Source: Phycisphaerales bacterium (GTDB lineage: Bacteria; Planctomycetota; Phycisphaerae; UBA1845). From it: a DNA stretch of 64,000 nucleotides. The DNA lies in assembly GCA_013140575.1 (NCBI GenBank), contig JABFSN010000074.1:4431-68430 (forward strand). The letters run 5' to 3'. This document shows positions 1 to 64,000 of the stretch, piece after piece. The position numbers and the translations under genes were made by a program. Each line of letters starts with the position of its first letter. The first letter of the stretch is position 1. A model generated the notes under the pieces. The model worked only from the letters and a program-made list of their open reading frames with translations, made no database searches and had not been told where the DNA came from.

Positions 1-5
1 CGCTG

Positions 6-590
6 GTGACGCGGCGAAACGCGATTCTGCGAAAGATCGTCCACCAGGAACTGACGTTCACCGAGGAGCAGTTGCGTCAGGAACATGCCCGCACGTACGG
101 CTATCGCGTCGAAATCCGGCATGTGCAGGTGGCCAGCGCGGCGGAGGCCGATCGGATTCTGCGGCAGATCAACGCCGGCGTCACCATCGCCGAACTGGCC
201 CGGTTGTACAGCGTGAACCGTGCGTCGGGCGAAGCCGGCGGCCTGTTGCCGCCGTTCACGGCCGACGATGCGGAAGTGCCGGAATTGCTGCGGCGAACGG
301 CATTCGCGTTGAAGCCGGGCGAGCGGTCGGGTCCGATCCACGTTGACGAATGGTTTCATGTGATTGAGGTCGAGCAACTACTTCCGGCGAAGGATGTGTT
401 GTTCGAGACGGCGCGGGCGGAACTGGAACGCGGTCTGCGCGAGCGGTCGTCCGATGCGGCCATGCAGGAATGGTACGTGCGTTTGTTCAACGAAGCGGCG
501 ATTGAGGTAACCGAGGCGAAGCTGCGGGATGTGTTCTTCAAGAAGCACCCGGACCATCGTTCGGCACCGAAGGAAGTGACGGCGAAGTAG
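6..590 (+). CDS. PpiC/parvulin-type peptidyl-prolyl isomerase (SurA/PrsA-like), 5' end outside window
   Basis: Rotamase signature RHVQV...AELARLYS...SGEAGGLLPPF...AFALKPGERSGPIHVDEWFHVI; the frame is open to the window edge. Confidence 0.85.
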   Translation: MTRRNAILRKIVHQELTFTEEQLRQEHARTYGYRVEIRHVQVASAAEADRILRQINAGVTIAELARLYSVNRASGEAGGLLPPFTADDAEVPELLRRTAFALKPGERSGPIHVDEWFHVIEVEQLLPAKDVLFETARAELERGLRERSSDAAMQEWYVRLFNEAAIEVTEAKLRDVFFKKHPDHRSAPKEVTAK

Positions 591-607
591 GGCAACGTAA
601 CGCAACG

Positions 608-781
608 GCAGGGCGCGTTCCACCCGCCGAGACCTTCCGCGCCGCGGGCGCGCGCCCGCGGACAACGCGGACGGGCAACGGTCGCGGGTCACGAAATCAC
701 CGGGCTCGCGCCCGGTGCTCTGAAAACCGGTGCGGCGGATGGAGCTCGCCCCACGGTCGCGGCGGGTGGAACCCGCCCTAC
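608..781. repeat. Nested REP-like palindrome cluster
   Basis: Outer inverted pair 608-629 (gcagggcgcgttccacccgccg) and 760-781 (cggcgggtggaacccgccctac, GTAG-type) encloses 641-661 and 698-723 (caccgggctcgcgcccggtgctctga, also at 8343-8368 and inverted at 57646-57671). Confidence 0.75.
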
Positions 782-831
782 GAATACCGGCGGGTGAAGC
801 CCGCTCCACCGAAAACGGGACATTGTCGCTA

Positions 832-1437
832 ATGGCTAATGCCAGGTTCAACGCGGTCTTGTTGTTCGGCGGTCCCGGATGCGGCAAGGGGACGCAGGGG
901 GCGGCGCTGGCCGGTCTGCCCAACATTCGCCATCTGGCCATGGGCGACATTTTCCGCGCCCTCGATAAACAGAGTGACATTGGCCGGGAGTTTCTGTCGT
1001 ATTCAACGAAGGGGTTGCTGGTTCCCGACGAATTGACCGTGCGTGTCTGGAAGGCGCACATCGAAGCGATGGTCAAGGATGGGCGGGTGCGGCGCGACTA
1101 CCACACGCTGTTGCTGGACGGCATTCCACGGACGACGCAGCAGGTGGGATTGATGAAACCGCACGTGGACGTTGTCAAGATCGTGTATCTCGTCGTGCCG
1201 GATCAGAACGTTCTGATTCAGCGGTTAAAAGGACGCGCGTTGAAGGGCAACCGGCCGGACGATGCGGATGAAAAGGTGATCCGCGAGCGACTGCGGGTCT
1301 ATGATGAGTCGACCGCGCCGGTGCTCGACGGGTATGACAAGTCACTGGTGGCGCGGATCAACGCCGATCAGTCGCCGTTCGCGGTTCTGCGGGATATTGC
1401 AGATTGTCTGTCGAGATGCGTATCGGGCGATATTTGA
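832..1437 (+). CDS. adk: Adenylate kinase (short-LID type)
   Basis: P-loop GGPGCGKGTQ, MGDIFR, GLLVPDE, LDGIPRT, RPDD; ATG at 832 chosen over the longer ORF start. Confidence 0.92.
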   Translation: MANARFNAVLLFGGPGCGKGTQGAALAGLPNIRHLAMGDIFRALDKQSDIGREFLSYSTKGLLVPDELTVRVWKAHIEAMVKDGRVRRDYHTLLLDGIPRTTQQVGLMKPHVDVVKIVYLVVPDQNVLIQRLKGRALKGNRPDDADEKVIRERLRVYDESTAPVLDGYDKSLVARINADQSPFAVLRDIADCLSRCVSGDI

Positions 1438-1451
1438 ACCGGAAGGCGACC

Positions 1452-2576
1452 ATGGTCATGCGTTCGGCGGTGTCTCGATGGTTCACCGCTCGAAAACCGC
1501 TCCCTGACGCTTCAGGCTCCCTTCTCGGTCGCCTTCAGGGCTCGGAAATCCGCCGCCCTTGGCGGTGGATGATCGTCGGTACGTCCGTGACCGTCGTGGG
1601 TTGGATTTCAGGCTGCGACATCGGGCCGATTCCACCGGACGTGGAGACGATCGCGACGGGGTTGAACAACCCGGTCGGTCTGGCGATGACATCGGATGGC
1701 ACACTCCTGGTTGCGGAAAGCGGCGCCGGGCGGATCGTTTCCATCGCCGCCGACGGCACGATGATGCCGTTCATCACCGATTTCGCGCTGGGCACGTTTT
1801 TTCCGTACGACATCGGGCCGTTGTCGATGGTGATTCAGGAGGGCGGCGCGATCATCGTGGGCGAGGGCGGCCGACCCATCGGGATGGAGCGGGTGTCGTT
1901 TTTCGATTCCGCGGGTCAACCGCTGGACGAGCCGCCGCTGACACCCATTTCCGGCGGGAATTTCCAGGGGATGGCCGTCGATCCCGTTTCCGGCGATTTG
2001 TTCATCGCGTCGGCTAACACCAATCGACTGTATCGGGCCGCCGTCCTCGACGGTGGAATGTTCGACGCGCCGGTTGATTTCGTGGTCAACACGCTGGCCG
2101 AACCGATCGGCCGGGCGGCGCCGGCGGCCCTGGTGTTCGACACCGACGGAGTTTTATGGGTCGGATTCAGTGACTTCGTCAACGGAGGAATCGACCGATT
2201 GACGATCGCGGAGGGCGACGAACCGCCCGCCGTCGAATCGGTATACGACGCCGCCGGGCGCATGGTGACCGCGTTGGCCGTCCGCCCGTCGGATGGTGCG
2301 GTCTTGTTTGCGGAATTCCATCCGGAGCGACCCGCCGAAGCCCGCGTCGGCCGGTTCCGCGATGACGGGACAATTGCGACGTACGCCGAAGAGTTGACGG
2401 CGCCGGCGGGTCTGGCGTTCGGCGCCGATGATGCGTTGTACGTGTCAACGCTGGGCGAGACGCCGAACGCCGATCGCGGGAGCGTTCTGAAGCTGACGCT
2501 GGAAACACCGCCGCCGGCCGAAATGGACGATGCCGTGGCGGACGATGGAATGGGCGAGTCAACCGTCAGCCCGTGA
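1452..2576 (+). CDS. Beta-propeller lipoprotein (NHL/SMP-30/ScyD-ScyE-like)
   Basis: Hydrophobic segment ending in lipobox-like WISGC; repeated blades GLNNPVGLAMTSDGTLLVAESGAGRI and LTAPAGLAFGADDALYVS; start uncertain. Confidence 0.7.
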   Translation: MVMRSAVSRWFTARKPLPDASGSLLGRLQGSEIRRPWRWMIVGTSVTVVGWISGCDIGPIPPDVETIATGLNNPVGLAMTSDGTLLVAESGAGRIVSIAADGTMMPFITDFALGTFFPYDIGPLSMVIQEGGAIIVGEGGRPIGMERVSFFDSAGQPLDEPPLTPISGGNFQGMAVDPVSGDLFIASANTNRLYRAAVLDGGMFDAPVDFVVNTLAEPIGRAAPAALVFDTDGVLWVGFSDFVNGGIDRLTIAEGDEPPAVESVYDAAGRMVTALAVRPSDGAVLFAEFHPERPAEARVGRFRDDGTIATYAEELTAPAGLAFGADDALYVSTLGETPNADRGSVLKLTLETPPPAEMDDAVADDGMGESTVSP

Positions 2577-2840
2577 CCGCGTTCGACGATTCCGTCGGCG
2601 AAGGGCTCCATCACCCCGGTCAATTCAAAAACCCGATTCACCGGTGGGCAGCGCGGCAGCCGCGTGGTGATCGGGCACATTCGAGTATTCGGGACCGGCG
2701 CATTTATCAGAACCCGCCACGCCAGTGGCGGGCCGGGCGGAACTGGTGTTCCCATTCGCAATCCGGTTCTGATTCGGCCCCGGACTCGCGTCGGGTACGT
2801 GTTTAGCGTTTCCGCCTGTGGCCTGCCACCGGCCGGCATG

Positions 2841-3020
2841 AATGTAGCCCCGTGTTTCAACACGGGGTACGCCGACGTCGTGGTGGAACCGAGTCCCGAA
2901 GGGATGGCTGAACCGCCGCGCTCGCCTTCAGCCGTCCCTTCGGGACTCGCCGAATCGTAAGCATGGCGTCATCCCAGCACTGAAGTGCTGGGCTACATTG
3001 ATCGCGTCCCTGCGGGACGC
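2841..3020. repeat. REPIN/MITE-like nested palindromic element
   Basis: Outer arms aatgtagccccgtgtttcaacacggg and cccagcactgaagtgctgggctacatt; inner 22-nt inverted pair gagtcccgaagggatggctgaa (2891-2912) / ttcagccgtcccttcgggactc (2927-2948); terminal hairpin gcgtccctgcgggacgc. Confidence 0.7.
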
Positions 3021-3069
3021 CAAGCAGGTAATGCGCCCGGGGTCTGAAGTGAGTGCCGCTTCCTGACGG

Positions 3070-3270
3070 CTATTTTACCGCAGGACGGAAAGCGCTCGCT
3101 GCACGGAAGTGTTCGGGGCGCAAATGGGGAAACGACTCGATCAGTTCATCCACGCTCCAGCCGTTGCCGAGTCGCTCGAGGATGAACTCCACCGTGATGC
3201 GCGTGCCCTTGATGACCGGCTTGCCGCACATGACCTCGGGGTTACGTTCGATATAGTCGCTCCAAGTCAC
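3070..3270 (-). CDS. DUF433 family putative antitoxin (no partner toxin seen)
   Basis: IERNPEVMCGKPVIKGTRITVEFILERLGNGWSVDELIESFPHL is the DUF433 signature. Confidence 0.85.
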   Translation of the reverse strand: MTWSDYIERNPEVMCGKPVIKGTRITVEFILERLGNGWSVDELIESFPHLRPEHFRAASAFRPAVK

Positions 3271-3291
3271 TCGAAAAACTCCGAATGCGAA

Positions 3292-3630
3292 CTACCCCGG
3301 GAAGGCGTCGGGTTTCAACAGCGTGCGTTTGCCCTTCGTCTCGCGGAACTCCTCGGACGTCGGCAGCGGATCCTTCTGCGTGTCGATGACCGGCCAATCC
3401 TTGGCGTATTTGGCGTTGATTTCCATGTATTCGGCCCAGTCGTCCGGCAGGTCGTCCTCGGTGACGATGGCCTGGACCGGGCATTCGGGGACGCACAGCC
3501 CGCAGTCGATGCACACTTCCGGGTCGATGACCAGGAAGTTCACACCTTCATGGAAACAATCCACCGGACAAACGGCCACGCAATCGGTGAATTTGCAATT
3601 GATGCACGGTTCGCCCACCACATGGGTCAT
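3292..3630 (-). CDS. fdxA: 7Fe-type ferredoxin (FdxA family)
   Basis: MTHVVGEPCINCKFTDCVAVCPVDCFHEG...IDPEVCIDCGLCVPECPVQAI. Confidence 0.92.
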   Translation of the reverse strand: MTHVVGEPCINCKFTDCVAVCPVDCFHEGVNFLVIDPEVCIDCGLCVPECPVQAIVTEDDLPDDWAEYMEINAKYAKDWPVIDTQKDPLPTSEEFRETKGKRTLLKPDAFPG

Positions 3631-3766
3631 CGCACGCCTCCTGATCGAAACGACCGCTGATTCCCAGCCCGCCGGTAGACTCGCGTTGCGGTCCCCGTTT
3701 GTCAACGGGTATTTGCGAGCGGGCTTCGCGCCGGTCAGGCACGCGGCCCAATAGGTCGGCGGCCCC

Positions 3767-4561
3767 CTACCGCCGGCGCACCACCTCGATCGGGAAGGTG
3801 GCCGAATTGCCGCTGGTCTTGATCGGTTCGTTGTGCAGTTCGTACAGGAACGTGGCCGAGAACACCCGCGGGACCATGCGGTTGATGTACATGTCCACCC
3901 AATCGCCGATCTCGGCGATCGTCGAACGCGGGGCGTGGACGATGTCCAGCGGCTCCAACCGGACGTCCGGCTCGGCGCCGGCCAGTATGCGATCGACGTC
4001 CACCTGCAGAATATGGATGCCGTCCCCCGCGCAGGCCCGCATGACCATCACCTCGCGGCGATCGGCCTCGGTCCGCAAACCACCGGCTACGAACAAGGCC
4101 TGCAACAACGTCTGATTGGGACGCAGTTCAAACTCGCCCGGCGTTTGCACTTCGCCGCCGAGGTAGATCCGCCGGCCGCTTTCCTCCTGGACGATGACGG
4201 TCACGTCGGGCTTTTTCAGGATGGCCGCGTAGCGTTCGTTCAATTCCGCGGACAATTCGGTCGGCGAGCGCAACGCGGCTTGCACGTCGTTGACGTAGGG
4301 GAGCGAAATCTGCCCGTCGGTGCGGATGATGACTTCCTGGTCGAGCGTGGTATCGGACGGGTATCGAACCAGAATCGTGTCCCCCGGTTGCAGCGTGTAG
4401 CGGACCGCCGCGGCCGGATCGAACGGCGTGCCGCCGCGCGGCGACGGCGGCGTTTGGCAACCGGACAACACGGCCGGCAGGACGCATGAAATCAGCACCG
4501 AGAATCGTCCGCCGATGGAGCGAAGTCGATCGGCAGTCAAGCGTGCCATTAACATCGCCAT
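3767..4561 (-). CDS. Polysaccharide biosynthesis/export lipoprotein (Wza-like, Poly_export + SLBB)
   Basis: Lipobox LSGC, YTLQPGDTI, IRTDGQISLPYV, IYLGGEVQTPG, LEPLDIVHAP. Confidence 0.88.
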   Translation of the reverse strand: MAMLMARLTADRLRSIGGRFSVLISCVLPAVLSGCQTPPSPRGGTPFDPAAAVRYTLQPGDTILVRYPSDTTLDQEVIIRTDGQISLPYVNDVQAALRSPTELSAELNERYAAILKKPDVTVIVQEESGRRIYLGGEVQTPGEFELRPNQTLLQALFVAGGLRTEADRREVMVMRACAGDGIHILQVDVDRILAGAEPDVRLEPLDIVHAPRSTIAEIGDWVDMYINRMVPRVFSATFLYELHNEPIKTSGNSATFPIEVVRRR

Positions 4562-4585
4562 CGGCTCAACGCCTTCAATCGAGGT

Positions 4586-4756
4586 CTAGACCGGCGGGAG
4601 AAACGTGTTCAGCAGGTCGCTGAGAACCGCGCCCACCACCGACGAGATGCTGCTCCCCAACAGGTTGGGGAAGAACTCGTCGGGAAGGCATCCCTGCAGG
4701 CCGAACAGCCCAATCGTACCGACTACGCCGCCGATCCATCGCCGCCATCGCATCAT
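4586..4756 (-). CDS. Small putative lipoprotein (56 aa)
   Basis: Basic N-terminus, hydrophobic helix, LQGC lipobox, amphipathic tail; co-oriented immediately upstream of the wza-like gene. Confidence 0.5.
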   Translation of the reverse strand: MMRWRRWIGGVVGTIGLFGLQGCLPDEFFPNLLGSSISSVVGAVLSDLLNTFLPPV

Positions 4757-4976
4757 CGGCCGAGTTCTCCGCGCTTGCGGACCGTCCGCCATCGACTGGG
4801 GAGATTCACGCGCAATCCACCCGCCGGTCATCGGCGTGACGTCGCCCGCCGCGTCGGGGGATTAGGCAGCGGGGTGGTTCCGGTGTCAAGACGCCGACGA
4901 TTCCCGGACGTTGCAGCAGCAATGGTCGATTTGCGGTGGTCAGGCAGATTGGGGGGCGTTTTACGGGGCGCGTCGC

Positions 4977-5006
4977 TTGACTCGCGTCCGCGACGACCGC
5001 TAAACT
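4977..5006 (+). promoter_or_regulatory. Putative sigma70 promoter of the PEP-CTERM gene
   Basis: TTGACT-N18-TAAACT upstream of 5180. Confidence 0.35.
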
Positions 5007-5179
5007 ACATACGGTAGGCGGTGTGGGGGGATCCGCACGGCGGATCGAACCAAACGGCAAACGGTGGCCATCGGCGGCTTTCCGGTTTTTCAGGCATCGT
5101 CGCACAGGTTGTCCCATTCGTCGGTCGATGCCGTCGGATGGGCGCCAAGTTCCGTCGATGTGATCATGGGGGATGAACG

Positions 5180-5827
5180 GTGATGCGAACGATACTGTCG
5201 GTTTTGAGCCTGGTCACGATTTGCACCACCGCGGCACGCGCTGATCGTGTGGCCGCGGTCGACCTCATATTTGCAACCAGCAATGGGACGCCGTTTTTCG
5301 GCGACCATTTCGACAACGGCGTCCTGGAACCGATTTGGGATGTCGTGGCCGGGTCGCCGGGTCCCGAAACGGGCACGACGCTGGACTTGCACGGCGGTGA
5401 TCTGCTGCTGGCCCCGCTTAGCTACGACCCGCAGACCGATCTGGCGGTGGCCTCGATGTTGGACGTGTCGGGAATGCAACCGGGCGATCTCGCGGCCGTC
5501 GTTTTGTACGGAGCCAATCGGGGCGACATCCTGGCGTTCATACTGGGTAACGGCACGGCATTCGCGACCGATGAGACTTTCGCGCCGCTGGGCGTGACGA
5601 GTTACGTCGGCGAGCTCGCGGTCGTGGAGTTGAATTACGACGCCGACGGGACGTTCCGCGCGATCGTCAACGGATCGTCCGCATTTGACGGCATTCCGGG
5701 CGGTTTCGGACCGGTTTCGGAAGTGGGTCTGTTGGCCATTCCCGAACCGGCGACCGTGACGTTCATGATCGTCGGACTGGGATTGTCCGCGTTGCGCCGC
5801 CGCCGTTCGACCAACGAACGCGGTTGA
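5180..5827 (+). CDS. PEP-CTERM sorting-domain surface protein
   Basis: Signal peptide ending ARA-D; C-terminal IPEPATVTFMIVGLGLSALRRRR. Confidence 0.9.
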   Translation: MMRTILSVLSLVTICTTAARADRVAAVDLIFATSNGTPFFGDHFDNGVLEPIWDVVAGSPGPETGTTLDLHGGDLLLAPLSYDPQTDLAVASMLDVSGMQPGDLAAVVLYGANRGDILAFILGNGTAFATDETFAPLGVTSYVGELAVVELNYDADGTFRAIVNGSSAFDGIPGGFGPVSEVGLLAIPEPATVTFMIVGLGLSALRRRRSTNERG

Positions 5828-5986
5828 TGGTGCCAATCTACGGGCCGTCGCGAATGGAGCAGCGGGTACTTACCCGCGAATCCGATCGGTCCGCATCGAT
5901 GCGGACCGACCCTTGGATCCCCACCTTCGGGCGAGCGTCCTCGTTCTTACACTACTTTCTCATGCTGCAATCCGCCTGCCGCGGAT

Positions 5987-6062
5987 TCGGGGCGACAGGA
6001 TTCGAACCTGCGACCTCTTGACCCCCAGTCAAGCACTCTAAACCAGACTGAGCTACGCCCCG
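5987..6062 (-). tRNA. tRNA-Pro (anticodon GGG), CCA not encoded
   Basis: Reverse complement CGGGGCGTAGCTCAGTCTGGTTTAGAGTGCTTGACTGGGGGTCAAGAGGTCGCAGGTTCGAATCCTGTCGCCCCGA folds as a cloverleaf with T-loop GTTCGAATC. Confidence 0.96.
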
Positions 6063-6096
6063 CGATCCGCGATTCAACCACCGCCGATCGCGACGG

Positions 6097-7236
6097 TCAA
6101 GCCGCGGGTGTTGCGGAGCCGGTTTTCGTGCGTGTGGCCTCGAGATACGTGGCGACCCATTTGCCGACGAGTTGGTCCCAACTCAACGACCCCCGCGCCC
6201 GATCGCGCGCGATTGGGGCGTCCCGCCGGCGTTCGTGGTCGGTTCGCAAAAGCACCTCGGACAGCGCCTGCCGCAACGCGTGACGCTCCGGTCGGCAAAC
6301 GTGTACCAGATCATGGGCCGCGCCCGGACTCGCGTCGCGCGTGGTCACCACGGGTACGCCGGCGGCCAACGCCTGCAAAACGGAAAACGCCGGCCGGATG
6401 CGCAAGCCCGGGGCGGCCAGCACCGCCGCCCGACGAATCCACGCGGCTTGGGTGTCGGCGTCGGGGTCGATGACCATGGTCGTTCGGTCGGTGAATCCCT
6501 TGCGTTCGATCGCGGCATCCAACTGCGCCTTCCAATCGCCGCGCGACGGACCGGCGAGCACCACATGGCAGTCGCGATGTTCATAACCCAGCTCGGCGAC
6601 GGCCCGCAGCAACGGAACAATGCCCTCGATGGGATCAATCGGCGCCGACATCAAGATGTACCGCCGATGCCCGGTTGCATCCCCATCGCTGATGGATGCC
6701 GAATCGCCGTCCGTCGCGTCGCCGGCCGCCTCGTCAAACGCATGGGGGTCGATGCCGTAGGCCAGCATTTTGACCGACGGACCGATCCGGCGTTTGGCCA
6801 GCTCGTGTCGTTCTGCCTCGTTGGCCGCGGCGAAGATGGTCGCGGTCCGACGGAGCCGTCGGCGGAAAAACCAGTCGGCCATCGCATTTCGCCAATCATC
6901 GGCCTCAAATGGATTCGGACACAGCGCGCCCAACGGCGCGAAGACGCACGGGACGGCGCTTCGCCGTATCGCCGGCAGAATCGAAGACAGGAACGCCCGC
7001 TCGCCGCCGTGAACGTGTACGACGTTCGCGCTTCGCATCGGCTGGGTGATCGCGTCGGGCGAACAGGACGTCACGTCCACGCCGTCCGTCGATTCGGGCG
7101 GAACGTCCCGCGTCGCGACCGTCGACGTCCAGCCGCGGTCGGCCAATGCCTTGAACAGTCCGGGAAGGACAGTCGCGACCGACCCGGCCGTCGGACGTAG
7201 CGATTCGACTAGGTGCAGGACACGCAAGGGGATCAC
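6097..7236 (-). CDS. GT4 / GT-B fold glycosyltransferase-like protein with degenerate catalytic motifs
   Basis: LRVLHLV, VVHVHG, YGIDP, VVLAGP, LQALAAGVPVVTT, LSWD. Confidence 0.8.
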   Translation of the reverse strand: MIPLRVLHLVESLRPTAGSVATVLPGLFKALADRGWTSTVATRDVPPESTDGVDVTSCSPDAITQPMRSANVVHVHGGERAFLSSILPAIRRSAVPCVFAPLGALCPNPFEADDWRNAMADWFFRRRLRRTATIFAAANEAERHELAKRRIGPSVKMLAYGIDPHAFDEAAGDATDGDSASISDGDATGHRRYILMSAPIDPIEGIVPLLRAVAELGYEHRDCHVVLAGPSRGDWKAQLDAAIERKGFTDRTTMVIDPDADTQAAWIRRAAVLAAPGLRIRPAFSVLQALAAGVPVVTTRDASPGAAHDLVHVCRPERHALRQALSEVLLRTDHERRRDAPIARDRARGSLSWDQLVGKWVATYLEATRTKTGSATPAA

Positions 7237-7337
7237 CGGTCAAGTTCGAAGCCGCGCCGGCCCCCTCGGCCGCGACGCCGAGTGGACCGACCGTTGAAAC
7301 GGTACCGGCGAAAGTTCCGCGCGTCATTCAGGGGGCG

Positions 7338-8207
7338 TCACGACCGCGGCGCCGGCTTTCGCGCCGCGATGTCCAGGCTGGTGATGTAATCCGCGGGCTG
7401 CTCGCCGGTCGGCAGGTTCTCGACGATCTTGCGGTACAGCGGGTCCTGCATCTCGCCCAGCGTCTTAATGAACCCGGGTTTGGGCGTCAGGCGAATGTCC
7501 GTCAAACCGGCCGCCCGCATCATGTCCCGCGTTTCGTCGATCAAGGCCGCCCCCGCGATGCAGCCCACCAGCGCCTCCATCATCGCGCGCACCTCGCGGG
7601 GCAATGGCCGGAGCAGGGCCAGGTCGGAAACCGCCGCCCGTCCGCCCGGTTTCAGCACGCGGGCAATCTCCCGCCACACCTGCGGCTTGTCCGGCGACAG
7701 ATTCAGCACGCAATTGGAGATGACCACGTCCACGCCGGCGTCGGCGGCCGGCAAATGCTCGATCTCGCCCAGCCGGAACTCGACGTTATCCAGCCCGGTG
7801 CGTTCGCGGTATTGCCCGACGCCGCCGCGGGCCCGCGAGATCATCTGCGGGGTCATGTCCACGCCGATGACCCGGCCGGTCCGTCCGACCATCGGCCCGG
7901 CGATGAAGCAATCCAGCCCCCCGCCGCTGCCCAGATCGAGCACCACCTCGCCCGGTTTCAATGCCGCCAGCGCCGTGGGGTTCCCGCACGACAGCCCCAT
8001 GTCCGCCCCGTCGGGCAAGCGGTCCAGCTCGTTCGTCGCGTAGCCGATGCGCTCGGTGATCGAAACCGCGCCCGCGTTGACGTCCGCGCCATCGCAACAC
8101 GGGCTGGACCCGCAGCATCCCGATCCCCCCTTCTCCGCGATCGCCGCGTATCCCTGCCGCACCTGATCGATCACCGTCTGTTTGCCGTCTGTTTCCATTC
8201 GTTTCAT
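7338..8207 (-). CDS. arsM: Arsenite S-adenosylmethionine methyltransferase
   Basis: GCCGSSPCC, MGLSCGNPTA, VLDLGSGGGLDC, IGVDMTPQM, DVVISNCVLNLSPDK, GCIAGA. Confidence 0.93.
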   Translation of the reverse strand: MKRMETDGKQTVIDQVRQGYAAIAEKGGSGCCGSSPCCDGADVNAGAVSITERIGYATNELDRLPDGADMGLSCGNPTALAALKPGEVVLDLGSGGGLDCFIAGPMVGRTGRVIGVDMTPQMISRARGGVGQYRERTGLDNVEFRLGEIEHLPAADAGVDVVISNCVLNLSPDKPQVWREIARVLKPGGRAAVSDLALLRPLPREVRAMMEALVGCIAGAALIDETRDMMRAAGLTDIRLTPKPGFIKTLGEMQDPLYRKIVENLPTGEQPADYITSLDIAARKPAPRS

Positions 8208-8297
8208 GTCTTGCTCCTTCGTGTATCGGTTCGTGTCCTGGTCCTTCGCGTGTCGCCGACGGGTCCGTGACGGTTTCGGCGAGCCGCCCCACTCCTG

Positions 8298-8368
8298 TCA
8301 GGGCCGCGGGCGCAAGCCCGCGGATGACTTGCGAGCGTTCGTCACCGGGCTCGCGCCCGGTGCTCTGA
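8298..8368. repeat. REP doublet (TCAGA/TCTGA family)
   Basis: tcagggccgcgggcgcaagcccgcgg (8298-8323) facing caccgggctcgcgcccggtgctctga (8343-8368). Confidence 0.75.
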
Positions 8369-8427
8369 TAAACGTTGCCGGTCCATTCCGTCCCGCACCC
8401 CATGTCGCCTGATTCCCGCGCTCGCCC

Positions 8428-8476
8428 TTGACGGTCGCCTGATTCTATATTAGCATATATGCACCAATATGCAAGT
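8428..8476 (+). promoter_or_regulatory. arsR promoter with overlapping ArsR-type operator
   Basis: TTGACG-N17-TAGCAT; AT-rich inverted repeat GCATAT-N8-ATATGC spanning the -10 box and the start codon. Confidence 0.55.
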
Positions 8477-8852
8477 ATCCCGACAAAAAAAGACGCGGAT
8501 CGCGCCCCGCCGACCGGACGTTCGCCGCACCGCCCGCCGGCGGGGCGCTTGCTGCGGCACGCTCGAAACCTGCCTCGACGCCCGGCTGTTCAAGGCCCTG
8601 GCCGACCCCACCCGCCTGCACATCCTCGTCTGCCTCGCCGGTTGTTGCCGCCCCCAGACCGTCGGTCAGGTGGCCGCCTGCTGCGCCGTGGACCTTTCCG
8701 TCGTCTCCCGGCACCTCGCCCTCCTTCGCGATTCCGGCATCCTCACCGTCCAAAAACAGGGCCGCTCCGTGCTCTATTCGGTGCGTTACGCCGATCTCGC
8801 CGAATCGCTCCACGCCTTGGCCGACGCATTGGAAGGCTGTTGTCGGGCCTAA
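8469..8852 (+). CDS. arsR: ArsR/SmtB family metalloregulator
   Basis: LFKALADPTRLHIL...VDLSVVSRHLALLRDSGIL...GRSVLY; several CC pairs; divergent from arsM. Confidence 0.9.
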   Translation: MQVSRQKKTRIAPRRPDVRRTARRRGACCGTLETCLDARLFKALADPTRLHILVCLAGCCRPQTVGQVAACCAVDLSVVSRHLALLRDSGILTVQKQGRSVLYSVRYADLAESLHALADALEGCCRA

Positions 8853-9098
8853 ACAAAGCGAGGCGGCATTGCCGAATTCGCTGAAGCCCCAGTTTCCGAC
8901 CGCGGTCCTGGAATGCAGTACCCGCGATATCCGGCGCACGGTGCGGCCTTTTGCTGGACGGCGAGCGAACAGGTCAAGGCGGATTTCTGGATTTTCTCAA
9001 AACGTGCTCGCGAAAGTGATGCGCCGCTCCCGCGATCAGCCCGTGTTCCACTTACGCAAGTCGTGTCGTGGGTGGAAGCGCCGCCGCTGTCGCGATGA

Positions 9099-9962
9099 TC
9101 AATCATGCCGAGGAAAGAGACCGGTCCATTTCGGATGATCCGCGTGGAGGATCGGAATCGAATTGTTGGGTGATCGGTGCTGAAACACGACCACAAACCC
9201 ACACTCGCCAAAGCCCTTCGGACACTTCTCATCTGCGATTCTGCCGTAGTGAAGTAACCTGACGCGGTCAGCTTTTGTGAAATACTTGCAGTGATCCGAG
9301 AATACGTCGTCGCTCTCACGTAGCTCATGTGCCGATACAAGACTGATACTCGTTTCATCCGCAATCCGGTTGCGGGCCGCCTTGGACGCGACCACCACGA
9401 CAAGGTAAACCCTTCCGACGCCGGCGAGAAGCGCGCCGAAGGATGTCTCGGGATTGTTCCAAGCATCGCACACCTGCGTTCCGGTACCGCTAAAATCATC
9501 CAACAGGACTACGACGTCGTCTCTCCCCAGTTTGTGAGGATCGTCTTCCGGCAGAAGAGGCTGCCGAAAGAGGTCGCTCCGCGAGACAAACAACTCGTTC
9601 ATTTGTTTCGAGTCGAGTCCGTTGGCAATTCGAAACTGGTAGAGCATCGCGTCGCCGCTCTCACCAGCGCTCCCGGACATCGCTGCGAATCGCCATTGGC
9701 CTTTTCGCCTCGATGCTGCACGGTCCCAGCCATCCAATGCCTTCAACGCGTCGCGGTATGCCGCGTGAATCCGGCTCTGACCGTAATACTCGACCGCATC
9801 CAGAACTCGCGCGGCCAAGTCCTGGTCCGATGGTTGGAACTGGTTCAACCAACTTTGAATGGTGATATTGATGATCCCAGCGCGGTACGACCCGAAATGG
9901 TCGACCCACCGCTTATACCGCTTCGCATCGATACGAGTTCCGGGGGCAGGAGGATGCCTCAC
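9099..9962 (-). CDS. Phosphoribosyltransferase-like protein (conflict-system type PRTase)
   Basis: WLNQFQPSDQDLAARVL, GESG, PRPP-binding loop VVLLDDFSGTGTQ, C-terminal GFG...SPNNSIPIL...WTGLFPR; GTG start overlaps the upstream stop (GTGA). Confidence 0.75.
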   Translation of the reverse strand: MRHPPAPGTRIDAKRYKRWVDHFGSYRAGIINITIQSWLNQFQPSDQDLAARVLDAVEYYGQSRIHAAYRDALKALDGWDRAASRRKGQWRFAAMSGSAGESGDAMLYQFRIANGLDSKQMNELFVSRSDLFRQPLLPEDDPHKLGRDDVVVLLDDFSGTGTQVCDAWNNPETSFGALLAGVGRVYLVVVVASKAARNRIADETSISLVSAHELRESDDVFSDHCKYFTKADRVRLLHYGRIADEKCPKGFGECGFVVVFQHRSPNNSIPILHADHPKWTGLFPRHD

Positions 9963-10960
9963 TTCTCGTCCCTCCGCCCCAAGGCACGCAGCTTCTCACG
10001 GATAAGCTGGGCCAGCGAATCGAGGCGCATCCACATCGCTTCCTCGCCGTAGAACTCATCTATGTCGATATCGTCTATCTGCGCATAGAGATTGTCAGCG
10101 ACCTTGAGAACCCTCTTGGCCTCAGCCGCAACTCTCGCCGACTCAATGTTGAGATGGTCTGGCGTTAATGATGGCTGGGCCGCAAACTCCTGGAGTCGCT
10201 TGGAAATCGTCGCCACTTTCCTCACTTTCACTGCGTTGTTGATGTACTGCTTGACGATGCGAAAGTCCGTTACAGCCTTTATTCCCTTCGCCTCGAACTT
10301 CTTGAGCATGTCGTCCGTGAATTTGTTCTTCTGGAACCATGCGAATTTCCTGACCTCGCGGTCATTTCGCACGACATACAATTCAATAAAAAAGTCGGCC
10401 TTCTTGCGCTTAGCCGGGTCCGCGTCCAGCATCATGTCCTGGTATCGTTTGTCGTAAGAGAGAAGCTTCTTGCACCGAACAACGACTGCTTCGTCAAGTC
10501 CGGTAAGTTCGGCGAGGCGCTTCTCCTTGGTTTCATCCAGCTCGCGCATAAGCAGTTCAAGTTTTAGCGCCGTGGGCATCAGTTCCCAGTCCTCTCGCAG
10601 CTTGTGAATCTGAAACATCGTGACAATGTTCTGGACCAACGTTGGTTCTGCGACCTCATTGACCGGGATAGTCGCTAGCGCTAGTTCCTTGGCGCACATC
10701 CACCGCCGTTGGCCGTCCAGGATCACGTAGTTTCCCGTGTGCTTCTCCTTGTAGACGGTGAGTGGCACGAGAATACCGACCTTCGAGATGGACTCACGAA
10801 GTACCGTCATGTCTTCGCGGTCAAAGAGCATTCGCGGGTTGTGGGGATTCGCTCTGAGCTTGTTCGTGGACAGGCGCTTTACGCCTATTGCCTTTACTCC
10901 GAATTGGTTGGTCTTCATGAAATCACCCGACCGCGGCCAACGACTATTTGCGTCGCCCAT
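9959..10960 (-). CDS. Orphan ParB/Srx N-terminal domain protein with HTH
   Basis: NPHNPR, GILVPLTV, YVILDGQRRW, IHKLREDW, HTH EKRLAELTGLDEAVVVR; alternative start at 10918. Confidence 0.85.
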   Translation of the reverse strand: MGDANSRWPRSGDFMKTNQFGVKAIGVKRLSTNKLRANPHNPRMLFDREDMTVLRESISKVGILVPLTVYKEKHTGNYVILDGQRRWMCAKELALATIPVNEVAEPTLVQNIVTMFQIHKLREDWELMPTALKLELLMRELDETKEKRLAELTGLDEAVVVRCKKLLSYDKRYQDMMLDADPAKRKKADFFIELYVVRNDREVRKFAWFQKNKFTDDMLKKFEAKGIKAVTDFRIVKQYINNAVKVRKVATISKRLQEFAAQPSLTPDHLNIESARVAAEAKRVLKVADNLYAQIDDIDIDEFYGEEAMWMRLDSLAQLIREKLRALGRRDEK

Positions 10961-11914
10961 CTACCGGCCCGAGATTGGGCGATTGCTGATGAGCCATTCG
11001 TACGCGAGCTTTCGATCTCCTGCAAAACCAGCGACATGTCGTCGAATCGGCAGTCGGATGGAGTGCCATTCGATGGCCAACAGTCTAGATTCAGCGCAAT
11101 CGGCATATGAGACGAGAAAGTCCGCGCCCCGCGCGACGATCGCGTTGAGCCCATCCGTAAGACGTGGGATATCGGAGGTGTCAAACGTGTTCTTTCCATA
11201 TTGTTTGAAAATGCGGCGTGATTTCACGGCATACGGAGGGTCGAGATATACGAAGTCGCCCGTCTCTACATGATCGAGAGCCTTTATGAAGTCACCGGCG
11301 ACCAGAGTGGTCGTTCGCAGCAACCTGGAGCAGTTGAGGAGGTCATCCTTGCTAAAGTACTCCCCGGGCCGCCGTCCCATCGGAACGTTAAACTGGCCGT
11401 TCGCGTTGGTCCTGTAGATACCGTTAAAACAATTGCGGTTGAGGTACAGAAATCGCAGCGCTCGCGTTTCGCGGTCGAGGAACCTCGGATCGAGACTCCG
11501 CCAGCGGTAGTACGTCGGCACGTCTCGCGCGATTCGACAGAGTCGCCGATAGAGGCGCTCGGGTTCGTCCCGCACGACGCCGTAGAGCTGGATCAAGTCC
11601 GTATTGAGATCTCCAAGGACCGCCGAGGCTGGCGCAAGCTCGAAGAAAAGGCATGCCGATCCGGCGAACGGCTCCACGTAACGCGAGTGACTCGCGGTCC
11701 AGAACGGAGCAAGCCGCGCCAGTTGCTTCCGCTTACTGCCGGCCCAGCGGAGGAAGGGCTTTCCGCGGGTTGGCGGCGCTTCATTAGCTGCGGCCTCCCG
11801 TGCGTCCGAAACCGTACTCGTTCGGCGCGTTGGATTCAGGACGATGACTCCTGCGTAACCATAGGCTGCGTGACTGTATTGAGATCGGCGTGCGTTCCGC
11901 GTCGCACGCACCAT
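10961..11914 (-). CDS. Dam/D12-class DNA adenine methyltransferase
   Basis: KPFLRWAGSK, YVEPFAGSA, FLYLNRNCFNGIYRTN...FNVPMG, VYLDPPY; true start uncertain and may be downstream. Confidence 0.93.
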   Translation of the reverse strand: MVRATRNARRSQYSHAAYGYAGVIVLNPTRRTSTVSDAREAAANEAPPTRGKPFLRWAGSKRKQLARLAPFWTASHSRYVEPFAGSACLFFELAPASAVLGDLNTDLIQLYGVVRDEPERLYRRLCRIARDVPTYYRWRSLDPRFLDRETRALRFLYLNRNCFNGIYRTNANGQFNVPMGRRPGEYFSKDDLLNCSRLLRTTTLVAGDFIKALDHVETGDFVYLDPPYAVKSRRIFKQYGKNTFDTSDIPRLTDGLNAIVARGADFLVSYADCAESRLLAIEWHSIRLPIRRHVAGFAGDRKLAYEWLISNRPISGR

Positions 11915-11917
11915 GAC

Positions 11918-11945
11918 ATTCTGATGCCCCGGCTCATTGCGTCAA
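11918..11945 (-). promoter_or_regulatory. Possible sigma70 promoter of the MTase-ParB-PRTase operon
   Basis: TTGACG-N16-CAGAAT on the minus strand; the -10 box is imperfect. Confidence 0.3.
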
Positions 11946-12039
11946 GGGCTGCGGCTCGGCTCGAATGGGATGCGAGTCCACACGGCAGGGACGAAGTGTC
12001 GCGACACTTGGCCGGGGCGCGGCGGGTGGCATCGCGCCG

Positions 12040-12285
12040 TTCGACGACCCCTTCGGAGTCGGCCCCGTTTCCACGGCCATGCTTCCGGGGGTCGCGCTGC
12101 GCTTGACCCCCGGCTACGGACGTGGAGGCCTTCGGCCTCGGCGGTCGACCGCTGGTGCGAGAATCCCATCTCGCACCCACGCCGACGGGAACCCCTTCCC
12201 ACGGTTGCCGGAAGCGATTCCGGCGTGGTCCGGTCCGAGTAGGGATTCTCGAACGAGCGTTAGTCCCTTCTCGCACCTGTCCTAC
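12040..12285. repeat. REP-like palindrome cluster
   Basis: Hairpins cgaccccttcggagtcg, ccgggggtc...gacccccggctac, gaggccttcggcctc, ggtgcgagaatcccatctcgcacc (12154-12177) and a GTAG-ended partial copy at 12264-12285. Confidence 0.65.
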
Positions 12286-12290
12286 CGCCC

Positions 12291-12530
12291 TCACGCCGTC
12301 TTCGGCAGTCGAAAGTCCGCCAATACGGGAAGGTCGACGCCCTGCCCGTCCTTCATGCGCGTGGAGAAGAAAAGGATTTCGAGGTTTTCCACATCGCGGG
12401 AGGTGGGGTTCAGTCGGGCAATGAGGCCGTAGTCGAGTTCCGTCGATTCCTGCCCGGCATAGGGTGGAGTCTTGCCCAAATAGAGGATGTCGCCTTCCGC
12501 GTCGTATTTCACCGTCAAGGACGCGACCAT
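12291..12530 (-). CDS. DUF2283 family putative antitoxin
   Basis: LTVKYDAEGDILYL...ELDYGLIARLNP...VENLEILFFS. Confidence 0.8.
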   Translation of the reverse strand: MVASLTVKYDAEGDILYLGKTPPYAGQESTELDYGLIARLNPTSRDVENLEILFFSTRMKDGQGVDLPVLADFRLPKTA

Positions 12531-12853
12531 TCGGTGATCCCTTGAGTTAAGCGGCGGGTGACGTAGGCGGTAACGACCCAATGCCGGGGCGATTCCGCTT
12601 GAACATCATCGGTCACCACCGCGACCACTACGATCTTACCACCCAGCAGATCGTCGAACCAGCGAGAAAAGAGGCGCGTACCAGGAAACCGCGAATCGCG
12701 GCGGATTTCGTCGGGATCGCCAAGCGTCCGCGCGACCCGATCGCGGGTGGCATCGACCAACTCCGGGTGCCCGGCCCGGATATGCGCCAGGCGTTCATCC
12801 GTTAACTCGACTCGAACTGCGAGGTGGGGGCAAGGGAAGGAGATCATGACCAT
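12515..12853 (-). CDS. Putative BECR/RelE-like (DUF4258/PBECR2-type) ribonuclease toxin
   Basis: VELTDERLAHIRAGHPEL...TLGDPDEIRRD...KIVVVAVV...WVVTAY; overlaps the DUF2283 start in toxin-then-antitoxin order. Confidence 0.7.
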   Translation of the reverse strand: MVMISFPCPHLAVRVELTDERLAHIRAGHPELVDATRDRVARTLGDPDEIRRDSRFPGTRLFSRWFDDLLGGKIVVVAVVTDDVQAESPRHWVVTAYVTRRLTQGITEWSRP

Positions 12854-12863
12854 CGGTAAAGCC

Positions 12864-13032
12864 TGGTGGGCAAATCCTGGGAACCTGCCTTTGCCGTCAC
12901 CGTACACCGGCGGGTCAGAGACCTGCCCGACTACCAGCCACATTCGCGAACCGCGAATGGTCAAGGACTTCTGGTGCGAGAATCCCTTCTCGCACCCATC
13001 TCCGCGGCATTCCCTTCCCGCACACGGTCGCG
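12864..13032. repeat. REP-like palindrome cluster
   Basis: GTAG-type cgggtcagagacctgcccgactac (12911-12934); ctggtgcgagaatcccttctcgcaccca (12971-12998) is a near-identical direct copy of 12152-12179. Confidence 0.7.
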
Positions 13033-13056
13033 TTTGCAATCAAGCGACCCGTCGTT

Positions 13057-15624
13057 CTACCACCCCTGCAGGAACGTGAAATCGGTGTCGATGGGCGATT
13101 CGAGCGAGCGGGCGTCTTCGACGAATTCCAGAACCTCGCCGTCGGCGGCGATGGCCAGGCGCTTCTTTAACTCGGTGGACTCGGGGAACAGTTTCAGACC
13201 GTCGCGCCACGCCTTCCGCGCCGCGTCGTATTCCTTGTTCTTAGCCCGCGAGTCGCCCAACAAAACGTACGTCCGCTCGAAATACGGTTTCGACTTCGCT
13301 GCGCCCTCGCGGATCTGGATGCTCACGCATTTTTCGAAATCAACGGCCGCATCGTCGGAATGGCGCAGGGCCCGCGGCCAATGCAGGTGGTTGATGCCCC
13401 GGGCGTAGTACGCCGGCCACCAGTCCCCCTTCTGCTCGATAATGATATCCATTTGGTCCAGCGATTTGCGGGCCAGCGTGCCCTTGCTGACCACGGCCGC
13501 GATGCCGCCGCACGTCGGAATTTTGTCCACGTATGCGGCCGCCAGTTCCATGCGCACCCACGCATCGCTGGGTCGCCCGGCGGTCAGCCCCTCGAAAAAC
13601 ACGATGCTTCGTTCGTGGCGGTTGAATTGAATGCAGCGTTTTCGATAACCCGCGCACTGCGCGCGGTTGGACGCGTCGTCGATGATCTGCGCCTCCATCT
13701 TCGACAGCAGCGCGTCGATTTCCGCCGCCGGCAATTCCGGCATCGCCGGCTTTTGCTCGGCCGTCACCGGCACCCGCGACGCCGGCTTCTGGATCTTCAC
13801 CAGCGCCGATCCCCCGTACGCCGCCGGATCGCGCCGCACCTTCAGAAATTGATCGGCCGTGACGTGCTCGAGATACTGCATCCCCCCATCGGGCCAACGC
13901 ACCTCGACCAGCGACGCTTCGGCCGCGTTGCCCAATCCAAAATGAAGCCGCGGGTCGCTTTGTCCCGAAAACCCGTTGCCCCCGTCGCGTTCGCGGATTT
14001 GCTGGCCGTTCGCGGTGACCAACGTAACCCGGGTGCCAGTCGCGTCGCGCGTCACGCGCTCCGACGGTTCCGACTCCAGCACCACCGTCAGCCAGTGATT
14101 GCCCGATGCGCCGCCGTTGCGATACAGATGCGGCGGCTGGTCCTGATTGGCGATGTACAAATCCACGTCGCCGTCATTGTCGTAGTCGAAACAGACCAGC
14201 CCCCGCCCGTCGCGATCGGTGTCCAGCCCCACCTTGCCACCAGCCAGCGTGAACGTATCGAACCCGTCGTTCCGCCAGAATCGCTCCGTTTCATACCCCG
14301 AAAACGAACGGTTTCCGATCGCCGGCCAGTTGGCCGCGTCCGCCGAGTCCTGACCCAGCACCGTCCACGACGCCAGGTCGTACCAGTAGTTCCCCTCGCC
14401 CGCACTGATGAACCCGTTCAACGCCAGCAGGTCGAGATCGCCGTCGTTTTCGTAGTCGAAAAACTTCGCACCCCAGCCCCACCCGCCGTCGTACGTGTTC
14501 GTCTCGATGGCGATGTCGGTGAACGTCAGCACGCCGTCCGGCCCCAGGCCGTTGTTGTGCCACAGCATGTTGCCTTCCTGCAGGTATTCGGCCGTGGTGA
14601 TGTTGGTGACGTAGATGTCCAGCCAGCCGTCGTTGTTGAAATCGCCGAAATCGACGTTCATCCCCTTCTTGGTGTCCAGACCGATCGACTCCTTCGTACT
14701 GTTGATAAACGTTCCGTCGCCCTTGCTGATGAACAATTGATCCGGCCCGAAATCGTCGGCGCAGTACAAATCCGGCCAGCCGTCGTTGTTCACGTCGGCC
14801 GAACCCACCGCCAGCGTCCACCCCGGATCGTCCAGCCCCAGCGCCGCCCCCACCTCTTCAAACGTGCCGTCGGGCGATTGTTGGTACAGGAAATTCGCCC
14901 CGGCGTTCCGCGCCGTCTCGAAACTGTCGTGCATGATCCGCGTCGATTGCAGGTTCCACAGATCGATCTCCTGGAAATAGTTGCCGACGTAGATATCCAG
15001 CCGCCCGTCCAGATTGAAATCCCAGAAAATCGCCGCGTTCCCGTTCGCCCATTGCGTGCCCGGCGTGCCGTCGCGGCGCTTGAACCGTTCGGCCGTCACG
15101 TCCGTGAACGTGCCGTCGCCGTTGTTGCGGAACAAGACGTTGTATCCCCAGCGTACGACGAACAGATCGGGGTCGCCGTCGTTGTCCACGTCGCCCCAGA
15201 TGCAGTCCATCGACGCTCCGCCGTCGTTGTTCACGTCGGCCACCCCCGCCGCCGTCGCCACGTCGGTGAACGTGCCGTCGCCGTTGTTGCGATACAGGCG
15301 GTTCGGCTCGCCCTTCAGCGATTCCGTCGCGTACAGGTCCATCCACCCATCGCCGTCGTAGTCGGCCGCCGCCGCGGCCGCCCCCACGCTGGCCATCCAC
15401 GTCATGATGTTGTCCAGCTTGTGGTCCAGCACCGGCTTGTGATGTCGATGGGTGATGCCCGCCTCGACGGCCACGTCCACGAACACCCGTTTTTCGAACG
15501 GCGCGCCGACCGTCGCATCGCCGGTCTTGGCTTCGGTCTGTTCGCGCGAACATCCGCAGATCGCACCCGCGACGCCGATCGCCACGACGCCGAAAACTCG
15601 CTTGTATCCCATGGTTTGTTGCAT
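13057..15624 (-). CDS. FG-GAP/CRTAC1 (ASPIC/UnbV) lipoprotein with C-terminal TPR domain
   Basis: Lipobox ICGC; repeated DYDGDGWMDLY / NNGDGTFTDV; UnbV tail GGNGFSGQSDPRLHFGLG...VRWPDG; helical TPR-like C-terminus. Confidence 0.88.
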   Translation of the reverse strand: MQQTMGYKRVFGVVAIGVAGAICGCSREQTEAKTGDATVGAPFEKRVFVDVAVEAGITHRHHKPVLDHKLDNIMTWMASVGAAAAAADYDGDGWMDLYATESLKGEPNRLYRNNGDGTFTDVATAAGVADVNNDGGASMDCIWGDVDNDGDPDLFVVRWGYNVLFRNNGDGTFTDVTAERFKRRDGTPGTQWANGNAAIFWDFNLDGRLDIYVGNYFQEIDLWNLQSTRIMHDSFETARNAGANFLYQQSPDGTFEEVGAALGLDDPGWTLAVGSADVNNDGWPDLYCADDFGPDQLFISKGDGTFINSTKESIGLDTKKGMNVDFGDFNNDGWLDIYVTNITTAEYLQEGNMLWHNNGLGPDGVLTFTDIAIETNTYDGGWGWGAKFFDYENDGDLDLLALNGFISAGEGNYWYDLASWTVLGQDSADAANWPAIGNRSFSGYETERFWRNDGFDTFTLAGGKVGLDTDRDGRGLVCFDYDNDGDVDLYIANQDQPPHLYRNGGASGNHWLTVVLESEPSERVTRDATGTRVTLVTANGQQIRERDGGNGFSGQSDPRLHFGLGNAAEASLVEVRWPDGGMQYLEHVTADQFLKVRRDPAAYGGSALVKIQKPASRVPVTAEQKPAMPELPAAEIDALLSKMEAQIIDDASNRAQCAGYRKRCIQFNRHERSIVFFEGLTAGRPSDAWVRMELAAAYVDKIPTCGGIAAVVSKGTLARKSLDQMDIIIEQKGDWWPAYYARGINHLHWPRALRHSDDAAVDFEKCVSIQIREGAAKSKPYFERTYVLLGDSRAKNKEYDAARKAWRDGLKLFPESTELKKRLAIAADGEVLEFVEDARSLESPIDTDFTFLQGW

Positions 15625-15717
15625 AACCCGCCAATTCTAACGCGGACCCGCCCGTACCGCGACCATTGCGGGAACTGGGCGCCCCGTGGTGAACGCGTCA
15701 CCAGAATGATGTTTGGA

Positions 15718-17166
15718 TCAGAAACTCGCCGCGACCGCGGGGACTGCCAACCGTTGTGCGGGCGTGCGAAACGCATCAACCGAAATACCCGCCCGATCGA
15801 ACATCGCGACCAGTCGGTTCGACCATGTGTGATCCCGTTCCATCCGCGAGCGGGCGGCCGCGGCCATTGCCGTGCGGCGCTTCGGATCGTTCAGCAGCGC
15901 CGTGATTTGGTCCCGTGCATGTCGCGGTGTGTCGAACGACTCGATTTCGGTGCCGATATCGAATAGTTCATCCAGCCCGCGACGGCGGATGTGCACCATC
16001 GGCACACTGGCCGCCGCGATCTGAAACGGCTTGTGCGACACCCCCTCCTCCTCGCCGGCCTGCGATACATTGATGGCAATTCTACCGCGGGCATAGGCCG
16101 CTGCCTGATGCGCGTATTCCACCCATCCCCCGCCGCCGATTCCCACCGACGACCAGTCCGACCCGAACACGCCCACGCGGAAGAACCGCGCCAGGTAGCG
16201 CAGCACAAACGTCCGCTGCCAGCTCCCCAACCGCCACAAATGCTCGATGGCCGCGAAATAGGTCGCGGGCATCGCGGTCAGCCATTTCACGGCGTCCCGA
16301 TGATCGAGCTCCAATTCCAGCAAATGTCGGATCGACGCCCGATCCATGTCACCCGCTCGCGCCGCCGTCCACGCTTCGCCGAATCGCGTCAACGCCGGAA
16401 TCAACGATCGCGGCGCATCTTGTTGCCACAACGCGGTTAATCGCGATCGAACGTCATCCGCGACCATGGACATGATCGCATCAACGCTGGGATCGTCGTC
16501 GTTCAGAAACCGTTCCAGCCGGCGGTCCCTTTCCGGGGGCGAACCAACGATGGCCACCACGTCGAATTCGGGTTCAATCCCCCGCACGGGCGCCACCAGT
16601 TCCGTATCTTCCGCGACCGGCAGGCCGTAACAATTCGCCCAGCCCAGCACCCTTCTGATTTCCATCGCCGCCGATTCGCTTTTCACGAAATGGTGGTTGT
16701 TCGGCGCGGCCAGGATGGCGCTGAAATCCGGGTGCATCGCGGATTTTTCCGACGCCCACTGCGGATGATCGGTCCATAGCATCAGATGCGGAATGCCGAG
16801 GGCGTCCCACAAGCTGTGGGCTCGGCCGTTTTCATCGACCGAAAACTGGAATTCGACGGTGCCGTTGTAGACGTAACCGATGACCGCGCCGATCCGTTCG
16901 CGACGCGCGACATCGATTATCCCCCGCGTAATCTCCTCCCTCGCGTTCCCGCCACGGGCCCAGATCGGTTCCAGTTCGCACGCTAGACTGTGAATGCCGA
17001 GTTGAACGGCCGCCCGCCGGATGCCGTCGACATAATGCCGGCTGACGCGTCCGGGGTTTCGGAAGATCAGCAAACGCGAGGGACGCGGATCGCATTTGCC
17101 ATGATTGATGGTGGCAGGCGTAATCGGCCGACCAGCCAACAGGTTGGAATCAAACGTCATCGTCAT
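15718..17166 (-). CDS. CgeB-like / Glyco_trans_1_2 glycosyltransferase
   Basis: WTDHP, VGVFGSDW, AYARGRIAINV, KPFQIAA, ELFDIGTEIESF, DHTWSNRL. Confidence 0.8.
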   Translation of the reverse strand: MTMTFDSNLLAGRPITPATINHGKCDPRPSRLLIFRNPGRVSRHYVDGIRRAAVQLGIHSLACELEPIWARGGNAREEITRGIIDVARRERIGAVIGYVYNGTVEFQFSVDENGRAHSLWDALGIPHLMLWTDHPQWASEKSAMHPDFSAILAAPNNHHFVKSESAAMEIRRVLGWANCYGLPVAEDTELVAPVRGIEPEFDVVAIVGSPPERDRRLERFLNDDDPSVDAIMSMVADDVRSRLTALWQQDAPRSLIPALTRFGEAWTAARAGDMDRASIRHLLELELDHRDAVKWLTAMPATYFAAIEHLWRLGSWQRTFVLRYLARFFRVGVFGSDWSSVGIGGGGWVEYAHQAAAYARGRIAINVSQAGEEEGVSHKPFQIAAASVPMVHIRRRGLDELFDIGTEIESFDTPRHARDQITALLNDPKRRTAMAAAARSRMERDHTWSNRLVAMFDRAGISVDAFRTPAQRLAVPAVAASF

Positions 17167-17342
17167 CCGGAAACGTCCCGCGCGCCGGTGGCGGCCCCTG
17201 CCGCGACAACCCACGCCCGATCTTATCGGCCGCTAACCCTTGCGACTTTTGCTGCCGGCGCCGCGTGGGGGACGAATTGCGATTCCAGCGCCGGCGCGGT
17301 TTCCGCCGACAACCAGTGGGCCGTTCGACAGGAATTCGCCCC

Positions 17343-18059
17343 ATGACCACCCTCGCCGCCCATCCCACCTACCGCGCCCAGTTCGGCGAGGACCGCATTC
17401 TCGATCAGGTATTCCGCGGCCGGACCGACGGTTATTTCATCGAGGTCGGCGCCTACGACGGCGTCACGCTTAGCAACACCTACCGCCTCGAATCGCTGGG
17501 CTGGCACGGCATTCTCGTCGAACCGATTCCCGCGCTCTGCGAAAAGGCCGCCCGATCGCGAACCCGCGCCCGCGTTTACCACGGCGCCTGTTCGCGCCGT
17601 GACCATCGCGGCACGGCCAGATTCACCGTCACGCAGGGCGTCCCCGTGCTTAGTTTTCTGAAAAACGACCCCGAACACACCGAACGCTGCCTGCGCGAAG
17701 GGGCGACGCTTGTCGAAATCGACGTCCCCGTCTGTCCGCTCGATGACATCATTCGCCACGAACGCCGCAACCCGCATCTCGGCGTCGGGCCGTGGACTCC
17801 CGACGTCGGCTGGTCCATCGACCTGGTGTCCATTGACGTGGAGGGCGCGGAACTTGACGTACTCGACGGTTTCAGCCTCGACCGCTTCAAACCGAAGGTG
17901 CTCGTTCTGGAAAACGAACGCGCCGGCGGGTCGGCCATCGAACCCTATTTGAACCAACGCGGCTACTCCAAATTTCACCGGCAGGTCATCAACGATTTCT
18001 ACGTCCGCGACGACGATTTCACCCGCGACCTGATGACCGACGGAATCGTGCCGCCGTAA
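17343..18059 (+). CDS. FkbM family methyltransferase
   Basis: AQFGED, GYFIEVGAYDGVTLSNT, GWHGILVEP, IDLVSIDVEGAELDVL. Confidence 0.9.
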   Translation: MTTLAAHPTYRAQFGEDRILDQVFRGRTDGYFIEVGAYDGVTLSNTYRLESLGWHGILVEPIPALCEKAARSRTRARVYHGACSRRDHRGTARFTVTQGVPVLSFLKNDPEHTERCLREGATLVEIDVPVCPLDDIIRHERRNPHLGVGPWTPDVGWSIDLVSIDVEGAELDVLDGFSLDRFKPKVLVLENERAGGSAIEPYLNQRGYSKFHRQVINDFYVRDDDFTRDLMTDGIVPP

Positions 18060-18082
18060 AAGACCAACAAGGACGCTCGATC

Positions 18083-19576
18083 ATGCATCAACCATTGGAT
18101 TCGAACGGTGAATACCGCGGCAGCGGATCGGCCGAACCACCCCGCGTCGTCGTGGCCGTTCCGTCCACCGGCCAAATCCACCATGCCTGCATGGATTCGA
18201 TCCGCGAAATGATCCGCCACACCCGTCGGGCGGCGGAAATCGCGTTCTGGTGGGATAACGACCGCCCCCACGATCGCTGCCGCAACGCGCTGATCGAACG
18301 ATTCGTCGCCGACGGCCGATGGACGCACCTGCTGTTCATCGACACCGACGAGGTCGTCGGGCCCGACACGCTCGATCGGCTACTGGCCCACGACGCCCCC
18401 ATCGCGGCTGCGCCCGTGCCGTGTACGTTTCAGCGCTACGGCCTTCCCGGCGACGACCACGGCGTCACCATCGGCACGAACGTGATGGTGTTCGACGAGG
18501 TCGCCCGCCGCGGGTCGGTCATCGACGCCGACGCCCCCGACCGCGGCTATCGCCGTCTGGACCCCGACGATTTCCCCGACCACCCGTTCACCTGCGACGC
18601 CGTCGGCATGGGACTATGCCTGATCCATCGCCGAGTCATCGAACGCGTCGAACGCCCGTGGTGCGCGTTCGTTGGCGATGGCGACACCGGCGTCGGCGAG
18701 GACATCTATTTCATGCGCAAGGCCCGGGCGGCCGGTTTCGACATTCTGATCGACCCGCACGTCATGCCCGACCATTACAAGCCCATCGACCTGACCCATC
18801 TGGACCTGCTGTTCAGCGACAAGATCCCCGTTTCGCCGTGGCCGCGATTGCAAACGCCGGACGATTGCCGCCGCGTGATCGTGGCCGCCCGCGTCCCGCA
18901 AACCGGCTGGATGCCCATCCGCTCGGCCGACGTGTTGCAGGAATGGGAATTGAACGGCGCCGGCCGGGTGCATCTGGAATCGCTGCGGGCCGATACGTTC
19001 CGCGGCGCGGTACATGAATTGTTGCGTAGGTTGCCCGGCATCGACAATTCGTTCAGTCGCGTCCTGTTCATCGGCGACGACGTGGTTCCGCACAGCAAGT
19101 CGCTGGGATTGATGGCGTCCGTGGACGCACCCATCGTGGCCGCGTTGACCCGCACGCTGATCGACGGTCACATCTGCTGGTCGCATTGGCACCGCGACGC
19201 CGCCGACGGCGCGAACGGCATGGATGGCGCCGGCGCCGGTTCATGGCACGCCCCGCAGAACATCAACCTGCCGCAGACGACCGAACCGTTCGACGCCGAC
19301 GCCGTGGACCTGTCCTGCGCCATGATCGACCGCAGCCTGCTGGAACACGTCCTGCCCCGTGTGCCCGTCGACGACCCCGGCCCGAATCCCGACCACGCGT
19401 TCATGCAACGGTTCTGCCAAACCGCGACGAAAATCACGGGCCTGCGCCCGCACGTCGTCCCGCTGACCGTCGAGCGCCGCGCCGAAATCGGCCTCCGCGG
19501 CCTCCTGAACCTCAAAATGCGCCTGAAATCCCAATTCCGCGACCAATCGCTTCCCGCTGTTTCCTATGCACCCTAG
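18083..19576 (+). CDS. Tandem GT-A (GT2-like) glycosyltransferase, second domain degenerate
   Basis: Domain 1: RCRNAL, THLLFIDTD, VGMGLCLIHR, GEDIYF; domain 2: RVLFIGDD, DAPIVAA, DAVDLSCAMIDR. Confidence 0.72.
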   Translation: MHQPLDSNGEYRGSGSAEPPRVVVAVPSTGQIHHACMDSIREMIRHTRRAAEIAFWWDNDRPHDRCRNALIERFVADGRWTHLLFIDTDEVVGPDTLDRLLAHDAPIAAAPVPCTFQRYGLPGDDHGVTIGTNVMVFDEVARRGSVIDADAPDRGYRRLDPDDFPDHPFTCDAVGMGLCLIHRRVIERVERPWCAFVGDGDTGVGEDIYFMRKARAAGFDILIDPHVMPDHYKPIDLTHLDLLFSDKIPVSPWPRLQTPDDCRRVIVAARVPQTGWMPIRSADVLQEWELNGAGRVHLESLRADTFRGAVHELLRRLPGIDNSFSRVLFIGDDVVPHSKSLGLMASVDAPIVAALTRTLIDGHICWSHWHRDAADGANGMDGAGAGSWHAPQNINLPQTTEPFDADAVDLSCAMIDRSLLEHVLPRVPVDDPGPNPDHAFMQRFCQTATKITGLRPHVVPLTVERRAEIGLRGLLNLKMRLKSQFRDQSLPAVSYAP

Positions 19577-19686
19577 CCGCGTGTTGGCTTCGATTCATCA
19601 AGCCGGTGCCCGCTTTCGATCGAGCTGCGGCGAACCCTGCGATGCCAAGTAGGTACCGAATTGCACTGCGAATTCCGACGATCCTG

Positions 19687-19715
19687 TTGACACTTCGTAT
19701 ACTGCAGGATATACT
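19687..19715 (+). promoter_or_regulatory. Near-consensus sigma70 promoter with overlapping palindrome
   Basis: TTGACA-N17-TATACT; inverted repeats ATCCTG...CAGGAT and GTATA...TATAC overlap it. Confidence 0.7.
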
Positions 19716-19773
19716 AAACCTGTATTGGTCTCGGTGAAGCACGGCGCTGTAGTTCCGAGGAGTTCATCGTTCG

Positions 19774-20082
19774 GTGAGTGACATCCGACCATTTATGATT
19801 GACATCCGCCCAGTTTATTTGGGGGTATTCTCGGAATTTGAAGCCAAGCTTCTTCGATTGTGGTTGCAATACACCCACGACCTTGAGGTTCGAGCTGAGT
19901 GTATTCGAGTGGGGCTTGTGACTGCATTTTCGCGACCCATTCATGAACCACGTAGCGAGATACTCAAGAACCGCAGTCTATGGAATCGTCTACGCGGGGA
20001 CGCACGAGATGTCCCATTCATGAATGTGAAAAGGTCCGTGAGGAGTTCTGTCGCACAAGACGGCGCGTCTTGTGCGGGATAG
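19774..20082 (+). CDS. Hypothetical protein upstream of hicA-hicB
   Basis: 102-aa ORF downstream of the strong promoter, preceded by GAGGAG; no family recognised. Confidence 0.3.
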   Translation: MSDIRPFMIDIRPVYLGVFSEFEAKLLRLWLQYTHDLEVRAECIRVGLVTAFSRPIHEPRSEILKNRSLWNRLRGDARDVPFMNVKRSVRSSVAQDGASCAG

Positions 20083-20184
20083 CGAGTTGCGGGCAAGGGC
20101 CCGGTCAATCCTAAAGGAGTGTCCATATGGGGTTCGAGAAGGGAATTCAGTTGAGGCGAATCATAACGAATTGGAGAGGTTCGG

Positions 20185-20376
20185 ATGTCCGAAAGACCAT
20201 TCTCGGAAGTCCTGAAAAAGCTGGAATTGCATGGATGGCTGTTGCAACGCGTATGGCCGCCGTATCGCGTGTTCATTCACCCGGATCATGACCTACCGTT
20301 GATGATCCCGGTGCATGACAGGATGGTAAACGAGGCCTACGTTGAAAAAATCAAAAAGCTCTTCGGCGAGGAATAA
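20185..20376 (+). CDS. hicA: HicA-like toxin (atypical active-site loop)
   Basis: FSEVLKKLELHGWLLQRV..YRVFIHP...IPVHDRMVNEAYVEKIKK fits the HicA layout; lies directly upstream of hicB. Confidence 0.7.
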   Translation: MSERPFSEVLKKLELHGWLLQRVWPPYRVFIHPDHDLPLMIPVHDRMVNEAYVEKIKKLFGEE

Positions 20377-20755
20377 ATCGTTGGATCGTCCGTTCGAACC
20401 AAGAATCCTCGAACGGGCGCGGGCGATCGTGGCGCGGTATCGGATCGTGCTGGAACCGAACGACGAGTTGGGCTACATCGGCTCGGCCGTCGAGATGCCC
20501 AACGCCTACGCCGACGGCAAAACGCCCGAACAATGCGTCGCGGCCACGCGCGAAGCACTGACCGCCGCCGTCGCCACCATGATCGAGATGGGCAAGCGTC
20601 CGCCGGTCGATCGCGGGCAGCGGTCCATGCAGGTGAACATCCGGCTGACCGCGCACGAAAAGCTGATCCTGGAAGACGCGGCCGCCCGCCGTGGATTCCG
20701 TGGTATTTCCGACTTCCTGCGTACGGCCGCCCTCGAAAAAAGCGAATCCAATTAG
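20342..20755 (+). CDS. hicB: HicB family antitoxin with C-terminal RHH (DUF1778-like) domain
   Basis: YRIVLE...GYIGSAVEMPNAYADGKTPEQCVAATREAL...PP, followed by QVNIRLTAHEKLILEDAAARRGFRGISDFLR. Confidence 0.85.
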   Translation: MKKSKSSSARNKSLDRPFEPRILERARAIVARYRIVLEPNDELGYIGSAVEMPNAYADGKTPEQCVAATREALTAAVATMIEMGKRPPVDRGQRSMQVNIRLTAHEKLILEDAAARRGFRGISDFLRTAALEKSESN

Positions 20756-20768
20756 CCGGTTGCGGGTG

Positions 20769-20791
20769 CCCCACCCCATCCTGGGGTGGGG
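20769..20791. terminator. GC-rich hairpin between convergent genes
   Basis: ccccacccca-tcc-tggggtgggg; no clear U-tract. Confidence 0.35.
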
Positions 20792-20845
20792 GACTGACGA
20801 CGGCGGTGGCGGTTCTGTGCCGGTTCCGGGGTTGCAGGCGCTTGT

Positions 20846-23227
20846 CTATACGATCTGCGCCGCCAGAAAATCCGCCATCGCGTGCAGGAATCGATCAACG
20901 GTCGATCGGTAACTGAACCGTTCGAGCACGACCCGCCGCATGCGTTCGGTGATGTCGCGCCGTTCGTCGTCGTGGTTCAGGAAATGTTCGACCCGCCGTT
21001 CGAATTCGTCGGCCGAATTGAATTGAATCGCATCCAGATCGTGAAACACGTCGCCGGCGTGGTCCACCTCGGCGCAATGCCGCAGGTAGGCCAGCGCGTC
21101 GCGGCCATGGTGTTTCGCCGGGCGCAGCCAGTCGCCGAGGTATTCAGTCAACAGCCGCCGCAACGATACATCGTCGTTCGCCACTAGCGCCGCCGAATCG
21201 CGGATGCCCAACTCGTCGATTCGTGCCATCAGTTGCCGTAGCGTCACCGCCGATCCCTCGTGCGTCGAGCGCGCCAGGAAAAACCCACCGCACGCCAACC
21301 CATCCAACGCCCGCTGATGGATCATCCCGGCGGGCATCAGTTGCAGGTTGATCCGGCTGGCCCGATTCAGACACGACAGTTCGTGTCCGTTTTCGACCGG
21401 ACCGGCCGCGAACGCGGACAGCGTCGGATGGCGGTCCCAACCGTTGCCGTAAATGCGGAAGGAACGACCGGTTCGACGCGCCCAATCCGCGACCCATCGC
21501 AGCGCTTCGTGGCGGAATACGCGGTCCCCCAACCGCCATAAATACCATTCCAGCAACCAGTTGCGCATTTCCGGATCGCGGATTTCCAGTTTGCACCGGC
21601 GGCAGGCCTCGCCCAGCACCTCGGCCGTCAGGACGCCCAACGACACGTGCGGTCGGTTGGGCCAATCCGGCAGGATCGCGTGCATGGCGTCCATCATCCG
21701 AACTGCGTCGGGGTTTTTCTGCAGCGTGCGCTGTTCGAGATGGAATTCGTCGGCCGTCCGCGACGCGTGACTGACGTAGGAAACGTCGCAGCCGTATCGT
21801 TCGCGTTCCGCGTCGGTCAACGGCTGTTCGGCGAACCGGTCGGCCCTCGTCGGAATCGCGCAGGTCAGGTATTGCCCCGGGTCGTATCGCATTTCGACCC
21901 ACCGGGCCCGTGAACAGCCGACCAGAAAATCGTGACGGGCGACGCCGTCCAGATTCTGCCGCGTGAAAACCTGCGGCAGGCAATCCTGGTCCCACGTCAG
22001 CACCGGCAGGTTTCGCGGTAACACGTTCCTGAATTCCGGCCGCACGTGATCGAACACAAAAAACAGATCGGGGTCTAGTGATTGAATCGCATGGTGATAG
22101 GTCAGCGGACCGGTAATGGCGTGATCCGTCGATTCGGTCAGGACCTCGCAACGGTGGCCGAGCGCGTGCAACGCATCGCGAACGTCGCGCATTGAGTATT
22201 GCAGGAACGTGGTGTGCGTGCTGACGGCCGCCAGAATGCGCAACGGTGGCCCGCCGCCCGACAACGCATCACGAAATCGCCGCGCCCGGTACGCGACGTC
22301 GCGGGCGTCGTACCGGGCGTTCAATTCGAGAGCGGACGCGGTCACCGCGTCGTTTCGACGTTGCCCGGCCCGTTCGACGACGACGAGCGCGGGTTCGTGT
22401 TCGCCCGCGCGGCATTGTCCCATCGCAAACGCCCGCGTCGGGAACGGCAGGTCCGGATCCCCGTCCCAAGCCTGTTCCAGTTGCGTTTTCCATTCCGGCC
22501 CGACAAATAGACGCACCCGCTCGTCCGACAGCAACGCGTACCAGTCGTGCAGGTGTAACGCGAGCGCCAGAACGGCCGGTTCCGGCTCGATGACGAACAG
22601 CGCACACGAATACCCGTGAAACGTATCGAGCGTTCGTTGATGGATGCGCGCAAACAAGTGTCCCAGCGCGACGCCGTCGAACAGGTAGGGCCCGGGCGTC
22701 AACTGTTGAACGTCGTCGGGAAACGCCTGCCGTTCGGCCGATCCTGGGTGGTCGCCGAAATAGGGTATCCATCGCCACCGCCACGCGTCGTCGTGCGCCC
22801 GCACGTGATGCCGCCCGGCCGCGTCACGAAACAACTGATATCGTCGTCCGTCGCGCCGCCACGCATCGCGAATGACGCCGCAGTCCAATCCCCGGTCGTT
22901 CATTACCGCCAGGTTGGCCTCGAACTGATGGTGATACACCGACCAGGCGATTCGACCGATTGAAACCGAGGCGAGTTCCTGACGGAGCGCAACCAACGCG
23001 GATTCGGCCCGACGGTCACCGTCGGAGTTCACGTCGGCCAGAAGTTCGTTAGCCGGTCCGCCCAATCCCAACCGGACGTATTCCCGCACGGCCGCCAGCC
23101 GCATCTGGTGGTCCGCCGGCGATACGTCGAGATAGCGGGCGGCCCGATCCAGAAACCCGTAGGGGTCGCGGGATTCAAGGCAGCGCAACAATTCCGAACG
23201 GTCCGTGTCGAGGGTCAGCGTGGTCAC
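20846..23227 (-). CDS. Large glycosyltransferase: Maf-like N-terminal region plus CgeB/Glyco_trans_1_2 domain
   Basis: FEANLAVM, LFVIEPEPAVLALALHLHDW..LL...VRLFVG (Maf-N-like); FRIYGNGW, RASRINL, HQRALDGLACGGF, ERFSY. Confidence 0.7.
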   Translation of the reverse strand: MTTLTLDTDRSELLRCLESRDPYGFLDRAARYLDVSPADHQMRLAAVREYVRLGLGGPANELLADVNSDGDRRAESALVALRQELASVSIGRIAWSVYHHQFEANLAVMNDRGLDCGVIRDAWRRDGRRYQLFRDAAGRHHVRAHDDAWRWRWIPYFGDHPGSAERQAFPDDVQQLTPGPYLFDGVALGHLFARIHQRTLDTFHGYSCALFVIEPEPAVLALALHLHDWYALLSDERVRLFVGPEWKTQLEQAWDGDPDLPFPTRAFAMGQCRAGEHEPALVVVERAGQRRNDAVTASALELNARYDARDVAYRARRFRDALSGGGPPLRILAAVSTHTTFLQYSMRDVRDALHALGHRCEVLTESTDHAITGPLTYHHAIQSLDPDLFFVFDHVRPEFRNVLPRNLPVLTWDQDCLPQVFTRQNLDGVARHDFLVGCSRARWVEMRYDPGQYLTCAIPTRADRFAEQPLTDAERERYGCDVSYVSHASRTADEFHLEQRTLQKNPDAVRMMDAMHAILPDWPNRPHVSLGVLTAEVLGEACRRCKLEIRDPEMRNWLLEWYLWRLGDRVFRHEALRWVADWARRTGRSFRIYGNGWDRHPTLSAFAAGPVENGHELSCLNRASRINLQLMPAGMIHQRALDGLACGGFFLARSTHEGSAVTLRQLMARIDELGIRDSAALVANDDVSLRRLLTEYLGDWLRPAKHHGRDALAYLRHCAEVDHAGDVFHDLDAIQFNSADEFERRVEHFLNHDDERRDITERMRRVVLERFSYRSTVDRFLHAMADFLAAQIV

Positions 23228-23475
23228 GTTTCGATTCGTCGCCTGCCAAGTCGTTCCGCGTCGGGCGGCCCCGACGTCTCGACGGTCCTATCGGTGAACG
23301 GTCTGTCGAATCTTGTCCCAGTTTGTCCACCGCGCGGGATACCCCGGCTCCCCGCGGTCGGCGGTCATGTTTTCCATGGTCCCGGGGCGGATTGAATCCG
23401 TGACAACCACCATCAAAAGGAATACAAATTGCGGTGCGTCCGACCCGCGGCGGGTTGGCCGCGGAGGCGATTGCC

Positions 23476-23655
23476 ATGATGATTCCGTTGAACGGTGGGT
23501 TGATGCAGGCGCCGGTGATGGTGGCCCAAATCCTGCAAGATGTCGATGGATTCCTGACCGGACCGCAGGTTTTCCAAGCGGTCGCCGAACTGCTGCTGGC
23601 CGTCCTGACCAGCCTGTTGTACCTGATTTTCCCGAGCCTGCGCGGGGGGGCCTGA
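23476..23655 (+). CDS. Small membrane protein (59 aa)
   Basis: GGAGG Shine-Dalgarno before the ATG; C-terminal hydrophobic helix AVAELLLAVLTSLLYLIFP. Confidence 0.5.
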   Translation: MMIPLNGGLMQAPVMVAQILQDVDGFLTGPQVFQAVAELLLAVLTSLLYLIFPSLRGGA

Positions 23656-23939
23656 CCGTCGGCGACGGCGTTTGGCCGAATTGCGGCACCGGCTTGACGG
23701 GTTGGGCCGATGTGCTATGGTGGGGCGTGGGAATGGGTGGCGCTTGCCGCGGCGAGGCGGCCGTATCAATTTGATTCGTCGTCCCCGTAACGGTTCGAGG
23801 TCCATGACGCGTCGCACTCGTTAGCCCCATGATGACCGCACGGTATCGTACCGGGTCGCTGGCTGACGCGCGTTGGATGTCGCGCCGTTTCTTGCGTTTT
23901 ACGATCAGTCGCTAGCCCGGCAAGGCAGGAGCCGTTTTT

Positions 23940-26138
23940 CTGAAAGTCACGCTTCCGGACGGTACGGTGTTGCAGGTCGAGGACGGCGCCACCACGCTCG
24001 ACGTGGCCCGTCGCATCGGCGCTGGCTTGGCGCGGGCCGCGGTCGCCGGCCGGTTTACGGTCAACGGCCACGCCGAAATCGTCGATCTGAATCGCCCGTT
24101 GCCCGGCGACGGAAAATTGAACATTCTGACCCGGTCGGATGACGATCCCGACAGCCTGCACGTCCTGCGGCACAGCGCCGCCCACGTGATGGCCGAGGCC
24201 GTCTGCAGACTGTACCCCGCCGCCAAACTGGTTTACGGGCCGCCGGTCGAGGACGGATTCTATTACGACATCGATCTGGACCAGTCCATTTCGACCGATG
24301 CGTTCGCGCGCATCGAGACCGAAATGAAACGCATCGTGGAGGCCGACCGACCGTTCACGCGCTACGAGCTGCCGCGCGGCGATGCGATGCGAAAGCTCGA
24401 AACCGAGAACAATCGCTACAAGGTGGACAACGCCAATCGCGCCGAGGGCGATTTGTTGAGCTTTTACGTCACCGGGGACACGCCCGGGGCGTTTTTTGAA
24501 GACTTGTGCCGCGGCCCGCACGTGCCGTCGACGGGCGTGATCGGGGCGTTCAAGATTCGGCAGGTGAGCGCCGCCTACTACCGCGGCGACGTCAACGAAA
24601 AGTCGTTGCAGCGCGTGTACGGCACGGCGTTTTTCAAGAAAAAAAGCCTCGACGACCATCTGGAACGGATGGAACAGGCCCGGCAGCGCGACCACCGGGT
24701 GATCGGCCGCGATCTGGACCTGTTCGTCATCGACGACATGGTCGGCCCGGGAGTGATCCTGTGGATGCCCAACGGAGCCATCGTTCGGACCGAGCTGCAG
24801 AACTACCTGACCGGCGAGATGTTGAAGCTGGGTTATCAACTGGTCTACACGCCGCACATCGGACGGTTGAAACTGTATCGCACCAGCGGTCATTTCCCCT
24901 ATTACAAGGATTCCCAGTTCCCCGCGATGTACGAATCCGATCGGGCGCGGGTGTTGAACGAAGTCTGGGAGGCCTGCGTCGCCCGCGGCGATGCGGACGG
25001 ATTCAGCGACGCCGAACAATGCGCGTTGGCCGAACTGGAACGGATCGACAAGCCATTCGCGGCACGGCTGATCGGCGAGAAGAAGTATCAACCGGGCCCG
25101 GGAACCGGGGCGCACAATCGCCGCGTCATCGAGGATTGCCTGGAAGAGGGCGACGGCTTCCTGCTGAGGCCGATGAATTGCCCGCACCACATCCGCATTT
25201 ACGCCGCCCGTCCGCGCAGCTATCGCGACCTGCCGTTCCGCGTGGCCGAGTACGGCACGGTGTATCGCTACGAACAAAGCGGCGAACTGAACGGCATGAC
25301 GCGCGTGCGCGGGTTCACGCAGGACGACGCCCACCTTTTCTGCACGGAAGACCAACTGGCCGAGGAGTTGCTGACCACCGTGCGCCTGACGCGGCAAGTC
25401 CTGGAAGTGCTGGAATTGAAGGACTACCGGGTGCGCGTGGGCCTGCGTGACCCCAACAGCGACAAGTACGTCGGTTCCGGCGAAAACTGGGAGCGAGCTG
25501 AAGAAGCCGTCCGCCGGGCCGCCCGTGAAAGCGGCGTTCCATTTACCGAGGAAGTCGGCGAGGCCGCGTTCTACGGGCCGAAGATCGACTTCATCGTCAA
25601 GGACTGTATCGGGCGAAGCTGGCAGTTGGGCACGGTGCAGGCCGACTACAACGTGCCCGAGCGTTTCGACCTGACCTACACGGGCGCGGACAATCGAGCC
25701 CATCGCCCGGTGATGGTCCACCGCGCCCCGTTCGGAAGCATGGAGCGTTTCGTCGGCATTCTGATCGAGCATTTCGCGGGGGCGTTCCCGATGTGGCTGG
25801 CGCCCGTGCAGGTGGGCGTGCTGTCCATCAGCGAAAAGATCGCGGACTACGCGGAGAAGGTGTGCGTTGCGCTGAAAGCCGCCGGCCTGCGAACGGAATG
25901 GGACGATTCCGCGGAGAAGATCGGTCCCAAGAAGCATCGCATGCGGGCGCGGAAGATCCCCTATCTGCTGGTGGTCGGCGAGAATGAGGCTGCCGCGGGC
26001 ACGGTGAACGTCAACAACCGCGACGGGAAGATGCTGGGGGATTTGCCCATCGACGAGTTCATCGATGAATGCAAGCAGGAGATCGAATCGAAAGGGCGGC
26101 GGCCGGCGCGGATCGTCCGGTCGACCGCGGACGCATAA
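23940..26138 (+). CDS. thrS: Threonine--tRNA ligase
   Basis: TGS N-terminus KVTLPDG, LRHSAAHVMA, DLCRGPH, RDHR, RPMNCPHH, RVRGFTQDDAH, AAFYGPKID, HRAPFGSMERF; CTG start at 23940 inferred. Confidence 0.97.
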   Translation: MKVTLPDGTVLQVEDGATTLDVARRIGAGLARAAVAGRFTVNGHAEIVDLNRPLPGDGKLNILTRSDDDPDSLHVLRHSAAHVMAEAVCRLYPAAKLVYGPPVEDGFYYDIDLDQSISTDAFARIETEMKRIVEADRPFTRYELPRGDAMRKLETENNRYKVDNANRAEGDLLSFYVTGDTPGAFFEDLCRGPHVPSTGVIGAFKIRQVSAAYYRGDVNEKSLQRVYGTAFFKKKSLDDHLERMEQARQRDHRVIGRDLDLFVIDDMVGPGVILWMPNGAIVRTELQNYLTGEMLKLGYQLVYTPHIGRLKLYRTSGHFPYYKDSQFPAMYESDRARVLNEVWEACVARGDADGFSDAEQCALAELERIDKPFAARLIGEKKYQPGPGTGAHNRRVIEDCLEEGDGFLLRPMNCPHHIRIYAARPRSYRDLPFRVAEYGTVYRYEQSGELNGMTRVRGFTQDDAHLFCTEDQLAEELLTTVRLTRQVLEVLELKDYRVRVGLRDPNSDKYVGSGENWERAEEAVRRAARESGVPFTEEVGEAAFYGPKIDFIVKDCIGRSWQLGTVQADYNVPERFDLTYTGADNRAHRPVMVHRAPFGSMERFVGILIEHFAGAFPMWLAPVQVGVLSISEKIADYAEKVCVALKAAGLRTEWDDSAEKIGPKKHRMRARKIPYLLVVGENEAAAGTVNVNNRDGKMLGDLPIDEFIDECKQEIESKGRRPARIVRSTADA

Positions 26139-26164
26139 ACGGTTTTTTTGGAGGCACGACGGCC

Positions 26165-26671
26165 ATCGCCAAGCTAACGCGAATCAACGAGCAAATCCGT
26201 ATCAGCCCGGTACGCTTGATCGACCACGAGGGAAATCAGCGGGGCGTTGTTCCCACCGCTGAAGCACAGGGCATGGCCCGTGAAGCCGGGCTGGACCTGG
26301 TGGAGGTCTCGCCCAACGAACGTCCGCCGGTCTGCCGTATCATGGACTACGGCAAGCACAAATATGATCAAAAGAAGCGACAGAAACAGCAGCATCATCA
26401 CGAAAACGTCATGAAGGAAATCCGTCTGCGTCCCAAGACGGACGATCACGATCGCAAGATCAAGATCGACAAGGCGTCCGAATTCGTGAAGGCCGGGCAC
26501 AAGGTGCAGTTCACCATGCTGTTTCGCGGACGCGAACGGGCGCATCAGGATTTGGCGATGTTGTCGTTTAATGAAATCCTGGTGTTTTTCGGCGAAGCGG
26601 TGAAAGTTGAGCGTCCCGTCAAGATGGAAGGTCGGCGCATGACCATGGTGGTCGCGCCTGCCAAGAAATGA
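26165..26671 (+). CDS. infC: Translation initiation factor IF-3
   Basis: RINEQIR, GLDLVEVSP, PPVCRIMDYGK, KEIRLRP, FRGRE; GGAGG at 26150-26154 followed by an ATC start. Confidence 0.95.
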   Translation: MAKLTRINEQIRISPVRLIDHEGNQRGVVPTAEAQGMAREAGLDLVEVSPNERPPVCRIMDYGKHKYDQKKRQKQQHHHENVMKEIRLRPKTDDHDRKIKIDKASEFVKAGHKVQFTMLFRGRERAHQDLAMLSFNEILVFFGEAVKVERPVKMEGRRMTMVVAPAKK

Positions 26672-26743
26672 CGGCGCCGGCGGGTCTAACGGGCGTCCGG
26701 GTGCGGCCCCTACTCGCCGGGTCCAGCGACGGGTTTTGACGAG

Positions 26744-27196
26744 ATGCCGTCCGTAATGATTCGGCTGGCCGAGACCGACGAGGATCGTCGGCGATGTTTC
26801 CCGGTCATGGTTCAGTTGCGCCCGCTTCTGACGCAGCAGTCGTTTGTGGACCAGGCGGGTCGGCAATCCGCGAACGGCGGATACCGGCTGGCCATGCTGG
26901 AGGACGGCGGTCGCGTTCGTGCGGTGGCCGGTTTTCGGGTGACCGAGAACCTGTTTAGCGGTCGGCACGTGTACGTGGATGATCTGGTGACCGACGAATC
27001 GGTGCGATCGAACGGTCTCGGCGGGCAGTTGTTCGACTGGCTGGTGGAGCATGCGAAATCGGAGGGTTGCGTCCGATTCGAGCTGGATTCCGGCGTCCAG
27101 CGTGGCGGTGCTCATCGGTTTTACTTTCAAAAGAGAATGCACATTTCATCCTACCGGTTTCGGATGGAATTGGGTTTGGACGAGTCGGCGCGATGA
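26744..27196 (+). CDS. GNAT family N-acetyltransferase
   Basis: CFPVMVQLRP, YVDDLVTDESVRSNGLG, LDSGVQRGGAHRFY. Confidence 0.9.
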   Translation: MPSVMIRLAETDEDRRRCFPVMVQLRPLLTQQSFVDQAGRQSANGGYRLAMLEDGGRVRAVAGFRVTENLFSGRHVYVDDLVTDESVRSNGLGGQLFDWLVEHAKSEGCVRFELDSGVQRGGAHRFYFQKRMHISSYRFRMELGLDESAR

Positions 27197-27639
27197 CCGA
27201 TCACCAACGGTTGTTCGGCAGGATGGCAGACAGGGCGGTTGGCATTGTGCTTCAATACCTGCCGGCCGCGAGAATGTGTTTTTCGGACGATGGTCATTTG
27301 ATTGGAAATCGTGGAAATCGTCCGCGCGGTGGCCAGAATCGGACCGGAGTGTCCGAGGTTCGCTGAGATTTCCGCCTTTCGTGATGCGAAAGGATGGCGT
27401 CCGAGTTTCCGAGGTTCGGGGGTCGCAATGGCGGGTCCCACCTGCTACAATACCGGGTCGGGGTAGCGCCGCCGGCACATGGGGGGATGCGTGGGGGGTT
27501 CACGCGATATTTGGACTTCCGATTGGTCGGCGCTGCCGCGACCATCGGTTCGCGCCGCCGCGACGGTCGTTTGATCGGTCGTGGCGGTCCGGCGAGTGGG
27601 CACGCGCGGAGCGTGCGAGCGGGGGTGAGGGAGGAAGAA

Positions 27640-28290
27640 GTGACGAGACGAATCGGACCGCGAATGTCCGCGGCCGTTGCGGCGGTGGTGTTCGCCGGCA
27701 GCGGGGCGCGCGGCGACGGTCTGGCGAATCTGGAGTTCTCGCCGGCGGCGTCAACCGTCGGGGTGAACGACATCTTTTCGATCGATCTGATCGCGCGCAC
27801 CGTGGGCGAGAAAGAAGTTCCCATGTCGGGGATGACCGTCGTCCTCGATTGGGATCCGAGTTTTTTGCAGTTGGTGGGACTGGTCAACCGACCGGCGAGC
27901 GGTTTGAACTCGAGTTTTCCGGGTTTGCTTCAGGGCGATTTCGACCATTTGAATCAGACGTTTTTGGATGGCGATGCGCTGTATCAGGGCATCGCGCAGC
28001 TCCCGCCGCCGCCGATACCGATCGCGGTGGCGAGTCCGGACGGGCTGCTGGTGACGACGTATCGGTTTCGCGCGCTGGCGATGACGGAGTCGACCGAGAT
28101 CACCATGCCCGCGATGCGGGGCATGTTCACCGAAACGGCAATCATCTCCGGAGTCATTCCGGGGTTGGATGTGCTGGGAACGTCCGGCACGGCGAGTATT
28201 CATGTCGTGCCGGAACCCGCGTCGGCGATGCTGGTGGGAGTCGGGCTGATTGCTGCCGGCCTACGCCGCCGCCGCGCGCCACGCGGTTGA
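27640..28290 (+). CDS. Cohesin-domain protein with PEP-CTERM anchor
   Basis: Signal peptide; FSPAASTVGVNDIFSIDL...VLDWDPSFLQLVG...LLVTTYRFRAL; VPEPASAMLVGVGLIAAGLRRRR; GTG start after GAGG-rich SD. Confidence 0.8.
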   Translation: MTRRIGPRMSAAVAAVVFAGSGARGDGLANLEFSPAASTVGVNDIFSIDLIARTVGEKEVPMSGMTVVLDWDPSFLQLVGLVNRPASGLNSSFPGLLQGDFDHLNQTFLDGDALYQGIAQLPPPPIPIAVASPDGLLVTTYRFRALAMTESTEITMPAMRGMFTETAIISGVIPGLDVLGTSGTASIHVVPEPASAMLVGVGLIAAGLRRRRAPRG

Positions 28291-28489
28291 GATCATACAG
28301 TTGTCGGGTTCGCCGTGGCCGCGCGGCGTGAACCGCGTTTGCACGAGATCGCTGTTTTGGGTAGCCCGATGGGACAATTCCTGGCTGCCCGTCGAACATG
28401 ATTGGAAAAAAGCGACCGCTGGGGGAGACGATGGTTGCCACGATGACCGGCAGCCGGAACTTGCAGGCGATCGAGAACGGAGTGGAAAC

Positions 28490-30034
28490 ATGTTGAATCG
28501 ACTATGGGGGTCGCCGTGGGTGATCGCGGCCCTGTTTCTGGGAGCGGCGTCAATGCCTGGCGCGGCGCAGGCGGATTGCGACACGAACGCGGATTGCCCG
28601 TTCGGCAACGTCTGCGACCCGAACGTGGGACCTGCGGGGACGTGCTTTCGCGGAGTGGACTTGTCGTTTTCGCCGGCATCGACCACGAAACTGGAGGGCA
28701 CCCAGTTCCAGGTCAATCTGATCGCCAAGGTTGCGACGGGCGCGACGCCGATCGACCTGACCGGCCTGACCGTAATCCTGGATTGGGATCCCACGGTGTT
28801 GCAACTGGTGGGTCTGACCCGGGCCAACGAGGGTTTCCCGTGGTTCCTCTCCGAGTTCAGCACGAGCAAGGACATCGACGGCATGAACGATTCGTTCCTG
28901 GACGGCGATGCCTACTACACGGCGCAGGGCCCGTTCCTGCCGCCGCGCCCGCAGGCGACGTTGGCGGGTCTGGTGGTCACCACCTTCATTTTCAATGTGG
29001 TCGGCGATTCCGAGGGCGGTCCGCCCACGCAGGTGGCCATGCCGCTGGACCTGGGCGGGTTCAACGACACGAAGGTGATTCTTTTCGACGACATTATCGC
29101 GGGCGTGGACATTCTGCGTAATCACACATCGTTGTCGGTGACGGCGCAGGCCGACTGCAATAACAACGGGGTGCGGGACCTGACCGACATCGCCAACCAG
29201 TCGTCGAAAGACTGCAATCTGAACACGATTCCGGACAAGTGCGAAATCGATATGACCACGATGCCGCAACCTCCGGGCGGGCCCTTCTTCTGCAACCCGG
29301 CCACCGACGCGTGCGACCCGGATTGCGACGGCGACGGCCGGATTGACCGGTGCCAGATCAACCAGAACAGCCCGGCGCCCGGCGGTCCGTGGTATTGCAA
29401 CCCGTCGGCGTCGTTGTGCGACGCGGACTGCAACGTCAACGGCATCGTGGATGCATGCGAATCGGACTGCGATTGCAACCTGATCGACGACGCCTGCGAT
29501 TTGAGTTGCGGAATGTCGGGCGGCCCGTGCGATGTGCCGGGTTGCGGCACGGGTGTGGACCGGCAGAATTGCGGCTTCGTGGGGCGACTGGACGATTGCG
29601 AAGTCGACTGCCACCAATCGGGTCAACCGGGATTCGGCACGCCCGACGCGTGCGATATTTTCGACGGCATCGTGCTGGACGTGAACCCGACCAATGGAAT
29701 CCCCGACGAATGCGAGTTCCTGTCCTGCTCGTCGCACGATGATTGCGACGATGAAAACGTGTGCACGCACGATGCCTGCAACATCGGGAATGGGACCTGT
29801 CAGGAGAACCTGCAGCGCAAATACGGCGACGTCAATTTCGATCAGACGATCGATATTTTCGACATCTTGTGCGTGCTGGACGGCTTCGCCGGGGTCTACA
29901 TCGTGTGCAGCCGCAGCAACGTGGACCTCGCACCGTGTCCGCAAGACCAGGTCATCGACGTTTTCGACATTCTGGGGGTGCTGGATGCATTCGCGGGGCT
30001 GAACGCGTGCAGCTGTACGCTCGGGCCGCCGTAG
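28490..30034 (+). CDS. Secreted cohesin + Cys-rich DCNxNG repeats + dockerin-like protein
   Basis: Signal ending AQA; cohesin paralogous to 27640 (ILDWDPTVLQLVG, FLDGDA, GLVVTTF); DCNNNG/DCNVNG repeats; GDVNFDQTIDIFDIL...DQVIDVFDIL. Confidence 0.78.
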   Translation: MLNRLWGSPWVIAALFLGAASMPGAAQADCDTNADCPFGNVCDPNVGPAGTCFRGVDLSFSPASTTKLEGTQFQVNLIAKVATGATPIDLTGLTVILDWDPTVLQLVGLTRANEGFPWFLSEFSTSKDIDGMNDSFLDGDAYYTAQGPFLPPRPQATLAGLVVTTFIFNVVGDSEGGPPTQVAMPLDLGGFNDTKVILFDDIIAGVDILRNHTSLSVTAQADCNNNGVRDLTDIANQSSKDCNLNTIPDKCEIDMTTMPQPPGGPFFCNPATDACDPDCDGDGRIDRCQINQNSPAPGGPWYCNPSASLCDADCNVNGIVDACESDCDCNLIDDACDLSCGMSGGPCDVPGCGTGVDRQNCGFVGRLDDCEVDCHQSGQPGFGTPDACDIFDGIVLDVNPTNGIPDECEFLSCSSHDDCDDENVCTHDACNIGNGTCQENLQRKYGDVNFDQTIDIFDILCVLDGFAGVYIVCSRSNVDLAPCPQDQVIDVFDILGVLDAFAGLNACSCTLGPP

Positions 30035-30202
30035 CGGAGTGGCACGCCTGAATTCCGGTTTCGGACTACACGGACAACGGTACGCCGTTGTCCGTGTCGT
30101 GGGGGGCCGATGGACGGGGCGCCGTGTCTGCCGGCGGGTTGAAGACACCGGCTTGCCAACGCGCCGGCCGGCGCCAGTCTTGCGATGCAACGGGTGGGAG
30201 TT

Positions 30203-32854
30203 ATGAAGCACGCTTTCGGCGACGGGTGTGTCATTGGCGGTCGACGGGGTGCTTCCCGATGCGCTCAACGGGTCGGCGCGAGGTCCGGACGCCGGCATCG
30301 TCCCACATGCCGTGGTTCGTTCACGAGCTCGGTCGTCGTGGTTGCTGTCGCCCTGGTTCAACCGCCGTGTCCGACGGATGCCCAATCGCCGCGCACCGCG
30401 TTCGATTCGAATGGCGCAGACGCGTTTGTCATTTCCGGCGGCCGTGTCGAGATTCAACTGGATCAGCAATCCCTGCGGGACGCGGGATTGACCGCACCGG
30501 CGCCGGCTGATGACGGTCGTGTTTTTGACATTGCCGAAGGCGATGCTTCGCTTGTATTGCGTGCGGTGGACGGCGACTGGCGCGGTGCGGAGGGCGGCGG
30601 CGTGACGCTGACCGGCGGGGCGCTGGAATTCCTCGTCCCGGCGGGTCGGCGCATGGTCGGGCGAGATTTTCGCCTCGAAAGCGATCGTTCCGGCGCGCGT
30701 GCCGGGGAGTTCGTCCTTGCGGCGCGCGGCGAGGGCGGAACGGTTTGGTTCGAGCTGTCCGCCGAGCGCCCTGAATTGGGGCCTGACGTCCGCGAATTCA
30801 CCATGCAGGCCGATTTGCGGCTGGCGTCGGAATTGGCCCATCGGTTGCGCGTGGGCCATGCGGCCGGCGCGCGAATCGGCTGCATCGTCCTGCACGCGCG
30901 ACTGGATCGAATCGGGCCGGCGGCGTTGGAGGTTGATCCGTTATTCGTCGCCGTTGAGACGGACATGACCGGGTCGGCGTCGGACGATTCGGAACCGGCG
31001 GGGCAGTTGCCCGGACCGGACGTGGTGACCGCATCGGTGGGCGCTCCGATCCAGTCCGGCCGGGAGGGCGTGCTCGGATCCGGGACGGTGGGAATGGCGT
31101 TGAGCACGGCGTCGTGCAACATGGGGCTGGTGGCGGTCAACTGGAACCGACTGCCGAGCACGGATCACCCGCTGATCGTCCAGAACCTGTACCGCATGCG
31201 TACCGAGGACGGCAGTGGCCGATTCGAGCAGATCGGTCAGGCCTGGCTGAAACACAGCTTTTCGACCATTGAAAGTGCGTTCTGCGGGACCACGTGTTTC
31301 TCGCTTCCGGGGGATCAGCAACTGGGTGTGGGCTGTTACGATCCCTACGGAGCGAGCACGAACGCCCTCGTGTGCGGTCTCGGCCCGCGATCGGGGGTCA
31401 ATCCGTTCACAGGCGCATTTCCCGGCGGGTCCAACATCGGAAGCGGGATCTGCTCGACGAATTATCCGGCGCGGAATCACCTGGGGCACACGCACACGGC
31501 GATCAGCCACAAGCTGCAGGTCCGGGATGCGGATTTGATGCCGCCGTTGAGCGACGGAGCCCGGTATTTCAGCGAAGCGCAGTACATCGTTCCGCACGAG
31601 TACCGGGAGCGTGCGGCCAGCGGGTCGGCCAACCTGTTCAACAACGTTTCGTACACCGAGGCCGAGAACCAGGGACCGGGCGGCGTGACGGGGGACGTTT
31701 TTTCGTTCGCGCTGCTGAGTGGAACCCACCTGGAGGAGCCGGCAATCAACGCATGGGCCGGGGCGACGCAGACGGTCGTCGAACCGGCGGCGGGGGAGGA
31801 CGGCCGGGCGATTCTGGCGTGCGCGGTCACCGAAATTGGTGCTAATATGTGGCACTACGAATACGGCGTGTACAACATGAATCTGGACCGTGCGATTGGA
31901 GCGTTCCGGATTCCGATTCCGCCCGCGGTGACGGTGTCCAACGTCGGGTTTCACGCGCCGCGCAACCATGACGCGGAGCCCAACGCCGAGACCTGGTCGA
32001 ACGACCCGTGGGACGCGACGGTCGAAAACGGCTGGATCGAATGGACAACGGACGTTTTCGCCACCAACCCGTTGGCGAACGCGGTGCGTTTCGGAACCCT
32101 GTACAGTTTTCGATTCGATGCGAACGCGCCGCCGATCGACGTGCAGGCGGAAATCGACACGTTCAAGATCGCATCGGCCGTGCCCATCGCGGTGCGGGGC
32201 CCGGCGCCGGTGCTGCCGCCGCACATCGTCCACGGTGAATCGGGCGCGGTCTTCGCGGCGCACGCGTTCGGCGGATTCGTGGATGCGCGCTCGGAAAGCA
32301 GCGACGGAGTGTCCGTCGATCGGGGCATTGACGGCGTGACGCTGCATTTCGATCAGCCGGTCCGGGCGATCGGCGGCGGAGTACCGTCCCCGGCGGCTTT
32401 TGAGGTCCGGGAAACAGGCGGCGGCGACCCGCCGATCGTCAATGACGTCACGCCCGCGGGGCCGTCGTCGGTTCATCTCGCGTTCAGCGGTCCGATCACG
32501 CTCGCGGAATGGACGACGATCGAGGCCCGCGTCGAGGGTTTGGGCGGCGTTCCGATCGTCAGCGCCGGCGATCAGGGGCCGGGTGCAGCGGAGACGGATC
32601 GCATCGACATAGGGTTCCTGCCGGGGGACGTGGACGGCAACGGCCGGGTGCAACCGGTCGATTTCATTCGTTATCGCCAATATGCGGCCGGTACGGTCGC
32701 TCCGTCGATGGGGATGCCTTCGGACTACCTCGACATGAACCGCGACGGCGTTTTTCAACCGGTCGACCTGATCGCTTTCCGGCAGACGTTGGCGGGAACC
32801 GGCACCGCGACGCGGGTATGGTTGGGAGCAACGATTGCGCACCCGCAACCGTAG
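30203..32854 (+). CDS. Large secreted protein with C-terminal Ig-like and dockerin-like modules
   Basis: Central Cys/His-containing domain (HPLIVQNLYR, FEQIGQAWLKH, GCYDPY, LGPRS); PGDVDGNGRVQPVD...DMNRDGVFQPVD; start uncertain (30185 or 30203). Confidence 0.7.
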   Translation: MKHAFGDGCVIGGRRGASRCAQRVGARSGRRHRPTCRGSFTSSVVVVAVALVQPPCPTDAQSPRTAFDSNGADAFVISGGRVEIQLDQQSLRDAGLTAPAPADDGRVFDIAEGDASLVLRAVDGDWRGAEGGGVTLTGGALEFLVPAGRRMVGRDFRLESDRSGARAGEFVLAARGEGGTVWFELSAERPELGPDVREFTMQADLRLASELAHRLRVGHAAGARIGCIVLHARLDRIGPAALEVDPLFVAVETDMTGSASDDSEPAGQLPGPDVVTASVGAPIQSGREGVLGSGTVGMALSTASCNMGLVAVNWNRLPSTDHPLIVQNLYRMRTEDGSGRFEQIGQAWLKHSFSTIESAFCGTTCFSLPGDQQLGVGCYDPYGASTNALVCGLGPRSGVNPFTGAFPGGSNIGSGICSTNYPARNHLGHTHTAISHKLQVRDADLMPPLSDGARYFSEAQYIVPHEYRERAASGSANLFNNVSYTEAENQGPGGVTGDVFSFALLSGTHLEEPAINAWAGATQTVVEPAAGEDGRAILACAVTEIGANMWHYEYGVYNMNLDRAIGAFRIPIPPAVTVSNVGFHAPRNHDAEPNAETWSNDPWDATVENGWIEWTTDVFATNPLANAVRFGTLYSFRFDANAPPIDVQAEIDTFKIASAVPIAVRGPAPVLPPHIVHGESGAVFAAHAFGGFVDARSESSDGVSVDRGIDGVTLHFDQPVRAIGGGVPSPAAFEVRETGGGDPPIVNDVTPAGPSSVHLAFSGPITLAEWTTIEARVEGLGGVPIVSAGDQGPGAAETDRIDIGFLPGDVDGNGRVQPVDFIRYRQYAAGTVAPSMGMPSDYLDMNRDGVFQPVDLIAFRQTLAGTGTATRVWLGATIAHPQP

Positions 32855-33394
32855 AAATCGACCGCCCAGGTTCAGCCGCTGCGACACGCCGGTCTGCGCG
32901 TCGCGCATATCGAGTTGATTTCAGAATAACTTCAATAACAAGCATTTGTTCCCGTCGCGGTTAGCGATTCCAGCCACGATTACGCCCGTGGAAACGACGC
33001 TGCGACAAATCCGCGGGGATGGAGGAGAATCGAGAATGCGGTGTCGTCCAACGGGCGAACCGCGCGGAATGGGGGCGTGAACTTGCACGATCCACCGATG
33101 TCGTCCCCCGGGTCACAGCGATTTCGCGGTTCGAATCGTGTGTTGCATGCGTTAGGTAGGGGCTTGAATGGGCATGGAAAAAAGGGGGGTGAAATCGCGG
33201 GGGCAATCGGTTATTATGGGTCTGTTGGAGTGCGCTGGACCCATCAGGGACGGGGGGCGTCCGGCGCTGGGGTTCCCGGTGAAAAAGGCCGGGGGCGGCA
33301 TGTCGACTCGTCGGCGGTGATGGCGTGCGGCGGTTCTGGTGTTTGCCGAGGCGCGGTCGCGGGGAAAAGTGTTTCCAAAGGAAGGAACAAGCAC

Positions 33395-36300
33395 ATGGTG
33401 CGGGTTATTGGCGGTGGGTCGTGCGTGTTGATGTTGCTGTGTCAGGTGGCGGCCGGTCAGCCGAAGATGTCGCTGAAACCGGTTGGGGGCGTGGGGAATA
33501 ACATCACGGTGGCGGCGGGATCGACGGTGGTTCTGGAGGTGTTCATTTCGGATGTGGCACCGACGGGATTGCGTGGATATCAGTCCACGTTGCCGTTTTC
33601 GGCGACGGGTGGGGTCAGCGGGACGATGATGCACAATGGAGTGGTGCCGGTCGTCAACACGGGGCGGGCGGATTATGTCTTCGCTGGGGTGACTTCGTTT
33701 CCGACCGCGGCGATCGGACCGCCGCCGCGGCTGGCGGCGGGCGTGTTCGCGGGCGACGTGCAACAAGTGAGCGCGGCGGAATACGCGGGCGAATTCACTT
33801 ATCTGGTGTCGAACGACGCGGTCGGCGATTTCACGCTGGCGTTTCAGGTCTTACCGCCACCGGCGCCGACATCGGCCCTGGCGAATCCCGCCAACCAGGC
33901 GATCGCAGGGGTGTTGTTCATTCCGGCGGTCATTCATGTGCCGTGCCTCAACAACGGCCAATGCAACAACGGCTTGTTCTGCGACGGACCGGAGACGTGC
34001 GTGCTGGGCAATTGCGTTCCGGGCACGCCGCCGTGCGTTGTGCCGACGCCGTTTTGCAACGAGGTCGCGGACGAGTGCGTGCAGTGCAATACCAGTGCAG
34101 AGTGCGAGGACGGGAATGCGTGCACCCAGGACGTGTGCACGTTGGGGACGTGTTCCTTCCCGCCGGAGGGGGCGGGCACGTCGTGCGGGAATTCGTTGGA
34201 CGATGGTTGCACCAACCCCGACACGTGCGACGGCGCGGGCGCCTGTTCGCCCAATCACGAGCCGAACGGAACCGGTTGCGACGACGGGCTGTTTTGCAAC
34301 ACCGGAGAGACGTGCACGGTGGGCGTTTGCGGCGGCGGGTCGGCGAACTCGTGCAACGACAGCCGGGCGTGCACGCTGGACTCGTGCGACGAGAATGGCG
34401 ACGCCTGCCTGCACAACGTGATTGCCGGCACGTGTTACATCGACGACGTCTGTTATCTGAACGGCGAGACGAATCCGACGAACGAGTGTCAATCCTGCAA
34501 TTCGGCCATGTCCGCGATCGACTGGACGAACGATCCCAATGGGGCGGCGTGCGCGACCGACGGATTGACGTGCACGTCGGACCAATGCCAGGCGGGCGTT
34601 TGCGATCACGCGCTGCAGGGCGGCACGTGCCTGATCGGCGGCGTGTGTTTCAACGCCGGGAATCTCAACCCGGGCAACGACTGCGAGAACTGCGACCCGG
34701 GATCGGCCACGACCGACTGGTCGTTCGTCGCGGACGGGACGGGCTGCGCGGAGGACGGGAACACCTGTACGGCGGATGAATGCCTGGCCGGTGCTTGCGA
34801 CCACGCCAACCATCCGATCGGCACGCTGTGCGACGACGGCGACCCGTGCACGGGCACGGGCGGACCGGGGGTGGACGATGACATGTGCGACGGACTGGGC
34901 ACGTGCGTAGGGGACCTGGACACGAACTGCGCGGACGATTGCGCGAACTCGATCGAGGCGTTCGAGGGGGCGAATTTCGGATCGAATGTGGGGTTTGGAC
35001 CGGACGATACCGAGGCGAGTTGCCAGCCGAATTCCAATCACGACGCCTGGTTCGAGTTTACGGCGCTTTGCGACGGCACCATGCAAATGACCACCACGGG
35101 CAGCACGTTCACGCCGTCGAACGACACGGTGTTGTCTGTTTTCGACGAATGCGACGGGACGGAAATCGCCTGCGATGACGACAGCGGCGAGCAACTTCTG
35201 TCGGCGTTGGTCGTGTTCAACGCGGTGGCGGGCCACACCTATTTCATCCGCGTGGCCGGTTTCGATCAGAACGTCGGCGGCATCCAGCTGAACATCCGCC
35301 GGCTGGACACCTGCCGGGTCGACGATGTGTGCTACGACGCCGGGGTCACCAACCCGGGCAACACGTGCGAGGAGTGTCAGCCGGTGTTTTCGACGACGGC
35401 TTGGACGCCGGCCATGCTGGGCAAGCCCTGCGGCGATCCCGGCGTGGGCGAGTGCGACAGTGCCGACGCGTGCGACGGCGCGGGTTTCTGCGAAGACAAC
35501 CACAAACCGGACGGGATCGCCTGTCTGGCGGACGCGAACGAATGCACGGACGACATTTGCCTTGCCGGATTGTGCGAGCACCCGTTCGAGGCGTCGGGGT
35601 TCGCCTGCGGTGATCCATTCGACAGCGAGTGCGACAACCCGGACACGTGCGACGGCGCCGGCGTCTGCGTGGACAATTTGGAGTTGCCCGGTTTCACGTG
35701 CGGCGATCCGTTGGACAGCGATTGCGACAATCCGGACACGTGCGACGGCGTGGGCGTGTGCGAGGACCATTTGGAGCCGGACGGGTTGGCATGCACCAGC
35801 GACTTCAATGATTGCACAAACGACTTCTGCGACGCCGGCTTCTGCACGCACCCGAATTCCGACGAGGGCACGTCCTGCGGCGATCCTACGGACACGGACT
35901 GCGACAATCCGGACACCTGCAACGGATTGGGCACGTGTCTGGATCATCTGGAGCTGGACGGAACGGTGTGCAGCGACCAGAACGTATGCACGGGGCCCGA
36001 TTTGTGCGCGACGGGTATTTGCATCGCGCCGTTCATCCCCGAGACGCCGCTGCTGCAGCCGTCCGGCGCCCGGGCCATGATCGTGACCGCCCAGCCGGGT
36101 GGTTCGCCGATCGGGCAAGCGCTGCGGGTGACCTCGCCCGAGCTTCCGTGCCTGTTGAAGTACGTCGATGTCGACGGGACGTTGGTGGATAGCCCGGTGG
36201 AGCAGTCGGCCGCCGCATGGGGGACGATTGTGGTGCGGGACACGGAGGTGGTTCCGGAGACCAAGTATGAGGTGGCCGCGGTGTGCGGCGGTGACGAATC

Positions 36301-37156
36301 GCCGGCGGCGTCGGTGGAAACGGGCAAGTGGGGGGATGTCAACAATGACACGTTTGTTGATATCTTCGACATTTTGTGCGTGCTTGACGGATTCGCCGGC
36401 GTGTTCACGAACTGCCCGTTTGAGACCGTCGACATGTCCCCGTGCGTTCCCGACGGCGTCATCGACATTTTCGACATCCTCATGATTTTGAGCGCGTTCC
36501 AGGGCGATGGATTCCCGTGCATCGGACCGTGCGGCGGCGGTGCGTGTTGCCACGGGGCGGTTTGCACCGTCGTGGCCAGCGGCGCGCTGTGCACCGGGGG
36601 TGGGGTGTACCAGGGTAATGGGATCAGTTGCGAAGCGTCGCCTTGCGGTTCGCCGTCACCGGCCGGTGCGGCCGGAGTGGTGATGGTTCGCCTTGTTCCG
36701 TCCCGGGAGGTAGTGCAGGGCGGGGAGATGGTGACGGTCGACGTCTACGCCGACGGTCTGAACGGATTGATCGGGTACCAACTCGCCGTGGAAGTCGTCG
36801 GGGGGCGCCGCGGGCGGCTGGAGCCCAAGTCGGTGGTCGTGGACGGCGAACGGGATCGATTCGCGTTCTCCGGACTTCAGAGTTTCCAAGCCGGCGACTT
36901 GGCGGGTCAGCGTCTGGCGGTCGCGGTGACCCCGGGCACGCCGACGCGAGCATCGGGCGGGTATCTGGGGACTTTTTCGTACCGTGCATCGGCCGACGCA
37001 CAGGGCGTGTTTATCGTCCGGCTGCGTCCGGCGGGCGGGGTTATGATGCTCGATTCCGCCGGCTTGGATCGTGGTTTCGTGGCTGATTCGGCGCAAATCA
37101 CGATTCGCGCCGAGAGGTCCGGTCAACGGAGCGGCTCGTTGAGCGGTCGGCGGTAG
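33395..37156 (+). CDS. Secreted cohesin-like / Cys-rich repeat / dockerin / cohesin-like protein
   Basis: SD aaggaagg; N- and C-terminal cohesin-like beta domains (GYQ...Y.G.F.Y..S.DA.G.F); CDNPDTCDG repeats; PPC-like ACDDDSG...YFIRVAG; GDVNNDTFVDIFDILCVLDGFAG. Confidence 0.75.
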   Translation: MVRVIGGGSCVLMLLCQVAAGQPKMSLKPVGGVGNNITVAAGSTVVLEVFISDVAPTGLRGYQSTLPFSATGGVSGTMMHNGVVPVVNTGRADYVFAGVTSFPTAAIGPPPRLAAGVFAGDVQQVSAAEYAGEFTYLVSNDAVGDFTLAFQVLPPPAPTSALANPANQAIAGVLFIPAVIHVPCLNNGQCNNGLFCDGPETCVLGNCVPGTPPCVVPTPFCNEVADECVQCNTSAECEDGNACTQDVCTLGTCSFPPEGAGTSCGNSLDDGCTNPDTCDGAGACSPNHEPNGTGCDDGLFCNTGETCTVGVCGGGSANSCNDSRACTLDSCDENGDACLHNVIAGTCYIDDVCYLNGETNPTNECQSCNSAMSAIDWTNDPNGAACATDGLTCTSDQCQAGVCDHALQGGTCLIGGVCFNAGNLNPGNDCENCDPGSATTDWSFVADGTGCAEDGNTCTADECLAGACDHANHPIGTLCDDGDPCTGTGGPGVDDDMCDGLGTCVGDLDTNCADDCANSIEAFEGANFGSNVGFGPDDTEASCQPNSNHDAWFEFTALCDGTMQMTTTGSTFTPSNDTVLSVFDECDGTEIACDDDSGEQLLSALVVFNAVAGHTYFIRVAGFDQNVGGIQLNIRRLDTCRVDDVCYDAGVTNPGNTCEECQPVFSTTAWTPAMLGKPCGDPGVGECDSADACDGAGFCEDNHKPDGIACLADANECTDDICLAGLCEHPFEASGFACGDPFDSECDNPDTCDGAGVCVDNLELPGFTCGDPLDSDCDNPDTCDGVGVCEDHLEPDGLACTSDFNDCTNDFCDAGFCTHPNSDEGTSCGDPTDTDCDNPDTCNGLGTCLDHLELDGTVCSDQNVCTGPDLCATGICIAPFIPETPLLQPSGARAMIVTAQPGGSPIGQALRVTSPELPCLLKYVDVDGTLVDSPVEQSAAAWGTIVVRDTEVVPETKYEVAAVCGGDESPAASVETGKWGDVNNDTFVDIFDILCVLDGFAGVFTNCPFETVDMSPCVPDGVIDIFDILMILSAFQGDGFPCIGPCGGGACCHGAVCTVVASGALCTGGGVYQGNGISCEASPCGSPSPAGAAGVVMVRLVPSREVVQGGEMVTVDVYADGLNGLIGYQLAVEVVGGRRGRLEPKSVVVDGERDRFAFSGLQSFQAGDLAGQRLAVAVTPGTPTRASGGYLGTFSYRASADAQGVFIVRLRPAGGVMMLDSAGLDRGFVADSAQITIRAERSGQRSGSLSGRR

Positions 37157-37626
37157 TCGATCCGTCCGGCGCGAATACATTGGGTTTTGTGCCTCCGCCG
37201 CGGGCGTAAGTGCCCGTGGCGGGGGCACTTAGCGTTGTTTCGGTGCGGTGCAAGGGGCGGTTGCGAAGGCGAGGCGTAGCGGCGACCGGTGCTTGGCTGC
37301 GCGCATTTCCGTGGTCGACCGCGGTGGAAACCCCCACTCCGGTGGAGGTCAATAAACGTCCGTTTTGTTATTGCATTTGGGTGGGCGGTTCGTTAATCTG
37401 GAGGCGAACGGAGGGGGTTTGGGACGCGGAAACGTGAGGCGGGGCTCGAGGGCGGGCCGTCTCGGCGGTTCCGTCGTTCGAAATCCACTCCATGGTTGCA
37501 GCGGCCCGGCGGTTGTGGAGCTGGTCCGCGAATCCTCCGTTGGTGCAGCGACACGTTTCGCGGCCTACTCCCGGCGCAGGGCGGCGAAACTCGGTGTCGA
37601 CCGGACACGGAAGTGTGAGGGGACCG

Positions 37627-40600
37627 ATGAAGAGCGAGGCGCGTGCGTTCCAGATTTTCGGCGGGCTGTTGATGGGTGCGGCGGTGTTGTTCGGCGCCCC
37701 GGCAGCGTGGGCGCAGGAGGAGGACGGCAACTCGCGTCGACCGAAAGAGGTTTCGCTGAACGGCGGGGGCATCTGGTTCTCGACGCCGTTGAATTGCACC
37801 ACGTGCAAGAGCATCGCGGGCGACCCGGCCGAGGTGTGCCCCGGCGACATCATCTCCGTTTCCTACAAGGCGCAGATGACCTCGAGCGACGACTGGGAAT
37901 CCACGGGCACAACCGTTGGGGGATTCTCCGAGATTTGCGTCAACACAGGGGATCACACGGAAAACGGAACTTACACCGAGGTGTTCACGGTCACGGCTCC
38001 TAACACTCCCGGCACGTACGACTTGTTCCTCGACGCTGAAGGCTCCAACACCGGATTGTTCAATAATTGCGAGGGCGGCACGGGGGGCGTCATCGAGTTG
38101 CTGGATGCCATTGTGGTGTCCTCGCCGAATTTGCCGCCGTGCTGCACGGCCGTGGACACCAACGACGACACCTGCGACGGCATCGACGACGACTGCGACG
38201 GCAAGACCGACGAAGACGCGGCGGACTGCGTGCCCTGCGGCGATCTGGTGGATGCGTGCATCTACCTGATGCTGGACCGGACGGGGAGCATGAATCAGGC
38301 GGGGCTGGACGCCGAAGAGGCGGCATCGGAACTGTTTCTCGGCTTTTTCGACGGCGTGGCCGACGCCCCGCCGGTGGCGATCGGGGCGTTCGGGTGCAAC
38401 GGGAGCGGCTTCCCCGCGAACGGATCGGGGCATCTGGGGTATTGCAGCGGTTTTCCCGATCGGGCGTGTACGCTGCAATCGCTGTCGGATACGGAGACGC
38501 CCGCGCCCTACGGCGACGACGACGCCATGGCCGACGCGGATCACTACGCGTTCATCGATCAGGCCACCGGAAGCATGAGCAGCGTGGGGACGCACTTCGC
38601 GTGCGCCCTGGACGTGGTGGGCACGGAACTGGTCCACGGCGCCTGTCCGGCGAACAAGCACAAGGTGTTGATTTTCCTGTCTGACGGCGGGGATCAGGAC
38701 GGGGCCAACTCGCTGACCGCGGCCGACCATCTGAAGATCGACGAAGACGTCGAGATTTTCACGATTCTGTTTCCGTCGGCGGCGGGAACGCCCACGCTGG
38801 CCGAGCAGGCGCAGATGGAGGCGATCGCCAGCGAGCCCAAGGCCACGCACTATTACCTGTCGCCGACCCCCGGCCAATTGAGCGGGATTTTCCAGTTGAT
38901 CGTCGAACAGATCGGGTGTGACGACGGCAACGATTGCACCGACGACATCTGCACCAACGGCACCTGCGATCAAACCAACAACAGCGATTCCTGCGACGAC
39001 ATGGACGCGTGCACGACGGGCGACGTGTGTTCGAACGGAGTGTGCACCGGCACACCGATGGTGTGTAACGACGGGAATGCGTGCACGGACGATTCCTGCG
39101 TGGGCGGGTCGTGCGTGTACACCAACAACACAGCCCCCTGCGACGACAGCAACGCGTGCACCACGGGGGACGTGTGTTCGGGCGGCGCCTGCGCCGGCAC
39201 GCCGGTGGTGTGCAACGACGGGAATGTGTGCACGGATGATTCCTGCGTGGGCGGGTCGTGCGTGTACACCAACAACACGGCCCCCTGCGACGACAGCAAC
39301 GCGTGCACCACGGGCGACGTGTGTTCGGGCGGCGCCTGCGCCGGCACGCCGGTGGTGTGCAACGACGGTTATGTCTGCACCGATGATTCCTGCGTGGGCG
39401 GAGCGTGCGTGTACACCAACAACACGGCTCCCTGCAACGACAGCAACGCGTGCACCACGGGCGACGTGTGTTCGGGCGGAACCTGCGCCGGCACGCCGGT
39501 GGTGTGCAACGACGGGAATGTGTGCACGGATGATTCCTGCGTGGGCGGGTCGTGCGTGTACACCAACAACACGGCCCCGTGCAACGACAGCGATGCCTGC
39601 ACCACGGGCGACGTGTGTTCGGGCGGAACCTGCGCCGGCACGCCGGTGGTGTGCAACGACGGTAATGTCTGCACGGACGATTCCTGCGTGGGCGGAGCGT
39701 GCGTGTACACCAACAACACGGCCCCGTGCAACGACAGCGATGCCTGCACCACGGGCGACGTGTGTTCGGGCGGAACCTGCGCCGGCACGCCGGTGGTGTG
39801 CAACGACGGTAATGTCTGCACCGATGATTCCTGCGTGGGCGGATCGTGCGTGTACACCAACAACACGGCCCCGTGCAACGACAGCGATGCCTGCACCACG
39901 GGCGACGTGTGTTCGGGCGGAAGCTGCGCCGGCACGCCGATGGTGTGCAACGACGGCAATGTCTGCACCGATGATTCCTGCGTGGGCGGATCGTGCGTGT
40001 ACACCAACAACACGGCCCCCTGCGACGACAGCGATGCCTGCACCACGGGGGACGTGTGTTCGGGCGGTGCCTGCGCCGGGACGCCGGTGGTGTGCAACGA
40101 TGGCAATGTGTGCACGGACGATTCCTGCGTGGGCGGGTCGTGCGTGTACACCAACAACACCGCGCCGTGCAGCGACGGCGACGCCTGCACTACGACTGAC
40201 GTGTGTTCGGGCGGTGCCTGCGCCGGGACGCCGGTGGTGTGCAACGATGGCAATGTGTGCACGGACGATTCCTGCGTGGGCGGGTCGTGCGTGTACACCA
40301 ACAACACCGCGCCGTGCAGCGACGGCGACGCCTGCACTACGGGTGACGTGTGTTCGGGCGGTGCCTGCGCCGGGACGCCGGTGGTGTGCAACGATGGCAA
40401 TGTGTGCACGGACGATTCCTGCGTGGGCGGGTCGTGCGTCTATACGAACAACACTGGTCCGTGCGACGACTTGAACGCCTGCACGACGGGCGACGTGTGT
40501 TCGGGCGGGACGTGCGCCGGCACGCCGGTGGTGTGCAACGACGGCAATGTCTGCACCGATGATTCCTGCGTGGGCGGATCGTGCGTGTACACCAACAACA

Positions 40601-42603
40601 CCGCTCCGTGCAGCGACGGTGATGCCTGCACCACGGGGGACGTGTGCTCGGGCGGGACGTGCGCCGGGTCGTCGGTGGTTTGCGACGACGGCAACGTGTG
40701 CACCGATGATTCGTGCGTGGGCGGGTCGTGCGTCTATACGAACAACACTGGCCCGTGCGACGATTTGGACGCTTGCACCACGGGTGACGTGTGTTCGGGC
40801 GGAACGTGCGCCGGGACGCCGATGGTGTGCAACGACGGGAACGTGTGCACGGACGACGCCTGCGTGGGCGGGTCGTGCGTGTATACCAACAACACCGTTC
40901 CCTGCGACGATAACGACTCCTGTACGACCGGCGATGTGTGCAACAACGGCACGTGCGGCTCGATGGCGATCATCTGCAACGACGGGAATGCATGCACGGA
41001 CGACAGCTGTCTGAACGGGTCGTGCGTGTACACGGACAACACGGCTCCATGCGACGACCTGGACCCCTGCACCACGGGCGACGTGTGTTCGGGCGGAACC
41101 TGCGCCGGGACGCCGGTGTTGGCCAACGACGGCAACGTGTGCACGGACGATTCCTGCGTGGGCGGGGTCGCCGTCTACACCAACAACACCAATCCGTGCG
41201 ATGACGGAAACGCCTGCACGACGGGCGACGTCTGTTCGGGCGGGATGTGCGCCGGATCGCCGATGGTGTGCGACGACGGGAACGTGTGTACGGACGACGC
41301 CTGCGTGGGCGGATCGTGCGTGTACACCAACAACACCGGTCCGTGCGACGACCTCGACGCGTGCACGACGGGCGACGTGTGCTCGGGCGGAGCGTGCGCC
41401 GGGACGCCGATGGTGTGCAACGACGGCAATGTGTGCACGGACGATTCCTGCGTGGGCGGGTCGTGTGTGTACACAAATAACACCGGTCCCTGCGACGACT
41501 TGGACCCGTGCACGACGGGCGACGTGTGCTCGGGCGGGACGTGCGCCGGGACGCCAATGGTGTGCAACGATGGCAACGGGTGCACGAACGATTCCTGCGT
41601 GGGCGGGTCGTGCGTGTACACCAACAACACCGGTCCCTGCGACGACCTGGACGCGTGCACCACGGGCGACGTCTGTTCGGGCGGGACGTGCGCCGGCACG
41701 CCGATGGTGTGCAACGACGGCAATGTCTGCACGGATGATTCCTGCGTGGGCGGGTCGTGCGTGTACACCAACAACACCGGTCCGTGCGACGACCTGGACG
41801 CGTGCACCACGGGCGACGTCTGTTCGGGCGGAATCTGCGCGGGAACGCCGATGGTGTGCAACGACGGAAACGCGTGCACGGACGATTCCTGCGTGGGCGG
41901 CTCGTGCGTGTTCACCAACAACACGGCACCGTGCAACGACGGAAACGCCTGCACGACGGGTGACGTGTGTTCGGGCGGGTCGTGCGCCGGCACGCCCATG
42001 GTGTGCAACGACGGCAATGTGTGCACGAACGATTCCTGCGTGGGCGGGTCGTGCGTGTTCACCAACAACACCAATCCCTGCACCGACGGAAATCTGTGCA
42101 CCACCGGAGACGTGTGCGCCGGCGGGACGTGCGCGGGGACGCCGGTGAACTGTTCGGCGTTGAACAACGATTGCAACGTTGGTACCTGCAGTCCGAACAC
42201 GGGCACCTGCGTGGCGCAACCGGCGAACGATAACGGCCCGTGTAACGACGCAAACTCGTGCACGCTGGGCGATCACTGCCTGGCCGGTGCCTGCGTGTTC
42301 AATTCCGTCAAGGACTGCGGCGGGATGAACACCGACTGCAAGTCCTTCGCATGCGCGCCGCTGGGCTCCCCGAGCAATTGCAGCGTCGTTACGGCGCACA
42401 CCGGTCAGACGTGTGACGACGGCGACAGTTGCACCGATCCGGATGCGTGCACGGCCCAGGGGGTGTGCGACGGCTTGCCGATCCCGCAGTGCAGGCCGGA
42501 CGTGCCGACGGTGTCGCAGTGGGGCCTGCTGGTGCTGCTGCTGGGCGGAATGTCGATGGGCACGATCCTGTTCGGACGGCGCTCGCGAACGGCTGCCGAA
42601 TAG
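37627..42603 (+). CDS. vWA domain adhesin with 22 Cys-rich repeats and IPTL-CTERM anchor
   Basis: Signal AWA-Q; MIDAS-like LDRTGSM, GTHFACAL, IFLSDG, IFTI; tandem repeats; VPTVSQWGLLVLLLGGMSMGTILFGRR. Confidence 0.85.
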   Translation: MKSEARAFQIFGGLLMGAAVLFGAPAAWAQEEDGNSRRPKEVSLNGGGIWFSTPLNCTTCKSIAGDPAEVCPGDIISVSYKAQMTSSDDWESTGTTVGGFSEICVNTGDHTENGTYTEVFTVTAPNTPGTYDLFLDAEGSNTGLFNNCEGGTGGVIELLDAIVVSSPNLPPCCTAVDTNDDTCDGIDDDCDGKTDEDAADCVPCGDLVDACIYLMLDRTGSMNQAGLDAEEAASELFLGFFDGVADAPPVAIGAFGCNGSGFPANGSGHLGYCSGFPDRACTLQSLSDTETPAPYGDDDAMADADHYAFIDQATGSMSSVGTHFACALDVVGTELVHGACPANKHKVLIFLSDGGDQDGANSLTAADHLKIDEDVEIFTILFPSAAGTPTLAEQAQMEAIASEPKATHYYLSPTPGQLSGIFQLIVEQIGCDDGNDCTDDICTNGTCDQTNNSDSCDDMDACTTGDVCSNGVCTGTPMVCNDGNACTDDSCVGGSCVYTNNTAPCDDSNACTTGDVCSGGACAGTPVVCNDGNVCTDDSCVGGSCVYTNNTAPCDDSNACTTGDVCSGGACAGTPVVCNDGYVCTDDSCVGGACVYTNNTAPCNDSNACTTGDVCSGGTCAGTPVVCNDGNVCTDDSCVGGSCVYTNNTAPCNDSDACTTGDVCSGGTCAGTPVVCNDGNVCTDDSCVGGACVYTNNTAPCNDSDACTTGDVCSGGTCAGTPVVCNDGNVCTDDSCVGGSCVYTNNTAPCNDSDACTTGDVCSGGSCAGTPMVCNDGNVCTDDSCVGGSCVYTNNTAPCDDSDACTTGDVCSGGACAGTPVVCNDGNVCTDDSCVGGSCVYTNNTAPCSDGDACTTTDVCSGGACAGTPVVCNDGNVCTDDSCVGGSCVYTNNTAPCSDGDACTTGDVCSGGACAGTPVVCNDGNVCTDDSCVGGSCVYTNNTGPCDDLNACTTGDVCSGGTCAGTPVVCNDGNVCTDDSCVGGSCVYTNNTAPCSDGDACTTGDVCSGGTCAGSSVVCDDGNVCTDDSCVGGSCVYTNNTGPCDDLDACTTGDVCSGGTCAGTPMVCNDGNVCTDDACVGGSCVYTNNTVPCDDNDSCTTGDVCNNGTCGSMAIICNDGNACTDDSCLNGSCVYTDNTAPCDDLDPCTTGDVCSGGTCAGTPVLANDGNVCTDDSCVGGVAVYTNNTNPCDDGNACTTGDVCSGGMCAGSPMVCDDGNVCTDDACVGGSCVYTNNTGPCDDLDACTTGDVCSGGACAGTPMVCNDGNVCTDDSCVGGSCVYTNNTGPCDDLDPCTTGDVCSGGTCAGTPMVCNDGNGCTNDSCVGGSCVYTNNTGPCDDLDACTTGDVCSGGTCAGTPMVCNDGNVCTDDSCVGGSCVYTNNTGPCDDLDACTTGDVCSGGICAGTPMVCNDGNACTDDSCVGGSCVFTNNTAPCNDGNACTTGDVCSGGSCAGTPMVCNDGNVCTNDSCVGGSCVFTNNTNPCTDGNLCTTGDVCAGGTCAGTPVNCSALNNDCNVGTCSPNTGTCVAQPANDNGPCNDANSCTLGDHCLAGACVFNSVKDCGGMNTDCKSFACAPLGSPSNCSVVTAHTGQTCDDGDSCTDPDACTAQGVCDGLPIPQCRPDVPTVSQWGLLVLLLGGMSMGTILFGRRSRTAAE
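38917..42150 (+). repeat. Intragenic tandem array, 22 x 147 bp (49 aa)
   Basis: Consensus CNDGNVCTDDSCVGGSCVYTNNTAPCxDxxACTTGDVCSGGxCAGTPxV; 22 x 147 = 3234 bp matches the span exactly; resembles Dictyostelium-type CTDC repeats. Confidence 0.95.
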
Positions 42604-42652
42604 GCCGCCCGCCGCGGTGACGTCGTGCGGCATCGACTCGTTCTGATCATTC

Positions 42653-42689
42653 AGACACGCGCTCCGGTTGGGCGCGTGTCTTTCTTTTT
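42653..42689 (+). terminator. Rho-independent terminator of the surface-protein cluster
   Basis: agacacgcgc-tccggttgg-gcgcgtgtct followed by ttcttttt. Confidence 0.8.
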
Positions 42690-42943
42690 AGTGGCTTGCC
42701 CGCCGCGAGCGTCCTGTGACCGGGATTGACCCCCAAAATCCGAAGACCGCGTTGGACGACCAGCGTGACTTCGGCGCTGACGGACGGCGCGGTTCGATCT
42801 TGGTCCAGCGAATGGGCGATCCGATGCGCGAATAGTGAATGCCACCGATCGGGGAACCGTTTTCACGAAAAAAAACAATCACGTGATTGGCCCGCGCGAC
42901 CCAGGAAAGCCCGTTCAAACACGTTTCCGATGGGAATGGCTGA

Positions 42944-44278
42944 TTACCGCATTTGCCCGTCGGACTCCTGACGTGCCATCTGGTGGAACTCCCGCGCGCT
43001 CAGCAGGCACAAGCCGCATCCCACCCCCCACACGCCCCAACCCATGGCCTGCGCCAGCCCCACGCCGAGGAACGGCCCCACGATTGCCCGGATGCCGGTC
43101 AGCGACATGTGCACCCCCAGGTATAGTTCCGCGTCGCCGCCGCTTGAAAAATGCAGGTGCCCCAGGTTCCACGCCAACGACGCCCCGCCCCGTTGCACGC
43201 CGTGGGCGACCCCCCGCAGCGCGAACAACAACGCCGCCAGCGGAAACGCGATCGCCTCCCGCACACCACCCTCGCCGGTCACAGCGATCGTCGCCACCAT
43301 GCCGAAGATCATCCCCACCGCCGCCGCCAGACTGGTGTACACGCGGAACCGAGGCAGCGGCACGCGATCGAAAAACGGCCCCCACCGCCGAAGGCTCCCG
43401 AACGTCGCCACCTGCGGAATGACCTCCACCAGCACCGCGCTGATCCAGTAATAGGCAAATGTCTCGTCCAGCGTGATCACCATCACCGGGACCACCATGT
43501 GCACGCCGATCCCCAGCAGCATCTGCGCCACCAGATAGCGCGTGAACGCGGCGTCGCCGCGCAGAATCCGCCATGCCCGCGCCAGCACACTGATCGGCCA
43601 CAACGCCTCCCACAGACCCATGCGCTCCAGCGCCTCGTCTTCGGTCGTGCGCCCCGCCCCGGCCAATTCCGACTTCTCATGCCGTACGCGCATTTTCCGA
43701 AGCAGAATCACCGCCACCACCCCGGCCAGCCCGGTTGCCGCGTAGGTGGCTCGATACCAGTTCGGATCCAGATCGAACAACGCGGGCAGCAGCAGCAACG
43801 TCACCACCCCGGCCAGCATCCGCAGCGCCTGCAACCGCGCCGTAATCAACCCCCGCGCCCGAACCGGATAATTCCGCTTCCACAACGCGCCGCGCAACGT
43901 GACCACGCCGCACAGGAACACCTGGGCCAGCGCCATCTGGATGACGAACAGAATCCCGCCCCACTCCGTCCGTGGAACCAGCGCCACCGACATCACGCAG
44001 ATGGCCGTCCCGGCGCAGTACAGCATCGACAGCCGCAGCTTCGGCCGGCCTACCGAAATCATCCCGAACGCCATGCTCAGAAACAGCGCCCCGACGGGTG
44101 TGGCCGACGCCGTCGCGACCAGCAAATCGCCCCCCCGAAACGTCTTGGCCACAACGATGGCCGACAGGTTCCCTTCCACCACGCCGGTCAGCAAACCCCA
44201 TGGAATCAGATGCAGGAATTCGTAGTAGTAGTTCCGGCGGGCAAGATACGGCAGGTTGCGAACGCCCAGCAGATCCAA
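42944..44278 (-). CDS. MFS-type transporter
   Basis: About 12 hydrophobic segments; WKRNYPVRARG, WGPFFDR, YLGVHMSLTGIRAIVGPFLG. Confidence 0.8.
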   Translation of the reverse strand: MDLLGVRNLPYLARRNYYYEFLHLIPWGLLTGVVEGNLSAIVVAKTFRGGDLLVATASATPVGALFLSMAFGMISVGRPKLRLSMLYCAGTAICVMSVALVPRTEWGGILFVIQMALAQVFLCGVVTLRGALWKRNYPVRARGLITARLQALRMLAGVVTLLLLPALFDLDPNWYRATYAATGLAGVVAVILLRKMRVRHEKSELAGAGRTTEDEALERMGLWEALWPISVLARAWRILRGDAAFTRYLVAQMLLGIGVHMVVPVMVITLDETFAYYWISAVLVEVIPQVATFGSLRRWGPFFDRVPLPRFRVYTSLAAAVGMIFGMVATIAVTGEGGVREAIAFPLAALLFALRGVAHGVQRGGASLAWNLGHLHFSSGGDAELYLGVHMSLTGIRAIVGPFLGVGLAQAMGWGVWGVGCGLCLLSAREFHQMARQESDGQMR

Positions 44279-44511
44279 CGTGATTCACCGCCTCCACGGC
44301 CAATTCGCGGACGTTAGACGACGCATCCGTGCCCCGCAATGCCCGCAGCGTCAATCGGCGGCAGGTCGTACCGGATGACCCATCATGCGTCGGCTGACAT
44401 GGCCTACGCTCGCGTGGCCACCAGTATGGGCGTGGACGATGTCGTACGGCCGAATCATTTGCCTGTCGTCGTACTTCGGTTATCTTCCCCTCGATCGGGC
44501 GCCTTGGCCAG

Positions 44512-46545
44512 ATGGCCCATCGCTTTAGCGATGGGGGACGTCGGCTCTGCTTGCCCTTCTGTGCGGAGGCGGTGTATCGAGGTGATGGACCAAACGTGTT
44601 GACGTCGTCGAACAACCCGCTGGTGAAACGGAGCCCTTCGAGGCGACTGCTGCCGGTTGCCATCCTCGTCGTCGGCGCCGGCTGGGTCTGGGCGCAAACC
44701 AATGTGCCGCCGTCCGGTCAAAACCAAACATCGACCGACGCGACCGCCGATCCATCCCCACCACCGCGCATCGCTGTCACCACCGTTGACAAGGGCGACC
44801 CCGCCGCCATCGGTCTGATCGCCCCGGCCGTTGCGCGTCCGCAGGAAAAATACGGTTGGTTCGTCGTCGCTCCGGCCGTCATCGCCATCGTCCTGGCCAT
44901 TCTGATGCGTTCGGCGGCGGCGGCGCTTTCCATCGGCGTCATCGTCGGCGGCTACATGATGGTCCCCTGCCTGCCTCCGGACCAGCGCATTTCCGACAGT
45001 TACCTCATTGCCGGCGTCCGCGTGGCCCTCGAACGCTACATGGTCAACGCTTTCATCGAACCCGACGAACTTAAAATCAAGGGCCACGTGATGATCGTGT
45101 TGTTCACGCTCACCATCGGCGCCCTCATCGGCGTCATCAACGCCAACGGCGGCACTCGGGCGATGGTCAATCGCGTCGCACGCTTCGCGGCCGGTCCACG
45201 GCGAGCTCAACTCGCGACCTGGTTCGCCGGGCTGATCGTCTTTTTCGACGACTACGCCAATTCCATGATCATCGGTCCCACCATGCAACCCATGTACGAC
45301 CGCCTCCGGGTATCGCGGGCCAAACTCTCCTACATCGTCGACTCGACGGCGGCACCCGTCGCGTCCGTCGCCCTCGTCGGCACCTGGCTCGGCACCGAAC
45401 TGGCCTACATTCAGGACGGCCTCAACATCGTGGCCGATTCCGCTGGCGGCACGCCGGCTTTTCTCGCCGAAATCAGCTCCATGGACGCCTTCTTGTACAG
45501 CATCCCCTATCGTTTTTATGCGATCCTGGCGTTGTGGTTCGTGCTCATCGTCGCCCTGACCGGCCGCGACTTTGGGCCCATGCTCCGCGCCGAATCGCTC
45601 GCCCTCGGCGGCGGACTCGCCGACGAAAAGGGCGCGGACTCGACCGCCAGGAAATCCTACGCCTCGCTCGCCGCCATCCCCATTATCGTCTTGCTCGTTG
45701 TGACCGTCGGCCTACTCTACCTCACCGGCGTCGCGGGAATGTCGGCCGCGGAAAAGGCCTCGGACCTGGAACTCTTCGATCTTATTCAGGCCATTCTCAG
45801 CCATGCCAATTCCTACATCGCCATCTGGTACGGCGCCATCAGCGCCCTCCTCGTCGCACTGCTCCTGACGTTCCTGACCCGGGCCTGCCCCTTCGGAACG
45901 GCCATGGACGGCGCCCTCGACGGCGTCGCCAAAATGATGCCCGCGATGGTCATCCTGCTGCTCGCGTGGTCTTTGTCGGCCGTATCCAAGGACCTCAAAC
46001 TCGGCGACGTGCTCAACTCCCACCTGATCCGCCAGGACATCACCTGGTTCGGGTTCAGCCCCGCCGTCCTGTTGCCCGCACTCGTCTTCCTGTCAGCGGC
46101 CGGCACTTCCTTTGCCACCGGGTCTTCGTGGGCCACGATGGGCTTGCTGACCCCCGTCACCGTACACGTCGCCGCCGGAATCGGCGCCTCCATGACCCCC
46201 ACCGACGCGACGGCCATGTTCTACGCCTCGGTCGGCAGCGTCCTGGCCGGTTCCGTCTTCGGCGATCATTGCTCCCCCATCAGCGACACCACAGTGCTGT
46301 CGGCCGTCGCCAGCGGCTGTTCCGTCGAGGAACACACCTGGACCCAGCTTCCCTACGCCCTGATCACCGCAGTCGTCTCACTGTTGGCCGGCAGCGTGTA
46401 TTGCGCGTGGTTCGGCACGCCACCTTGGATCGGCATGGTATTCGGCGCTGGCATCCTGTTGCTCATCGTCCTGATCTTCGGCCGAAAACCGCAGGCCCCG
46501 CCGCCGCACATCCACGCTGACCGAATCGACCGCCGAATGGCGTAG
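44512..46545 (+). CDS. Na+/H+ antiporter NhaC family protein
   Basis: FFDDYAN, RAKLSYIVDSTAAP, SFATGSSWATM, GSVFGDHCSPISDTTVLS, HTWTQLPYA; true start probably near 44596. Confidence 0.9.
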   Translation: MAHRFSDGGRRLCLPFCAEAVYRGDGPNVLTSSNNPLVKRSPSRRLLPVAILVVGAGWVWAQTNVPPSGQNQTSTDATADPSPPPRIAVTTVDKGDPAAIGLIAPAVARPQEKYGWFVVAPAVIAIVLAILMRSAAAALSIGVIVGGYMMVPCLPPDQRISDSYLIAGVRVALERYMVNAFIEPDELKIKGHVMIVLFTLTIGALIGVINANGGTRAMVNRVARFAAGPRRAQLATWFAGLIVFFDDYANSMIIGPTMQPMYDRLRVSRAKLSYIVDSTAAPVASVALVGTWLGTELAYIQDGLNIVADSAGGTPAFLAEISSMDAFLYSIPYRFYAILALWFVLIVALTGRDFGPMLRAESLALGGGLADEKGADSTARKSYASLAAIPIIVLLVVTVGLLYLTGVAGMSAAEKASDLELFDLIQAILSHANSYIAIWYGAISALLVALLLTFLTRACPFGTAMDGALDGVAKMMPAMVILLLAWSLSAVSKDLKLGDVLNSHLIRQDITWFGFSPAVLLPALVFLSAAGTSFATGSSWATMGLLTPVTVHVAAGIGASMTPTDATAMFYASVGSVLAGSVFGDHCSPISDTTVLSAVASGCSVEEHTWTQLPYALITAVVSLLAGSVYCAWFGTPPWIGMVFGAGILLLIVLIFGRKPQAPPPHIHADRIDRRMA

Positions 46546-46751
46546 TTGCCGAGTTGCGGGCTCGCGGTTTCGCTGTCTGTGTTCCCCAACCGCGGCCGTA
46601 TTGACCGTCCCACGTCCTTGCCCTACGATCGGCGACTCGTTCGTCGCGCGGCATTGCTCGTTGTTCGCCGCGTCTTCGTCGTTCGCTCCTGCGGCGAGAA
46701 ACGGCATGGGTGTGTGGACCGCGTGACCGCGCGGCGCATTGAAGAGGTTGC

Positions 46752-46979
46752 ATGGCCAAGACTGAAAGCATCGAAGCCCAGGGCGTGGTGGTGAAGGCGT
46801 TGCCCAACGCCATGTTCATGGTCGAAATTCCCCTCGGCGCCGAAAAACACGAAATCCTCTGCACCATCGCCGGCAAAATGCGAAAATACTACATCCGCAT
46901 CCTGCCCGGCGACGAGGTGACGGTCGAACTTTCAGCCTACGACCTCAAACGGGGCCGCATCACCTACCGCAAACGTTAA
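46752..46979 (+). CDS. infA: Translation initiation factor IF-1
   Basis: [22 protein letters not shown]...[33 protein letters not shown]. Confidence 0.97.
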
Positions 46980-47043
46980 CCCGAGCCCCGGCGCTGCTCG
47001 CCGTCCGGATGGTGCCGCTGACGTGCTTGCGCGCCGCCGGTCA

Positions 47044-47982
47044 TTACCCGTCGCGCTGACCGAACGCATCCGCGGCCAACAACGCCGCCCCCACGACGCC
47101 GGCGCAGTCCCCCAAACCCGCCAACTGAACGGCCATGCCCTGCGGAATCAGCGTGCTGTCCGAATCGGCCGCGATCGACGCCGCCCGGCGGATCAACGAC
47201 GGGCACGCGCCGGTCACGCCGCCGCCCGCGACCAGCAATTCGATCGCGTAAATGTGCGCCACGGTGATCATCCCGATCGAAAGATACCGGGCGGCCCATT
47301 CGATCAGCTCCGCGGCCGCGGCGTCCCCCTCCTGAAACGCCGGTTCCACCTGGTTCAAGCCCTCGGCGAATCCGGCGGCCTCGGCGGCGATGTTCAACGC
47401 CGGGCCGGCCACGTAAGCTTCCAGACACCCCGTGGCCCCGCACGCGCAACGCCGAGCGTCGGCCGACGTGTCGCACGGCAAATGCCCCAAATGCCCCGCC
47501 GACCCGTGCGTGTGCCGCATTACCTGGCCGTCAAGGATGACCGCCGCCCCGATACCCGTGCCGATGGTCAGATAGCCGAATCGTTTGGTTTGACGTTGCC
47601 GAACGCAGAATTCGCCCCAAGCGGCCGCCACCGCGTCACTGTCCATCACCGTCTTCAACCCCGTCCGCTCGACCAGCATGTCACGCAGCGGCAGACCCAC
47701 GACCGACGGCACGTTGACGGCGTGCAGCACCGTCGATCGCGTCGGATCGAGAATCCCCGGAACGCCCACCCCAACGGCCGACGGATCCTCGGCCGCGTCA
47801 ATCTCGCCGCGGCAGATGCCGTAGGCCTCTTCGAGCCAGTTAATCAACGCATCGCCGTCATCCCGCGGCGTCGGCGCCTGGCGGTCGGACTGCACCCGGC
47901 CAAACGCATCGACGATCGCCAACCGCATGGTGGAACCGCCGATGTCGATGCCGACGAAGGTTGCGGACCCGGTTTCGGACAT
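47044..47982 (-). CDS. ROK family sugar kinase (glucokinase-like)
   Basis: GIDIGGS, GVGVPG, TIGTGIG, GHLGH, CACGATGCLEAY. Confidence 0.9.
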   Translation of the reverse strand: MSETGSATFVGIDIGGSTMRLAIVDAFGRVQSDRQAPTPRDDGDALINWLEEAYGICRGEIDAAEDPSAVGVGVPGILDPTRSTVLHAVNVPSVVGLPLRDMLVERTGLKTVMDSDAVAAAWGEFCVRQRQTKRFGYLTIGTGIGAAVILDGQVMRHTHGSAGHLGHLPCDTSADARRCACGATGCLEAYVAGPALNIAAEAAGFAEGLNQVEPAFQEGDAAAAELIEWAARYLSIGMITVAHIYAIELLVAGGGVTGACPSLIRRAASIAADSDSTLIPQGMAVQLAGLGDCAGVVGAALLAADAFGQRDG

Positions 47983-48121
47983 GGCGGGGGATCATAACCG
48001 GGTTGGTCCTTCCACGCGCGGCCGGCGGGCCTGGACAATTACGAGCTTTACCGGTGCCAATTCTCGACCGTCCGCTTGGGCGCCACTCACCGTTTTCTTT
48101 TCATCGGTTAGGATACGCGAC

Positions 48122-50323
48122 ATGTCCGCGACCCAAACTCATCCGTCGATCCGCCCCCTCCTCAAGCAATACTGGGGCTTCGACCGCCTCCGCCCGCTGC
48201 AGGCCGAGGCGATCGATGCCGGATTGCAGCGCCGTGACTCGCTTGTGGTTATGCCCACCGGCGGCGGCAAATCGCTGTGTTACCAAGTGCCCCCGCTGCT
48301 GGCCAACCGCACCGATGTGGTCGTTTCCCCGCTCATCGCGCTCATGAAGGACCAAGTCGACGCCCTGCGCTCCAACGGTTACCCCGCCGCCGCGGTCTAC
48401 AGCGGCATGACGTCGGACGACCGACGTACCGTCGCCGCGAATGTCGCCGCCGGTCGATTGCGTCTGCTGTTCGTCTCCCCGGAACGGCTTTTAACGCCGG
48501 GATTCCTGCGTTACCTCGATGGACCCAACGTGCGGACGTTCGCCATCGACGAGGCCCACTGCATCAGCCATTGGGGACACGACTTCCGCCCCGAATACCG
48601 CCGTCTGGCCGAATTGCGCGAGCACTTCCCCGATGCCTCCCTCCACGCCTTCACCGCCACCGCCACCGAACGCGTTCGGGAGGACATCCTTCATCAACTC
48701 GGTCTGAAGGACCCGTGCGTACTGGTCGGTTCATTCGACCGACCCAATCTCGTCTACCGCGTGATCCCCCGCACGGACGTCTACAGTCAGGTCGCCGACG
48801 TCATCACCCGTCACAAGGGTCGCGCCGTCATCGTCTATTGCATCAGTCGCCGGGATACGGAAAACCTTGCGGGCGCCCTGCAATCCACCGGCTTCCGCGC
48901 CGCGTTCTATCACGCGGGCATGACTCCCGACGACCGCCGCCGAACCCAGGACGACTTCGCCCGCGAGCGAATCGACATCATCGTCGCCACCGTCGCCTTC
49001 GGCATGGGCATCGACCGCAGCGACGTGCGTTGCGTCATTCACGCGGCCATGCCCAAATCGGTCGAACACTACCAGCAGGAATCGGGCCGGGCCGGGCGCG
49101 ACGGACTGGAGGCGGAGTGCGTGCTGCTCTACTCCACGGCGGACGCCATCAAATGGGAGGGGTTGATGCGGCGCAGCGCCGAGGATGCGCGGGTGCCCGT
49201 CGATCCGGCGATGATCGACGCGATGTTGGAATTGCTCCGCCACATCCGCACCTACGCGGGCGGCATGGACTGTCGCCACGCGGCACTGGTGCGTTATTTC
49301 GGGCAGCCTTTCGACCGGTCCAACTGCGGCGCGTGCGACGTGTGTCTCGGCGAGATCGACGGGCTCGAGGACGAGACCGTCCTGGCCCAGAAAATCCTCT
49401 CCTGCGTCGCCCGCGTGGGCGAACGCTTCGGCGTCGGTCACGTCGTCGATGTGCTCAAGGGCGCCGACACCGAGCGCATCCGCCAACTCGGCCACGACCG
49501 CCTCAGCACCCATGCCCTCCTGGCGGATATGGACAAGGATCTGCTCAAACGCCGCGTCTACGACCTGCTCGATCAGCAGATGGTGGCCCGCGACGGAACC
49601 GACAAGCCCGTGCTCAAGCTCAACGCCGCCTCGTGGGACATTCTGCGCGGTCGGCGCCGCGTCATGCTCCGCAAGGTCGATGAGCGCGTCGTGCAGCACA
49701 GCCGGACGCAGGTTGATTCGTGGGAGGGCGTGGACCAGGGCATGTACGACGAATTGCGGGCCCTGCGACGCACGCTGGCCGAGGAGCAGAACGTGCCCGC
49801 CTTCGTCATCTTCAACGACGTTACGCTGCTCGACCTCGCGCGACGTCGGCCGGTCACCGTCGATCATCTTCGAACCGTGCACGGCATCGGAAAAACCAAG
49901 GCCGGCGTATTCGGTCGGCGCATCATCGCCGCGGTGCAGTCCCACTGCCGGACGCACGATCTCCTGACCGACGTTGGCGCCCTCGAGCACGCCGTCGCTC
50001 CGGCGAAGGTCCACGCGCCATCGCTTGCCGAGCGCCGGGCGTTTGAAATGTTCGCCGCCGGCGCCGCGATTGAAGAGGTGATGCACGATCTGCAACGGGC
50101 TCGCTCGACGACCATGAAATACCTCGTCGAATTCATCGCCAACCGTGCGCCCGCCTCCATCGATCGCTGGGTCGACGCCCCCACCTACGACCGCGTCCGC
50201 GCCGCCATCGAGAAGGAGCCGTCGCCCTTCCTGCGGCCGGTGTTCGAAGCCCTCGACGGCCAGGTTCCCTACGACACCCTCCGTCTCGTCGCCGCGCATC
50301 TCCGGTCCAACGCCAAATCGTAA
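48122..50323 (+). CDS. recQ: ATP-dependent DNA helicase RecQ
   Basis: MPTGGGKSLCYQ, DEAHCISHWGHDFRPEY, QESGRAGRDG, Zn-binding CRH...CGACDVC, RQC, HRDC, C-terminal HTH. Confidence 0.95.
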   Translation: MSATQTHPSIRPLLKQYWGFDRLRPLQAEAIDAGLQRRDSLVVMPTGGGKSLCYQVPPLLANRTDVVVSPLIALMKDQVDALRSNGYPAAAVYSGMTSDDRRTVAANVAAGRLRLLFVSPERLLTPGFLRYLDGPNVRTFAIDEAHCISHWGHDFRPEYRRLAELREHFPDASLHAFTATATERVREDILHQLGLKDPCVLVGSFDRPNLVYRVIPRTDVYSQVADVITRHKGRAVIVYCISRRDTENLAGALQSTGFRAAFYHAGMTPDDRRRTQDDFARERIDIIVATVAFGMGIDRSDVRCVIHAAMPKSVEHYQQESGRAGRDGLEAECVLLYSTADAIKWEGLMRRSAEDARVPVDPAMIDAMLELLRHIRTYAGGMDCRHAALVRYFGQPFDRSNCGACDVCLGEIDGLEDETVLAQKILSCVARVGERFGVGHVVDVLKGADTERIRQLGHDRLSTHALLADMDKDLLKRRVYDLLDQQMVARDGTDKPVLKLNAASWDILRGRRRVMLRKVDERVVQHSRTQVDSWEGVDQGMYDELRALRRTLAEEQNVPAFVIFNDVTLLDLARRRPVTVDHLRTVHGIGKTKAGVFGRRIIAAVQSHCRTHDLLTDVGALEHAVAPAKVHAPSLAERRAFEMFAAGAAIEEVMHDLQRARSTTMKYLVEFIANRAPASIDRWVDAPTYDRVRAAIEKEPSPFLRPVFEALDGQVPYDTLRLVAAHLRSNAKS

Positions 50324-50387
50324 CCAACGCACCTGACACCGCCCGATCGGACGCTTATGATCCGGTGCCTTCGCACCCGTTGGGCGG

Positions 50388-53300
50388 TTGAACGCATTCA
50401 TGCACGCAAGCCCATTCCGATTCCTGCTTCTTGTCGCGGGCATCCCGCTCGTCTTGATCGGATGCCGTCGCGCGGAAGCCCCGCCCCCCGGTGACGATTT
50501 CGCCACGTGCATGAATCTCGGCAAGGCGTTTATCGAGAACCGCGAATCCGCCAAGGCCGTCACATTCCTGACCCGCGCCGTCGCCCTCCAACCTCAATCG
50601 GTCGCGGCCCTTCGCAATCTCGCCCGCGCCTACCTCATCAGCAAGGAGGCCGCCCCGGCCGCCCCGGCCTTCGACGCCCTGACCCGATCGCTGGCCGTCG
50701 AGCCCGATTCGGCCGCCGGTCACTACCTGACGGGTCTGGCCCTCGTCCGTCTCGAACGCTACGCCGACGCCGTCCCGCATTTCGAATCGGCCGTGCGGCA
50801 CGATCCCGACACGGCCACGCTGCGCTATCAACTGGGCCGGGCCCTGGAACAATCCGGGCAAGCCGCCCGCGCCCACGAACAATTCACGGAAACGGTTCGC
50901 CTCGACCCGCTGCACGCGACGGCCGTCTACCGCCTGGCCGCCCACGCCCGCGAGCGCCGCGACATGGACGAGGTCCGCCGTTTGATGCTCGATTTCCAGC
51001 GCTTGATCGACCAGTTCGGCCGGCCCCCGGAACAGGCCCTCGAACAGTGCGCCCATAGCGTGCCGGAATTGCCGCCCGCGACAATCTCGCCATCCCCCGC
51101 GATTCCTGTCTTGTTCGTGGATTCGACCGCGGCGTGGAATGCCGGCCAACCGCTCGCTGCCGACGTCGCCGCGGTCATTGATGTCGACGACGCCGGTCGT
51201 CCCACGCTGTTTGTCGCCGGCGCGGACGGCGCGTATCTGTTGCGCATGTCCGACGCCGGCACGTTGGTGCGATCTGCGGTGGAATCGTCGTCGGGTTCGT
51301 TGGCCGGATTCACCGATTGCATCGCCGGCGATTTCTTCATTAAGGTCACCACGCGCAACAAATCGACCGCCAAGCATGACGCGCTCGCCGACGTGTTTCT
51401 GGTCGGACCGTCCGGATGCCGCTTGCTCGAACGCGTCGACGGGGCCACGTTTCGTGACCGCACCGCCCACGCCGGTCTGGCCGACGTCACCGGTCATCGC
51501 GCGGCCTGGATCGACTACGATCACGATGGCGACCTCGATCTGTTCATTGCCGGCGACCGCGGCGTACGCGTCTGGCAGAACAGCGGACAATTCGATGACC
51601 TCGCCGTCGAACCGCCGCCGGACGGAAAACCCGCGCCGCCGTTATTCACGGACGTTACCGAGTCCATCGGCATCATCCCCGGCTCGCCCGCGACCGATGT
51701 GGCCTCCATCGAACTGGACAACAACGTGGCCATCGACGCCGTCGTTGCCCGCGGCGGCGATCCGACGACCGTTCACGTAAACCAGCGCGCCGGTCGATTC
51801 GCCCCGCAGCCCGAACCGCCCGGACCGTGGCCGTCGGCTCACCGCATCGTCGTTGACGACATGAACAACGACGGTTGGTACGACATCGTCCTGACGAATC
51901 CCGATCACCTGTTGGTGATGCTGGGGCACGGCGCTGGCCAACATCGTCTTGAATCGTCCGGCGGCGCCGCGATCGGCACCGCGTTGTTGGACTACGATAA
52001 CGACGGCGGGCTCGACATTTTGACGTTTGGCGGCGCCGGCGCGATTCACCTATGGCGGAACGGCGTACACGACTGGACGGACGTCACCCAATCGACGGGT
52101 CTGACCCACATGGACGCCGGCGGCATCCGCGAAATCATCCCGGCCGACTACGACGGCGACGGCGACGACGATCTCGCCTTGATTCCCGACCAAGGACGCC
52201 TGCGTTTCCTCCGCAACGACGGCGGGCACGTCAACGGCCGGCTGAAAATCGATCTCGTATCCATCCTGACCAACCCCAGCGGCATCGGCACGCGCGTCGA
52301 GGTTCGCGGCGGCCCGTTCTGGGTGACACGCCATGTCACTAAACCGTTCCTCGACGTCGGTCTTGCCGGCCGCGACCGGCTCGACGCGGTCCTCACCGTC
52401 TGGACCAACGGCGTGACCGACAACGAAACGTCCGTCGCGCCCGGACCGAAACCGCTGACCATCATCGAAAAAATCGTCGAGGCCGGCAGTTGCCCGTTCC
52501 TCCTCGCCCGGGACGGCGACGGCTACCGCTTCGTCACCGACATCCTCGGCAACGCCCCGCTGGGCTTGTCGCTGACCCGCGACGTCTTCCTGCCCGCCGA
52601 TCCCGACGAATTCGCGTTCGTCGGCGACGCGGACAACGTGAAACCCCGCGATGGCGATTACGAATTACAGGTCACCGAAGCCTATCGCGAAGTGCTATAC
52701 CTTGACACCGTCGAAATGGTCGCCGTCGATCATCCCCCGGACACGGAAGTTCATCCATCCGACAAGATCCGGCCGCCGCCGTTTCCGCCGTCGCACCTAT
52801 GGCAGCTTCGTAACCTGCAACCGCCCACCCGCGTCCTCGGCAGCGACGGCATCGACCGCACCGCCGCCGTTCAGCAGCTCGACGGCTCGTTCGCCCCCCC
52901 GCCCGATCCGCTTCCCCCGCCGTATCGCGGCATGGGCCAACCGCTGGTGTTGACCATGGATTTCGGCGCATCCGATTCCCAACCGCTCGACGTCACCCGC
53001 CCGCTGGTGTTGGCATTGACCGGCTGGCTCCGCTACGGCAACGCCAGCGTCAACATCGCCATGTCGCAGAACGAATCGCTGTCCATCATCCCGCCGGTGC
53101 TCGAGGTCGAAACCGGTGACAACCGCTGGCAACCGGTTAATTGCGTCGTCGGCATGCCTGCCGGCAAAACCAAAACCATCGTGGTCGATCTCCGCGGCAA
53201 ACTACCGGACGGCGCCCGCAAGCTGCGCCTGACCACCACTTTCGAACTCCGGTGGGACCGCATCGCCCTCGCCGACGGCGAGCCTATCGAGGAACAACGT

Positions 53301-53924
53301 CTGATCCCGTTGCCGTTGACCTCGGCCGACCTCGACTGGCGCGGCTACCCCCACATGGCCGCCCGCGCCCCCGATCACCCCATCACTCCCGATTATTCCG
53401 TTATCACCGACCTTCCCCGCTGGCGAACCCAACCCCAGGGCTGGTGTACGCGCTACGGCGACATCCGCGAATTGCTGACCGATCGCGACCAACAAATGGC
53501 CATCATCAACGCCGGCGACGCCGTCACCCTCCGCTTCGCCGCCGACAACCTCACCGCGCTCGACCCCGGCCGCACGCGATCCTTCTTCTTTTATTCCGTC
53601 GGCTGGAACAAGGACGCCGACTACAACGTGGTCGACGGCGACCGCGTCCCACCATTCCCCACCGACGATTTTGTAGGGTGGGCACCGCCCACCAACGCCC
53701 ATCGCGCGCCGTCCGACGAGTCCGGCGACGCTCCGCATTCCCCCTCCTCAAACAAAGGTAGGGTGGGCAATGCCCACCCCACCTTCCCGGGCGACCTCTC
53801 GCCGAGCAGCGCATCCAAACTCGACGATCTCGTCGATCCATTCAATTATGTCGCCCCCGACGACTGGCGGCTGCGCTACAACACCCGTTGGATCCCACTC
53901 GACGCAGTCGCCGGTCGCCGTTGA
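50388..53924 (+). CDS. TPR + FG-GAP + ASPIC/UnbV lipoprotein
   Basis: Lipobox LIGC, N-terminal TPRs, DYDHDGDLDL repeats, GIGTRVEV, GSCPFL, GMPAGKTK, GWNKDAD, YNTRW. Confidence 0.85.
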   Translation: MNAFMHASPFRFLLLVAGIPLVLIGCRRAEAPPPGDDFATCMNLGKAFIENRESAKAVTFLTRAVALQPQSVAALRNLARAYLISKEAAPAAPAFDALTRSLAVEPDSAAGHYLTGLALVRLERYADAVPHFESAVRHDPDTATLRYQLGRALEQSGQAARAHEQFTETVRLDPLHATAVYRLAAHARERRDMDEVRRLMLDFQRLIDQFGRPPEQALEQCAHSVPELPPATISPSPAIPVLFVDSTAAWNAGQPLAADVAAVIDVDDAGRPTLFVAGADGAYLLRMSDAGTLVRSAVESSSGSLAGFTDCIAGDFFIKVTTRNKSTAKHDALADVFLVGPSGCRLLERVDGATFRDRTAHAGLADVTGHRAAWIDYDHDGDLDLFIAGDRGVRVWQNSGQFDDLAVEPPPDGKPAPPLFTDVTESIGIIPGSPATDVASIELDNNVAIDAVVARGGDPTTVHVNQRAGRFAPQPEPPGPWPSAHRIVVDDMNNDGWYDIVLTNPDHLLVMLGHGAGQHRLESSGGAAIGTALLDYDNDGGLDILTFGGAGAIHLWRNGVHDWTDVTQSTGLTHMDAGGIREIIPADYDGDGDDDLALIPDQGRLRFLRNDGGHVNGRLKIDLVSILTNPSGIGTRVEVRGGPFWVTRHVTKPFLDVGLAGRDRLDAVLTVWTNGVTDNETSVAPGPKPLTIIEKIVEAGSCPFLLARDGDGYRFVTDILGNAPLGLSLTRDVFLPADPDEFAFVGDADNVKPRDGDYELQVTEAYREVLYLDTVEMVAVDHPPDTEVHPSDKIRPPPFPPSHLWQLRNLQPPTRVLGSDGIDRTAAVQQLDGSFAPPPDPLPPPYRGMGQPLVLTMDFGASDSQPLDVTRPLVLALTGWLRYGNASVNIAMSQNESLSIIPPVLEVETGDNRWQPVNCVVGMPAGKTKTIVVDLRGKLPDGARKLRLTTTFELRWDRIALADGEPIEEQRLIPLPLTSADLDWRGYPHMAARAPDHPITPDYSVITDLPRWRTQPQGWCTRYGDIRELLTDRDQQMAIINAGDAVTLRFAADNLTALDPGRTRSFFFYSVGWNKDADYNVVDGDRVPPFPTDDFVGWAPPTNAHRAPSDESGDAPHSPSSNKGRVGNAHPTFPGDLSPSSASKLDDLVDPFNYVAPDDWRLRYNTRWIPLDAVAGRR
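53673..53783 (+). repeat. Two GTAG-type REP-like palindromes inside a coding sequence
   Basis: GTAGGGTGGGCACCGCCCACC (53673) and GTAGGGTGGGCAATGCCCACCCCAC (53758). Confidence 0.7.
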
Positions 53925-54046
53925 TTCCGCGCGATCCATAAACCGGCCGCCGCGAATCCCTCGCCTCCGCTCGCGTCCGATCCCAATCTGCGTTAACCTG
54001 CGCAATTCGTGGATCAAGCTTCTGATCGCGTGAATACGGGATTTCC

Positions 54047-55849
54047 ATGACTGACCAACGGCTCATTCGTAATTTCGGCATCATCGCCCACATCGACCAC
54101 GGCAAGAGCACGTTGGCCGATCGCATCCTCGAGCGCTCCGGGGCCATCTCCAAACGCGAGATGCGCGAGCAGTTCCTCGACGACATGGACCTCGAACGCG
54201 AGATGGGCATCACCATCAAGGCCAACCGCGCCACCGTTCGTCACGTCCACAAGGGCGAAGAATACATGCTCAACCTCATCGACACCCCCGGGCACGTCGA
54301 CTTCCATTACGAAGTGTCGCGGGCCATGGCCGCCTGCGAGGGCGTGCTGTTGCTGGTCGACGCGTCGCAGGGCGTGCAGGCCCAGACCGTGGCCAACGCC
54401 TACATCGCCACGGACGCCAATCTCGAAATCATCCCGGTCATCAACAAGATCGACATCCTCGGCGCCCATCCCGACGAAGTCGCCCTTGAGGTCGAACAGG
54501 TGCTGGGGCTGGCGGCCGACGAGGCCCTCTTCGTATCCGGCAAGACCGGCCAGGGCATAGACGAATTGTTCGCGGCCATCTGCGAACGCATCCCCGCGCC
54601 CGGGGGCGATCGCGCCGCGCCGCTCCGCGCTCTGATCTACGACGCCAAATCCGATCCGCACCGCGGCATCATCTGCCACGTACGGATGGTCGACGGTTGC
54701 ATCAAACGCGGCGACGCCATCCACATGATGCGCGGGGGCAGCGACCAGATCGTCACCGAGGTCGGCAAATGCACCCCCAAACCCACGCCCATGCCCGACC
54801 TCTCCGCCGGCGAGGTGGGCTACGTGTTGGCCGGTATCAAGACGTTGGCCGACGTCAACATCGGCGACACCATCACCCACGAAAAGCACGGCGCCACCGA
54901 TCCCCTGCCGGGCTACAAAACCCCCCAGCAGATGGTCTACTGCGATTTCTATCCCGGTCCGGGCACCACCACGCAGGGGCTGCGCGAGGCCATGGAACGG
55001 TTGTGGCTGAACGACAGCTCCTTCACCTACGGGCCGACGTCGTCCGACGCGCTCGGCGTGGGGTTCCGCTGCGGGTTCCTCGGCCTGTTGCACATGAAGA
55101 TCATTCAGGAACGTCTGGAACGCGAAAGCGACGTCTCCCTGGTGCAGACCGCCCCCACGGTCACGTACGAGATCGTGCTCCGCACCGGCGAGGTGGTGAC
55201 CATACTGTCGCCCAGTCAGATGCCCGACCCGTCGCACATCGAGGAGATCCGCGAGCCCTTCTGCCGGGCGAGCGTCATTATCCCCGTCGATTGCGTCGGC
55301 ACGCTGATGACCCTCGCTTTGGAACGGCGCGGCACACAGACCGGCACGGAATATCTTTCCAAGACCCGGGTCATGCTGCGTTTCGAATTCCCCCTCGGCG
55401 AGATCATTTACGATTTCTACGACAAGTTGAAGAGCATCACCCGCGGCTACGGCACCGTCGATTACGAAGTCACCGGTTTCCGCGCCGGGCAACTCGTCAA
55501 GATGGACATCCTGGTCAACGCCGTCCCCGTCGACGCCCTGTCCATCATCGTCCACCGCGACAAGGCTCTGTTCCGCGGCCGCCGCCTCGTCTCCCGCCTG
55601 CGCAAGGAGATCGAGCGCCACCAGTTCGAAATCCCCATTCAGGCCGCCATCGGCGGAAAAATCATCGCCCGCGAGACCATCAAGGGATTCCGCAAGAACG
55701 TGACCGCGAAGTGCTATGGCGGCGACGTCACCCGCAAACGCAAGCTGCTCGAAAAGCAGAAGGAAGGCAAAAAGCGCATGAAACAGGTCGGCATGGTCTC
55801 CATTCCCCAGGAAGCCTTCATGGCCGTCCTCGACCCCGGCGACGATTGA
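54047..55849 (+). CDS. lepA: Elongation factor 4
   Basis: IRNFGIIAHIDHGKSTLADR, DTPGHVDF, GFRCGFLGLLH, KCYGGDVTRKRKLLEKQKEGK. Confidence 0.97.
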   Translation: MTDQRLIRNFGIIAHIDHGKSTLADRILERSGAISKREMREQFLDDMDLEREMGITIKANRATVRHVHKGEEYMLNLIDTPGHVDFHYEVSRAMAACEGVLLLVDASQGVQAQTVANAYIATDANLEIIPVINKIDILGAHPDEVALEVEQVLGLAADEALFVSGKTGQGIDELFAAICERIPAPGGDRAAPLRALIYDAKSDPHRGIICHVRMVDGCIKRGDAIHMMRGGSDQIVTEVGKCTPKPTPMPDLSAGEVGYVLAGIKTLADVNIGDTITHEKHGATDPLPGYKTPQQMVYCDFYPGPGTTTQGLREAMERLWLNDSSFTYGPTSSDALGVGFRCGFLGLLHMKIIQERLERESDVSLVQTAPTVTYEIVLRTGEVVTILSPSQMPDPSHIEEIREPFCRASVIIPVDCVGTLMTLALERRGTQTGTEYLSKTRVMLRFEFPLGEIIYDFYDKLKSITRGYGTVDYEVTGFRAGQLVKMDILVNAVPVDALSIIVHRDKALFRGRRLVSRLRKEIERHQFEIPIQAAIGGKIIARETIKGFRKNVTAKCYGGDVTRKRKLLEKQKEGKKRMKQVGMVSIPQEAFMAVLDPGDD

Positions 55850-55980
55850 TCCTGCGCCGCCGACCATGCGCGGGCGTCTGCGATCGGACTCGCAGGCGGC
55901 GACCAGCGCGATGCGATTACCTCACCAATCCGCCGACTCGCCCGGCGAACGGCGGCGGCGATCGTTTCGACTTCGATGTC

Positions 55981-57234
55981 CTAGATCAGCACCTTCCGCA
56001 GCCGTTCCAGCGCCCAGTCAATCTCTTCGCGCGTGATGCACAGCGGCGGGGCCAAACGCATGGTCTGTTCGTGGGTGTCCTTGCACAACATGCCCAGGTC
56101 TTTCAGGCGCGTGCAGTACTCGCGGGCCTTGCCGGCCGTCACATGGAATTCGATGCCCACCCACAATCCCCGGCCGCGAATCTGCTTGACCTTGTCGGTG
56201 TTGATGGCCCGCAATTGCTTCAGCAGGTATTCACCCTGCTCGCGGGCGTTGTCCTGGTATTGGTTGGTCTTCAGCAACGCGATCACGCGGCGGGCGATGG
56301 CACAGGCCAGCGGGTTCCCGCCGAACGTGCTGCCGTGGTCGCCGGGGCTGAACACGCCGAGGATGTCCCTTGTCGAAACGACGGCCGACACGGGCATGAT
56401 GCCCCCGCCAAGCGCTTTGCCGAGAATGTACATATCCGGCTTCACGCCTTCATGCTCGCACGCAAACGTGAAACCCGTTCGGCCCAGACCCGACTGAATC
56501 TCGTCGGCGATGAAAAGCACCCGGTTCTCGCAGCACAACGTCCGCGCGTGGCGCAGGAAGCCGTCCGGCGGAACGATGATGCCGGCCTCGCCCTGAATCG
56601 GCTCGACCAAAAACGCGGCCGTGTGCTCGTCGATCGACCGCCGCAGGGCCTCGATGTTGCCGTACGGGATGATCTCGAACCCCGGGGTGAACGGGCCGAA
56701 ACCGCTGCGGCATTGCGGGTCGGTGCTGAAACTAATGATGGTCGTCGTCCGCCCGTGGAAATTGTCGGCGCACACGATGATCTTCGCTCGGCCGGACGGA
56801 ATGCCCTTCCGCGTGTAGCCCCACTTGCGGGCGGTCTTGATGGCCGTCTCGACGCCTTCGGCCCCGGTGTTCATGGGCAGGACCATCTCCATGCCGCACA
56901 GGTCGGCCAGGTCGCGGCAGAACGGTCCCAGTTGGTCGTTGTGGAACGCCCGCGACGTCAGCGTCACGCGGTCCATCTGCGACTTGGCGGCCGCGATCAA
57001 CTCCGGATGGCAGTGGCCGAAATTGACCGCCGAATACGCGGCCAGCATGTCCATGTAACGATTGCCGTCGGCGTCCTCGACCCACACGCCGTCGGCGGAG
57101 GACACCACTACCGGCAATGGGTGATAGTTGTGCGCCCCATAGGTCTCGACCAGATCGATGTGGGCCGCACCGTTCGTGTCCGCGGCGTGGTCCATCGTTT
57201 CGGTGTTGCAGGTTTCCTCGGCCTGTAGCGTCAT
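55981..57234 (-). CDS. rocD: Ornithine--oxo-acid aminotransferase
   Basis: GAHNYHPLPVV, AAYSAVNFGHCHP, PMNTGAEGVETA, EPIQGEAG, DEIQSGLGRTG, GKALGGG, HGSTFGGNPL. Confidence 0.95.
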   Translation of the reverse strand: MTLQAEETCNTETMDHAADTNGAAHIDLVETYGAHNYHPLPVVVSSADGVWVEDADGNRYMDMLAAYSAVNFGHCHPELIAAAKSQMDRVTLTSRAFHNDQLGPFCRDLADLCGMEMVLPMNTGAEGVETAIKTARKWGYTRKGIPSGRAKIIVCADNFHGRTTTIISFSTDPQCRSGFGPFTPGFEIIPYGNIEALRRSIDEHTAAFLVEPIQGEAGIIVPPDGFLRHARTLCCENRVLFIADEIQSGLGRTGFTFACEHEGVKPDMYILGKALGGGIMPVSAVVSTRDILGVFSPGDHGSTFGGNPLACAIARRVIALLKTNQYQDNAREQGEYLLKQLRAINTDKVKQIRGRGLWVGIEFHVTAGKAREYCTRLKDLGMLCKDTHEQTMRLAPPLCITREEIDWALERLRKVLI

Positions 57235-57514
57235 AACGTCACCCCTTGTTTCATACGACCCGATCGCGCTCGGTCGCCGGCGCGGCCTCGGGAACTCCGT
57301 TCAGGCGATTTCGCACATTTTGTTCGATAGCCGGATGATAATCCATTATCGGGCCGGCGTTCAAGCCGACGGTCCGGTACCCGCTGGGTACGCCCCCGGC
57401 CGATCGCCGTCCGACAGTCTCCGCGATAGTCATCGGCACTACGGACGGTTCCGGTCGAGCCGATCCGCGCCATGATCCGACCCAATCCAGTGGTCCGGCG
57501 CACGTTTTTTTCGG

Positions 57515-57787
57515 GTGGCATGGGCAAGCGTACTCGCTTGCCCGTGTTTTCAGCCGTCGGCGCCTTCGCTGGGTGTCATCGCGAACGTCCGTGGCGCATG
57601 GACAACGGAGTACGGTTGTACGTGATTAGCGTCCGCCATCGCCATTCAGAGCACCGGGCGCGAGCCCGGTGTCGGTTGGACGATGGTGCGGCGACGGATC
57701 GCACACCGGGTCGTCGTCCGTGGGCTTGCGCCCACGGCTCTGATGTCGCGTTTCGCACGCTAATCACGTACGTACCGTTGTCCATGC
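57515..57787. repeat. Nested REP-like cluster
   Basis: Outer inverted arms 57596-57632 / 57757-57787 enclose the TCAGA-family doublet 57646-57671 / 57718-57743; additional hairpin gtggcatgggcaagc...gcttgcccgtg at 57515. Confidence 0.75.
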
Positions 57788-57947
57788 CGCTCGACCCGCA
57801 ACGGTGCCCGCGACGGACCGCCAGCCCGCGGGTCCGCCGGCCGGACGACGGGGGTCTCGTCGGGCCGCTGGAGTTGTTTGACGACCATTGAATCTGGTAG
57901 AATGCCGCGAGCCGGCCGCAGGATGGGGTTCTAAAAAAGGGTGGGTC

Positions 57948-60290
57948 ATGCGCGCGGAAGCACGCGGCAGTTGTGTCCGATTGATCCCGCGTTTCGAGAA
58001 ACTGAGTTCATCGTGCCAGGGTTGGTGGCTGGTCGTTATGTTGCTGGGCGTAGCGACGACGCCGGCGATCGCGCAGCGTGATCCGGCGGCGGGAGATCGC
58101 GACGCGCCCGTCGTTCGTTGTGGAAAGGCGGAGGCGGCGTTGCGGCTGATGCGGGCCGCGAAGGTCGAACCGCCGGAGCAGCCGGCAGCGGCCTATCTCG
58201 CGGCGATGGGCGACACGGATGTCCTGCACAACGATCTGGACATCGAGCTCACCAACATCAATCCCGCCACCAACTCCTGCACCATCACCGGCAGGAATAC
58301 GATGACCATTCGAAGCACGACTGGCGCGTTGACGGAGTTCCAGTTTCGCCTGCGGAATCAGTTCAGCATTACCGGCGCGTTCGTCAACGGATCCACGCCG
58401 GTCACGGTGACCGCGCCCACTTCCTCGACCCGAAGCGTGACGCTCGATCGCGCGTACGGAATCGATGAAGTGTTCACGCTGAGAATTGAATACAACGGGA
58501 CGACCGTGTCGGCCGCGTTCGGCTCGATCGAGGTGCGAACCCACTCGGGCGGCATTCCGGTCGTGGCGTCGCTGAGCGAGCCCTATTACGCGTATACTTG
58601 GTGGCCCGCGAAAGACGGCGACGTCTTCCTGCCGGGGGACAATTCGGACAAGGCGACGCTCGATTTCGCGCTCACGGCGCCGAGCAGCTACACGGTGGCG
58701 GCGAACGGGTTGCTGGAGGGCGTCGATTTACTGTCGGGATCGCGCAGCCGGCATCGATGGGCGAGCGCGTATCCGATGACGACCTATCTGGTGAGTTTCT
58801 CGGCCACTCAATACAACAGTTGGACGGTCAACTACGCCCATCCGGGCGGGTCGATGCCCGTGCAGTTTTTCATTTATCCGAGCAACGATAACGCCAGCAA
58901 CCGCCTTGGGTGGGAAAAGGTGGTGACCATGCTGGGGACGTTCCGCCCGCTGTACGGCGAGTACCCGTTCGTTGATGAGAAGTACGGCATCTACAACTTC
59001 CCGTTCGGCGGCGGCATGGAACACCAGACGATGACCGGACAGAGCGCGTTTTCGGAAGGACTGAGCGCGCACGAACTGGCGCACCAGTGGTGGGGCGATG
59101 CGGTGACGTGCAAGACATGGAATCACATCTGGCTGAACGAGGGTTTTGCGAGCTACGCCGAGGCGCTATGGGCGGAGCACAAGCCGGGCAGCAGCGGGTT
59201 GCCGGCGCTCAAGAGCGCCATGGCGGGAATGAAGTACACCGGTCCGGGAAGCGTGTACGTTTACGACGACGAAGTGGACAGCCTGTGGGACATTTTCGAC
59301 GGCAGCACCAGTTACGACAAGGGCGCTTGGGTTCTGCACATGCTGCGGCACGTGCTCGGCGACCCGTCGTTCTTCGCGGCGCTCGCCGACTATCGGGCGC
59401 TGTTTGAAGACGCGGCCGCGACCACGGAGGATTTCCAGGCCGTGTGCGAGGGTCATTATCCCGGCGGCGACCTTGACTGGTTCTTTTCGCAGTGGGTTTA
59501 CGAGGAGGGGGCGCCGTCCTACGCATGGGGGTGGACGACGACGCAGGTCAATGGGAAGCAATACCTGTTGATCTCGGTCGACCAAACCCAGTCGGCGGCG
59601 TATCCGCGATTCACCATGCCGATCGACCTCGTCGTCGGCGGGTCGACGGTGGCCGTTTTTAACGACAGCGACACGGAGCATTTCGTGATTCCCGTGCTTT
59701 CGTCGCCCGCGTCGGTCTCGTTCGATCCGAATGCGTGGGTGTTGTGGGGCAGTCGCACGGAGGGGGCGTACACGCCGGGCCCGCCGACCATCGTGGAGAC
59801 GTCACCCGCTCCCGGCGCGTTCGTGGAAGCGCGGGATTTTCAGAACACCATCAGCGTCTACTTTCACGCGCCGGTGAACCTCGCTCCGGGCGATGTGTCG
59901 CTGGTCGGGGACGCGACCGGGCCGCGGTCGTTCACCCTGGCATCGCAGTCGGGCGTGAATCCGGTCGTGCTGAACCTCGACGGCCCGCTCCAGGCGGACA
60001 CCTACACCGTGACCATAGGCGACGGCGTGACGGGCGCATCGGGCGGACTGGCGCTCGATGGCGAGCTGATCGATCCTGACGATGCGGCCTCGTTTCCATC
60101 CGGCGACGGAAGCCCCGGCGGCGTGGCGATCATTCGTTTTCAGGCAGGTTCGATGGTGCCCCAGTCGTCCGCGTGGGGCGTGCTCGTAACCGTCTTCGGC
60201 GTGTTGATCGTGGCCACGGTCGTTCTTCACGGACGCCGGGCCGCGCCATCGCTGGGCACCGTCCAGTCCCAGCCTGTACTCCGCGGGTGA
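57948..60290 (+). CDS. Secreted M1 family aminopeptidase with Ig-like domain and IPTL-CTERM-like anchor
   Basis: GGMEH, HELAHQWWGD...WLNEGFASY, YDKGAWVLHMLR; C-terminus VPQSSAWGVLVTVFGVLIVATVVLHGRR. Confidence 0.9.
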   Translation: MRAEARGSCVRLIPRFEKLSSSCQGWWLVVMLLGVATTPAIAQRDPAAGDRDAPVVRCGKAEAALRLMRAAKVEPPEQPAAAYLAAMGDTDVLHNDLDIELTNINPATNSCTITGRNTMTIRSTTGALTEFQFRLRNQFSITGAFVNGSTPVTVTAPTSSTRSVTLDRAYGIDEVFTLRIEYNGTTVSAAFGSIEVRTHSGGIPVVASLSEPYYAYTWWPAKDGDVFLPGDNSDKATLDFALTAPSSYTVAANGLLEGVDLLSGSRSRHRWASAYPMTTYLVSFSATQYNSWTVNYAHPGGSMPVQFFIYPSNDNASNRLGWEKVVTMLGTFRPLYGEYPFVDEKYGIYNFPFGGGMEHQTMTGQSAFSEGLSAHELAHQWWGDAVTCKTWNHIWLNEGFASYAEALWAEHKPGSSGLPALKSAMAGMKYTGPGSVYVYDDEVDSLWDIFDGSTSYDKGAWVLHMLRHVLGDPSFFAALADYRALFEDAAATTEDFQAVCEGHYPGGDLDWFFSQWVYEEGAPSYAWGWTTTQVNGKQYLLISVDQTQSAAYPRFTMPIDLVVGGSTVAVFNDSDTEHFVIPVLSSPASVSFDPNAWVLWGSRTEGAYTPGPPTIVETSPAPGAFVEARDFQNTISVYFHAPVNLAPGDVSLVGDATGPRSFTLASQSGVNPVVLNLDGPLQADTYTVTIGDGVTGASGGLALDGELIDPDDAASFPSGDGSPGGVAIIRFQAGSMVPQSSAWGVLVTVFGVLIVATVVLHGRRAAPSLGTVQSQPVLRG

Positions 60291-60388
60291 ACACGCGGAC
60301 GCGGGGAACGCACGATGACCGGGTCACGTGGCAGGCGGAGCACCTCACCGACGGTAATACCGCCCGGGCGGGTGTGCGGGTACCAAAA

Positions 60389-63300
60389 CTATGCCGTCAG
60401 GGCGACGGCGCGGCGGGTCGGCACGTTGCGAACCGATCCGGCGCCTACCGGCTCGACGGGCGGCGTCCACGGAATCGGCCGATTGAGCGCGCTCAGCACG
60501 CTGATGTGTTCCGGTGGAATCAACCGGACCAATTCGGTCTGCAATCGTTCATCAAACAGGATTCCGATGCCCCGCGAGCAGCGCATGGTCACGCAAATGC
60601 CGTCGTCCAGACGAAACCGCAAATGGGGCATTTGCTCGCCCGGATAGCCGCGGAACAACTCGCGAAGCGCCGGCAAGATGTCCGATCCCTCGCCGTCCGT
60701 CGCGGGGATTTCGATCACGATGTTGCGGCCCAGCGATCGCGCCGCGTCGGCGGCCGGTATGACGTCCGTCACCCGTAGCGACGGCTCCTCGCGTTTTCGA
60801 TCGACCTCGCCGCACAAGAACACGACCGCATCCGGTTTCAGCATGGCCGTGAACCGGGGCACGTCGTTCGGAAACACGATGGCCTCGACCGTGCCGGTCA
60901 AATCTTCCAGCGTGATCAGGGACATTTTCTTTTGCGTCCGGGTCATCACCGATCGCGACGCCGTCACCAGCCCACCCAGCACCACGGAGGTTCCTTCCGG
61001 CAAGCTCCCCAGATCAACCGTGCGGCTGGTCGCGCACGATTCAATCAGCGGACCCGCGTTCACCAACGGGTGCCGCGTGATGTAGAAACCCAGCGCCGCT
61101 TTTTCGCGGGCCAGCATCTCGGCCTCGGTCCATTCTCCGGTCGGCAGCTTCAGCTCCACCGGCTTGGCGGCCGCGTCGCCTCCGAAGAGCCCCATCTGTC
61201 CCGATCGTTTGTCCGACTGGGCCTTGCCGCCCGCGTCGATGGCCGCATCCAGCACCAGCGTCAACGCCTTGCGCATGGCCCCCGTCGAATCGAACGCCCC
61301 GCTGTTGATCAACGGCTCCACCGCCGATCGCCCGCACGCGGTCAGATCGACGCGTTCGCAGAAATCGAACAGGCTGTCGAACGGCCCCCCGTCATCCCGC
61401 GCCGCCCGGATCGCCGCCGCCGCCTTCTCGCCGAATCCCTTGACGGCGCACAATCCGAACCGTATCGCCGAACGCGCCTCGCCGCCCACGCCCGTCCGGT
61501 CGACCGTGAAATCGTTGTTCGATGCGTTCACGTCCGGCGGCAGCACCTCGATCCCCATTTTCCGGCATTCGTCGATGTATTCGACCACTTTGCCCGTGTT
61601 GCCCATTTCAAACGTCAGCAGCGCGGACATAAACTCGACCGGGTAATACGCCTTCAACCAGGCCGTCTGATGCGCGATCAATGCGTAACCCGTCGAATGG
61701 GCCTTGTTGAACGCATAGCCCCCGAACTTCAAAATGTCCTCGAAAACGTGTTCGGCCGCGTCCCGCGACACGCCGTTCCGGGCGCAACCTTCGTAGAACG
61801 GCGCCCGTTCGGCCTCGATCATCGACGTCTTTTTCTTGCTGATGGCCTTGGCCAGCCGGAACGCGCGTTTCAATTCGATTCCGCCCAGCCGGTTCACCAG
61901 CCGCGAAACCTGTTCCTGATAGACCATGATGCCGTACGTTTCGGACAGAACCTCGGTCATGATCGGGTGCGGCGTCTTCCACGGCTCGCCGTGCTTGCGT
62001 GCGATGTAGGCGTCGATGTATTGCATCGGACCCGGGCGGAACAATGCGTTGGCCGCGATCAGGTCCTCGATGCGGTTGGGCTTCATCCGCATCACCACGT
62101 CGCGCATCCCGCCGGATTCAAACTGGAATATGCCCCGCGTTTCGCCCCGGGCGAACAACTCGTAAACCCGTGGATCGGTTAGATCGAGCCGGTCCATGTC
62201 GATCGTCTCGCCCGTCGCCCGTTCCACCAGTTCCCGCGTGCGGGCGATGGTCGTCAACGTACGCAGACCCAGTAAATCGAATTTCAGCAGCCCGACCCGT
62301 TCCACCGTCGGTCCGTCGTATTGCGTGACGATCTGCTCGACGCTCGGCGACTTGTACAGCGGCAGAAACTCGTCCAGCGCCGTGTCGGCCACCACCACGC
62401 CGGCCGCGTGAACCCCCGCGTGCCGCGACAGCCCCTCCACGCGCTTCGCGATGTCGATGATCCGCCGGACTTCGCCGTCGGTTTCGTATCGCTGCCGCAG
62501 TTCGGGCTCCAGTTCCATCGCCCGCTCGATGGTCACGTTCAATTCGGCCGGAATCAGATTGGTCAGTTCGTTGGCCTCCTTGAACCCCATCCCCAGCACG
62601 CGGGAAACATCCTTGACCGCCGCCTTCGCCTTCAACGTCCCGAACGTGATGATGTTGGCCACGTGCCCGTATTTCCGCCGGACGTATTCGATGACCTCGG
62701 CCCGGCCGTTCTGGCAGATGTCCACGTCAATATCCGGCATTTCGTCACGGTCGGGATCCATGAATCGCTCGAAATACAGCCCGTAGCGCAACGGGTCGGG
62801 CATGGAAATGTCCAGGCAGAACGACACCACGGCGCTGCATCCGCTGCCCCGCGCCGCGCACGGAATTCCACGCGATCGCGCGTAGGTCATGAAATCCCAG
62901 ACGATTAGAAAATAGCCGCTGAACCCCTTCTCCGTGATAACGCCCAGTTCGTAATCAATCCGTTCGCGGATTTCATCCGACACGCGGCCGTATTTACGAT
63001 TCGCCCCGTCGTAAACCAGTTCCCGCAGGTATTGATTCTCGTCACGCTCGTCCGGCAGCCTGTACACCGGTGCGTGCCGCGTCTTGAAATCCAGATCGAC
63101 GTTGCACAAATCCGCCACCCGCAGCGTGTTGGCGATCGCATCCGGATAGGATTCGAACAGCGCCGCCATCTCGTCGGGCGTCTTGAAATAGAACTGGTCC
63201 GTCGGGAATTTCAGCCGGTCCTCGTCCGTCACCAGGTTGCGCGTGCTGATGCAGCACAACACGTCGTGCGCTTCCGCGTCGTCGTGGTCGAGATAGTGAA

Positions 63301-63937
63301 CGTCGTTCGTCGCAATCACCGGCACGCCCAGCCGCGTGGCGATGTCGATCAGCTCGGGATTGATCATCCGCTGCTCGGCCATGCCATGATCCTGCAGCTC
63401 AATGAAAAAACGGTCCGCGCCGAATATCTTCAGATACGCCTCGGCCACCTCCTCCGCCCGCTTGCGATCGTGCCGCAACAGCGCCTGCGGGATTTCCGCC
63501 CCCAGGCAGGTGCTCGTGCACAACAGCCCGGTCGAATGGGCCGCCAACGTCTCCATGTCGATCCGCGGCCGGTAGTAAAACCCCTCCAGATATCCGATCG
63601 ACGCCAGCTTCATCAGGTTCTGATACCCGTCGTTGTTCATCGCCAGCAGCAGCAGGTGATAACTCGCGTCCTTGATCCGCGACCCCTGCTTCATACGCCG
63701 ATCGCCCGGGGCTATGTACGCCTCGCACCCGATGATCGGCTTGACCCCGGCCGCGACCGCAGCGTGATAAAACTCGATCACCCCGAACATGTTGCCGTGG
63801 TCGGTGATTGCCACCGCGGGCATGTCCAACGACTTGGCCCGCTCGACCATGGGCTCAATGCGCGTGGCCCCGTCCAGCAGGCTGTAGTGCGTGTGCACGT
63901 GCAGGTGCACGAATCCAGTTCCGTTCGGCGTTGTCAT
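60389..63937 (-). CDS. dnaE: DNA polymerase III alpha subunit
   Basis: FVHLHVHTHYSLLDG (PHP), MPDIDVD, HAAGVV, GIFQFES, YAFNKAHS, C-terminal OB fold. Confidence 0.97.
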   Translation of the reverse strand: MTTPNGTGFVHLHVHTHYSLLDGATRIEPMVERAKSLDMPAVAITDHGNMFGVIEFYHAAVAAGVKPIIGCEAYIAPGDRRMKQGSRIKDASYHLLLLAMNNDGYQNLMKLASIGYLEGFYYRPRIDMETLAAHSTGLLCTSTCLGAEIPQALLRHDRKRAEEVAEAYLKIFGADRFFIELQDHGMAEQRMINPELIDIATRLGVPVIATNDVHYLDHDDAEAHDVLCCISTRNLVTDEDRLKFPTDQFYFKTPDEMAALFESYPDAIANTLRVADLCNVDLDFKTRHAPVYRLPDERDENQYLRELVYDGANRKYGRVSDEIRERIDYELGVITEKGFSGYFLIVWDFMTYARSRGIPCAARGSGCSAVVSFCLDISMPDPLRYGLYFERFMDPDRDEMPDIDVDICQNGRAEVIEYVRRKYGHVANIITFGTLKAKAAVKDVSRVLGMGFKEANELTNLIPAELNVTIERAMELEPELRQRYETDGEVRRIIDIAKRVEGLSRHAGVHAAGVVVADTALDEFLPLYKSPSVEQIVTQYDGPTVERVGLLKFDLLGLRTLTTIARTRELVERATGETIDMDRLDLTDPRVYELFARGETRGIFQFESGGMRDVVMRMKPNRIEDLIAANALFRPGPMQYIDAYIARKHGEPWKTPHPIMTEVLSETYGIMVYQEQVSRLVNRLGGIELKRAFRLAKAISKKKTSMIEAERAPFYEGCARNGVSRDAAEHVFEDILKFGGYAFNKAHSTGYALIAHQTAWLKAYYPVEFMSALLTFEMGNTGKVVEYIDECRKMGIEVLPPDVNASNNDFTVDRTGVGGEARSAIRFGLCAVKGFGEKAAAAIRAARDDGGPFDSLFDFCERVDLTACGRSAVEPLINSGAFDSTGAMRKALTLVLDAAIDAGGKAQSDKRSGQMGLFGGDAAAKPVELKLPTGEWTEAEMLAREKAALGFYITRHPLVNAGPLIESCATSRTVDLGSLPEGTSVVLGGLVTASRSVMTRTQKKMSLITLEDLTGTVEAIVFPNDVPRFTAMLKPDAVVFLCGEVDRKREEPSLRVTDVIPAADAARSLGRNIVIEIPATDGEGSDILPALRELFRGYPGEQMPHLRFRLDDGICVTMRCSRGIGILFDERLQTELVRLIPPEHISVLSALNRPIPWTPPVEPVGAGSVRNVPTRRAVALTA

Positions 63938-64000
63938 CGCCGACGAATCGTACGCGCTTCAATCAGCCGGTCAAAACGAGATTCGCCGGCGTCCGACGGA

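What the first reader, a model, noticed from the sequence alone, without database searches (positions are those of the whole stretch)
9099..11914. Candidate new defence or DNA-modification system: Dam methylase + orphan ParB-fold protein + PRTase, with no nuclease
Seen: three co-oriented genes are tightly coupled. The MTase stop TAG directly abuts the first in-frame ParB ATG at 10961/10960, and the ParB stop overlaps the PRTase start as GTGA at 9959-9962. The block is visibly more AT-rich than its flanks and lies between arsR and a REP/toxin-antitoxin cluster. The MTase keeps its FAG and DPPY motifs. The ParB protein keeps NPR and DGQRR plus an HTH, but has IHKLREDW instead of ENxxR and no ParA partner. 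The PRTase keeps DDFSGTG and the C-terminal PNN...W..LFPR. No restriction endonuclease is adjacent. Established: D12 MTases mark self DNA, ParB/Srx domains bind nucleotides and load on DNA, and PRTase-like proteins act as effectors in some anti-phage systems such as PRTase-containing retrons. Inference: either (a) an RM-like self/non-self system in which the ParB protein senses unmethylated DNA or MTase inhibition and triggers a nucleotide-depleting PRTase (abortive infection), or (b) a base-hypermodification pathway. I do not recognise this trio as a named system.
Basis: partly seen in the sequence, partly recalled or inferred. Interest (0 to 1): 0.88.

Follow-up and report, generated by a model that had tools for sequence, protein, structure and literature searches.

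The report
Conserved methylase–ParB–phosphoribosyltransferase gene cassette
Three tightly linked genes (a Dam-type DNA methylase, a ParB-like DNA-clamp protein and a defence-type phosphoribosyltransferase) form a small cassette that recurs almost unchanged in many unrelated soil bacteria and is probably an unnamed, nuclease-free, restriction-modification-like immune or addiction module.

Summary
Three co-oriented genes lie on the minus strand: a D12/Dam methylase (10961-11914), a ParB-like protein (9959-10918, probable true start) and a PRTase-CE phosphoribosyltransferase (9099-9962). The block has low GC. The trio is a real unit. I collected 83 loci by ParB similarity. PRTase lies directly downstream in 70 of 71 testable loci; the remaining one is frameshifted. 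A D12 methylase lies upstream in 61 of 65, and three of the four exceptions carry another methylase. No fourth gene is conserved, and flanks differ between loci. ParB and PRTase co-evolve (Spearman 0.83). The methylase is exchanged (0.46 and 0.42). The PRTase belongs to the family used as retron type III-A effectors. In other genomes it follows Dcm, N6/N4 or HsdM methylases. ParB keeps the CTP-clamp fold, but residues at two known hydrolysis-mutant positions are replaced. ParB matches no PADLOC v2 model. I found no relatives in the plasmid collection or in viral contigs, and only one weak N-terminal match among phage genomes. Eight literature searches found no description. Best reading: a mobile RM-like defence or addiction cassette with ParB as DNA-bound sensor or regulator and PRTase as effector. 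The mechanism is inferred, not shown.

The parts
10961..11914 (-). D12-class (Dam-family) N6-adenine DNA methyltransferase, 317-aa ORF. The conserved domain starts near residue 50, and the N-terminal ~45 aa are poorly conserved in relatives.
   Evidence: PF02086 6.2e-41 and TIGR00571 192.7 bits (cut-off 114.85). PADLOC MTase_II 2.7e-61. FAG and DPPY motifs are in the translation. The best solved relatives are DpnM 2dpm (5.1e-38) and E. coli Dam 2g1p (2.9e-28).
9959..10918 (-). ParB-like protein, 319 aa from the probable start; the ORF is open up to the ATG at 10960. It has a ParB/Srx N-terminal nucleotide-binding domain (about 10-95), an HTH DNA-binding domain (about 96-170) and a family-specific helical C-terminal domain (about 171-319).
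   Evidence: PF02195 3.6e-14. PDB sequence matches to Caulobacter ParB 6t1f (4.5e-13) and Spo0J 6sdk. AF2 model pLDDT 86.4. Foldseek matches ParB-CDP 6sdk at 1.2e-8, and also Noc and KorB. VIA gives KorB 8qa8 Z 12.2 and pNOB8 ParB-N 5k5d Z 11.7 with 213 residues aligned. The C-terminal domain has only 55 relatives among 1.84 billion representatives.
9099..9962 (-). PRTase-CE family phosphoribosyltransferase, 287 aa. Its GTG start overlaps the ParB stop (GTGA). The PRPP-loop motif VVVLLDDFSGTGTQ is at residues 150-163.
   Evidence: PF24390 6.9e-44, full length. PADLOC retron PRTase_III-A 3.2e-34. AF2 pLDDT 91.9. Type I PRTase fold: VIA Z 10.3, rmsd 3.5 over 133 residues to UPRTase 1vst, and Foldseek 7.8e-5 to 3g6w. 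D155, D156 and G161 are invariant in 24 relatives.
10614..10630 (.). 17-bp near-palindrome AACATTGTCACGATGTT (consensus AACATCGTNACGATGTT) inside the ParB gene, over the invariant NIVTMF codons. It is a candidate cis site (parS-like) for this ParB.
   Evidence: The palindrome is perfect in 33 of 80 distinct ParB coding sequences, against 12.5% expected from the same genes' codon use. 70 of 80 have at most one mismatch. It is perfect in 18 of 33 close and 15 of 47 distant relatives. Thr100 ACG is the second most codon-biased of 105 conserved columns. In the own genome this is the only site with at most 1 mismatch. The sequences are related, so the binomial p is not a true probability.
8750..11500 (.). 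Low-GC island that holds the cassette.
   Evidence: GC is 0.51-0.59 here, against 0.63-0.70 on both sides.
11918..11945 (-). Promoter-like hexamers TTGACG-16-CAGAAT just upstream of the methylase ORF (weak).
   Evidence: 1 site found against 0.9 expected in shuffles, so it is no more than chance. It is listed only as the sole candidate.

Best explanation
The three genes form one horizontally mobile, self-contained conflict module. It works like a restriction-modification system but has a metabolic effector instead of a nuclease.

- The Dam-type methylase marks the resident DNA. All closest solved relatives are methylases that I recall to be GATC-specific.
- The ParB-like protein is a DNA-bound nucleotide switch. 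It has a CTP-clamp fold and an HTH, and the residues at two positions where ParB hydrolysis mutants were crystallised are replaced. This suggests a slow or one-way switch.
- ParB is made with, and probably bound to, the PRTase-CE enzyme and controls it.
- When the switch is thrown, the PRTase consumes PRPP or otherwise upsets nucleotide pools. The trigger would be invading DNA, or DNA that lacks the methyl mark, including the host's own DNA after loss of the cassette. Growth and phage replication then stop (abortive infection or post-segregational killing).

Shown here: the gene content, the conserved synteny, the ParB-PRTase co-evolution, the methylase exchange, the folds and motifs, and the absence from phage and plasmid collections.

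Inferred: the defence or addiction role, ParB as sensor or regulator, the PRTase as effector, and any link between methylation state and triggering.
For: 1. Conserved unit. The set is 83 loci: 80 metagenome loci retrieved by ParB similarity (56-86% identity), 2 MAG loci and the window. PRTase follows ParB on the same strand in 70 of 71 loci with at least 300 nt downstream. The 71st (L030) carries the whole PRTase with a frameshift. A D12 methylase precedes ParB in 61 of 65 loci with at least 400 nt upstream. Of the 4 exceptions, L024 has the D12 methylase after the PRTase, L071 has a divergent D12 methylase and L097 has an N6/N4 methylase.
2. Translational coupling. Among 40 complete trios, 30 have the 4-nt stop/start overlap of ParB and PRTase. 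Nine have a 1-nt overlap or a gap of 0-2 nt. L030 is the frameshift case.
3. No conserved fourth gene lies within 4 kb, and flanks differ.
4. Pairwise identities of ParB and PRTase correlate (Spearman 0.83). The methylase correlates less (0.46 and 0.42; 38 trios). Two methylase subtypes about 47% identical sit on one tight ParB/PRTase clade.
5. Patchy spread. ParB relatives of about 80% identity occur in Tepidisphaeraceae, Bryobacteraceae, Xanthobacteraceae and Sulfotelmatobacter records, and in Phycisphaerae and Terriglobia MAGs. PRTase-CE is in 9 of 401 sampled genomes of the phylum. The cassette is a low-GC island.
6. The PRTase family is a defence effector elsewhere. It matches PADLOC retron III-A models and PRTase-CE is tabulated with type III-A1 retrons (passages of PMC13712802). 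[quoted passage not shown] Retron III PRTases pair with a DNA-binding wHTH protein (passages of PMC7736814).
7. Outside the trio, PRTase-CE again sits directly behind a DNA methylase in 4 of 10 loci examined: Dcm in L021 (own genome), N6/N4 in L015 and L102, HsdM in L014. It also sits in conflict-type contexts with ORC-CDC6-like ATPase plus CARF6, NACHT, an HD fusion and GIY-YIG.
8. Some trio loci border defence genes: a type III methylase (L077), REase_II-like genes (L097, L085), PDC-S14 (L045, L052) and ORC-CDC6-like plus phosphoesterase plus CARF6 (L035, L046).
9. The ParB fold matches CTP-binding ParB, Noc and KorB. R29, R71 and R72 are kept. N27 and Q70 stand at the positions that differ between the wild-type M. 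xanthus ParB chain and its Q52A and E93A mutant entries. N27 is invariant and Q70 is at least 90% conserved.
10. ParB-PRTase complex prediction: weak support. The score is 0.57 (runs 0.01, 0.77, 0.57) and the best of 3 controls is 0.00. The mark was reached by 58 of 80 solved complexes and 2 of 110 mismatched pairs. At 0.60 or under it was reached by only 7 of those 80 and by both mismatches that passed. The runs agree in at least 44% of contacts, and the partner's pLDDT is at least 83.
11. No relatives were found in plasmids or viral contigs. One weak N-terminal hit was found in phages.
Against: - There is no experimental datum for this cassette.
- ParB shows no co-variation with the methylase subtype: 2 discriminating positions, and the HTH is the most conserved domain. 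Sequence-specific reading of the methyl mark by ParB is therefore unsupported, unless all the methylases share one target.
- One distant ParB-PRTase pair (L016) has no methylase nearby. The methylase may therefore be an add-on.
- The defence-island context was seen in only a minority of loci, and no background control was run.
- The loci were all retrieved through ParB, and several are near duplicates. The synteny counts overstate independent observations.
- The complex prediction is only a weak pass, and one of the three runs scored 0.01.
- The role of the M. xanthus residues Q52 and E93 in CTP hydrolysis is recalled. It comes from no call; only the PDB titles name the mutants.
- ParB/Srx domains can be nickases or NTPases themselves (passages of PMC5512222). 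The PRTase need not be the only effector.
Confidence: 0.5

Rival explanations
1. Restriction by DNA phosphoribosylation. ParB loads on DNA and brings the PRTase. The PRTase transfers phosphoribose from PRPP onto a base of unmethylated (foreign) DNA and so blocks its replication. Dam-type methylation shields the host's sites. This also covers the first reader's reading (b), a DNA base-modification pathway.
For: - PRTase-CE follows a DNA methylase in three unrelated architectures: the trio; ORC-CDC6-like plus CARF6 in L021, L015 and L102; and type I RM in L014.
- In L014 the PRTase-CE gene lies between hsdM and an hsdS fused to a NADAR domain.
- A validated two-gene defence system, DS-32, pairs a PRTase with a NADAR protein that resembles the DNA ADP-ribosyl-glycohydrolase antitoxin DarG (passages of 10.1101/2025.01.08.631726).
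- ParB-like DpdB helps insert a modified base into DNA in Dpd systems (passages of PMC12839542).
- The PRPP loop and the DD motif are intact.
Against: - No PRTase is known to me to act on DNA (recalled).
- The two characterised defence PRTases act on small-molecule pools: Retron-Eco11 and ShosT (abstract in the listing).
- The trio itself has no NADAR or other eraser.
- I did not test whether DS-32A is of the PRTase-CE family, because no sequence was at hand.
Confidence: 0.15
2. ParB is itself the effector, and the PRTase is an accessory. The methylase and a ParB-type nickase or NTPase make a two-part RM-like or NTP-depleting system. The PRTase supplies or senses a nucleotide that gates ParB.
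For: - ParB/Srx domains with DNase, nicking or NTPase activity are described for Osa, for a ParB-methylase fusion and for GmrS (passages of PMC5512222; PMC12839542).
- A preprint reports a ParB-CTPase fold turned into an ATPase toxin (title and start of the abstract only).
- ParB is the most conserved of the three proteins.
- The invariant QIHKLREDW replaces the canonical box III.
Against: - The closest structures are DNA-clamp ParBs with an HTH, not nucleases.
- PRTase-CE is the shared module across many conflict contexts. It occupies the slot taken by a calcineurin-like phosphoesterase in the sister ORC-CDC6-like plus CARF6 systems L035 and L046. This fits an effector role for the PRTase.
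Confidence: 0.12
3. An establishment or anti-restriction module of a mobile element. The methylase protects incoming element DNA from host restriction. ParB and the PRTase act early after entry, as proposed for the methylase, ParB and PRTase domains of phage and plasmid polyvalent proteins.
For: - Iyer et al. 2017 describe a distinct PRTase group in invasive elements, alongside N6A methylase and ParB domains (section 24 and passages of PMC5512222).
- The cassette is clearly horizontally transferred.
Against: - No ParB relative was found in 72,556 plasmids at E <= 1e-20.
- None was found in IMG/VR with the protein or the profile.
- Only one 31.6%-identical N-terminal match was found in 50,697 phage records.
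- Flanks carry no recurrent phage or conjugation genes.
- No fused polyvalent form was found, which is weak evidence.
Confidence: 0.08
4. A housekeeping epigenetic or regulatory unit. An orphan Dam methylase sits with a ParB-type transcription factor (KorB-like) that binds the palindrome in its own gene. A salvage PRTase is co-transcribed by accident of history.
For: - KorB is a CTP-dependent ParB-family repressor and a top structural match.
- A conserved palindrome lies inside the ParB gene.
- PADLOC also scores the methylase against 'orphan methyltransferase' models.
Against: - The PRTase is of the conflict-effector family and is not a salvage enzyme: it has no NCBIfam hit and matches Pfam PRTase-CE only.
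- The distribution is patchy (9 of 401 genomes have any PRTase-CE), with about 80% identity across phyla. This does not fit a housekeeping role.
- The strict ParB-PRTase coupling argues for a joint function.
Confidence: 0.05

Closest known systems
Type III-A retrons (e.g. Retron-Eco11): RT + ncRNA + PRTase-like effector, often with a winged-helix DNA-binding partner
   Same: The effector is of the same family (PF24390 PRTase-CE; PADLOC PRTase_III-A 3.2e-34). The effector is paired with a DNA-binding protein. The documented outcome is PRPP depletion and abortive infection.
   Different: There is no reverse transcriptase and no recurrent fourth gene. The partner is a ParB-fold nucleotide switch, not a wHTH protein. 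A DNA methylase is part of the unit.
Uncharacterised [methylase] + PRTase-CE + ORC-CDC6-like ATPase (PF24389) + CARF6 clusters
   Same: PRTase-CE sits directly behind a DNA methylase (L021 in the same genome, L015, L102). The logic is an NTPase 'sensor' plus an effector.
   Different: The AAA+ ATPase and the CARF6 protein are absent. ParB takes their place. The trio's PRTase is only 22-28% identical to those PRTases.
Type II restriction-modification systems and orphan Dam methylases
   Same: The methylase is of the Dam family. The cassette is compact, mobile and low in GC. The methylase is exchanged as a module.
   Different: There is no restriction endonuclease gene. Two other conserved genes fill that place.
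CTP-dependent ParB clamps (ParB/Spo0J, Noc, KorB)
   Same: The N-terminal domain plus HTH fold is shared, and the NPR and GxRR arginines are kept. A palindrome lies inside the gene; I recall that a B. subtilis parS lies within spo0J.
   Different: There is no ParA. Box III ENLQRE is replaced by IHKLRED, and N and Q stand at the positions of the Q52A and E93A mutants. The C-terminal domain is unique. The protein is coupled to an enzyme.
ParB-like proteins of DNA-modification defence systems (DpdB of Dpd, DndB of Dnd)
   Same: A ParB-superfamily protein works beside a DNA-modifying enzyme in a self/non-self system (passages of PMC12839542).
   Different: There are no TGT/DpdA or Dnd genes. No Pfam DndB hit appeared at E <= 0.1. 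The partner enzyme is a PRTase.
PRTase toxins ShosT (ShosTA) and DS-32 (NADAR + PRTase)
   Same: A PRTase-superfamily enzyme is the toxic or defensive part of a small operon.
   Different: The neutralising partners differ (ShosA, NADAR). I did not test whether those PRTases are of the PRTase-CE family.
PRTase, ParB and N6A-methylase domains of phage and plasmid polyvalent proteins (Iyer et al. 2017)
   Same: The same three domain types recur in conflict settings.
   Different: Here they are separate genes in chromosomal cassettes, not fused. They were not found in the phage or plasmid collections searched. The ParB of that paper is the DdrB-like clade.

Membership tests
Pfam PRTase-CE (PF24390) | Score above the curated cut-off over the full model | tested here: met
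   151.1 bits against a cut-off of 27, model positions 1-253/253.
Type I phosphoribosyltransferase fold | PRTase core fold, with a hydrophobic strand followed by the DD + S/T-G-x-T PRPP loop | tested here: met
   VIA Z 10.3 to UPRTase 1vst; the top 34 rows are PRTases or PRPP synthetases. VVVLLDDFSGTGTQ is present, and D155, D156 and G161 are invariant.
Retron type III-A | Reverse transcriptase gene next to the PRTase | tested here: not met
   No further long ORF lies between arsR and the REP region. No recurrent flanking family was found in 83 loci.
Retron type III-A | msr/msd non-coding RNA | tested here: inconclusive
   Rfam gave only a sub-threshold CPEB3 chance hit. Retron ncRNAs of this type may not be in Rfam.
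Retron type III-A | PRTase-like effector | tested here: met
   PADLOC PRTase_III-A 3.2e-34.
Type II restriction-modification | Site-specific DNA methyltransferase | tested here: met
   PF02086, TIGR00571 and PADLOC MTase_II 2.7e-61. Catalytic activity was not tested.
Type II restriction-modification | Cognate restriction endonuclease gene | tested here: not met
   None is in the window's cassette. No conserved fourth gene was found. REase_II-like neighbours occur in only 2 loci.
ParABS partition system | Adjacent ParA ATPase | tested here: not met
   No such ORF is beside the gene. None recurs in the flanks.
ParABS partition system | ParB N-terminal CTP-binding domain with GxRR and box III ENLQRE | tested here: inconclusive
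   The fold and the arginines are kept. Box III reads IHKLRED, and N27 and Q70 replace the residues at the Q52A and E93A mutant positions. Nucleotide binding was not tested.
ParABS partition system | Palindromic parS site | tested here: inconclusive
   No shared motif was found in the non-coding flanks. A codon-bias-supported 17-bp palindrome lies inside the gene. Binding was not tested.
PRTase-CE + ORC-CDC6-like + CARF6 clusters | ORC-CDC6-like AAA+ ATPase (PF24389) and a CARF6 protein next to the PRTase | tested here: not met
   Both are absent from the trio. Both are present in L015, L019, L021 and L102, and the ATPase is present in L020.
Dpd / Dnd DNA-modification systems | DpdA (TGT-like) or DndACDE genes beside the ParB-like protein | tested here: not met
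   Neither is in the window nor recurs in the flanks.
DS-32 (NADAR + PRTase) | NADAR-domain partner | tested here: not met
   No NADAR is in the trio. NADAR was seen only in the separate locus L014.
Known systems in PADLOC-DB v2.0.0 | All components hit models of one named system | tested here: not met
   ParB hits 0 families. The methylase hits generic MTase models. The PRTase hits only the retron model. DefenseFinder and later PADLOC releases were not testable here.

The most novel reading that the evidence does not exclude
PRTase-CE enzymes are 'restriction enzymes without a nuclease'. They are delivered to DNA by a partner that sits on DNA: the ParB clamp here, an ORC-like ATPase elsewhere, or a type I specificity subunit elsewhere. 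They put a phosphoribosyl group from PRPP onto bases of DNA that lacks the cognate methyl mark, and replication stalls. Methylases act as the self-protecting half and NADAR domains as erasers. The 17-bp palindrome inside the ParB gene would be the clamp's loading site.
Probability: 0.12. Interest if true: 0.92.

Novelty: new variant of a known kind. Interest (0 to 1): 0.7.

Why it matters
If the reading is right, this is a compact, three-gene immune or addiction module spread across several phyla. It couples DNA methylation to a metabolic or nucleotide-directed effector, not to a nuclease. It also recruits a ParB-type CTP switch as the controlling part.

It would add a new architecture to the modification-dependent defence systems. 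It would give a second, retron-free setting in which to learn what activates PRTase-CE effectors. It would extend the roles of the ParB fold in immunity.

PRTase-CE follows methylases of four different classes (D12, Dcm, N6/N4, HsdM). This makes one question directly testable: is the activity of this effector family gated by DNA methylation?

The cassette is small (2.8 kb) and self-contained, so it is easy to test in a laboratory strain.

Tried and rejected
- **Conserved fourth gene.** I ran all-against-all BLASTP of 248 flanking ORFs within 4 kb in 83 loci. The largest family spans 3 loci (N6/N4 or type III-like methylases), and the others span 2. I rejected a hidden nuclease partner.
- **Shared DNA motif in non-coding flanks.** No 8- or 10-mer is shared by more than 5 of 33 upstream regions or 4 of 37 downstream regions.
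- **RNA families.** Only a CPEB3-ribozyme hit at 22.1 bits, below its gathering score of 35. I treat it as chance.
- **Mobile-element origin.** No plasmid hit. One weak phage hit. No ParB relative in IMG/VR with the protein or the profile. One distant PRTase (25% identity) in a viral contig; it belongs to a methylase plus PRTase plus ORC-CDC6-like cluster, not to the trio.
- **Fused forms of ParB.** None at E <= 1e-10 among proteins of 560-2000 aa. The tool itself calls this weak evidence.
- **Toxin-antitoxin label of the ORFs at 12291-12581 and 12515-13039.** No Pfam or PADLOC hit.
- **Promoter and terminator scan.** Counts are at the chance level.
- **Co-variation of ParB with methylase subtype.** Only 2 discriminating positions. 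I rejected this as support for sequence-specific reading of the mark.
- **Protein atlas.** Only generic 'ParB/RepB/Spo0J' cluster names.
- **GATC density.** 5.3 per kb in the cassette against 7.6 per kb in the 12-kb flanks. I drew no conclusion.
- **Fold of the ParB C-terminal domain.** No match above Z 6 beyond residue about 230. It was not folded alone, so I make no claim of a new fold.
- **Literature.** Searches found no paper describing a methylase + ParB + PRTase system. Supplementary files were not opened. The supplements of the DefensePredictor, PADLOC-candidate and polyvalent-protein papers may list such clusters.
- **Not available or not used.** DefenseFinder is not available.

Full report
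**What is there**

Three co-oriented ORFs lie on the minus strand:
- 10961-11914, 317 aa.
- 9959-10960, 333 aa.
- 9099-9962, 287 aa.

The first is a D12-class, Dam-family adenine methylase. It scores PF02086 at 6.2e-41 and TIGR00571 at 192.7 bits against a cut-off of 114.85. It stays below the E. coli Dam equivalog cut-off. Its FAG and DPPY motifs are in the translation.

The second is a ParB_N protein (PF02195 3.6e-14, TIGR00180 60 bits).

The third is a full-length member of Pfam PRTase-CE (6.9e-44). It also matches the PADLOC models of the PRTase effector of type III-A retrons (3.2e-34).

GC falls to 0.51-0.58 in the block, against 0.63-0.70 outside it.

Two corrections apply:
- The ParB gene most likely starts at ATG 10918, giving 319 aa. 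The database form of this protein has that length. Relatives start there, behind a GGGTGAT-like ribosome-binding site.
- The two small ORFs beyond the REP-like palindromes have no Pfam or PADLOC support as a toxin-antitoxin pair.

**Is the trio a unit?**

A scan of GTDB species genomes with the PRTase found the same three genes, in the same order, in a Phycisphaerae MAG (83% identity) and a Terriglobia MAG (74%). Their flanks are unrelated.

A metagenome scan with ParB returned 80 loci at 56-86% identity. I added the window and the two MAG loci, which makes 83.

- **PRTase.** It follows ParB directly on the same strand in 70 of 71 loci with at least 300 nt downstream. The one exception, L030, carries the whole PRTase with a frameshift near residue 127.
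- **Methylase.** A D12 methylase precedes ParB in 61 of 65 loci with at least 400 nt upstream.
- **The four exceptions:**
  - L024 has the D12 methylase after the PRTase.
  - L071 has a divergent D12 methylase.
  - L097 has an N6/N4 methylase 309 nt upstream on the other strand.
  - L095 has only 494 nt of flank.
- **Coupling.** Of 40 complete trios, 30 keep the 4-nt ParB/PRTase overlap. Nine have a 1-nt overlap or a gap of 0-2 nt. L030 is the frameshift case.
- **Fourth gene.** No further gene recurs within 4 kb. The largest flanking family spans 3 loci.

Caveat: all loci were retrieved through ParB, and some are near duplicates. The counts are therefore not independent events.

**Evolutionary behaviour**

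Across 38 non-identical trios, ParB and PRTase identities track each other (Spearman 0.83). The methylase tracks neither well (0.46 and 0.42).

Within one tight ParB/PRTase clade, two methylase subtypes about 47% identical occur. On a ParB+PRTase tree of 23 rows, the second subtype needs two changes. One of them is L024, where the gene order also differs.

ParB relatives of about 80% identity carry source names from Planctomycetota, Acidobacteriota and Alphaproteobacteria. In contrast, only 9 of 401 sampled genomes of the window's phylum have any PRTase-CE.

I found no ParB relative in 72,556 plasmids or in IMG/VR, with either the protein or the profile. One 31.6%-identical N-terminal match turned up in 50,697 phage records.

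The cassette thus behaves like a small, autonomously moving chromosomal module. This is the usual behaviour of RM and defence systems.

**The proteins**

*PRTase.* The model is confident (pLDDT 91.9). It has the type I PRTase fold:
- VIA Z 10.3, rmsd 3.5 over 133 residues, to UPRTase 1vst. The top 34 rows are PRTases or PRPP synthetases.
- Foldseek 7.8e-5 to 3g6w.

The PRPP loop VVVLLDDFSGTGTQ is intact, and D155, D156 and G161 are invariant in 24 relatives.

*ParB.* The model has pLDDT 86.4. It consists of a ParB/Srx N-domain, an HTH domain and a helical C-terminal domain. Its matches:
- ParB-CDP 6sdk, 1.2e-8, and also Noc and KorB.
- KorB-CTP 8qa8, Z 12.2.
- pNOB8 ParB-N 5k5d, Z 11.7, with 213 residues aligned.

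The alignments to M. xanthus ParB and to its Q52A and E93A mutant entries place N27 and Q70 of this protein at those two positions. N27 is invariant and Q70 is at least 90% conserved. Box III reads QIHKLREDW instead of ENLQRE. That Q52 and E93 serve CTP hydrolysis is my recollection, not a tool result. If it holds, this ParB binds nucleotide but turns it over slowly or not at all.

The C-terminal domain is family-specific. It has 55 relatives at E <= 0.001 among 1.84 billion representatives.

*Complex.* The ParB-PRTase prediction gave weak support. The score is 0.57 (runs 0.01, 0.77, 0.57), and the best of 3 controls is 0.00. The mark was reached by 58 of 80 solved complexes and 2 of 110 mismatches. 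At 0.60 or under it was reached by only 7 of those 80 and by both mismatches that passed. Contact agreement is at least 44%, and the partner's pLDDT is at least 83.

*Methylase.* Both methylase subtypes match DpnM (2dpm) and E. coli Dam best. I recall both of these to be GATC-specific. ParB shows only two positions that separate the two methylase groups. Its HTH is the most conserved domain.

**PRTase-CE elsewhere**

I examined ten non-trio loci:

| Locus | Context of PRTase-CE |
|---|---|
| L021 (own genome, contig C58) | Dcm methylase + PRTase-CE + ORC-CDC6-like ATPase + CARF6 |
| L015, L102 | N6/N4 methylase + PRTase-CE + ORC-CDC6-like ATPase; the downstream gene is CARF6 in L015, and in L102 a 322-aa ORF with no Pfam hit that I take to be the CARF6 counterpart |
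| L014 | hsdM - PRTase-CE - NADAR::hsdS - hsdR (type I RM) |
| L019, L020 | SIS/HAD protein + PRTase-CE + ORC-CDC6-like ATPase (L019 also has CARF6 and a PfkB kinase) |
| L016 | A distant ParB-PRTase pair with no methylase nearby |
| L017 | An HD-PRTase fusion |
| L018 | PRTase beside a NACHT protein |
| L013 | A GIY-YIG protein + PRTase |

So 4 of 10 again have a DNA methylase directly upstream. The methylases are of three further classes.

Beside two trio loci (L035, L046) lies an ORC-CDC6-like + CARF6 system. There a calcineurin-like phosphoesterase occupies the slot that the PRTase holds in L015 and L021. This fits PRTase-CE being an exchangeable effector.

**What the literature offers**

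- Type III retrons pair a PRTase-like protein with a winged-helix DNA-binding protein (passages of PMC7736814).
- In Retron-Eco11, activation of the PRTase lowers PRPP by about half and gives abortive infection (abstract and section 30 of PMC12746101).
- PRTase-CE is tabulated with type III-A1 retrons (passages of PMC13712802).
- ShosT is a PRTase toxin (abstract in the listing).
- Ophion uses a PRTase (passages of 10.1101/2025.09.30.679545).
- DS-32 is a validated NADAR + PRTase pair (passages of 10.1101/2025.01.08.631726).
- Iyer et al. 2017 noted a PRTase group in invasive elements and called its role enigmatic (section 24 of PMC5512222).
- ParB folds in immunity are discussed for effector-ParAB systems, DpdB, DndB and GmrS (passages).
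- None of eight searches found the methylase + ParB + PRTase trio. Supplements were not seen.

**Most likely mechanism (confidence 0.5)**

The cassette is a mobile RM-like module.
- The methylase marks resident DNA.
- The ParB-like switch sits on DNA and holds or controls the PRTase.
- On a trigger, the PRTase drains PRPP or nucleotide pools and halts growth and phage replication. The trigger would be foreign or unmarked DNA, or dilution of the mark after loss of the cassette.

Shown: composition, synteny, co-evolution, folds and distribution. Inferred: every functional step.

Against the detail that ParB reads the mark, ParB does not co-vary with the methylase, and one ParB-PRTase pair lacks a methylase (L016).

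The rivals are:
- DNA phosphoribosylation by the PRTase (0.15), suggested by the methylase and NADAR links.
- ParB itself as a nickase or NTPase effector (0.12).
- An element establishment module (0.08).
- A housekeeping regulatory unit (0.05).

**A side observation that may matter**

The invariant NIVTMF codons of ParB spell a 17-bp palindrome, AACATCGTNACGATGTT (window 10614-10630, one mismatch).
- It is perfect in 33 of 80 distinct coding sequences, against 12.5% expected from the same genes' codon use.
- It is perfect in 18 of 33 close and 15 of 47 distant relatives.
- Thr100 ACG is the second most codon-biased of 105 conserved columns.
- In the own genome, no other site has at most 1 mismatch.

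Relatedness inflates these figures. Still, the site is a reasonable candidate for the ParB binding site.

**Verdict**

It is not assignable to any system I could test. It is best filed as a new variant of modification-linked defence or addiction systems that uses a known effector family. Interest 0.7.

Noticed in passing
L021:4505-9909 (own genome, contig C58): A second PRTase-CE system lies in the same genome: Dcm cytosine methylase + PRTase-CE + ORC-CDC6-like ATPase + CARF6 protein. An ORF upstream (L021 2563-4002, minus strand) looks like an integrase. I did not scan it.
   Followed up: partly
L014:855-9302 (G295): PRTase-CE is inserted in a type I RM operon: hsdM, PRTase-CE, an hsdS fused to an N-terminal NADAR domain, then hsdR. 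It recalls the validated NADAR + PRTase defence pair DS-32.
   Followed up: partly
L035:329-4334 and L046:2489-6538: Beside the trio lies an ORC-CDC6-like ATPase + calcineurin-like phosphoesterase with wHTH + CARF6 cluster. The phosphoesterase sits where PRTase-CE sits in sister clusters.
   Followed up: partly
window 12154-12177 and 12973-12996 (degenerate copies at 12257-12277 and 13004-13024): REP-like palindrome GGTGCGAGAATCCC[AT]TCTCGCACC. There are 2 matches in the window against 0 expected. The copies flank two small ORFs (12291-12581, 12515-13039) that have no Pfam or PADLOC hit.
   Followed up: partly
window 10614-10630: A 17-bp near-palindrome lies inside the ParB gene and is kept by synonymous codon choice across the family. 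It is a possible parS-like site.
   Followed up: yes
L030:5386-6242: The PRTase gene of this trio is frameshifted near residue 127, while the methylase and ParB are intact. This is either a decaying effector or an assembly error.
   Followed up: partly
L058:3545-4080: A 534-nt spacer between the methylase and ParB holds a remnant that reads like a ParB N-terminus (…NPRLLFDKLPLDALRDN…).
   Followed up: no
window 5987-6062 and 7338-8852: tRNA-Pro (GGG) lies about 3 kb from the cassette. An ArsM-like SAM methyltransferase and ArsR lie between them. No direct repeats were found that would mark an integration site.
   Followed up: partly
L019:1828-9053 and L020:3701-8840: These PRTase-CE + ORC-CDC6-like clusters are preceded by a large SIS/HAD-like protein instead of a methylase. 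L019 also has CARF6 and is followed by a PfkB-family sugar kinase. This hints at a phosphosugar substrate.
   Followed up: no
own genome, contigs C140, C13, C225, C208, C253: Five further ParB_N matches occur in the genome, two of them adjacent on C140. A second D12 methylase lies on C253. The trio's ParB is therefore not the only ParB of the genome.
   Followed up: no

What the first reader, a model, noticed from the sequence alone, without database searches (positions are those of the whole stretch)
27640..42689. Cohesin-dockerin surface scaffold cluster: anchor, chain extender, brancher, cargo and stalked adhesin
Seen: five co-oriented secreted proteins closed by one terminator. (1) Cohesin + PEP-CTERM. 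(2) A paralogous cohesin + Cys-rich spacer + dockerin. (3) An unknown domain + Ig + dockerin. (4) Cohesin-like + long Cys-rich spacer + dockerin + second cohesin-like domain. (5) vWA + 22 repeats + IPTL-CTERM. No glycoside hydrolase is recognisable. Established: cohesin-dockerin pairs assemble cellulosomes, PEP-CTERM proteins are exosortase-processed surface proteins, and cohesin/dockerin proteins have been noted in planctomycete genomes. Inference: protein 1 anchors, protein 2 (one cohesin, one dockerin) can polymerise head-to-tail, protein 4 (two cohesins, one dockerin) can branch, and protein 3 caps. The result would be a disulfide-stiffened, Ca-dependent, self-assembling structural meshwork rather than an enzyme complex.
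Basis: partly seen in the sequence, partly recalled or inferred. Interest (0 to 1): 0.78.

Follow-up and report, generated by a model that had tools for sequence, protein, structure and literature searches.

The report
Planctomycete cohesin-dockerin surface scaffold locus
A Phycisphaerae bacterium carries a gene cluster for cohesin and dockerin proteins, one of them with a membrane-anchoring tail, that probably tethers about eighty tagged secreted proteins, including proteases, to the cell surface.

Summary
Window 27640-42689 has five co-oriented genes with the stated architectures. AlphaFold2 models plus Foldseek show that both beta-domain classes are cohesin folds: class A in P1 and P2, class B twice in P4. 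P1 ends in a PEP-CTERM signal. P3 ends in a Pfam type I dockerin. P2 and P4 carry a divergent, cysteine-containing dockerin-like module (DocC). P5 has a vWA domain and 21.6 repeats of 49 aa, but its IPTL-CTERM match is below threshold.

The locus is part of a genome-wide system. I found 78-86 DocC modules, 66 of 78 at the extreme C-terminus. Cargo includes 9 peptidases and 17 FG-GAP propellers among 72 scanned, with no glycoside hydrolase. There are 14 copies of P3's dockerin module and 17 class B cohesin matches. P1 is the only PEP-CTERM cohesin. DocC and class B cohesin occur in exactly the same 17 of 24 family genomes, whereas class A also occurs without DocC. Parts of the cluster are syntenic in three other genera.

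Best reading: the anchoring and adaptor locus of a non-cellulosomal display system, closest to the untested "planctosome" hypothesis (Andrei et al. 2019). Binding and pairing specificity remain untested.

The parts
27640..28290 (+). P1: signal peptide, class A cohesin (about 27721-28206) and PEP-CTERM tail (28207-28272). Proposed exosortase-sorted anchoring cohesin.
   Evidence: The GTG start at 27640 is inferred from the upstream sequence printed.
28490..30034 (+). P2: signal peptide, class A cohesin (28652-29140), Cys-rich spacer, and C-terminal Cys-dockerin-like module DocC (29810-30031). Proposed adaptor.
30185..32854 (+). P3: unknown N-domain of about 400 aa (P3N, about 30989-32209) followed by a 214-aa module (32210-32851). 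The module is a beta-rich segment plus a type I dockerin (Pfam match at 32621-32770).
   Evidence: The start codon is uncertain (30185, 30203 or later).
33395..37156 (+). P4: signal peptide, class B cohesin (33464-33950), Cys-rich EGF-like spacer with a GBD_T9SS_assoc domain (34985-35290), DocC (36329-36553), Cys-rich linker, and a second class B cohesin (36677-37126). Proposed scaffoldin.
37627..42603 (+). P5: signal peptide, vWA domain (Pfam match at 38572-38892), 21.6 tandem 49-aa Cys repeats (38974-42147), and an IPTL-CTERM-like hydrophobic tail (42502-42555, below threshold). It has no cohesin or dockerin.
42653..42691 (+). Terminator-like hairpin (12-bp stem, 8 G-C pairs) with a T-rich tail, 50 bp after the P5 stop.
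37207..37241 (+). Weaker terminator-like hairpin (9-bp stem) just after the P4 stop. P5 may be transcribed separately.

Best explanation
The locus encodes the anchoring and adaptor components of a genome-wide, non-cellulosomal cohesin-dockerin display system in a Phycisphaerae (Planctomycetota) bacterium.

Proposed roles (inferred):
- P1 is exported, its PEP-CTERM tail is processed by an exosortase, and its single class A cohesin is held at the cell surface.
- P2 (class A cohesin plus DocC) and P4 (two class B cohesins plus DocC) are soluble adaptor and scaffold proteins stiffened by disulfide-rich spacers.
- About 80 other secreted proteins end in the same DocC tag. Known families among them are mostly peptidases, FG-GAP propellers and beta-helix or PMP-type adhesin-like proteins. 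A further 14 end in the beta-module plus type I dockerin tag carried by P3. These plug into the cohesins.
- Eleven proteins, P4 among them, carry DocC directly followed by a class B cohesin. Each docked unit can therefore offer a new docking site, which permits chains.
- My preferred pairing is DocC with class B cohesin, and class A cohesin with canonical dockerins such as P3's. I rate this about 55:45 against DocC also binding class A.
- P5 is a co-located vWA stalk adhesin. Its membership in the system is unproven.

Shown here: the folds, the motifs, the copy numbers, the phyletic co-occurrence and the partial synteny.
Inferred: all binding, the anchoring chemistry, surface location and function.
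For: Folds:
- The class A model has pLDDT 89.4, and 37 of 39 Foldseek rows shown are cohesins.
- The class B stretch has pLDDT above 90, and all 38 rows shown are cohesins, with TM by target up to 0.78.
- A and B are remote homologues (hhalign E 2e-4).

Dockerins:
- P3 passes the Pfam Dockerin_1 cut-off. The profile of its module hits solved dockerins at E 4e-4.
- DocC is an internal duplication. Its first loop has conserved D-x-N-x-D-x3-D-x2-D (D7, D15 and D18 invariant; N9 and D11 in at least 90% of 39 rows).
- DocC aligns to the genome's own canonical dockerin (hhalign E 3.7e-4).
- 24 of DocC's 30 nearest named ESM-Atlas clusters carry Dockerin_1 (score 0.92).

Tag behaviour:
- 78 ORFs carry DocC, 66 within 12 aa of the stop. 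11 of the 12 internal ones are followed by a class B cohesin.
- The profile search finds 86 matches. Mean column identity is 63% across otherwise unrelated proteins.

Cargo: among 72 ORFs scanned there are 9 peptidases, 17 FG-GAP-type, 6 beta-helix or PMP, 2 oxidoreductases, 33 without a Pfam family and 0 glycoside hydrolases.

Anchor: P1 is the only one of 20 PEP-CTERM ORFs with a cohesin. Two strong exosortase genes are present.

Phyletic pattern:
- DocC and class B cohesin occur in the same 17 of 24 family genomes and are both missing from the same 7. In 16 genomes of other families, class B is found in 0 and DocC in 1 (weak).
- Class A is strong in 8 genomes without DocC.

Synteny: P2-like, P1-like and P4-like genes are adjacent in G017. 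A P1-like gene is followed by a P3 orthologue in G004. G011 has a cluster of class A, class B, P3N and DocC genes.

Prior hypothesis: cohesin and dockerin with M12B and M14 peptidases in Phycisphaerae (PMC6461901, passages read). The same cargo families carry DocC here (L055 reprolysin, L043 M14).
Against: - No binding evidence of any kind exists.
- Pfam Cohesin and Dockerin_1 do not match the P1, P2 and P4 modules at E<=0.1.
- Profile hits of DocC and of class A to solved dockerins and cohesins are not significant (E 0.3-1.3).
- hhalign probability for DocC against the canonical dockerin is only 36% and covers one repeat.
- DocC's second loop lacks the acidic residues at positions 1 and 3 and has an invariant Cys instead, so Ca-dependence may differ.
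- The dockerin part of the tandem model is of low confidence (pLDDT 57-74).
- The DocC and class B co-occurrence is partly built in, because they are fused in many proteins. The genomes are kin, not independent.
- The full five-gene order was not found conserved in the six relatives' loci examined. P5 and P3 are absent from the G017 cluster.
- Large intergenic gaps and a second terminator-like site argue against a single operon.
- The genome is a 268-contig assembly, and ORFs were taken stop-to-stop, so counts are approximate.
Confidence: 0.6

Rival explanations
1. First reader's model. This is an enzyme-free, self-assembling structural meshwork made by the five proteins alone. P1 anchors, P2 polymerises head-to-tail through class A cohesin binding DocC, P4 branches and P3 caps.
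For: - The cluster itself encodes no recognisable enzyme.
- P2 and P4 each combine cohesin and dockerin-like modules.
- The spacers are Cys-rich.
- Doc-Coh tandems make chain formation possible in principle.
Against: - The DocC tag is shared by 76 further ORFs, including 9 peptidases.
- Class A cohesins occur strongly in 8 genomes without DocC, while DocC tracks class B exactly.
- P3's dockerin module is itself a 14-copy tag, and its N-domain is a multi-copy cargo-like family. One paralogue (L074) carries DocC instead.
Confidence: 0.12
2. DocC is a C-terminal sorting or attachment signal read by a non-cohesin machinery, analogous to T9SS CTDs or exosortase signals. The cohesin-fold domains are generic beta-sandwich adhesion or glycan-binding modules. 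The clustering reflects co-regulated surface proteins, not direct docking.
For: - DocC sits at the extreme C-terminus in 66 of 78 ORFs and is far more conserved than the proteins that carry it.
- Pfam Dockerin_1 and Cohesin do not match these modules.
- The second Ca loop is degenerate, with four conserved Cys.
- The P1 family has 674 clusters at 50% identity (E<=1e-3) and no assigned function.
Against: - DocC is internal in 12 ORFs, and in 11 of them a cohesin-fold domain follows directly. That is unexpected for a secretion signal.
- DocC co-occurs exactly with the class B cohesin fold.
- DocC has dockerin-like features by four independent weak lines.
- Cellulosomal dockerins are also C-terminal and conserved within a species (established knowledge, recalled).
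Confidence: 0.18
3. DocC binds the class B cohesin that follows it in the same polypeptide. This intramolecular clasp gives a stabilising or auto-inhibited C-terminal unit, not an assembly device.
For: - 11 of 12 internal DocC modules are followed by a class B cohesin after a flexible linker.
- The linker is modelled as disordered.
Against: - 66 DocC modules have no cohesin in cis.
- There are free class B cohesins without a DocC before them, such as the P4 N-terminal domain and L013.
- The tandem model has pTM 0.57 with a low-confidence dockerin part, so it shows no confident packing. This is weak evidence either way.
Confidence: 0.08

Closest known systems
'Planctosome' hypothesis for Nemodlikiaceae (CL500-3, Phycisphaerae), Andrei et al. 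2019, ISME J (PMC6461901). I read passages only. I did not see the supplementary figures.
   Same: - The host is in class Phycisphaerae.
- Cohesin and dockerin modules occur without cellulose degradation.
- Dockerin-tagged M12B reprolysin-like and M14 peptidases are present (here L055 and L043).
- P-domain, TSP3-like and HYR modules are present.
- The genome also holds proteins with a Pfam-type cohesin, HYR and a dockerin in the same reading frame (G000 C36 and C118).
   Different: - That model anchors through a lamin-tail-domain protein. The paper's main text has 0 occurrences of PEP-CTERM or exosortase.
- Here the anchor candidate is a PEP-CTERM cohesin.
- There are two further cohesin classes not seen by Pfam, a Cys-containing dockerin variant in about 80 copies, and Doc-Coh tandems.
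- The genome is about 5 Mb, against 2.6 Mb for Nemodlikiaceae.
- The planctosome itself is untested experimentally.
Cellulosomes of Clostridia and Ruminococcus: scaffoldin gene clusters, type I/II/III cohesin-dockerin pairs, the X-dockerin dyad, adaptor and anchoring scaffoldins. This is recalled knowledge. The PDB entries are seen.
   Same: - Cohesin fold, with best matches to type II, type III and C. acetobutylicum cohesins.
- Conserved C-terminal duplicated dockerin tags on many secreted proteins.
- Adaptor proteins that carry both a cohesin and a dockerin.
- An anchoring cohesin protein encoded beside the scaffoldins.
- A beta-module fused to the dockerin in P3's tag, which resembles the X-Doc dyad.
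   Different: - The host is a planctomycete.
- The anchor is PEP-CTERM/exosortase rather than SLH or sortase.
- 0 of 72 cargo ORFs have a glycoside hydrolase family, and no CBM was found in the scaffoldins.
- The dockerin has four conserved cysteines and a degenerate second loop.
- Doc-Coh tandems sit at the cargo C-termini.
Non-cellulosomal cohesin- and dockerin-like modules (Peer et al. 2009). I saw only the reference-list entry. The content is recalled.
   Same: Cohesin and dockerin modules occur outside cellulolytic organisms, with unknown function.
   Different: Here they form a high-copy system: 78-86 DocC modules, 14 copies of P3's module, 17 class B cohesin matches and 3 class A cohesins. 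They have conserved gene clustering and a defined candidate anchor.
PEP-CTERM/exosortase protein sorting (Haft et al.). I saw only the reference-list entry. The content is recalled.
   Same: - P1 has the PEP motif, a hydrophobic helix and an Arg cluster.
- The genome has exosortase genes and 20 PEP-CTERM ORFs over the cut-off.
- The window also carries a polysaccharide export and glycosyltransferase region with a second PEP-CTERM ORF.
   Different: PEP-CTERM proteins are usually of unknown function. A cohesin passenger links this sorting system to modular protein docking. Searches for dockerin + PEP-CTERM found 0 papers. 'Cohesin domain' + exosortase found 1 unrelated paper.

Membership tests
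Cohesin (PF00963 / cohesin fold) | Nine-stranded beta-sandwich (jelly-roll) cohesin fold | tested here: met
   Class A (P1): 37 of 39 Foldseek rows shown are cohesins, E from 2e-8, TM by target 0.6-0.78. Class B (P4 C-terminal): all 38 rows shown are cohesins. The folds of the P2 domain and the P4 N-terminal domain are inferred from 38% and 32% identity to the modelled ones.
Cohesin (PF00963 / cohesin fold) | Match to the Pfam Cohesin HMM above its cut-off | tested here: not met
   No hit at E<=0.1 for P1, P2 or P4. 4 of 100 P1-family members match at E<=0.01. The profile against PDB gives cohesins only at E 0.3-1.3.
Cohesin (PF00963 / cohesin fold) | Binds a dockerin | not testable with these tools
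   No usable computational result was obtained. This needs in vitro binding assays.
Dockerin type I (PF00404) | Pfam HMM match above its cut-off | tested here: met
   This applies to P3 only: 27.2 bits against a cut-off of 22.9. The module profile hits solved dockerins at E 4e-4.
Dockerin type I (PF00404) | Pfam HMM match for the P2 and P4 DocC modules | tested here: not met
   No hit at E<=0.1. The profile against PDB gives dockerins only at E 0.4-1.0.
Dockerin type I (PF00404) | Duplicated segment of about 22 residues, each a Ca-binding loop (D/N at positions 1, 3, 5, 9, 12) followed by a helix | tested here: inconclusive
   The duplication is shown (second alignment, 60% identity). The first loop is D-x-N-x-D-x3-D-x2-D, conserved in 39 rows. 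The second loop keeps positions 5, 9 and 12 but has Cys at position 1. Two helices are modelled at pLDDT 57-74. hhalign to a canonical dockerin gives E 3.7e-4, probability 36%. In the ESM Atlas, 24 of the 30 nearest named clusters carry Dockerin_1. The loop numbering is recalled knowledge.
PEP-CTERM / exosortase substrates | C-terminal PEP motif, transmembrane helix and basic cluster, matching PF07589 / TIGR02595 | tested here: met
   P1: 24 bits against 20.7, and 20.6 against 16. The tail reads VPEP...RRRR.
PEP-CTERM / exosortase substrates | Exosortase encoded in the same genome | tested here: met
   PF09721 matches at E 2e-59 and 7e-51, plus weaker ones. None lies in the window.
IPTL-CTERM sorting domain (PF18203) | HMM match above its cut-off at the C-terminus of P5 | tested here: not met
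   13.1 bits against a cut-off of 20.8, E 0.09. It is not among the 10 matches of the genome scan at E<=0.1. There is no NCBIfam hit. Only a motif-level resemblance remains.
Cellulosome | Dockerin-tagged glycoside hydrolases and a CBM-bearing scaffoldin | tested here: not met
   0 of 72 DocC ORFs have a glycoside hydrolase family at E<=1e-5. Two have BNR_2. No CBM was found in P1-P5. The cargo of P3's dockerin module was not scanned.
'Planctosome' (hypothetical, PMC6461901) | Phycisphaerae with cohesin and dockerin modules, plus dockerin-tagged M12B and M14 peptidases | tested here: met
   Relatives are titled Phycisphaerae or Planctomycetota MAGs. L055 carries reprolysin and L043 carries M14, both with DocC.
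'Planctosome' (hypothetical, PMC6461901) | Lamin-tail-domain anchoring protein carrying a cohesin | tested here: inconclusive
   One LTD match over the cut-off lies in a 1467-aa frame on C192. I did not check it for a cohesin. One external Doc-CohB homologue (P0265) carries LTD.

The most novel reading that the evidence does not exclude
A lineage-restricted, disulfide-braced dockerin variant (DocC) and a dedicated cohesin class (B) form a daisy-chaining display system. Cargo proteins that end in DocC followed by a cohesin polymerise head-to-tail into extended surface arrays of peptidases and adhesins. The whole network is tied to the cell by the single exosortase-processed PEP-CTERM cohesin P1, via adaptors P2 and P4. 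This would be the first functional link between exosortase sorting and cohesin-dockerin assembly. It would also be a cellulosome-like machine for protein rather than polysaccharide degradation.
Probability: 0.3. Interest if true: 0.8.

Novelty: new variant of a known kind. Interest (0 to 1): 0.6.

Why it matters
Cohesin-dockerin assembly is understood almost only in cellulolytic Firmicutes. Its role elsewhere is a long-standing open question, and the 'planctosome' idea has stayed untested.

This locus gives concrete, small, testable parts:
- a 216-aa PEP-CTERM cohesin;
- a 514-aa cohesin-dockerin adaptor;
- a double-cohesin scaffoldin;
- a 74-aa tag found on about 80 proteins of one genome.

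If the pairs bind, several things follow:
- It would show how a planctomycete organises an extracellular proteolytic and adhesive surface.
- It would give PEP-CTERM/exosortase substrates a defined function.
- It would add orthogonal, disulfide-stabilised cohesin-dockerin pairs for protein engineering.

If they do not bind, DocC is a new high-copy C-terminal sorting signal, which would also be worth knowing.

Tried and rejected
- Complex prediction of the P1 class A cohesin (residues 19-183, alignment A1) with DocC (alignment A3) returned 'no answer': score 0.00, and the controls were not run. It counts neither for nor against binding.
- Single-sequence searches of the class A domains and of DocC against PDB sequences found nothing relevant.
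- NCBIfam gave only PEP-CTERM tail matches below the family cut-offs.
- The search for homologous proteins with P2 mostly recovered the Cys-rich spacer. Only 5 of 109 hits covered the cohesin and 20 the dockerin-like tail. With P1 it returned only unnamed or 'hypothetical' proteins.
- The ESM Atlas gave no named family for P3's N-domain.
- The search for related loci with P4 found 5 partial relatives and no full orthologue in named records.
- I considered that the PEP-CTERM proteins beside two other Doc-CohB genes (C227, C101) might be cohesins and rejected it. They match the class A profile only in the PEP-CTERM tail.
I therefore could not tabulate the taxonomic range and source names of the P1 family.
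- Not done: signal peptide prediction with a dedicated tool, the fold of the P3 'Ig' segment, the fold of P3N, and a Pfam scan of the cargo of P3's dockerin module.


Full report
**1. What is in the window**

The region 27640-42689 holds five large + strand ORFs. Upstream are thrS and infC. Downstream lie an unassigned stretch and a Na+/H+ antiporter gene.

The most likely starts give:
- P1: 27640 (GTG) or 27664 (ATG) to 28290
- P2: 28490-30034
- P3: 30185/30203-32854
- P4: 33395-37156
- P5: 37627-42603

By eye, each N-terminus has a basic region followed by a hydrophobic stretch. No signal-peptide predictor was available.

Intergenic gaps are 200, 150, 540 and 470 bp. A strong terminator-like hairpin follows P5 at 42653-42681. 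A weaker one follows P4 at 37207-37231. The only sigma-70-like site lies before P4 at 33189-33217.

**2. Domain checks**

Pfam and NCBIfam confirm four elements:
- PEP-CTERM in P1 (24 bits, cut-off 20.7)
- Dockerin_1 in P3 (27.2 bits, cut-off 22.9)
- VWA in P5 (28.7 bits, cut-off 23.8)
- a GBD_T9SS_assoc domain in P4 (E 1.6e-9)

They do not recognise any cohesin, nor the dockerin-like tails of P2 and P4. The IPTL-CTERM match of P5 is below threshold (13.1 bits, cut-off 20.8).

The beta domains fall into two classes:
- P1 and P2 are 38% identical (E 6e-28). I call this class A.
- The N- and C-terminal domains of P4 are 32% identical over 113 aa (E 6e-8). I call this class B.
- A and B are not detectably similar by BLASTP. 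They are remotely related by profile comparison (hhalign E 2e-4, probability 47%).

The tails of P2 and P4 are 63% identical and internally duplicated. They show no BLASTP similarity to P3's dockerin.

**3. Are the beta domains cohesins?**

An exhaustive HMMER search with P1 found 674 clusters at E<=1e-3 (clusters at 50% identity). Most of the 150 listed are 200-260 aa.

For class A:
- I aligned 100 family members (A1) and obtained an AF2 model with mean pLDDT 89.4 and pTM 0.81.
- Foldseek against the PDB gave 122 matches at E<=0.001. Of the 39 rows shown, 37 are cohesin modules (type I, II, III and C. perfringens), with E from 2.4e-8 and TM by target 0.6-0.78.
- Sequence-level support is weak but concordant. 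Four of the five profile hits in the PDB are cohesins at E 0.3-1.3. 4 of 100 family members match Pfam Cohesin at E<=0.01.

For class B:
- I modelled the natural C-terminal piece of P4, DocC-linker-cohesin, with 11 paralogous tandems from the same genome (A2).
- The cohesin part has pLDDT above 90. All 38 Foldseek rows shown are cohesins, best TM by target 0.78 and rmsd 2.9 A against R. flavefaciens ScaB cohesins.

**4. Are the tails dockerins?**

P3's tail is a dockerin by Pfam. The 214-aa module it belongs to (A5) hits solved dockerins at E 4e-4.

The P2/P4 module (DocC) is a divergent relative at best. An alignment of 39 copies (A3) has the consensus FGDVNxDGxVDIFDILCVLDGFAGVF..C....VDLAPCPxGDGxIDIFDILAVLDAFAGVN.C.CP.
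- The first half has the classical D-x-N-x-D-x3-D-x2-D loop followed by a helix. The loop numbering is recalled knowledge.
- The second half keeps positions 5, 9 and 12 but has an invariant Cys at position 1.
- Four cysteines are invariant and a fifth is nearly so, which suggests two disulfides (inference).

Supporting results:
- hhalign of A3 against A5 aligns the first repeats (E 3.7e-4, probability 36%).
- Three dockerins appear among the weak PDB profile hits (E 0.4-1.0).
- AF2 models two helices at pLDDT 57-74.
- In the ESM Atlas, 24 of the 30 nearest named clusters carry Dockerin_1 (score 0.92). 7 of 10 structural rows align on Dockerin_1. These Atlas results are leads only.

I call DocC dockerin-like. 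I do not file it as a member of PF00404.

**5. The locus is part of a genome-wide system**

The window's genome has 5.05 Mb in 268 contigs and is 96.5% complete.

*DocC.* A phmmer search with P2's tail over 47,293 six-frame ORFs found 78 ORFs with a DocC domain at i-E<1e-5.
- 66 end within 12 residues of the stop and 12 are internal.
- The profile search found 86 matches.
- 11 of the 12 internal copies, P4 among them, are followed directly by a class B cohesin.

*Cohesins.*
- Class B gives 17 matches in the genome. One is a 286-aa protein with a cohesin B followed by DocC (L013).
- Class A occurs only three times: P1, P2 and one gene on C17 that ends in an EF-hand-like segment instead of PEP-CTERM.
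- Of the 20 ORFs holding the 20 best of 21 PEP-CTERM matches (all 20 over the cut-off; the 21st, below it, was left out), only P1 has a cohesin domain.
- Two strong exosortase genes exist elsewhere in the genome.
- Pfam Cohesin itself matches six further places, which is a third class.
- Two of these frames also hold HYR. The C36 frame also holds P3's dockerin module, and the C118 frame a Pfam Dockerin_1 match.

*P3's module.* The 214-aa module (beta-module plus dockerin) is a second tag, with 14 matches in this genome. 13 of them are at 43-55% identity over nearly full length, counting P3 itself.

**6. Cargo**

I scanned 72 of the 78 DocC ORFs against Pfam at E<=1e-5. I dropped P2, P4 and four fragments shorter than 200 aa. 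39 ORFs have a family and 33 have none.

| Cargo type | ORFs (of 72) | Notes |
|---|---|---|
| Peptidases | 9 | astacin 1, M14 1, S8 3, trypsin plus P-domain 1, reprolysin 1, M43 2 |
| FG-GAP-type propellers | 17 | |
| Beta-helix or Chlamydia-PMP repeats | 6 | one of these is also an S8 peptidase |
| BNR_2 | 2 | |
| GSDH | 1 | |
| Di-haem oxidoreductase | 1 | |
| DUF7901 | 2 | |
| Glycoside hydrolase | 0 | |

One cargo protein (L074) carries the same unknown N-domain as P3.

The conclusion 'structural rather than enzymatic' does not.

**7. Distribution and pairing clues**

I searched 40 relatives: 24 of the same family and 16 of ten other families in the order.
- DocC was found in 17 of the 24 same-family genomes and in 1 of the 16 others, where it was weak.
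- Class B cohesin was found in exactly the same 17, and in 0 of the 16 others.
- The 7 family genomes without one also lack the other. Their completeness ranges from 62 to 99%.
- Copy numbers are large in several genera. DocC matches number 81, 41, 40 and 30 in G017, G015, G004 and G022.

Class A is wider. It has strong matches (E<1e-45) in 8 genomes that have neither DocC nor class B: G003, G009, G016, G025, G031, G034, G035 and G038. In addition, 7 of 100 P1-family members carry a canonical Pfam dockerin.

This favours class B as DocC's partner and canonical dockerins as class A's partners. Two cautions apply. DocC and class B are often fused, and the genomes are related. The pattern is therefore suggestive, not a test.

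**8. Synteny**

- In G017, a different genus, P2-like (cohesin A plus DocC), P1-like (cohesin A plus PEP-CTERM) and a P4 orthologue are adjacent and co-oriented. The P4 orthologue is 52% identical over 963 aa and has the architecture cohesin B, DocC, cohesin B.
- In G004, a P1-like PEP-CTERM cohesin is directly followed by a P3 orthologue. Identity is 46% for the whole protein and 43% for the N-domain.
- In G011, a class A cohesin gene sits beside three others: a 967-aa protein with both A and B cohesins; a 2200-aa protein that joins P3's N-domain to class B cohesins; and a P4-like protein with cohesin B, DocC and cohesin B.
- In G015 and G022, class A cohesins sit beside, or are fused to, P5-like Cys repeats.

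The association of anchor cohesin, adaptor or scaffoldin and P3-type protein therefore recurs. The exact five-gene order does not, and P5's link is the weakest.

**9. Mechanism proposed**

- P1 is exported, and an exosortase processes its PEP-CTERM tail. P1 then presents one class A cohesin at the surface (inferred from family knowledge, recalled).
- P2 and P4 are secreted adaptors. Their Cys-rich EGF/TSP-like spacers act as rigid disulfide-bonded stalks (inferred).
- DocC-tagged cargo and cargo tagged with P3's dockerin module dock on the cohesins.
- Proteins ending in DocC followed by cohesin B can extend chains.
- The result would be a surface layer rich in peptidases and propeller or beta-helix binding proteins, suited to attaching to and digesting proteinaceous particles.

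Which dockerin binds which cohesin is open. The single complex-prediction job gave no verdict and counts for nothing.

**10. Comparison with what is known**

The closest description is the 'planctosome' hypothesis of Andrei et al. 2019 for Nemodlikiaceae. I read passages of PMC6461901. That model proposes cohesin and dockerin proteins, an LTD-tethered anchoring protein, an adaptor with dockerin, HYR and cohesin, and M12B and M14 peptidase cargo. It was proposed from domain co-occurrence and has not been tested.

The present genome shares the cargo types and holds frames that combine a Pfam-type cohesin, HYR and a dockerin. It adds four things:
- a PEP-CTERM cohesin
- two cohesin classes invisible to Pfam
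- the high-copy Cys-dockerin
- Doc-Coh tandems

Literature searches:
- dockerin + PEP-CTERM: 0 papers
- 'cohesin domain' + exosortase: 1 paper, on ANME archaea, which treats the two topics separately
- dockerin + Phycisphaerae: 7 papers, of which only the Andrei preprint and paper are relevant by title
- planctosome: 6 papers, seen as a listing only

These searches cover open-access full text only. I did not see the supplementary figures of PMC6461901, and they may show architectures closer to those described here.

**11. Verdict**

The interpretation as a cohesin-dockerin scaffold with a PEP-CTERM anchor is plausible and strengthened. The 'enzyme-free meshwork' and the specific polymerise, branch and cap roles are not supported.

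I rate this a new variant of a known kind. Interest is moderate to high, because it turns a loose hypothesis into a small set of testable protein pairs.

Noticed in passing
window 3767-23227 (both strands), with a PEP-CTERM ORF at 5180-5827 (+): A polysaccharide export (Poly_export/SLBB) and glycosyltransferase region lies about 4-24 kb upstream of the cluster. It holds a second PEP-CTERM ORF and an FG-GAP/ASPIC protein. This is the kind of EPS neighbourhood usually linked to exosortase systems.
   Followed up: partly
window 9099-11914 (-): Three adjacent genes encode PRTase-CE (E 7e-44), a ParB_N-domain protein and a D12-class N6-adenine DNA methyltransferase. They sit in the only low-GC stretch of the window (0.56 at 10001-12000). 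This may be a mobile or conflict-system island.
   Followed up: no
window 30989-32209 (P3 N-domain); G000 C118, C83 and many relatives: The unknown domain of about 400 aa in P3 is a multi-copy family. There are 15 matches to P3 in this genome, and 28 of 41 genomes searched have a match. No Pfam, NCBIfam or named ESM-Atlas family covers it. It occurs fused to P3's dockerin module, to DocC, or to class B cohesins.
   Followed up: partly
G000:C36:60863-62140 and G000:C118:24135-25331: A third cohesin class is recognisable by Pfam Cohesin. On C36 it lies in one frame with HYR and P3's dockerin module; on C118 with HYR and a Pfam Dockerin_1 match. These domains are those of the 'adaptor' of the published planctosome model.
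   Followed up: partly
G000:C227:4741-12569 and G000:C101:266-4985: Two near-duplicate loci each place PEP-CTERM proteins of an unrelated unknown family directly upstream of a protein with Chlam_PMP, Dicty_CTDC, DocC and cohesin B. On C227 there are three such PEP-CTERM ORFs.
   Followed up: partly
G000:C17:11464-12327 (L012 2462-3328, -) and L116 3793-4923 (-): Some class A cohesin proteins end not in PEP-CTERM but in a short EF-hand or half-dockerin-like acidic segment (DFDIDGDIDLFD...). Its role is unknown.
   Followed up: no
L099 (G015:C104) 3682-8904 (-): A 1741-aa protein in a relative fuses P5-like 49-aa Cys repeats to a class A cohesin. This is the only hint that P5-type stalks belong functionally with the cohesins.
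   Followed up: no
window 32855-33394 and 37157-37626: Two long non-coding gaps (540 and 470 bp) lie inside the cluster. The first holds the only sigma-70-like site of the region. I did not search them for small ORFs or RNAs.
   Followed up: no
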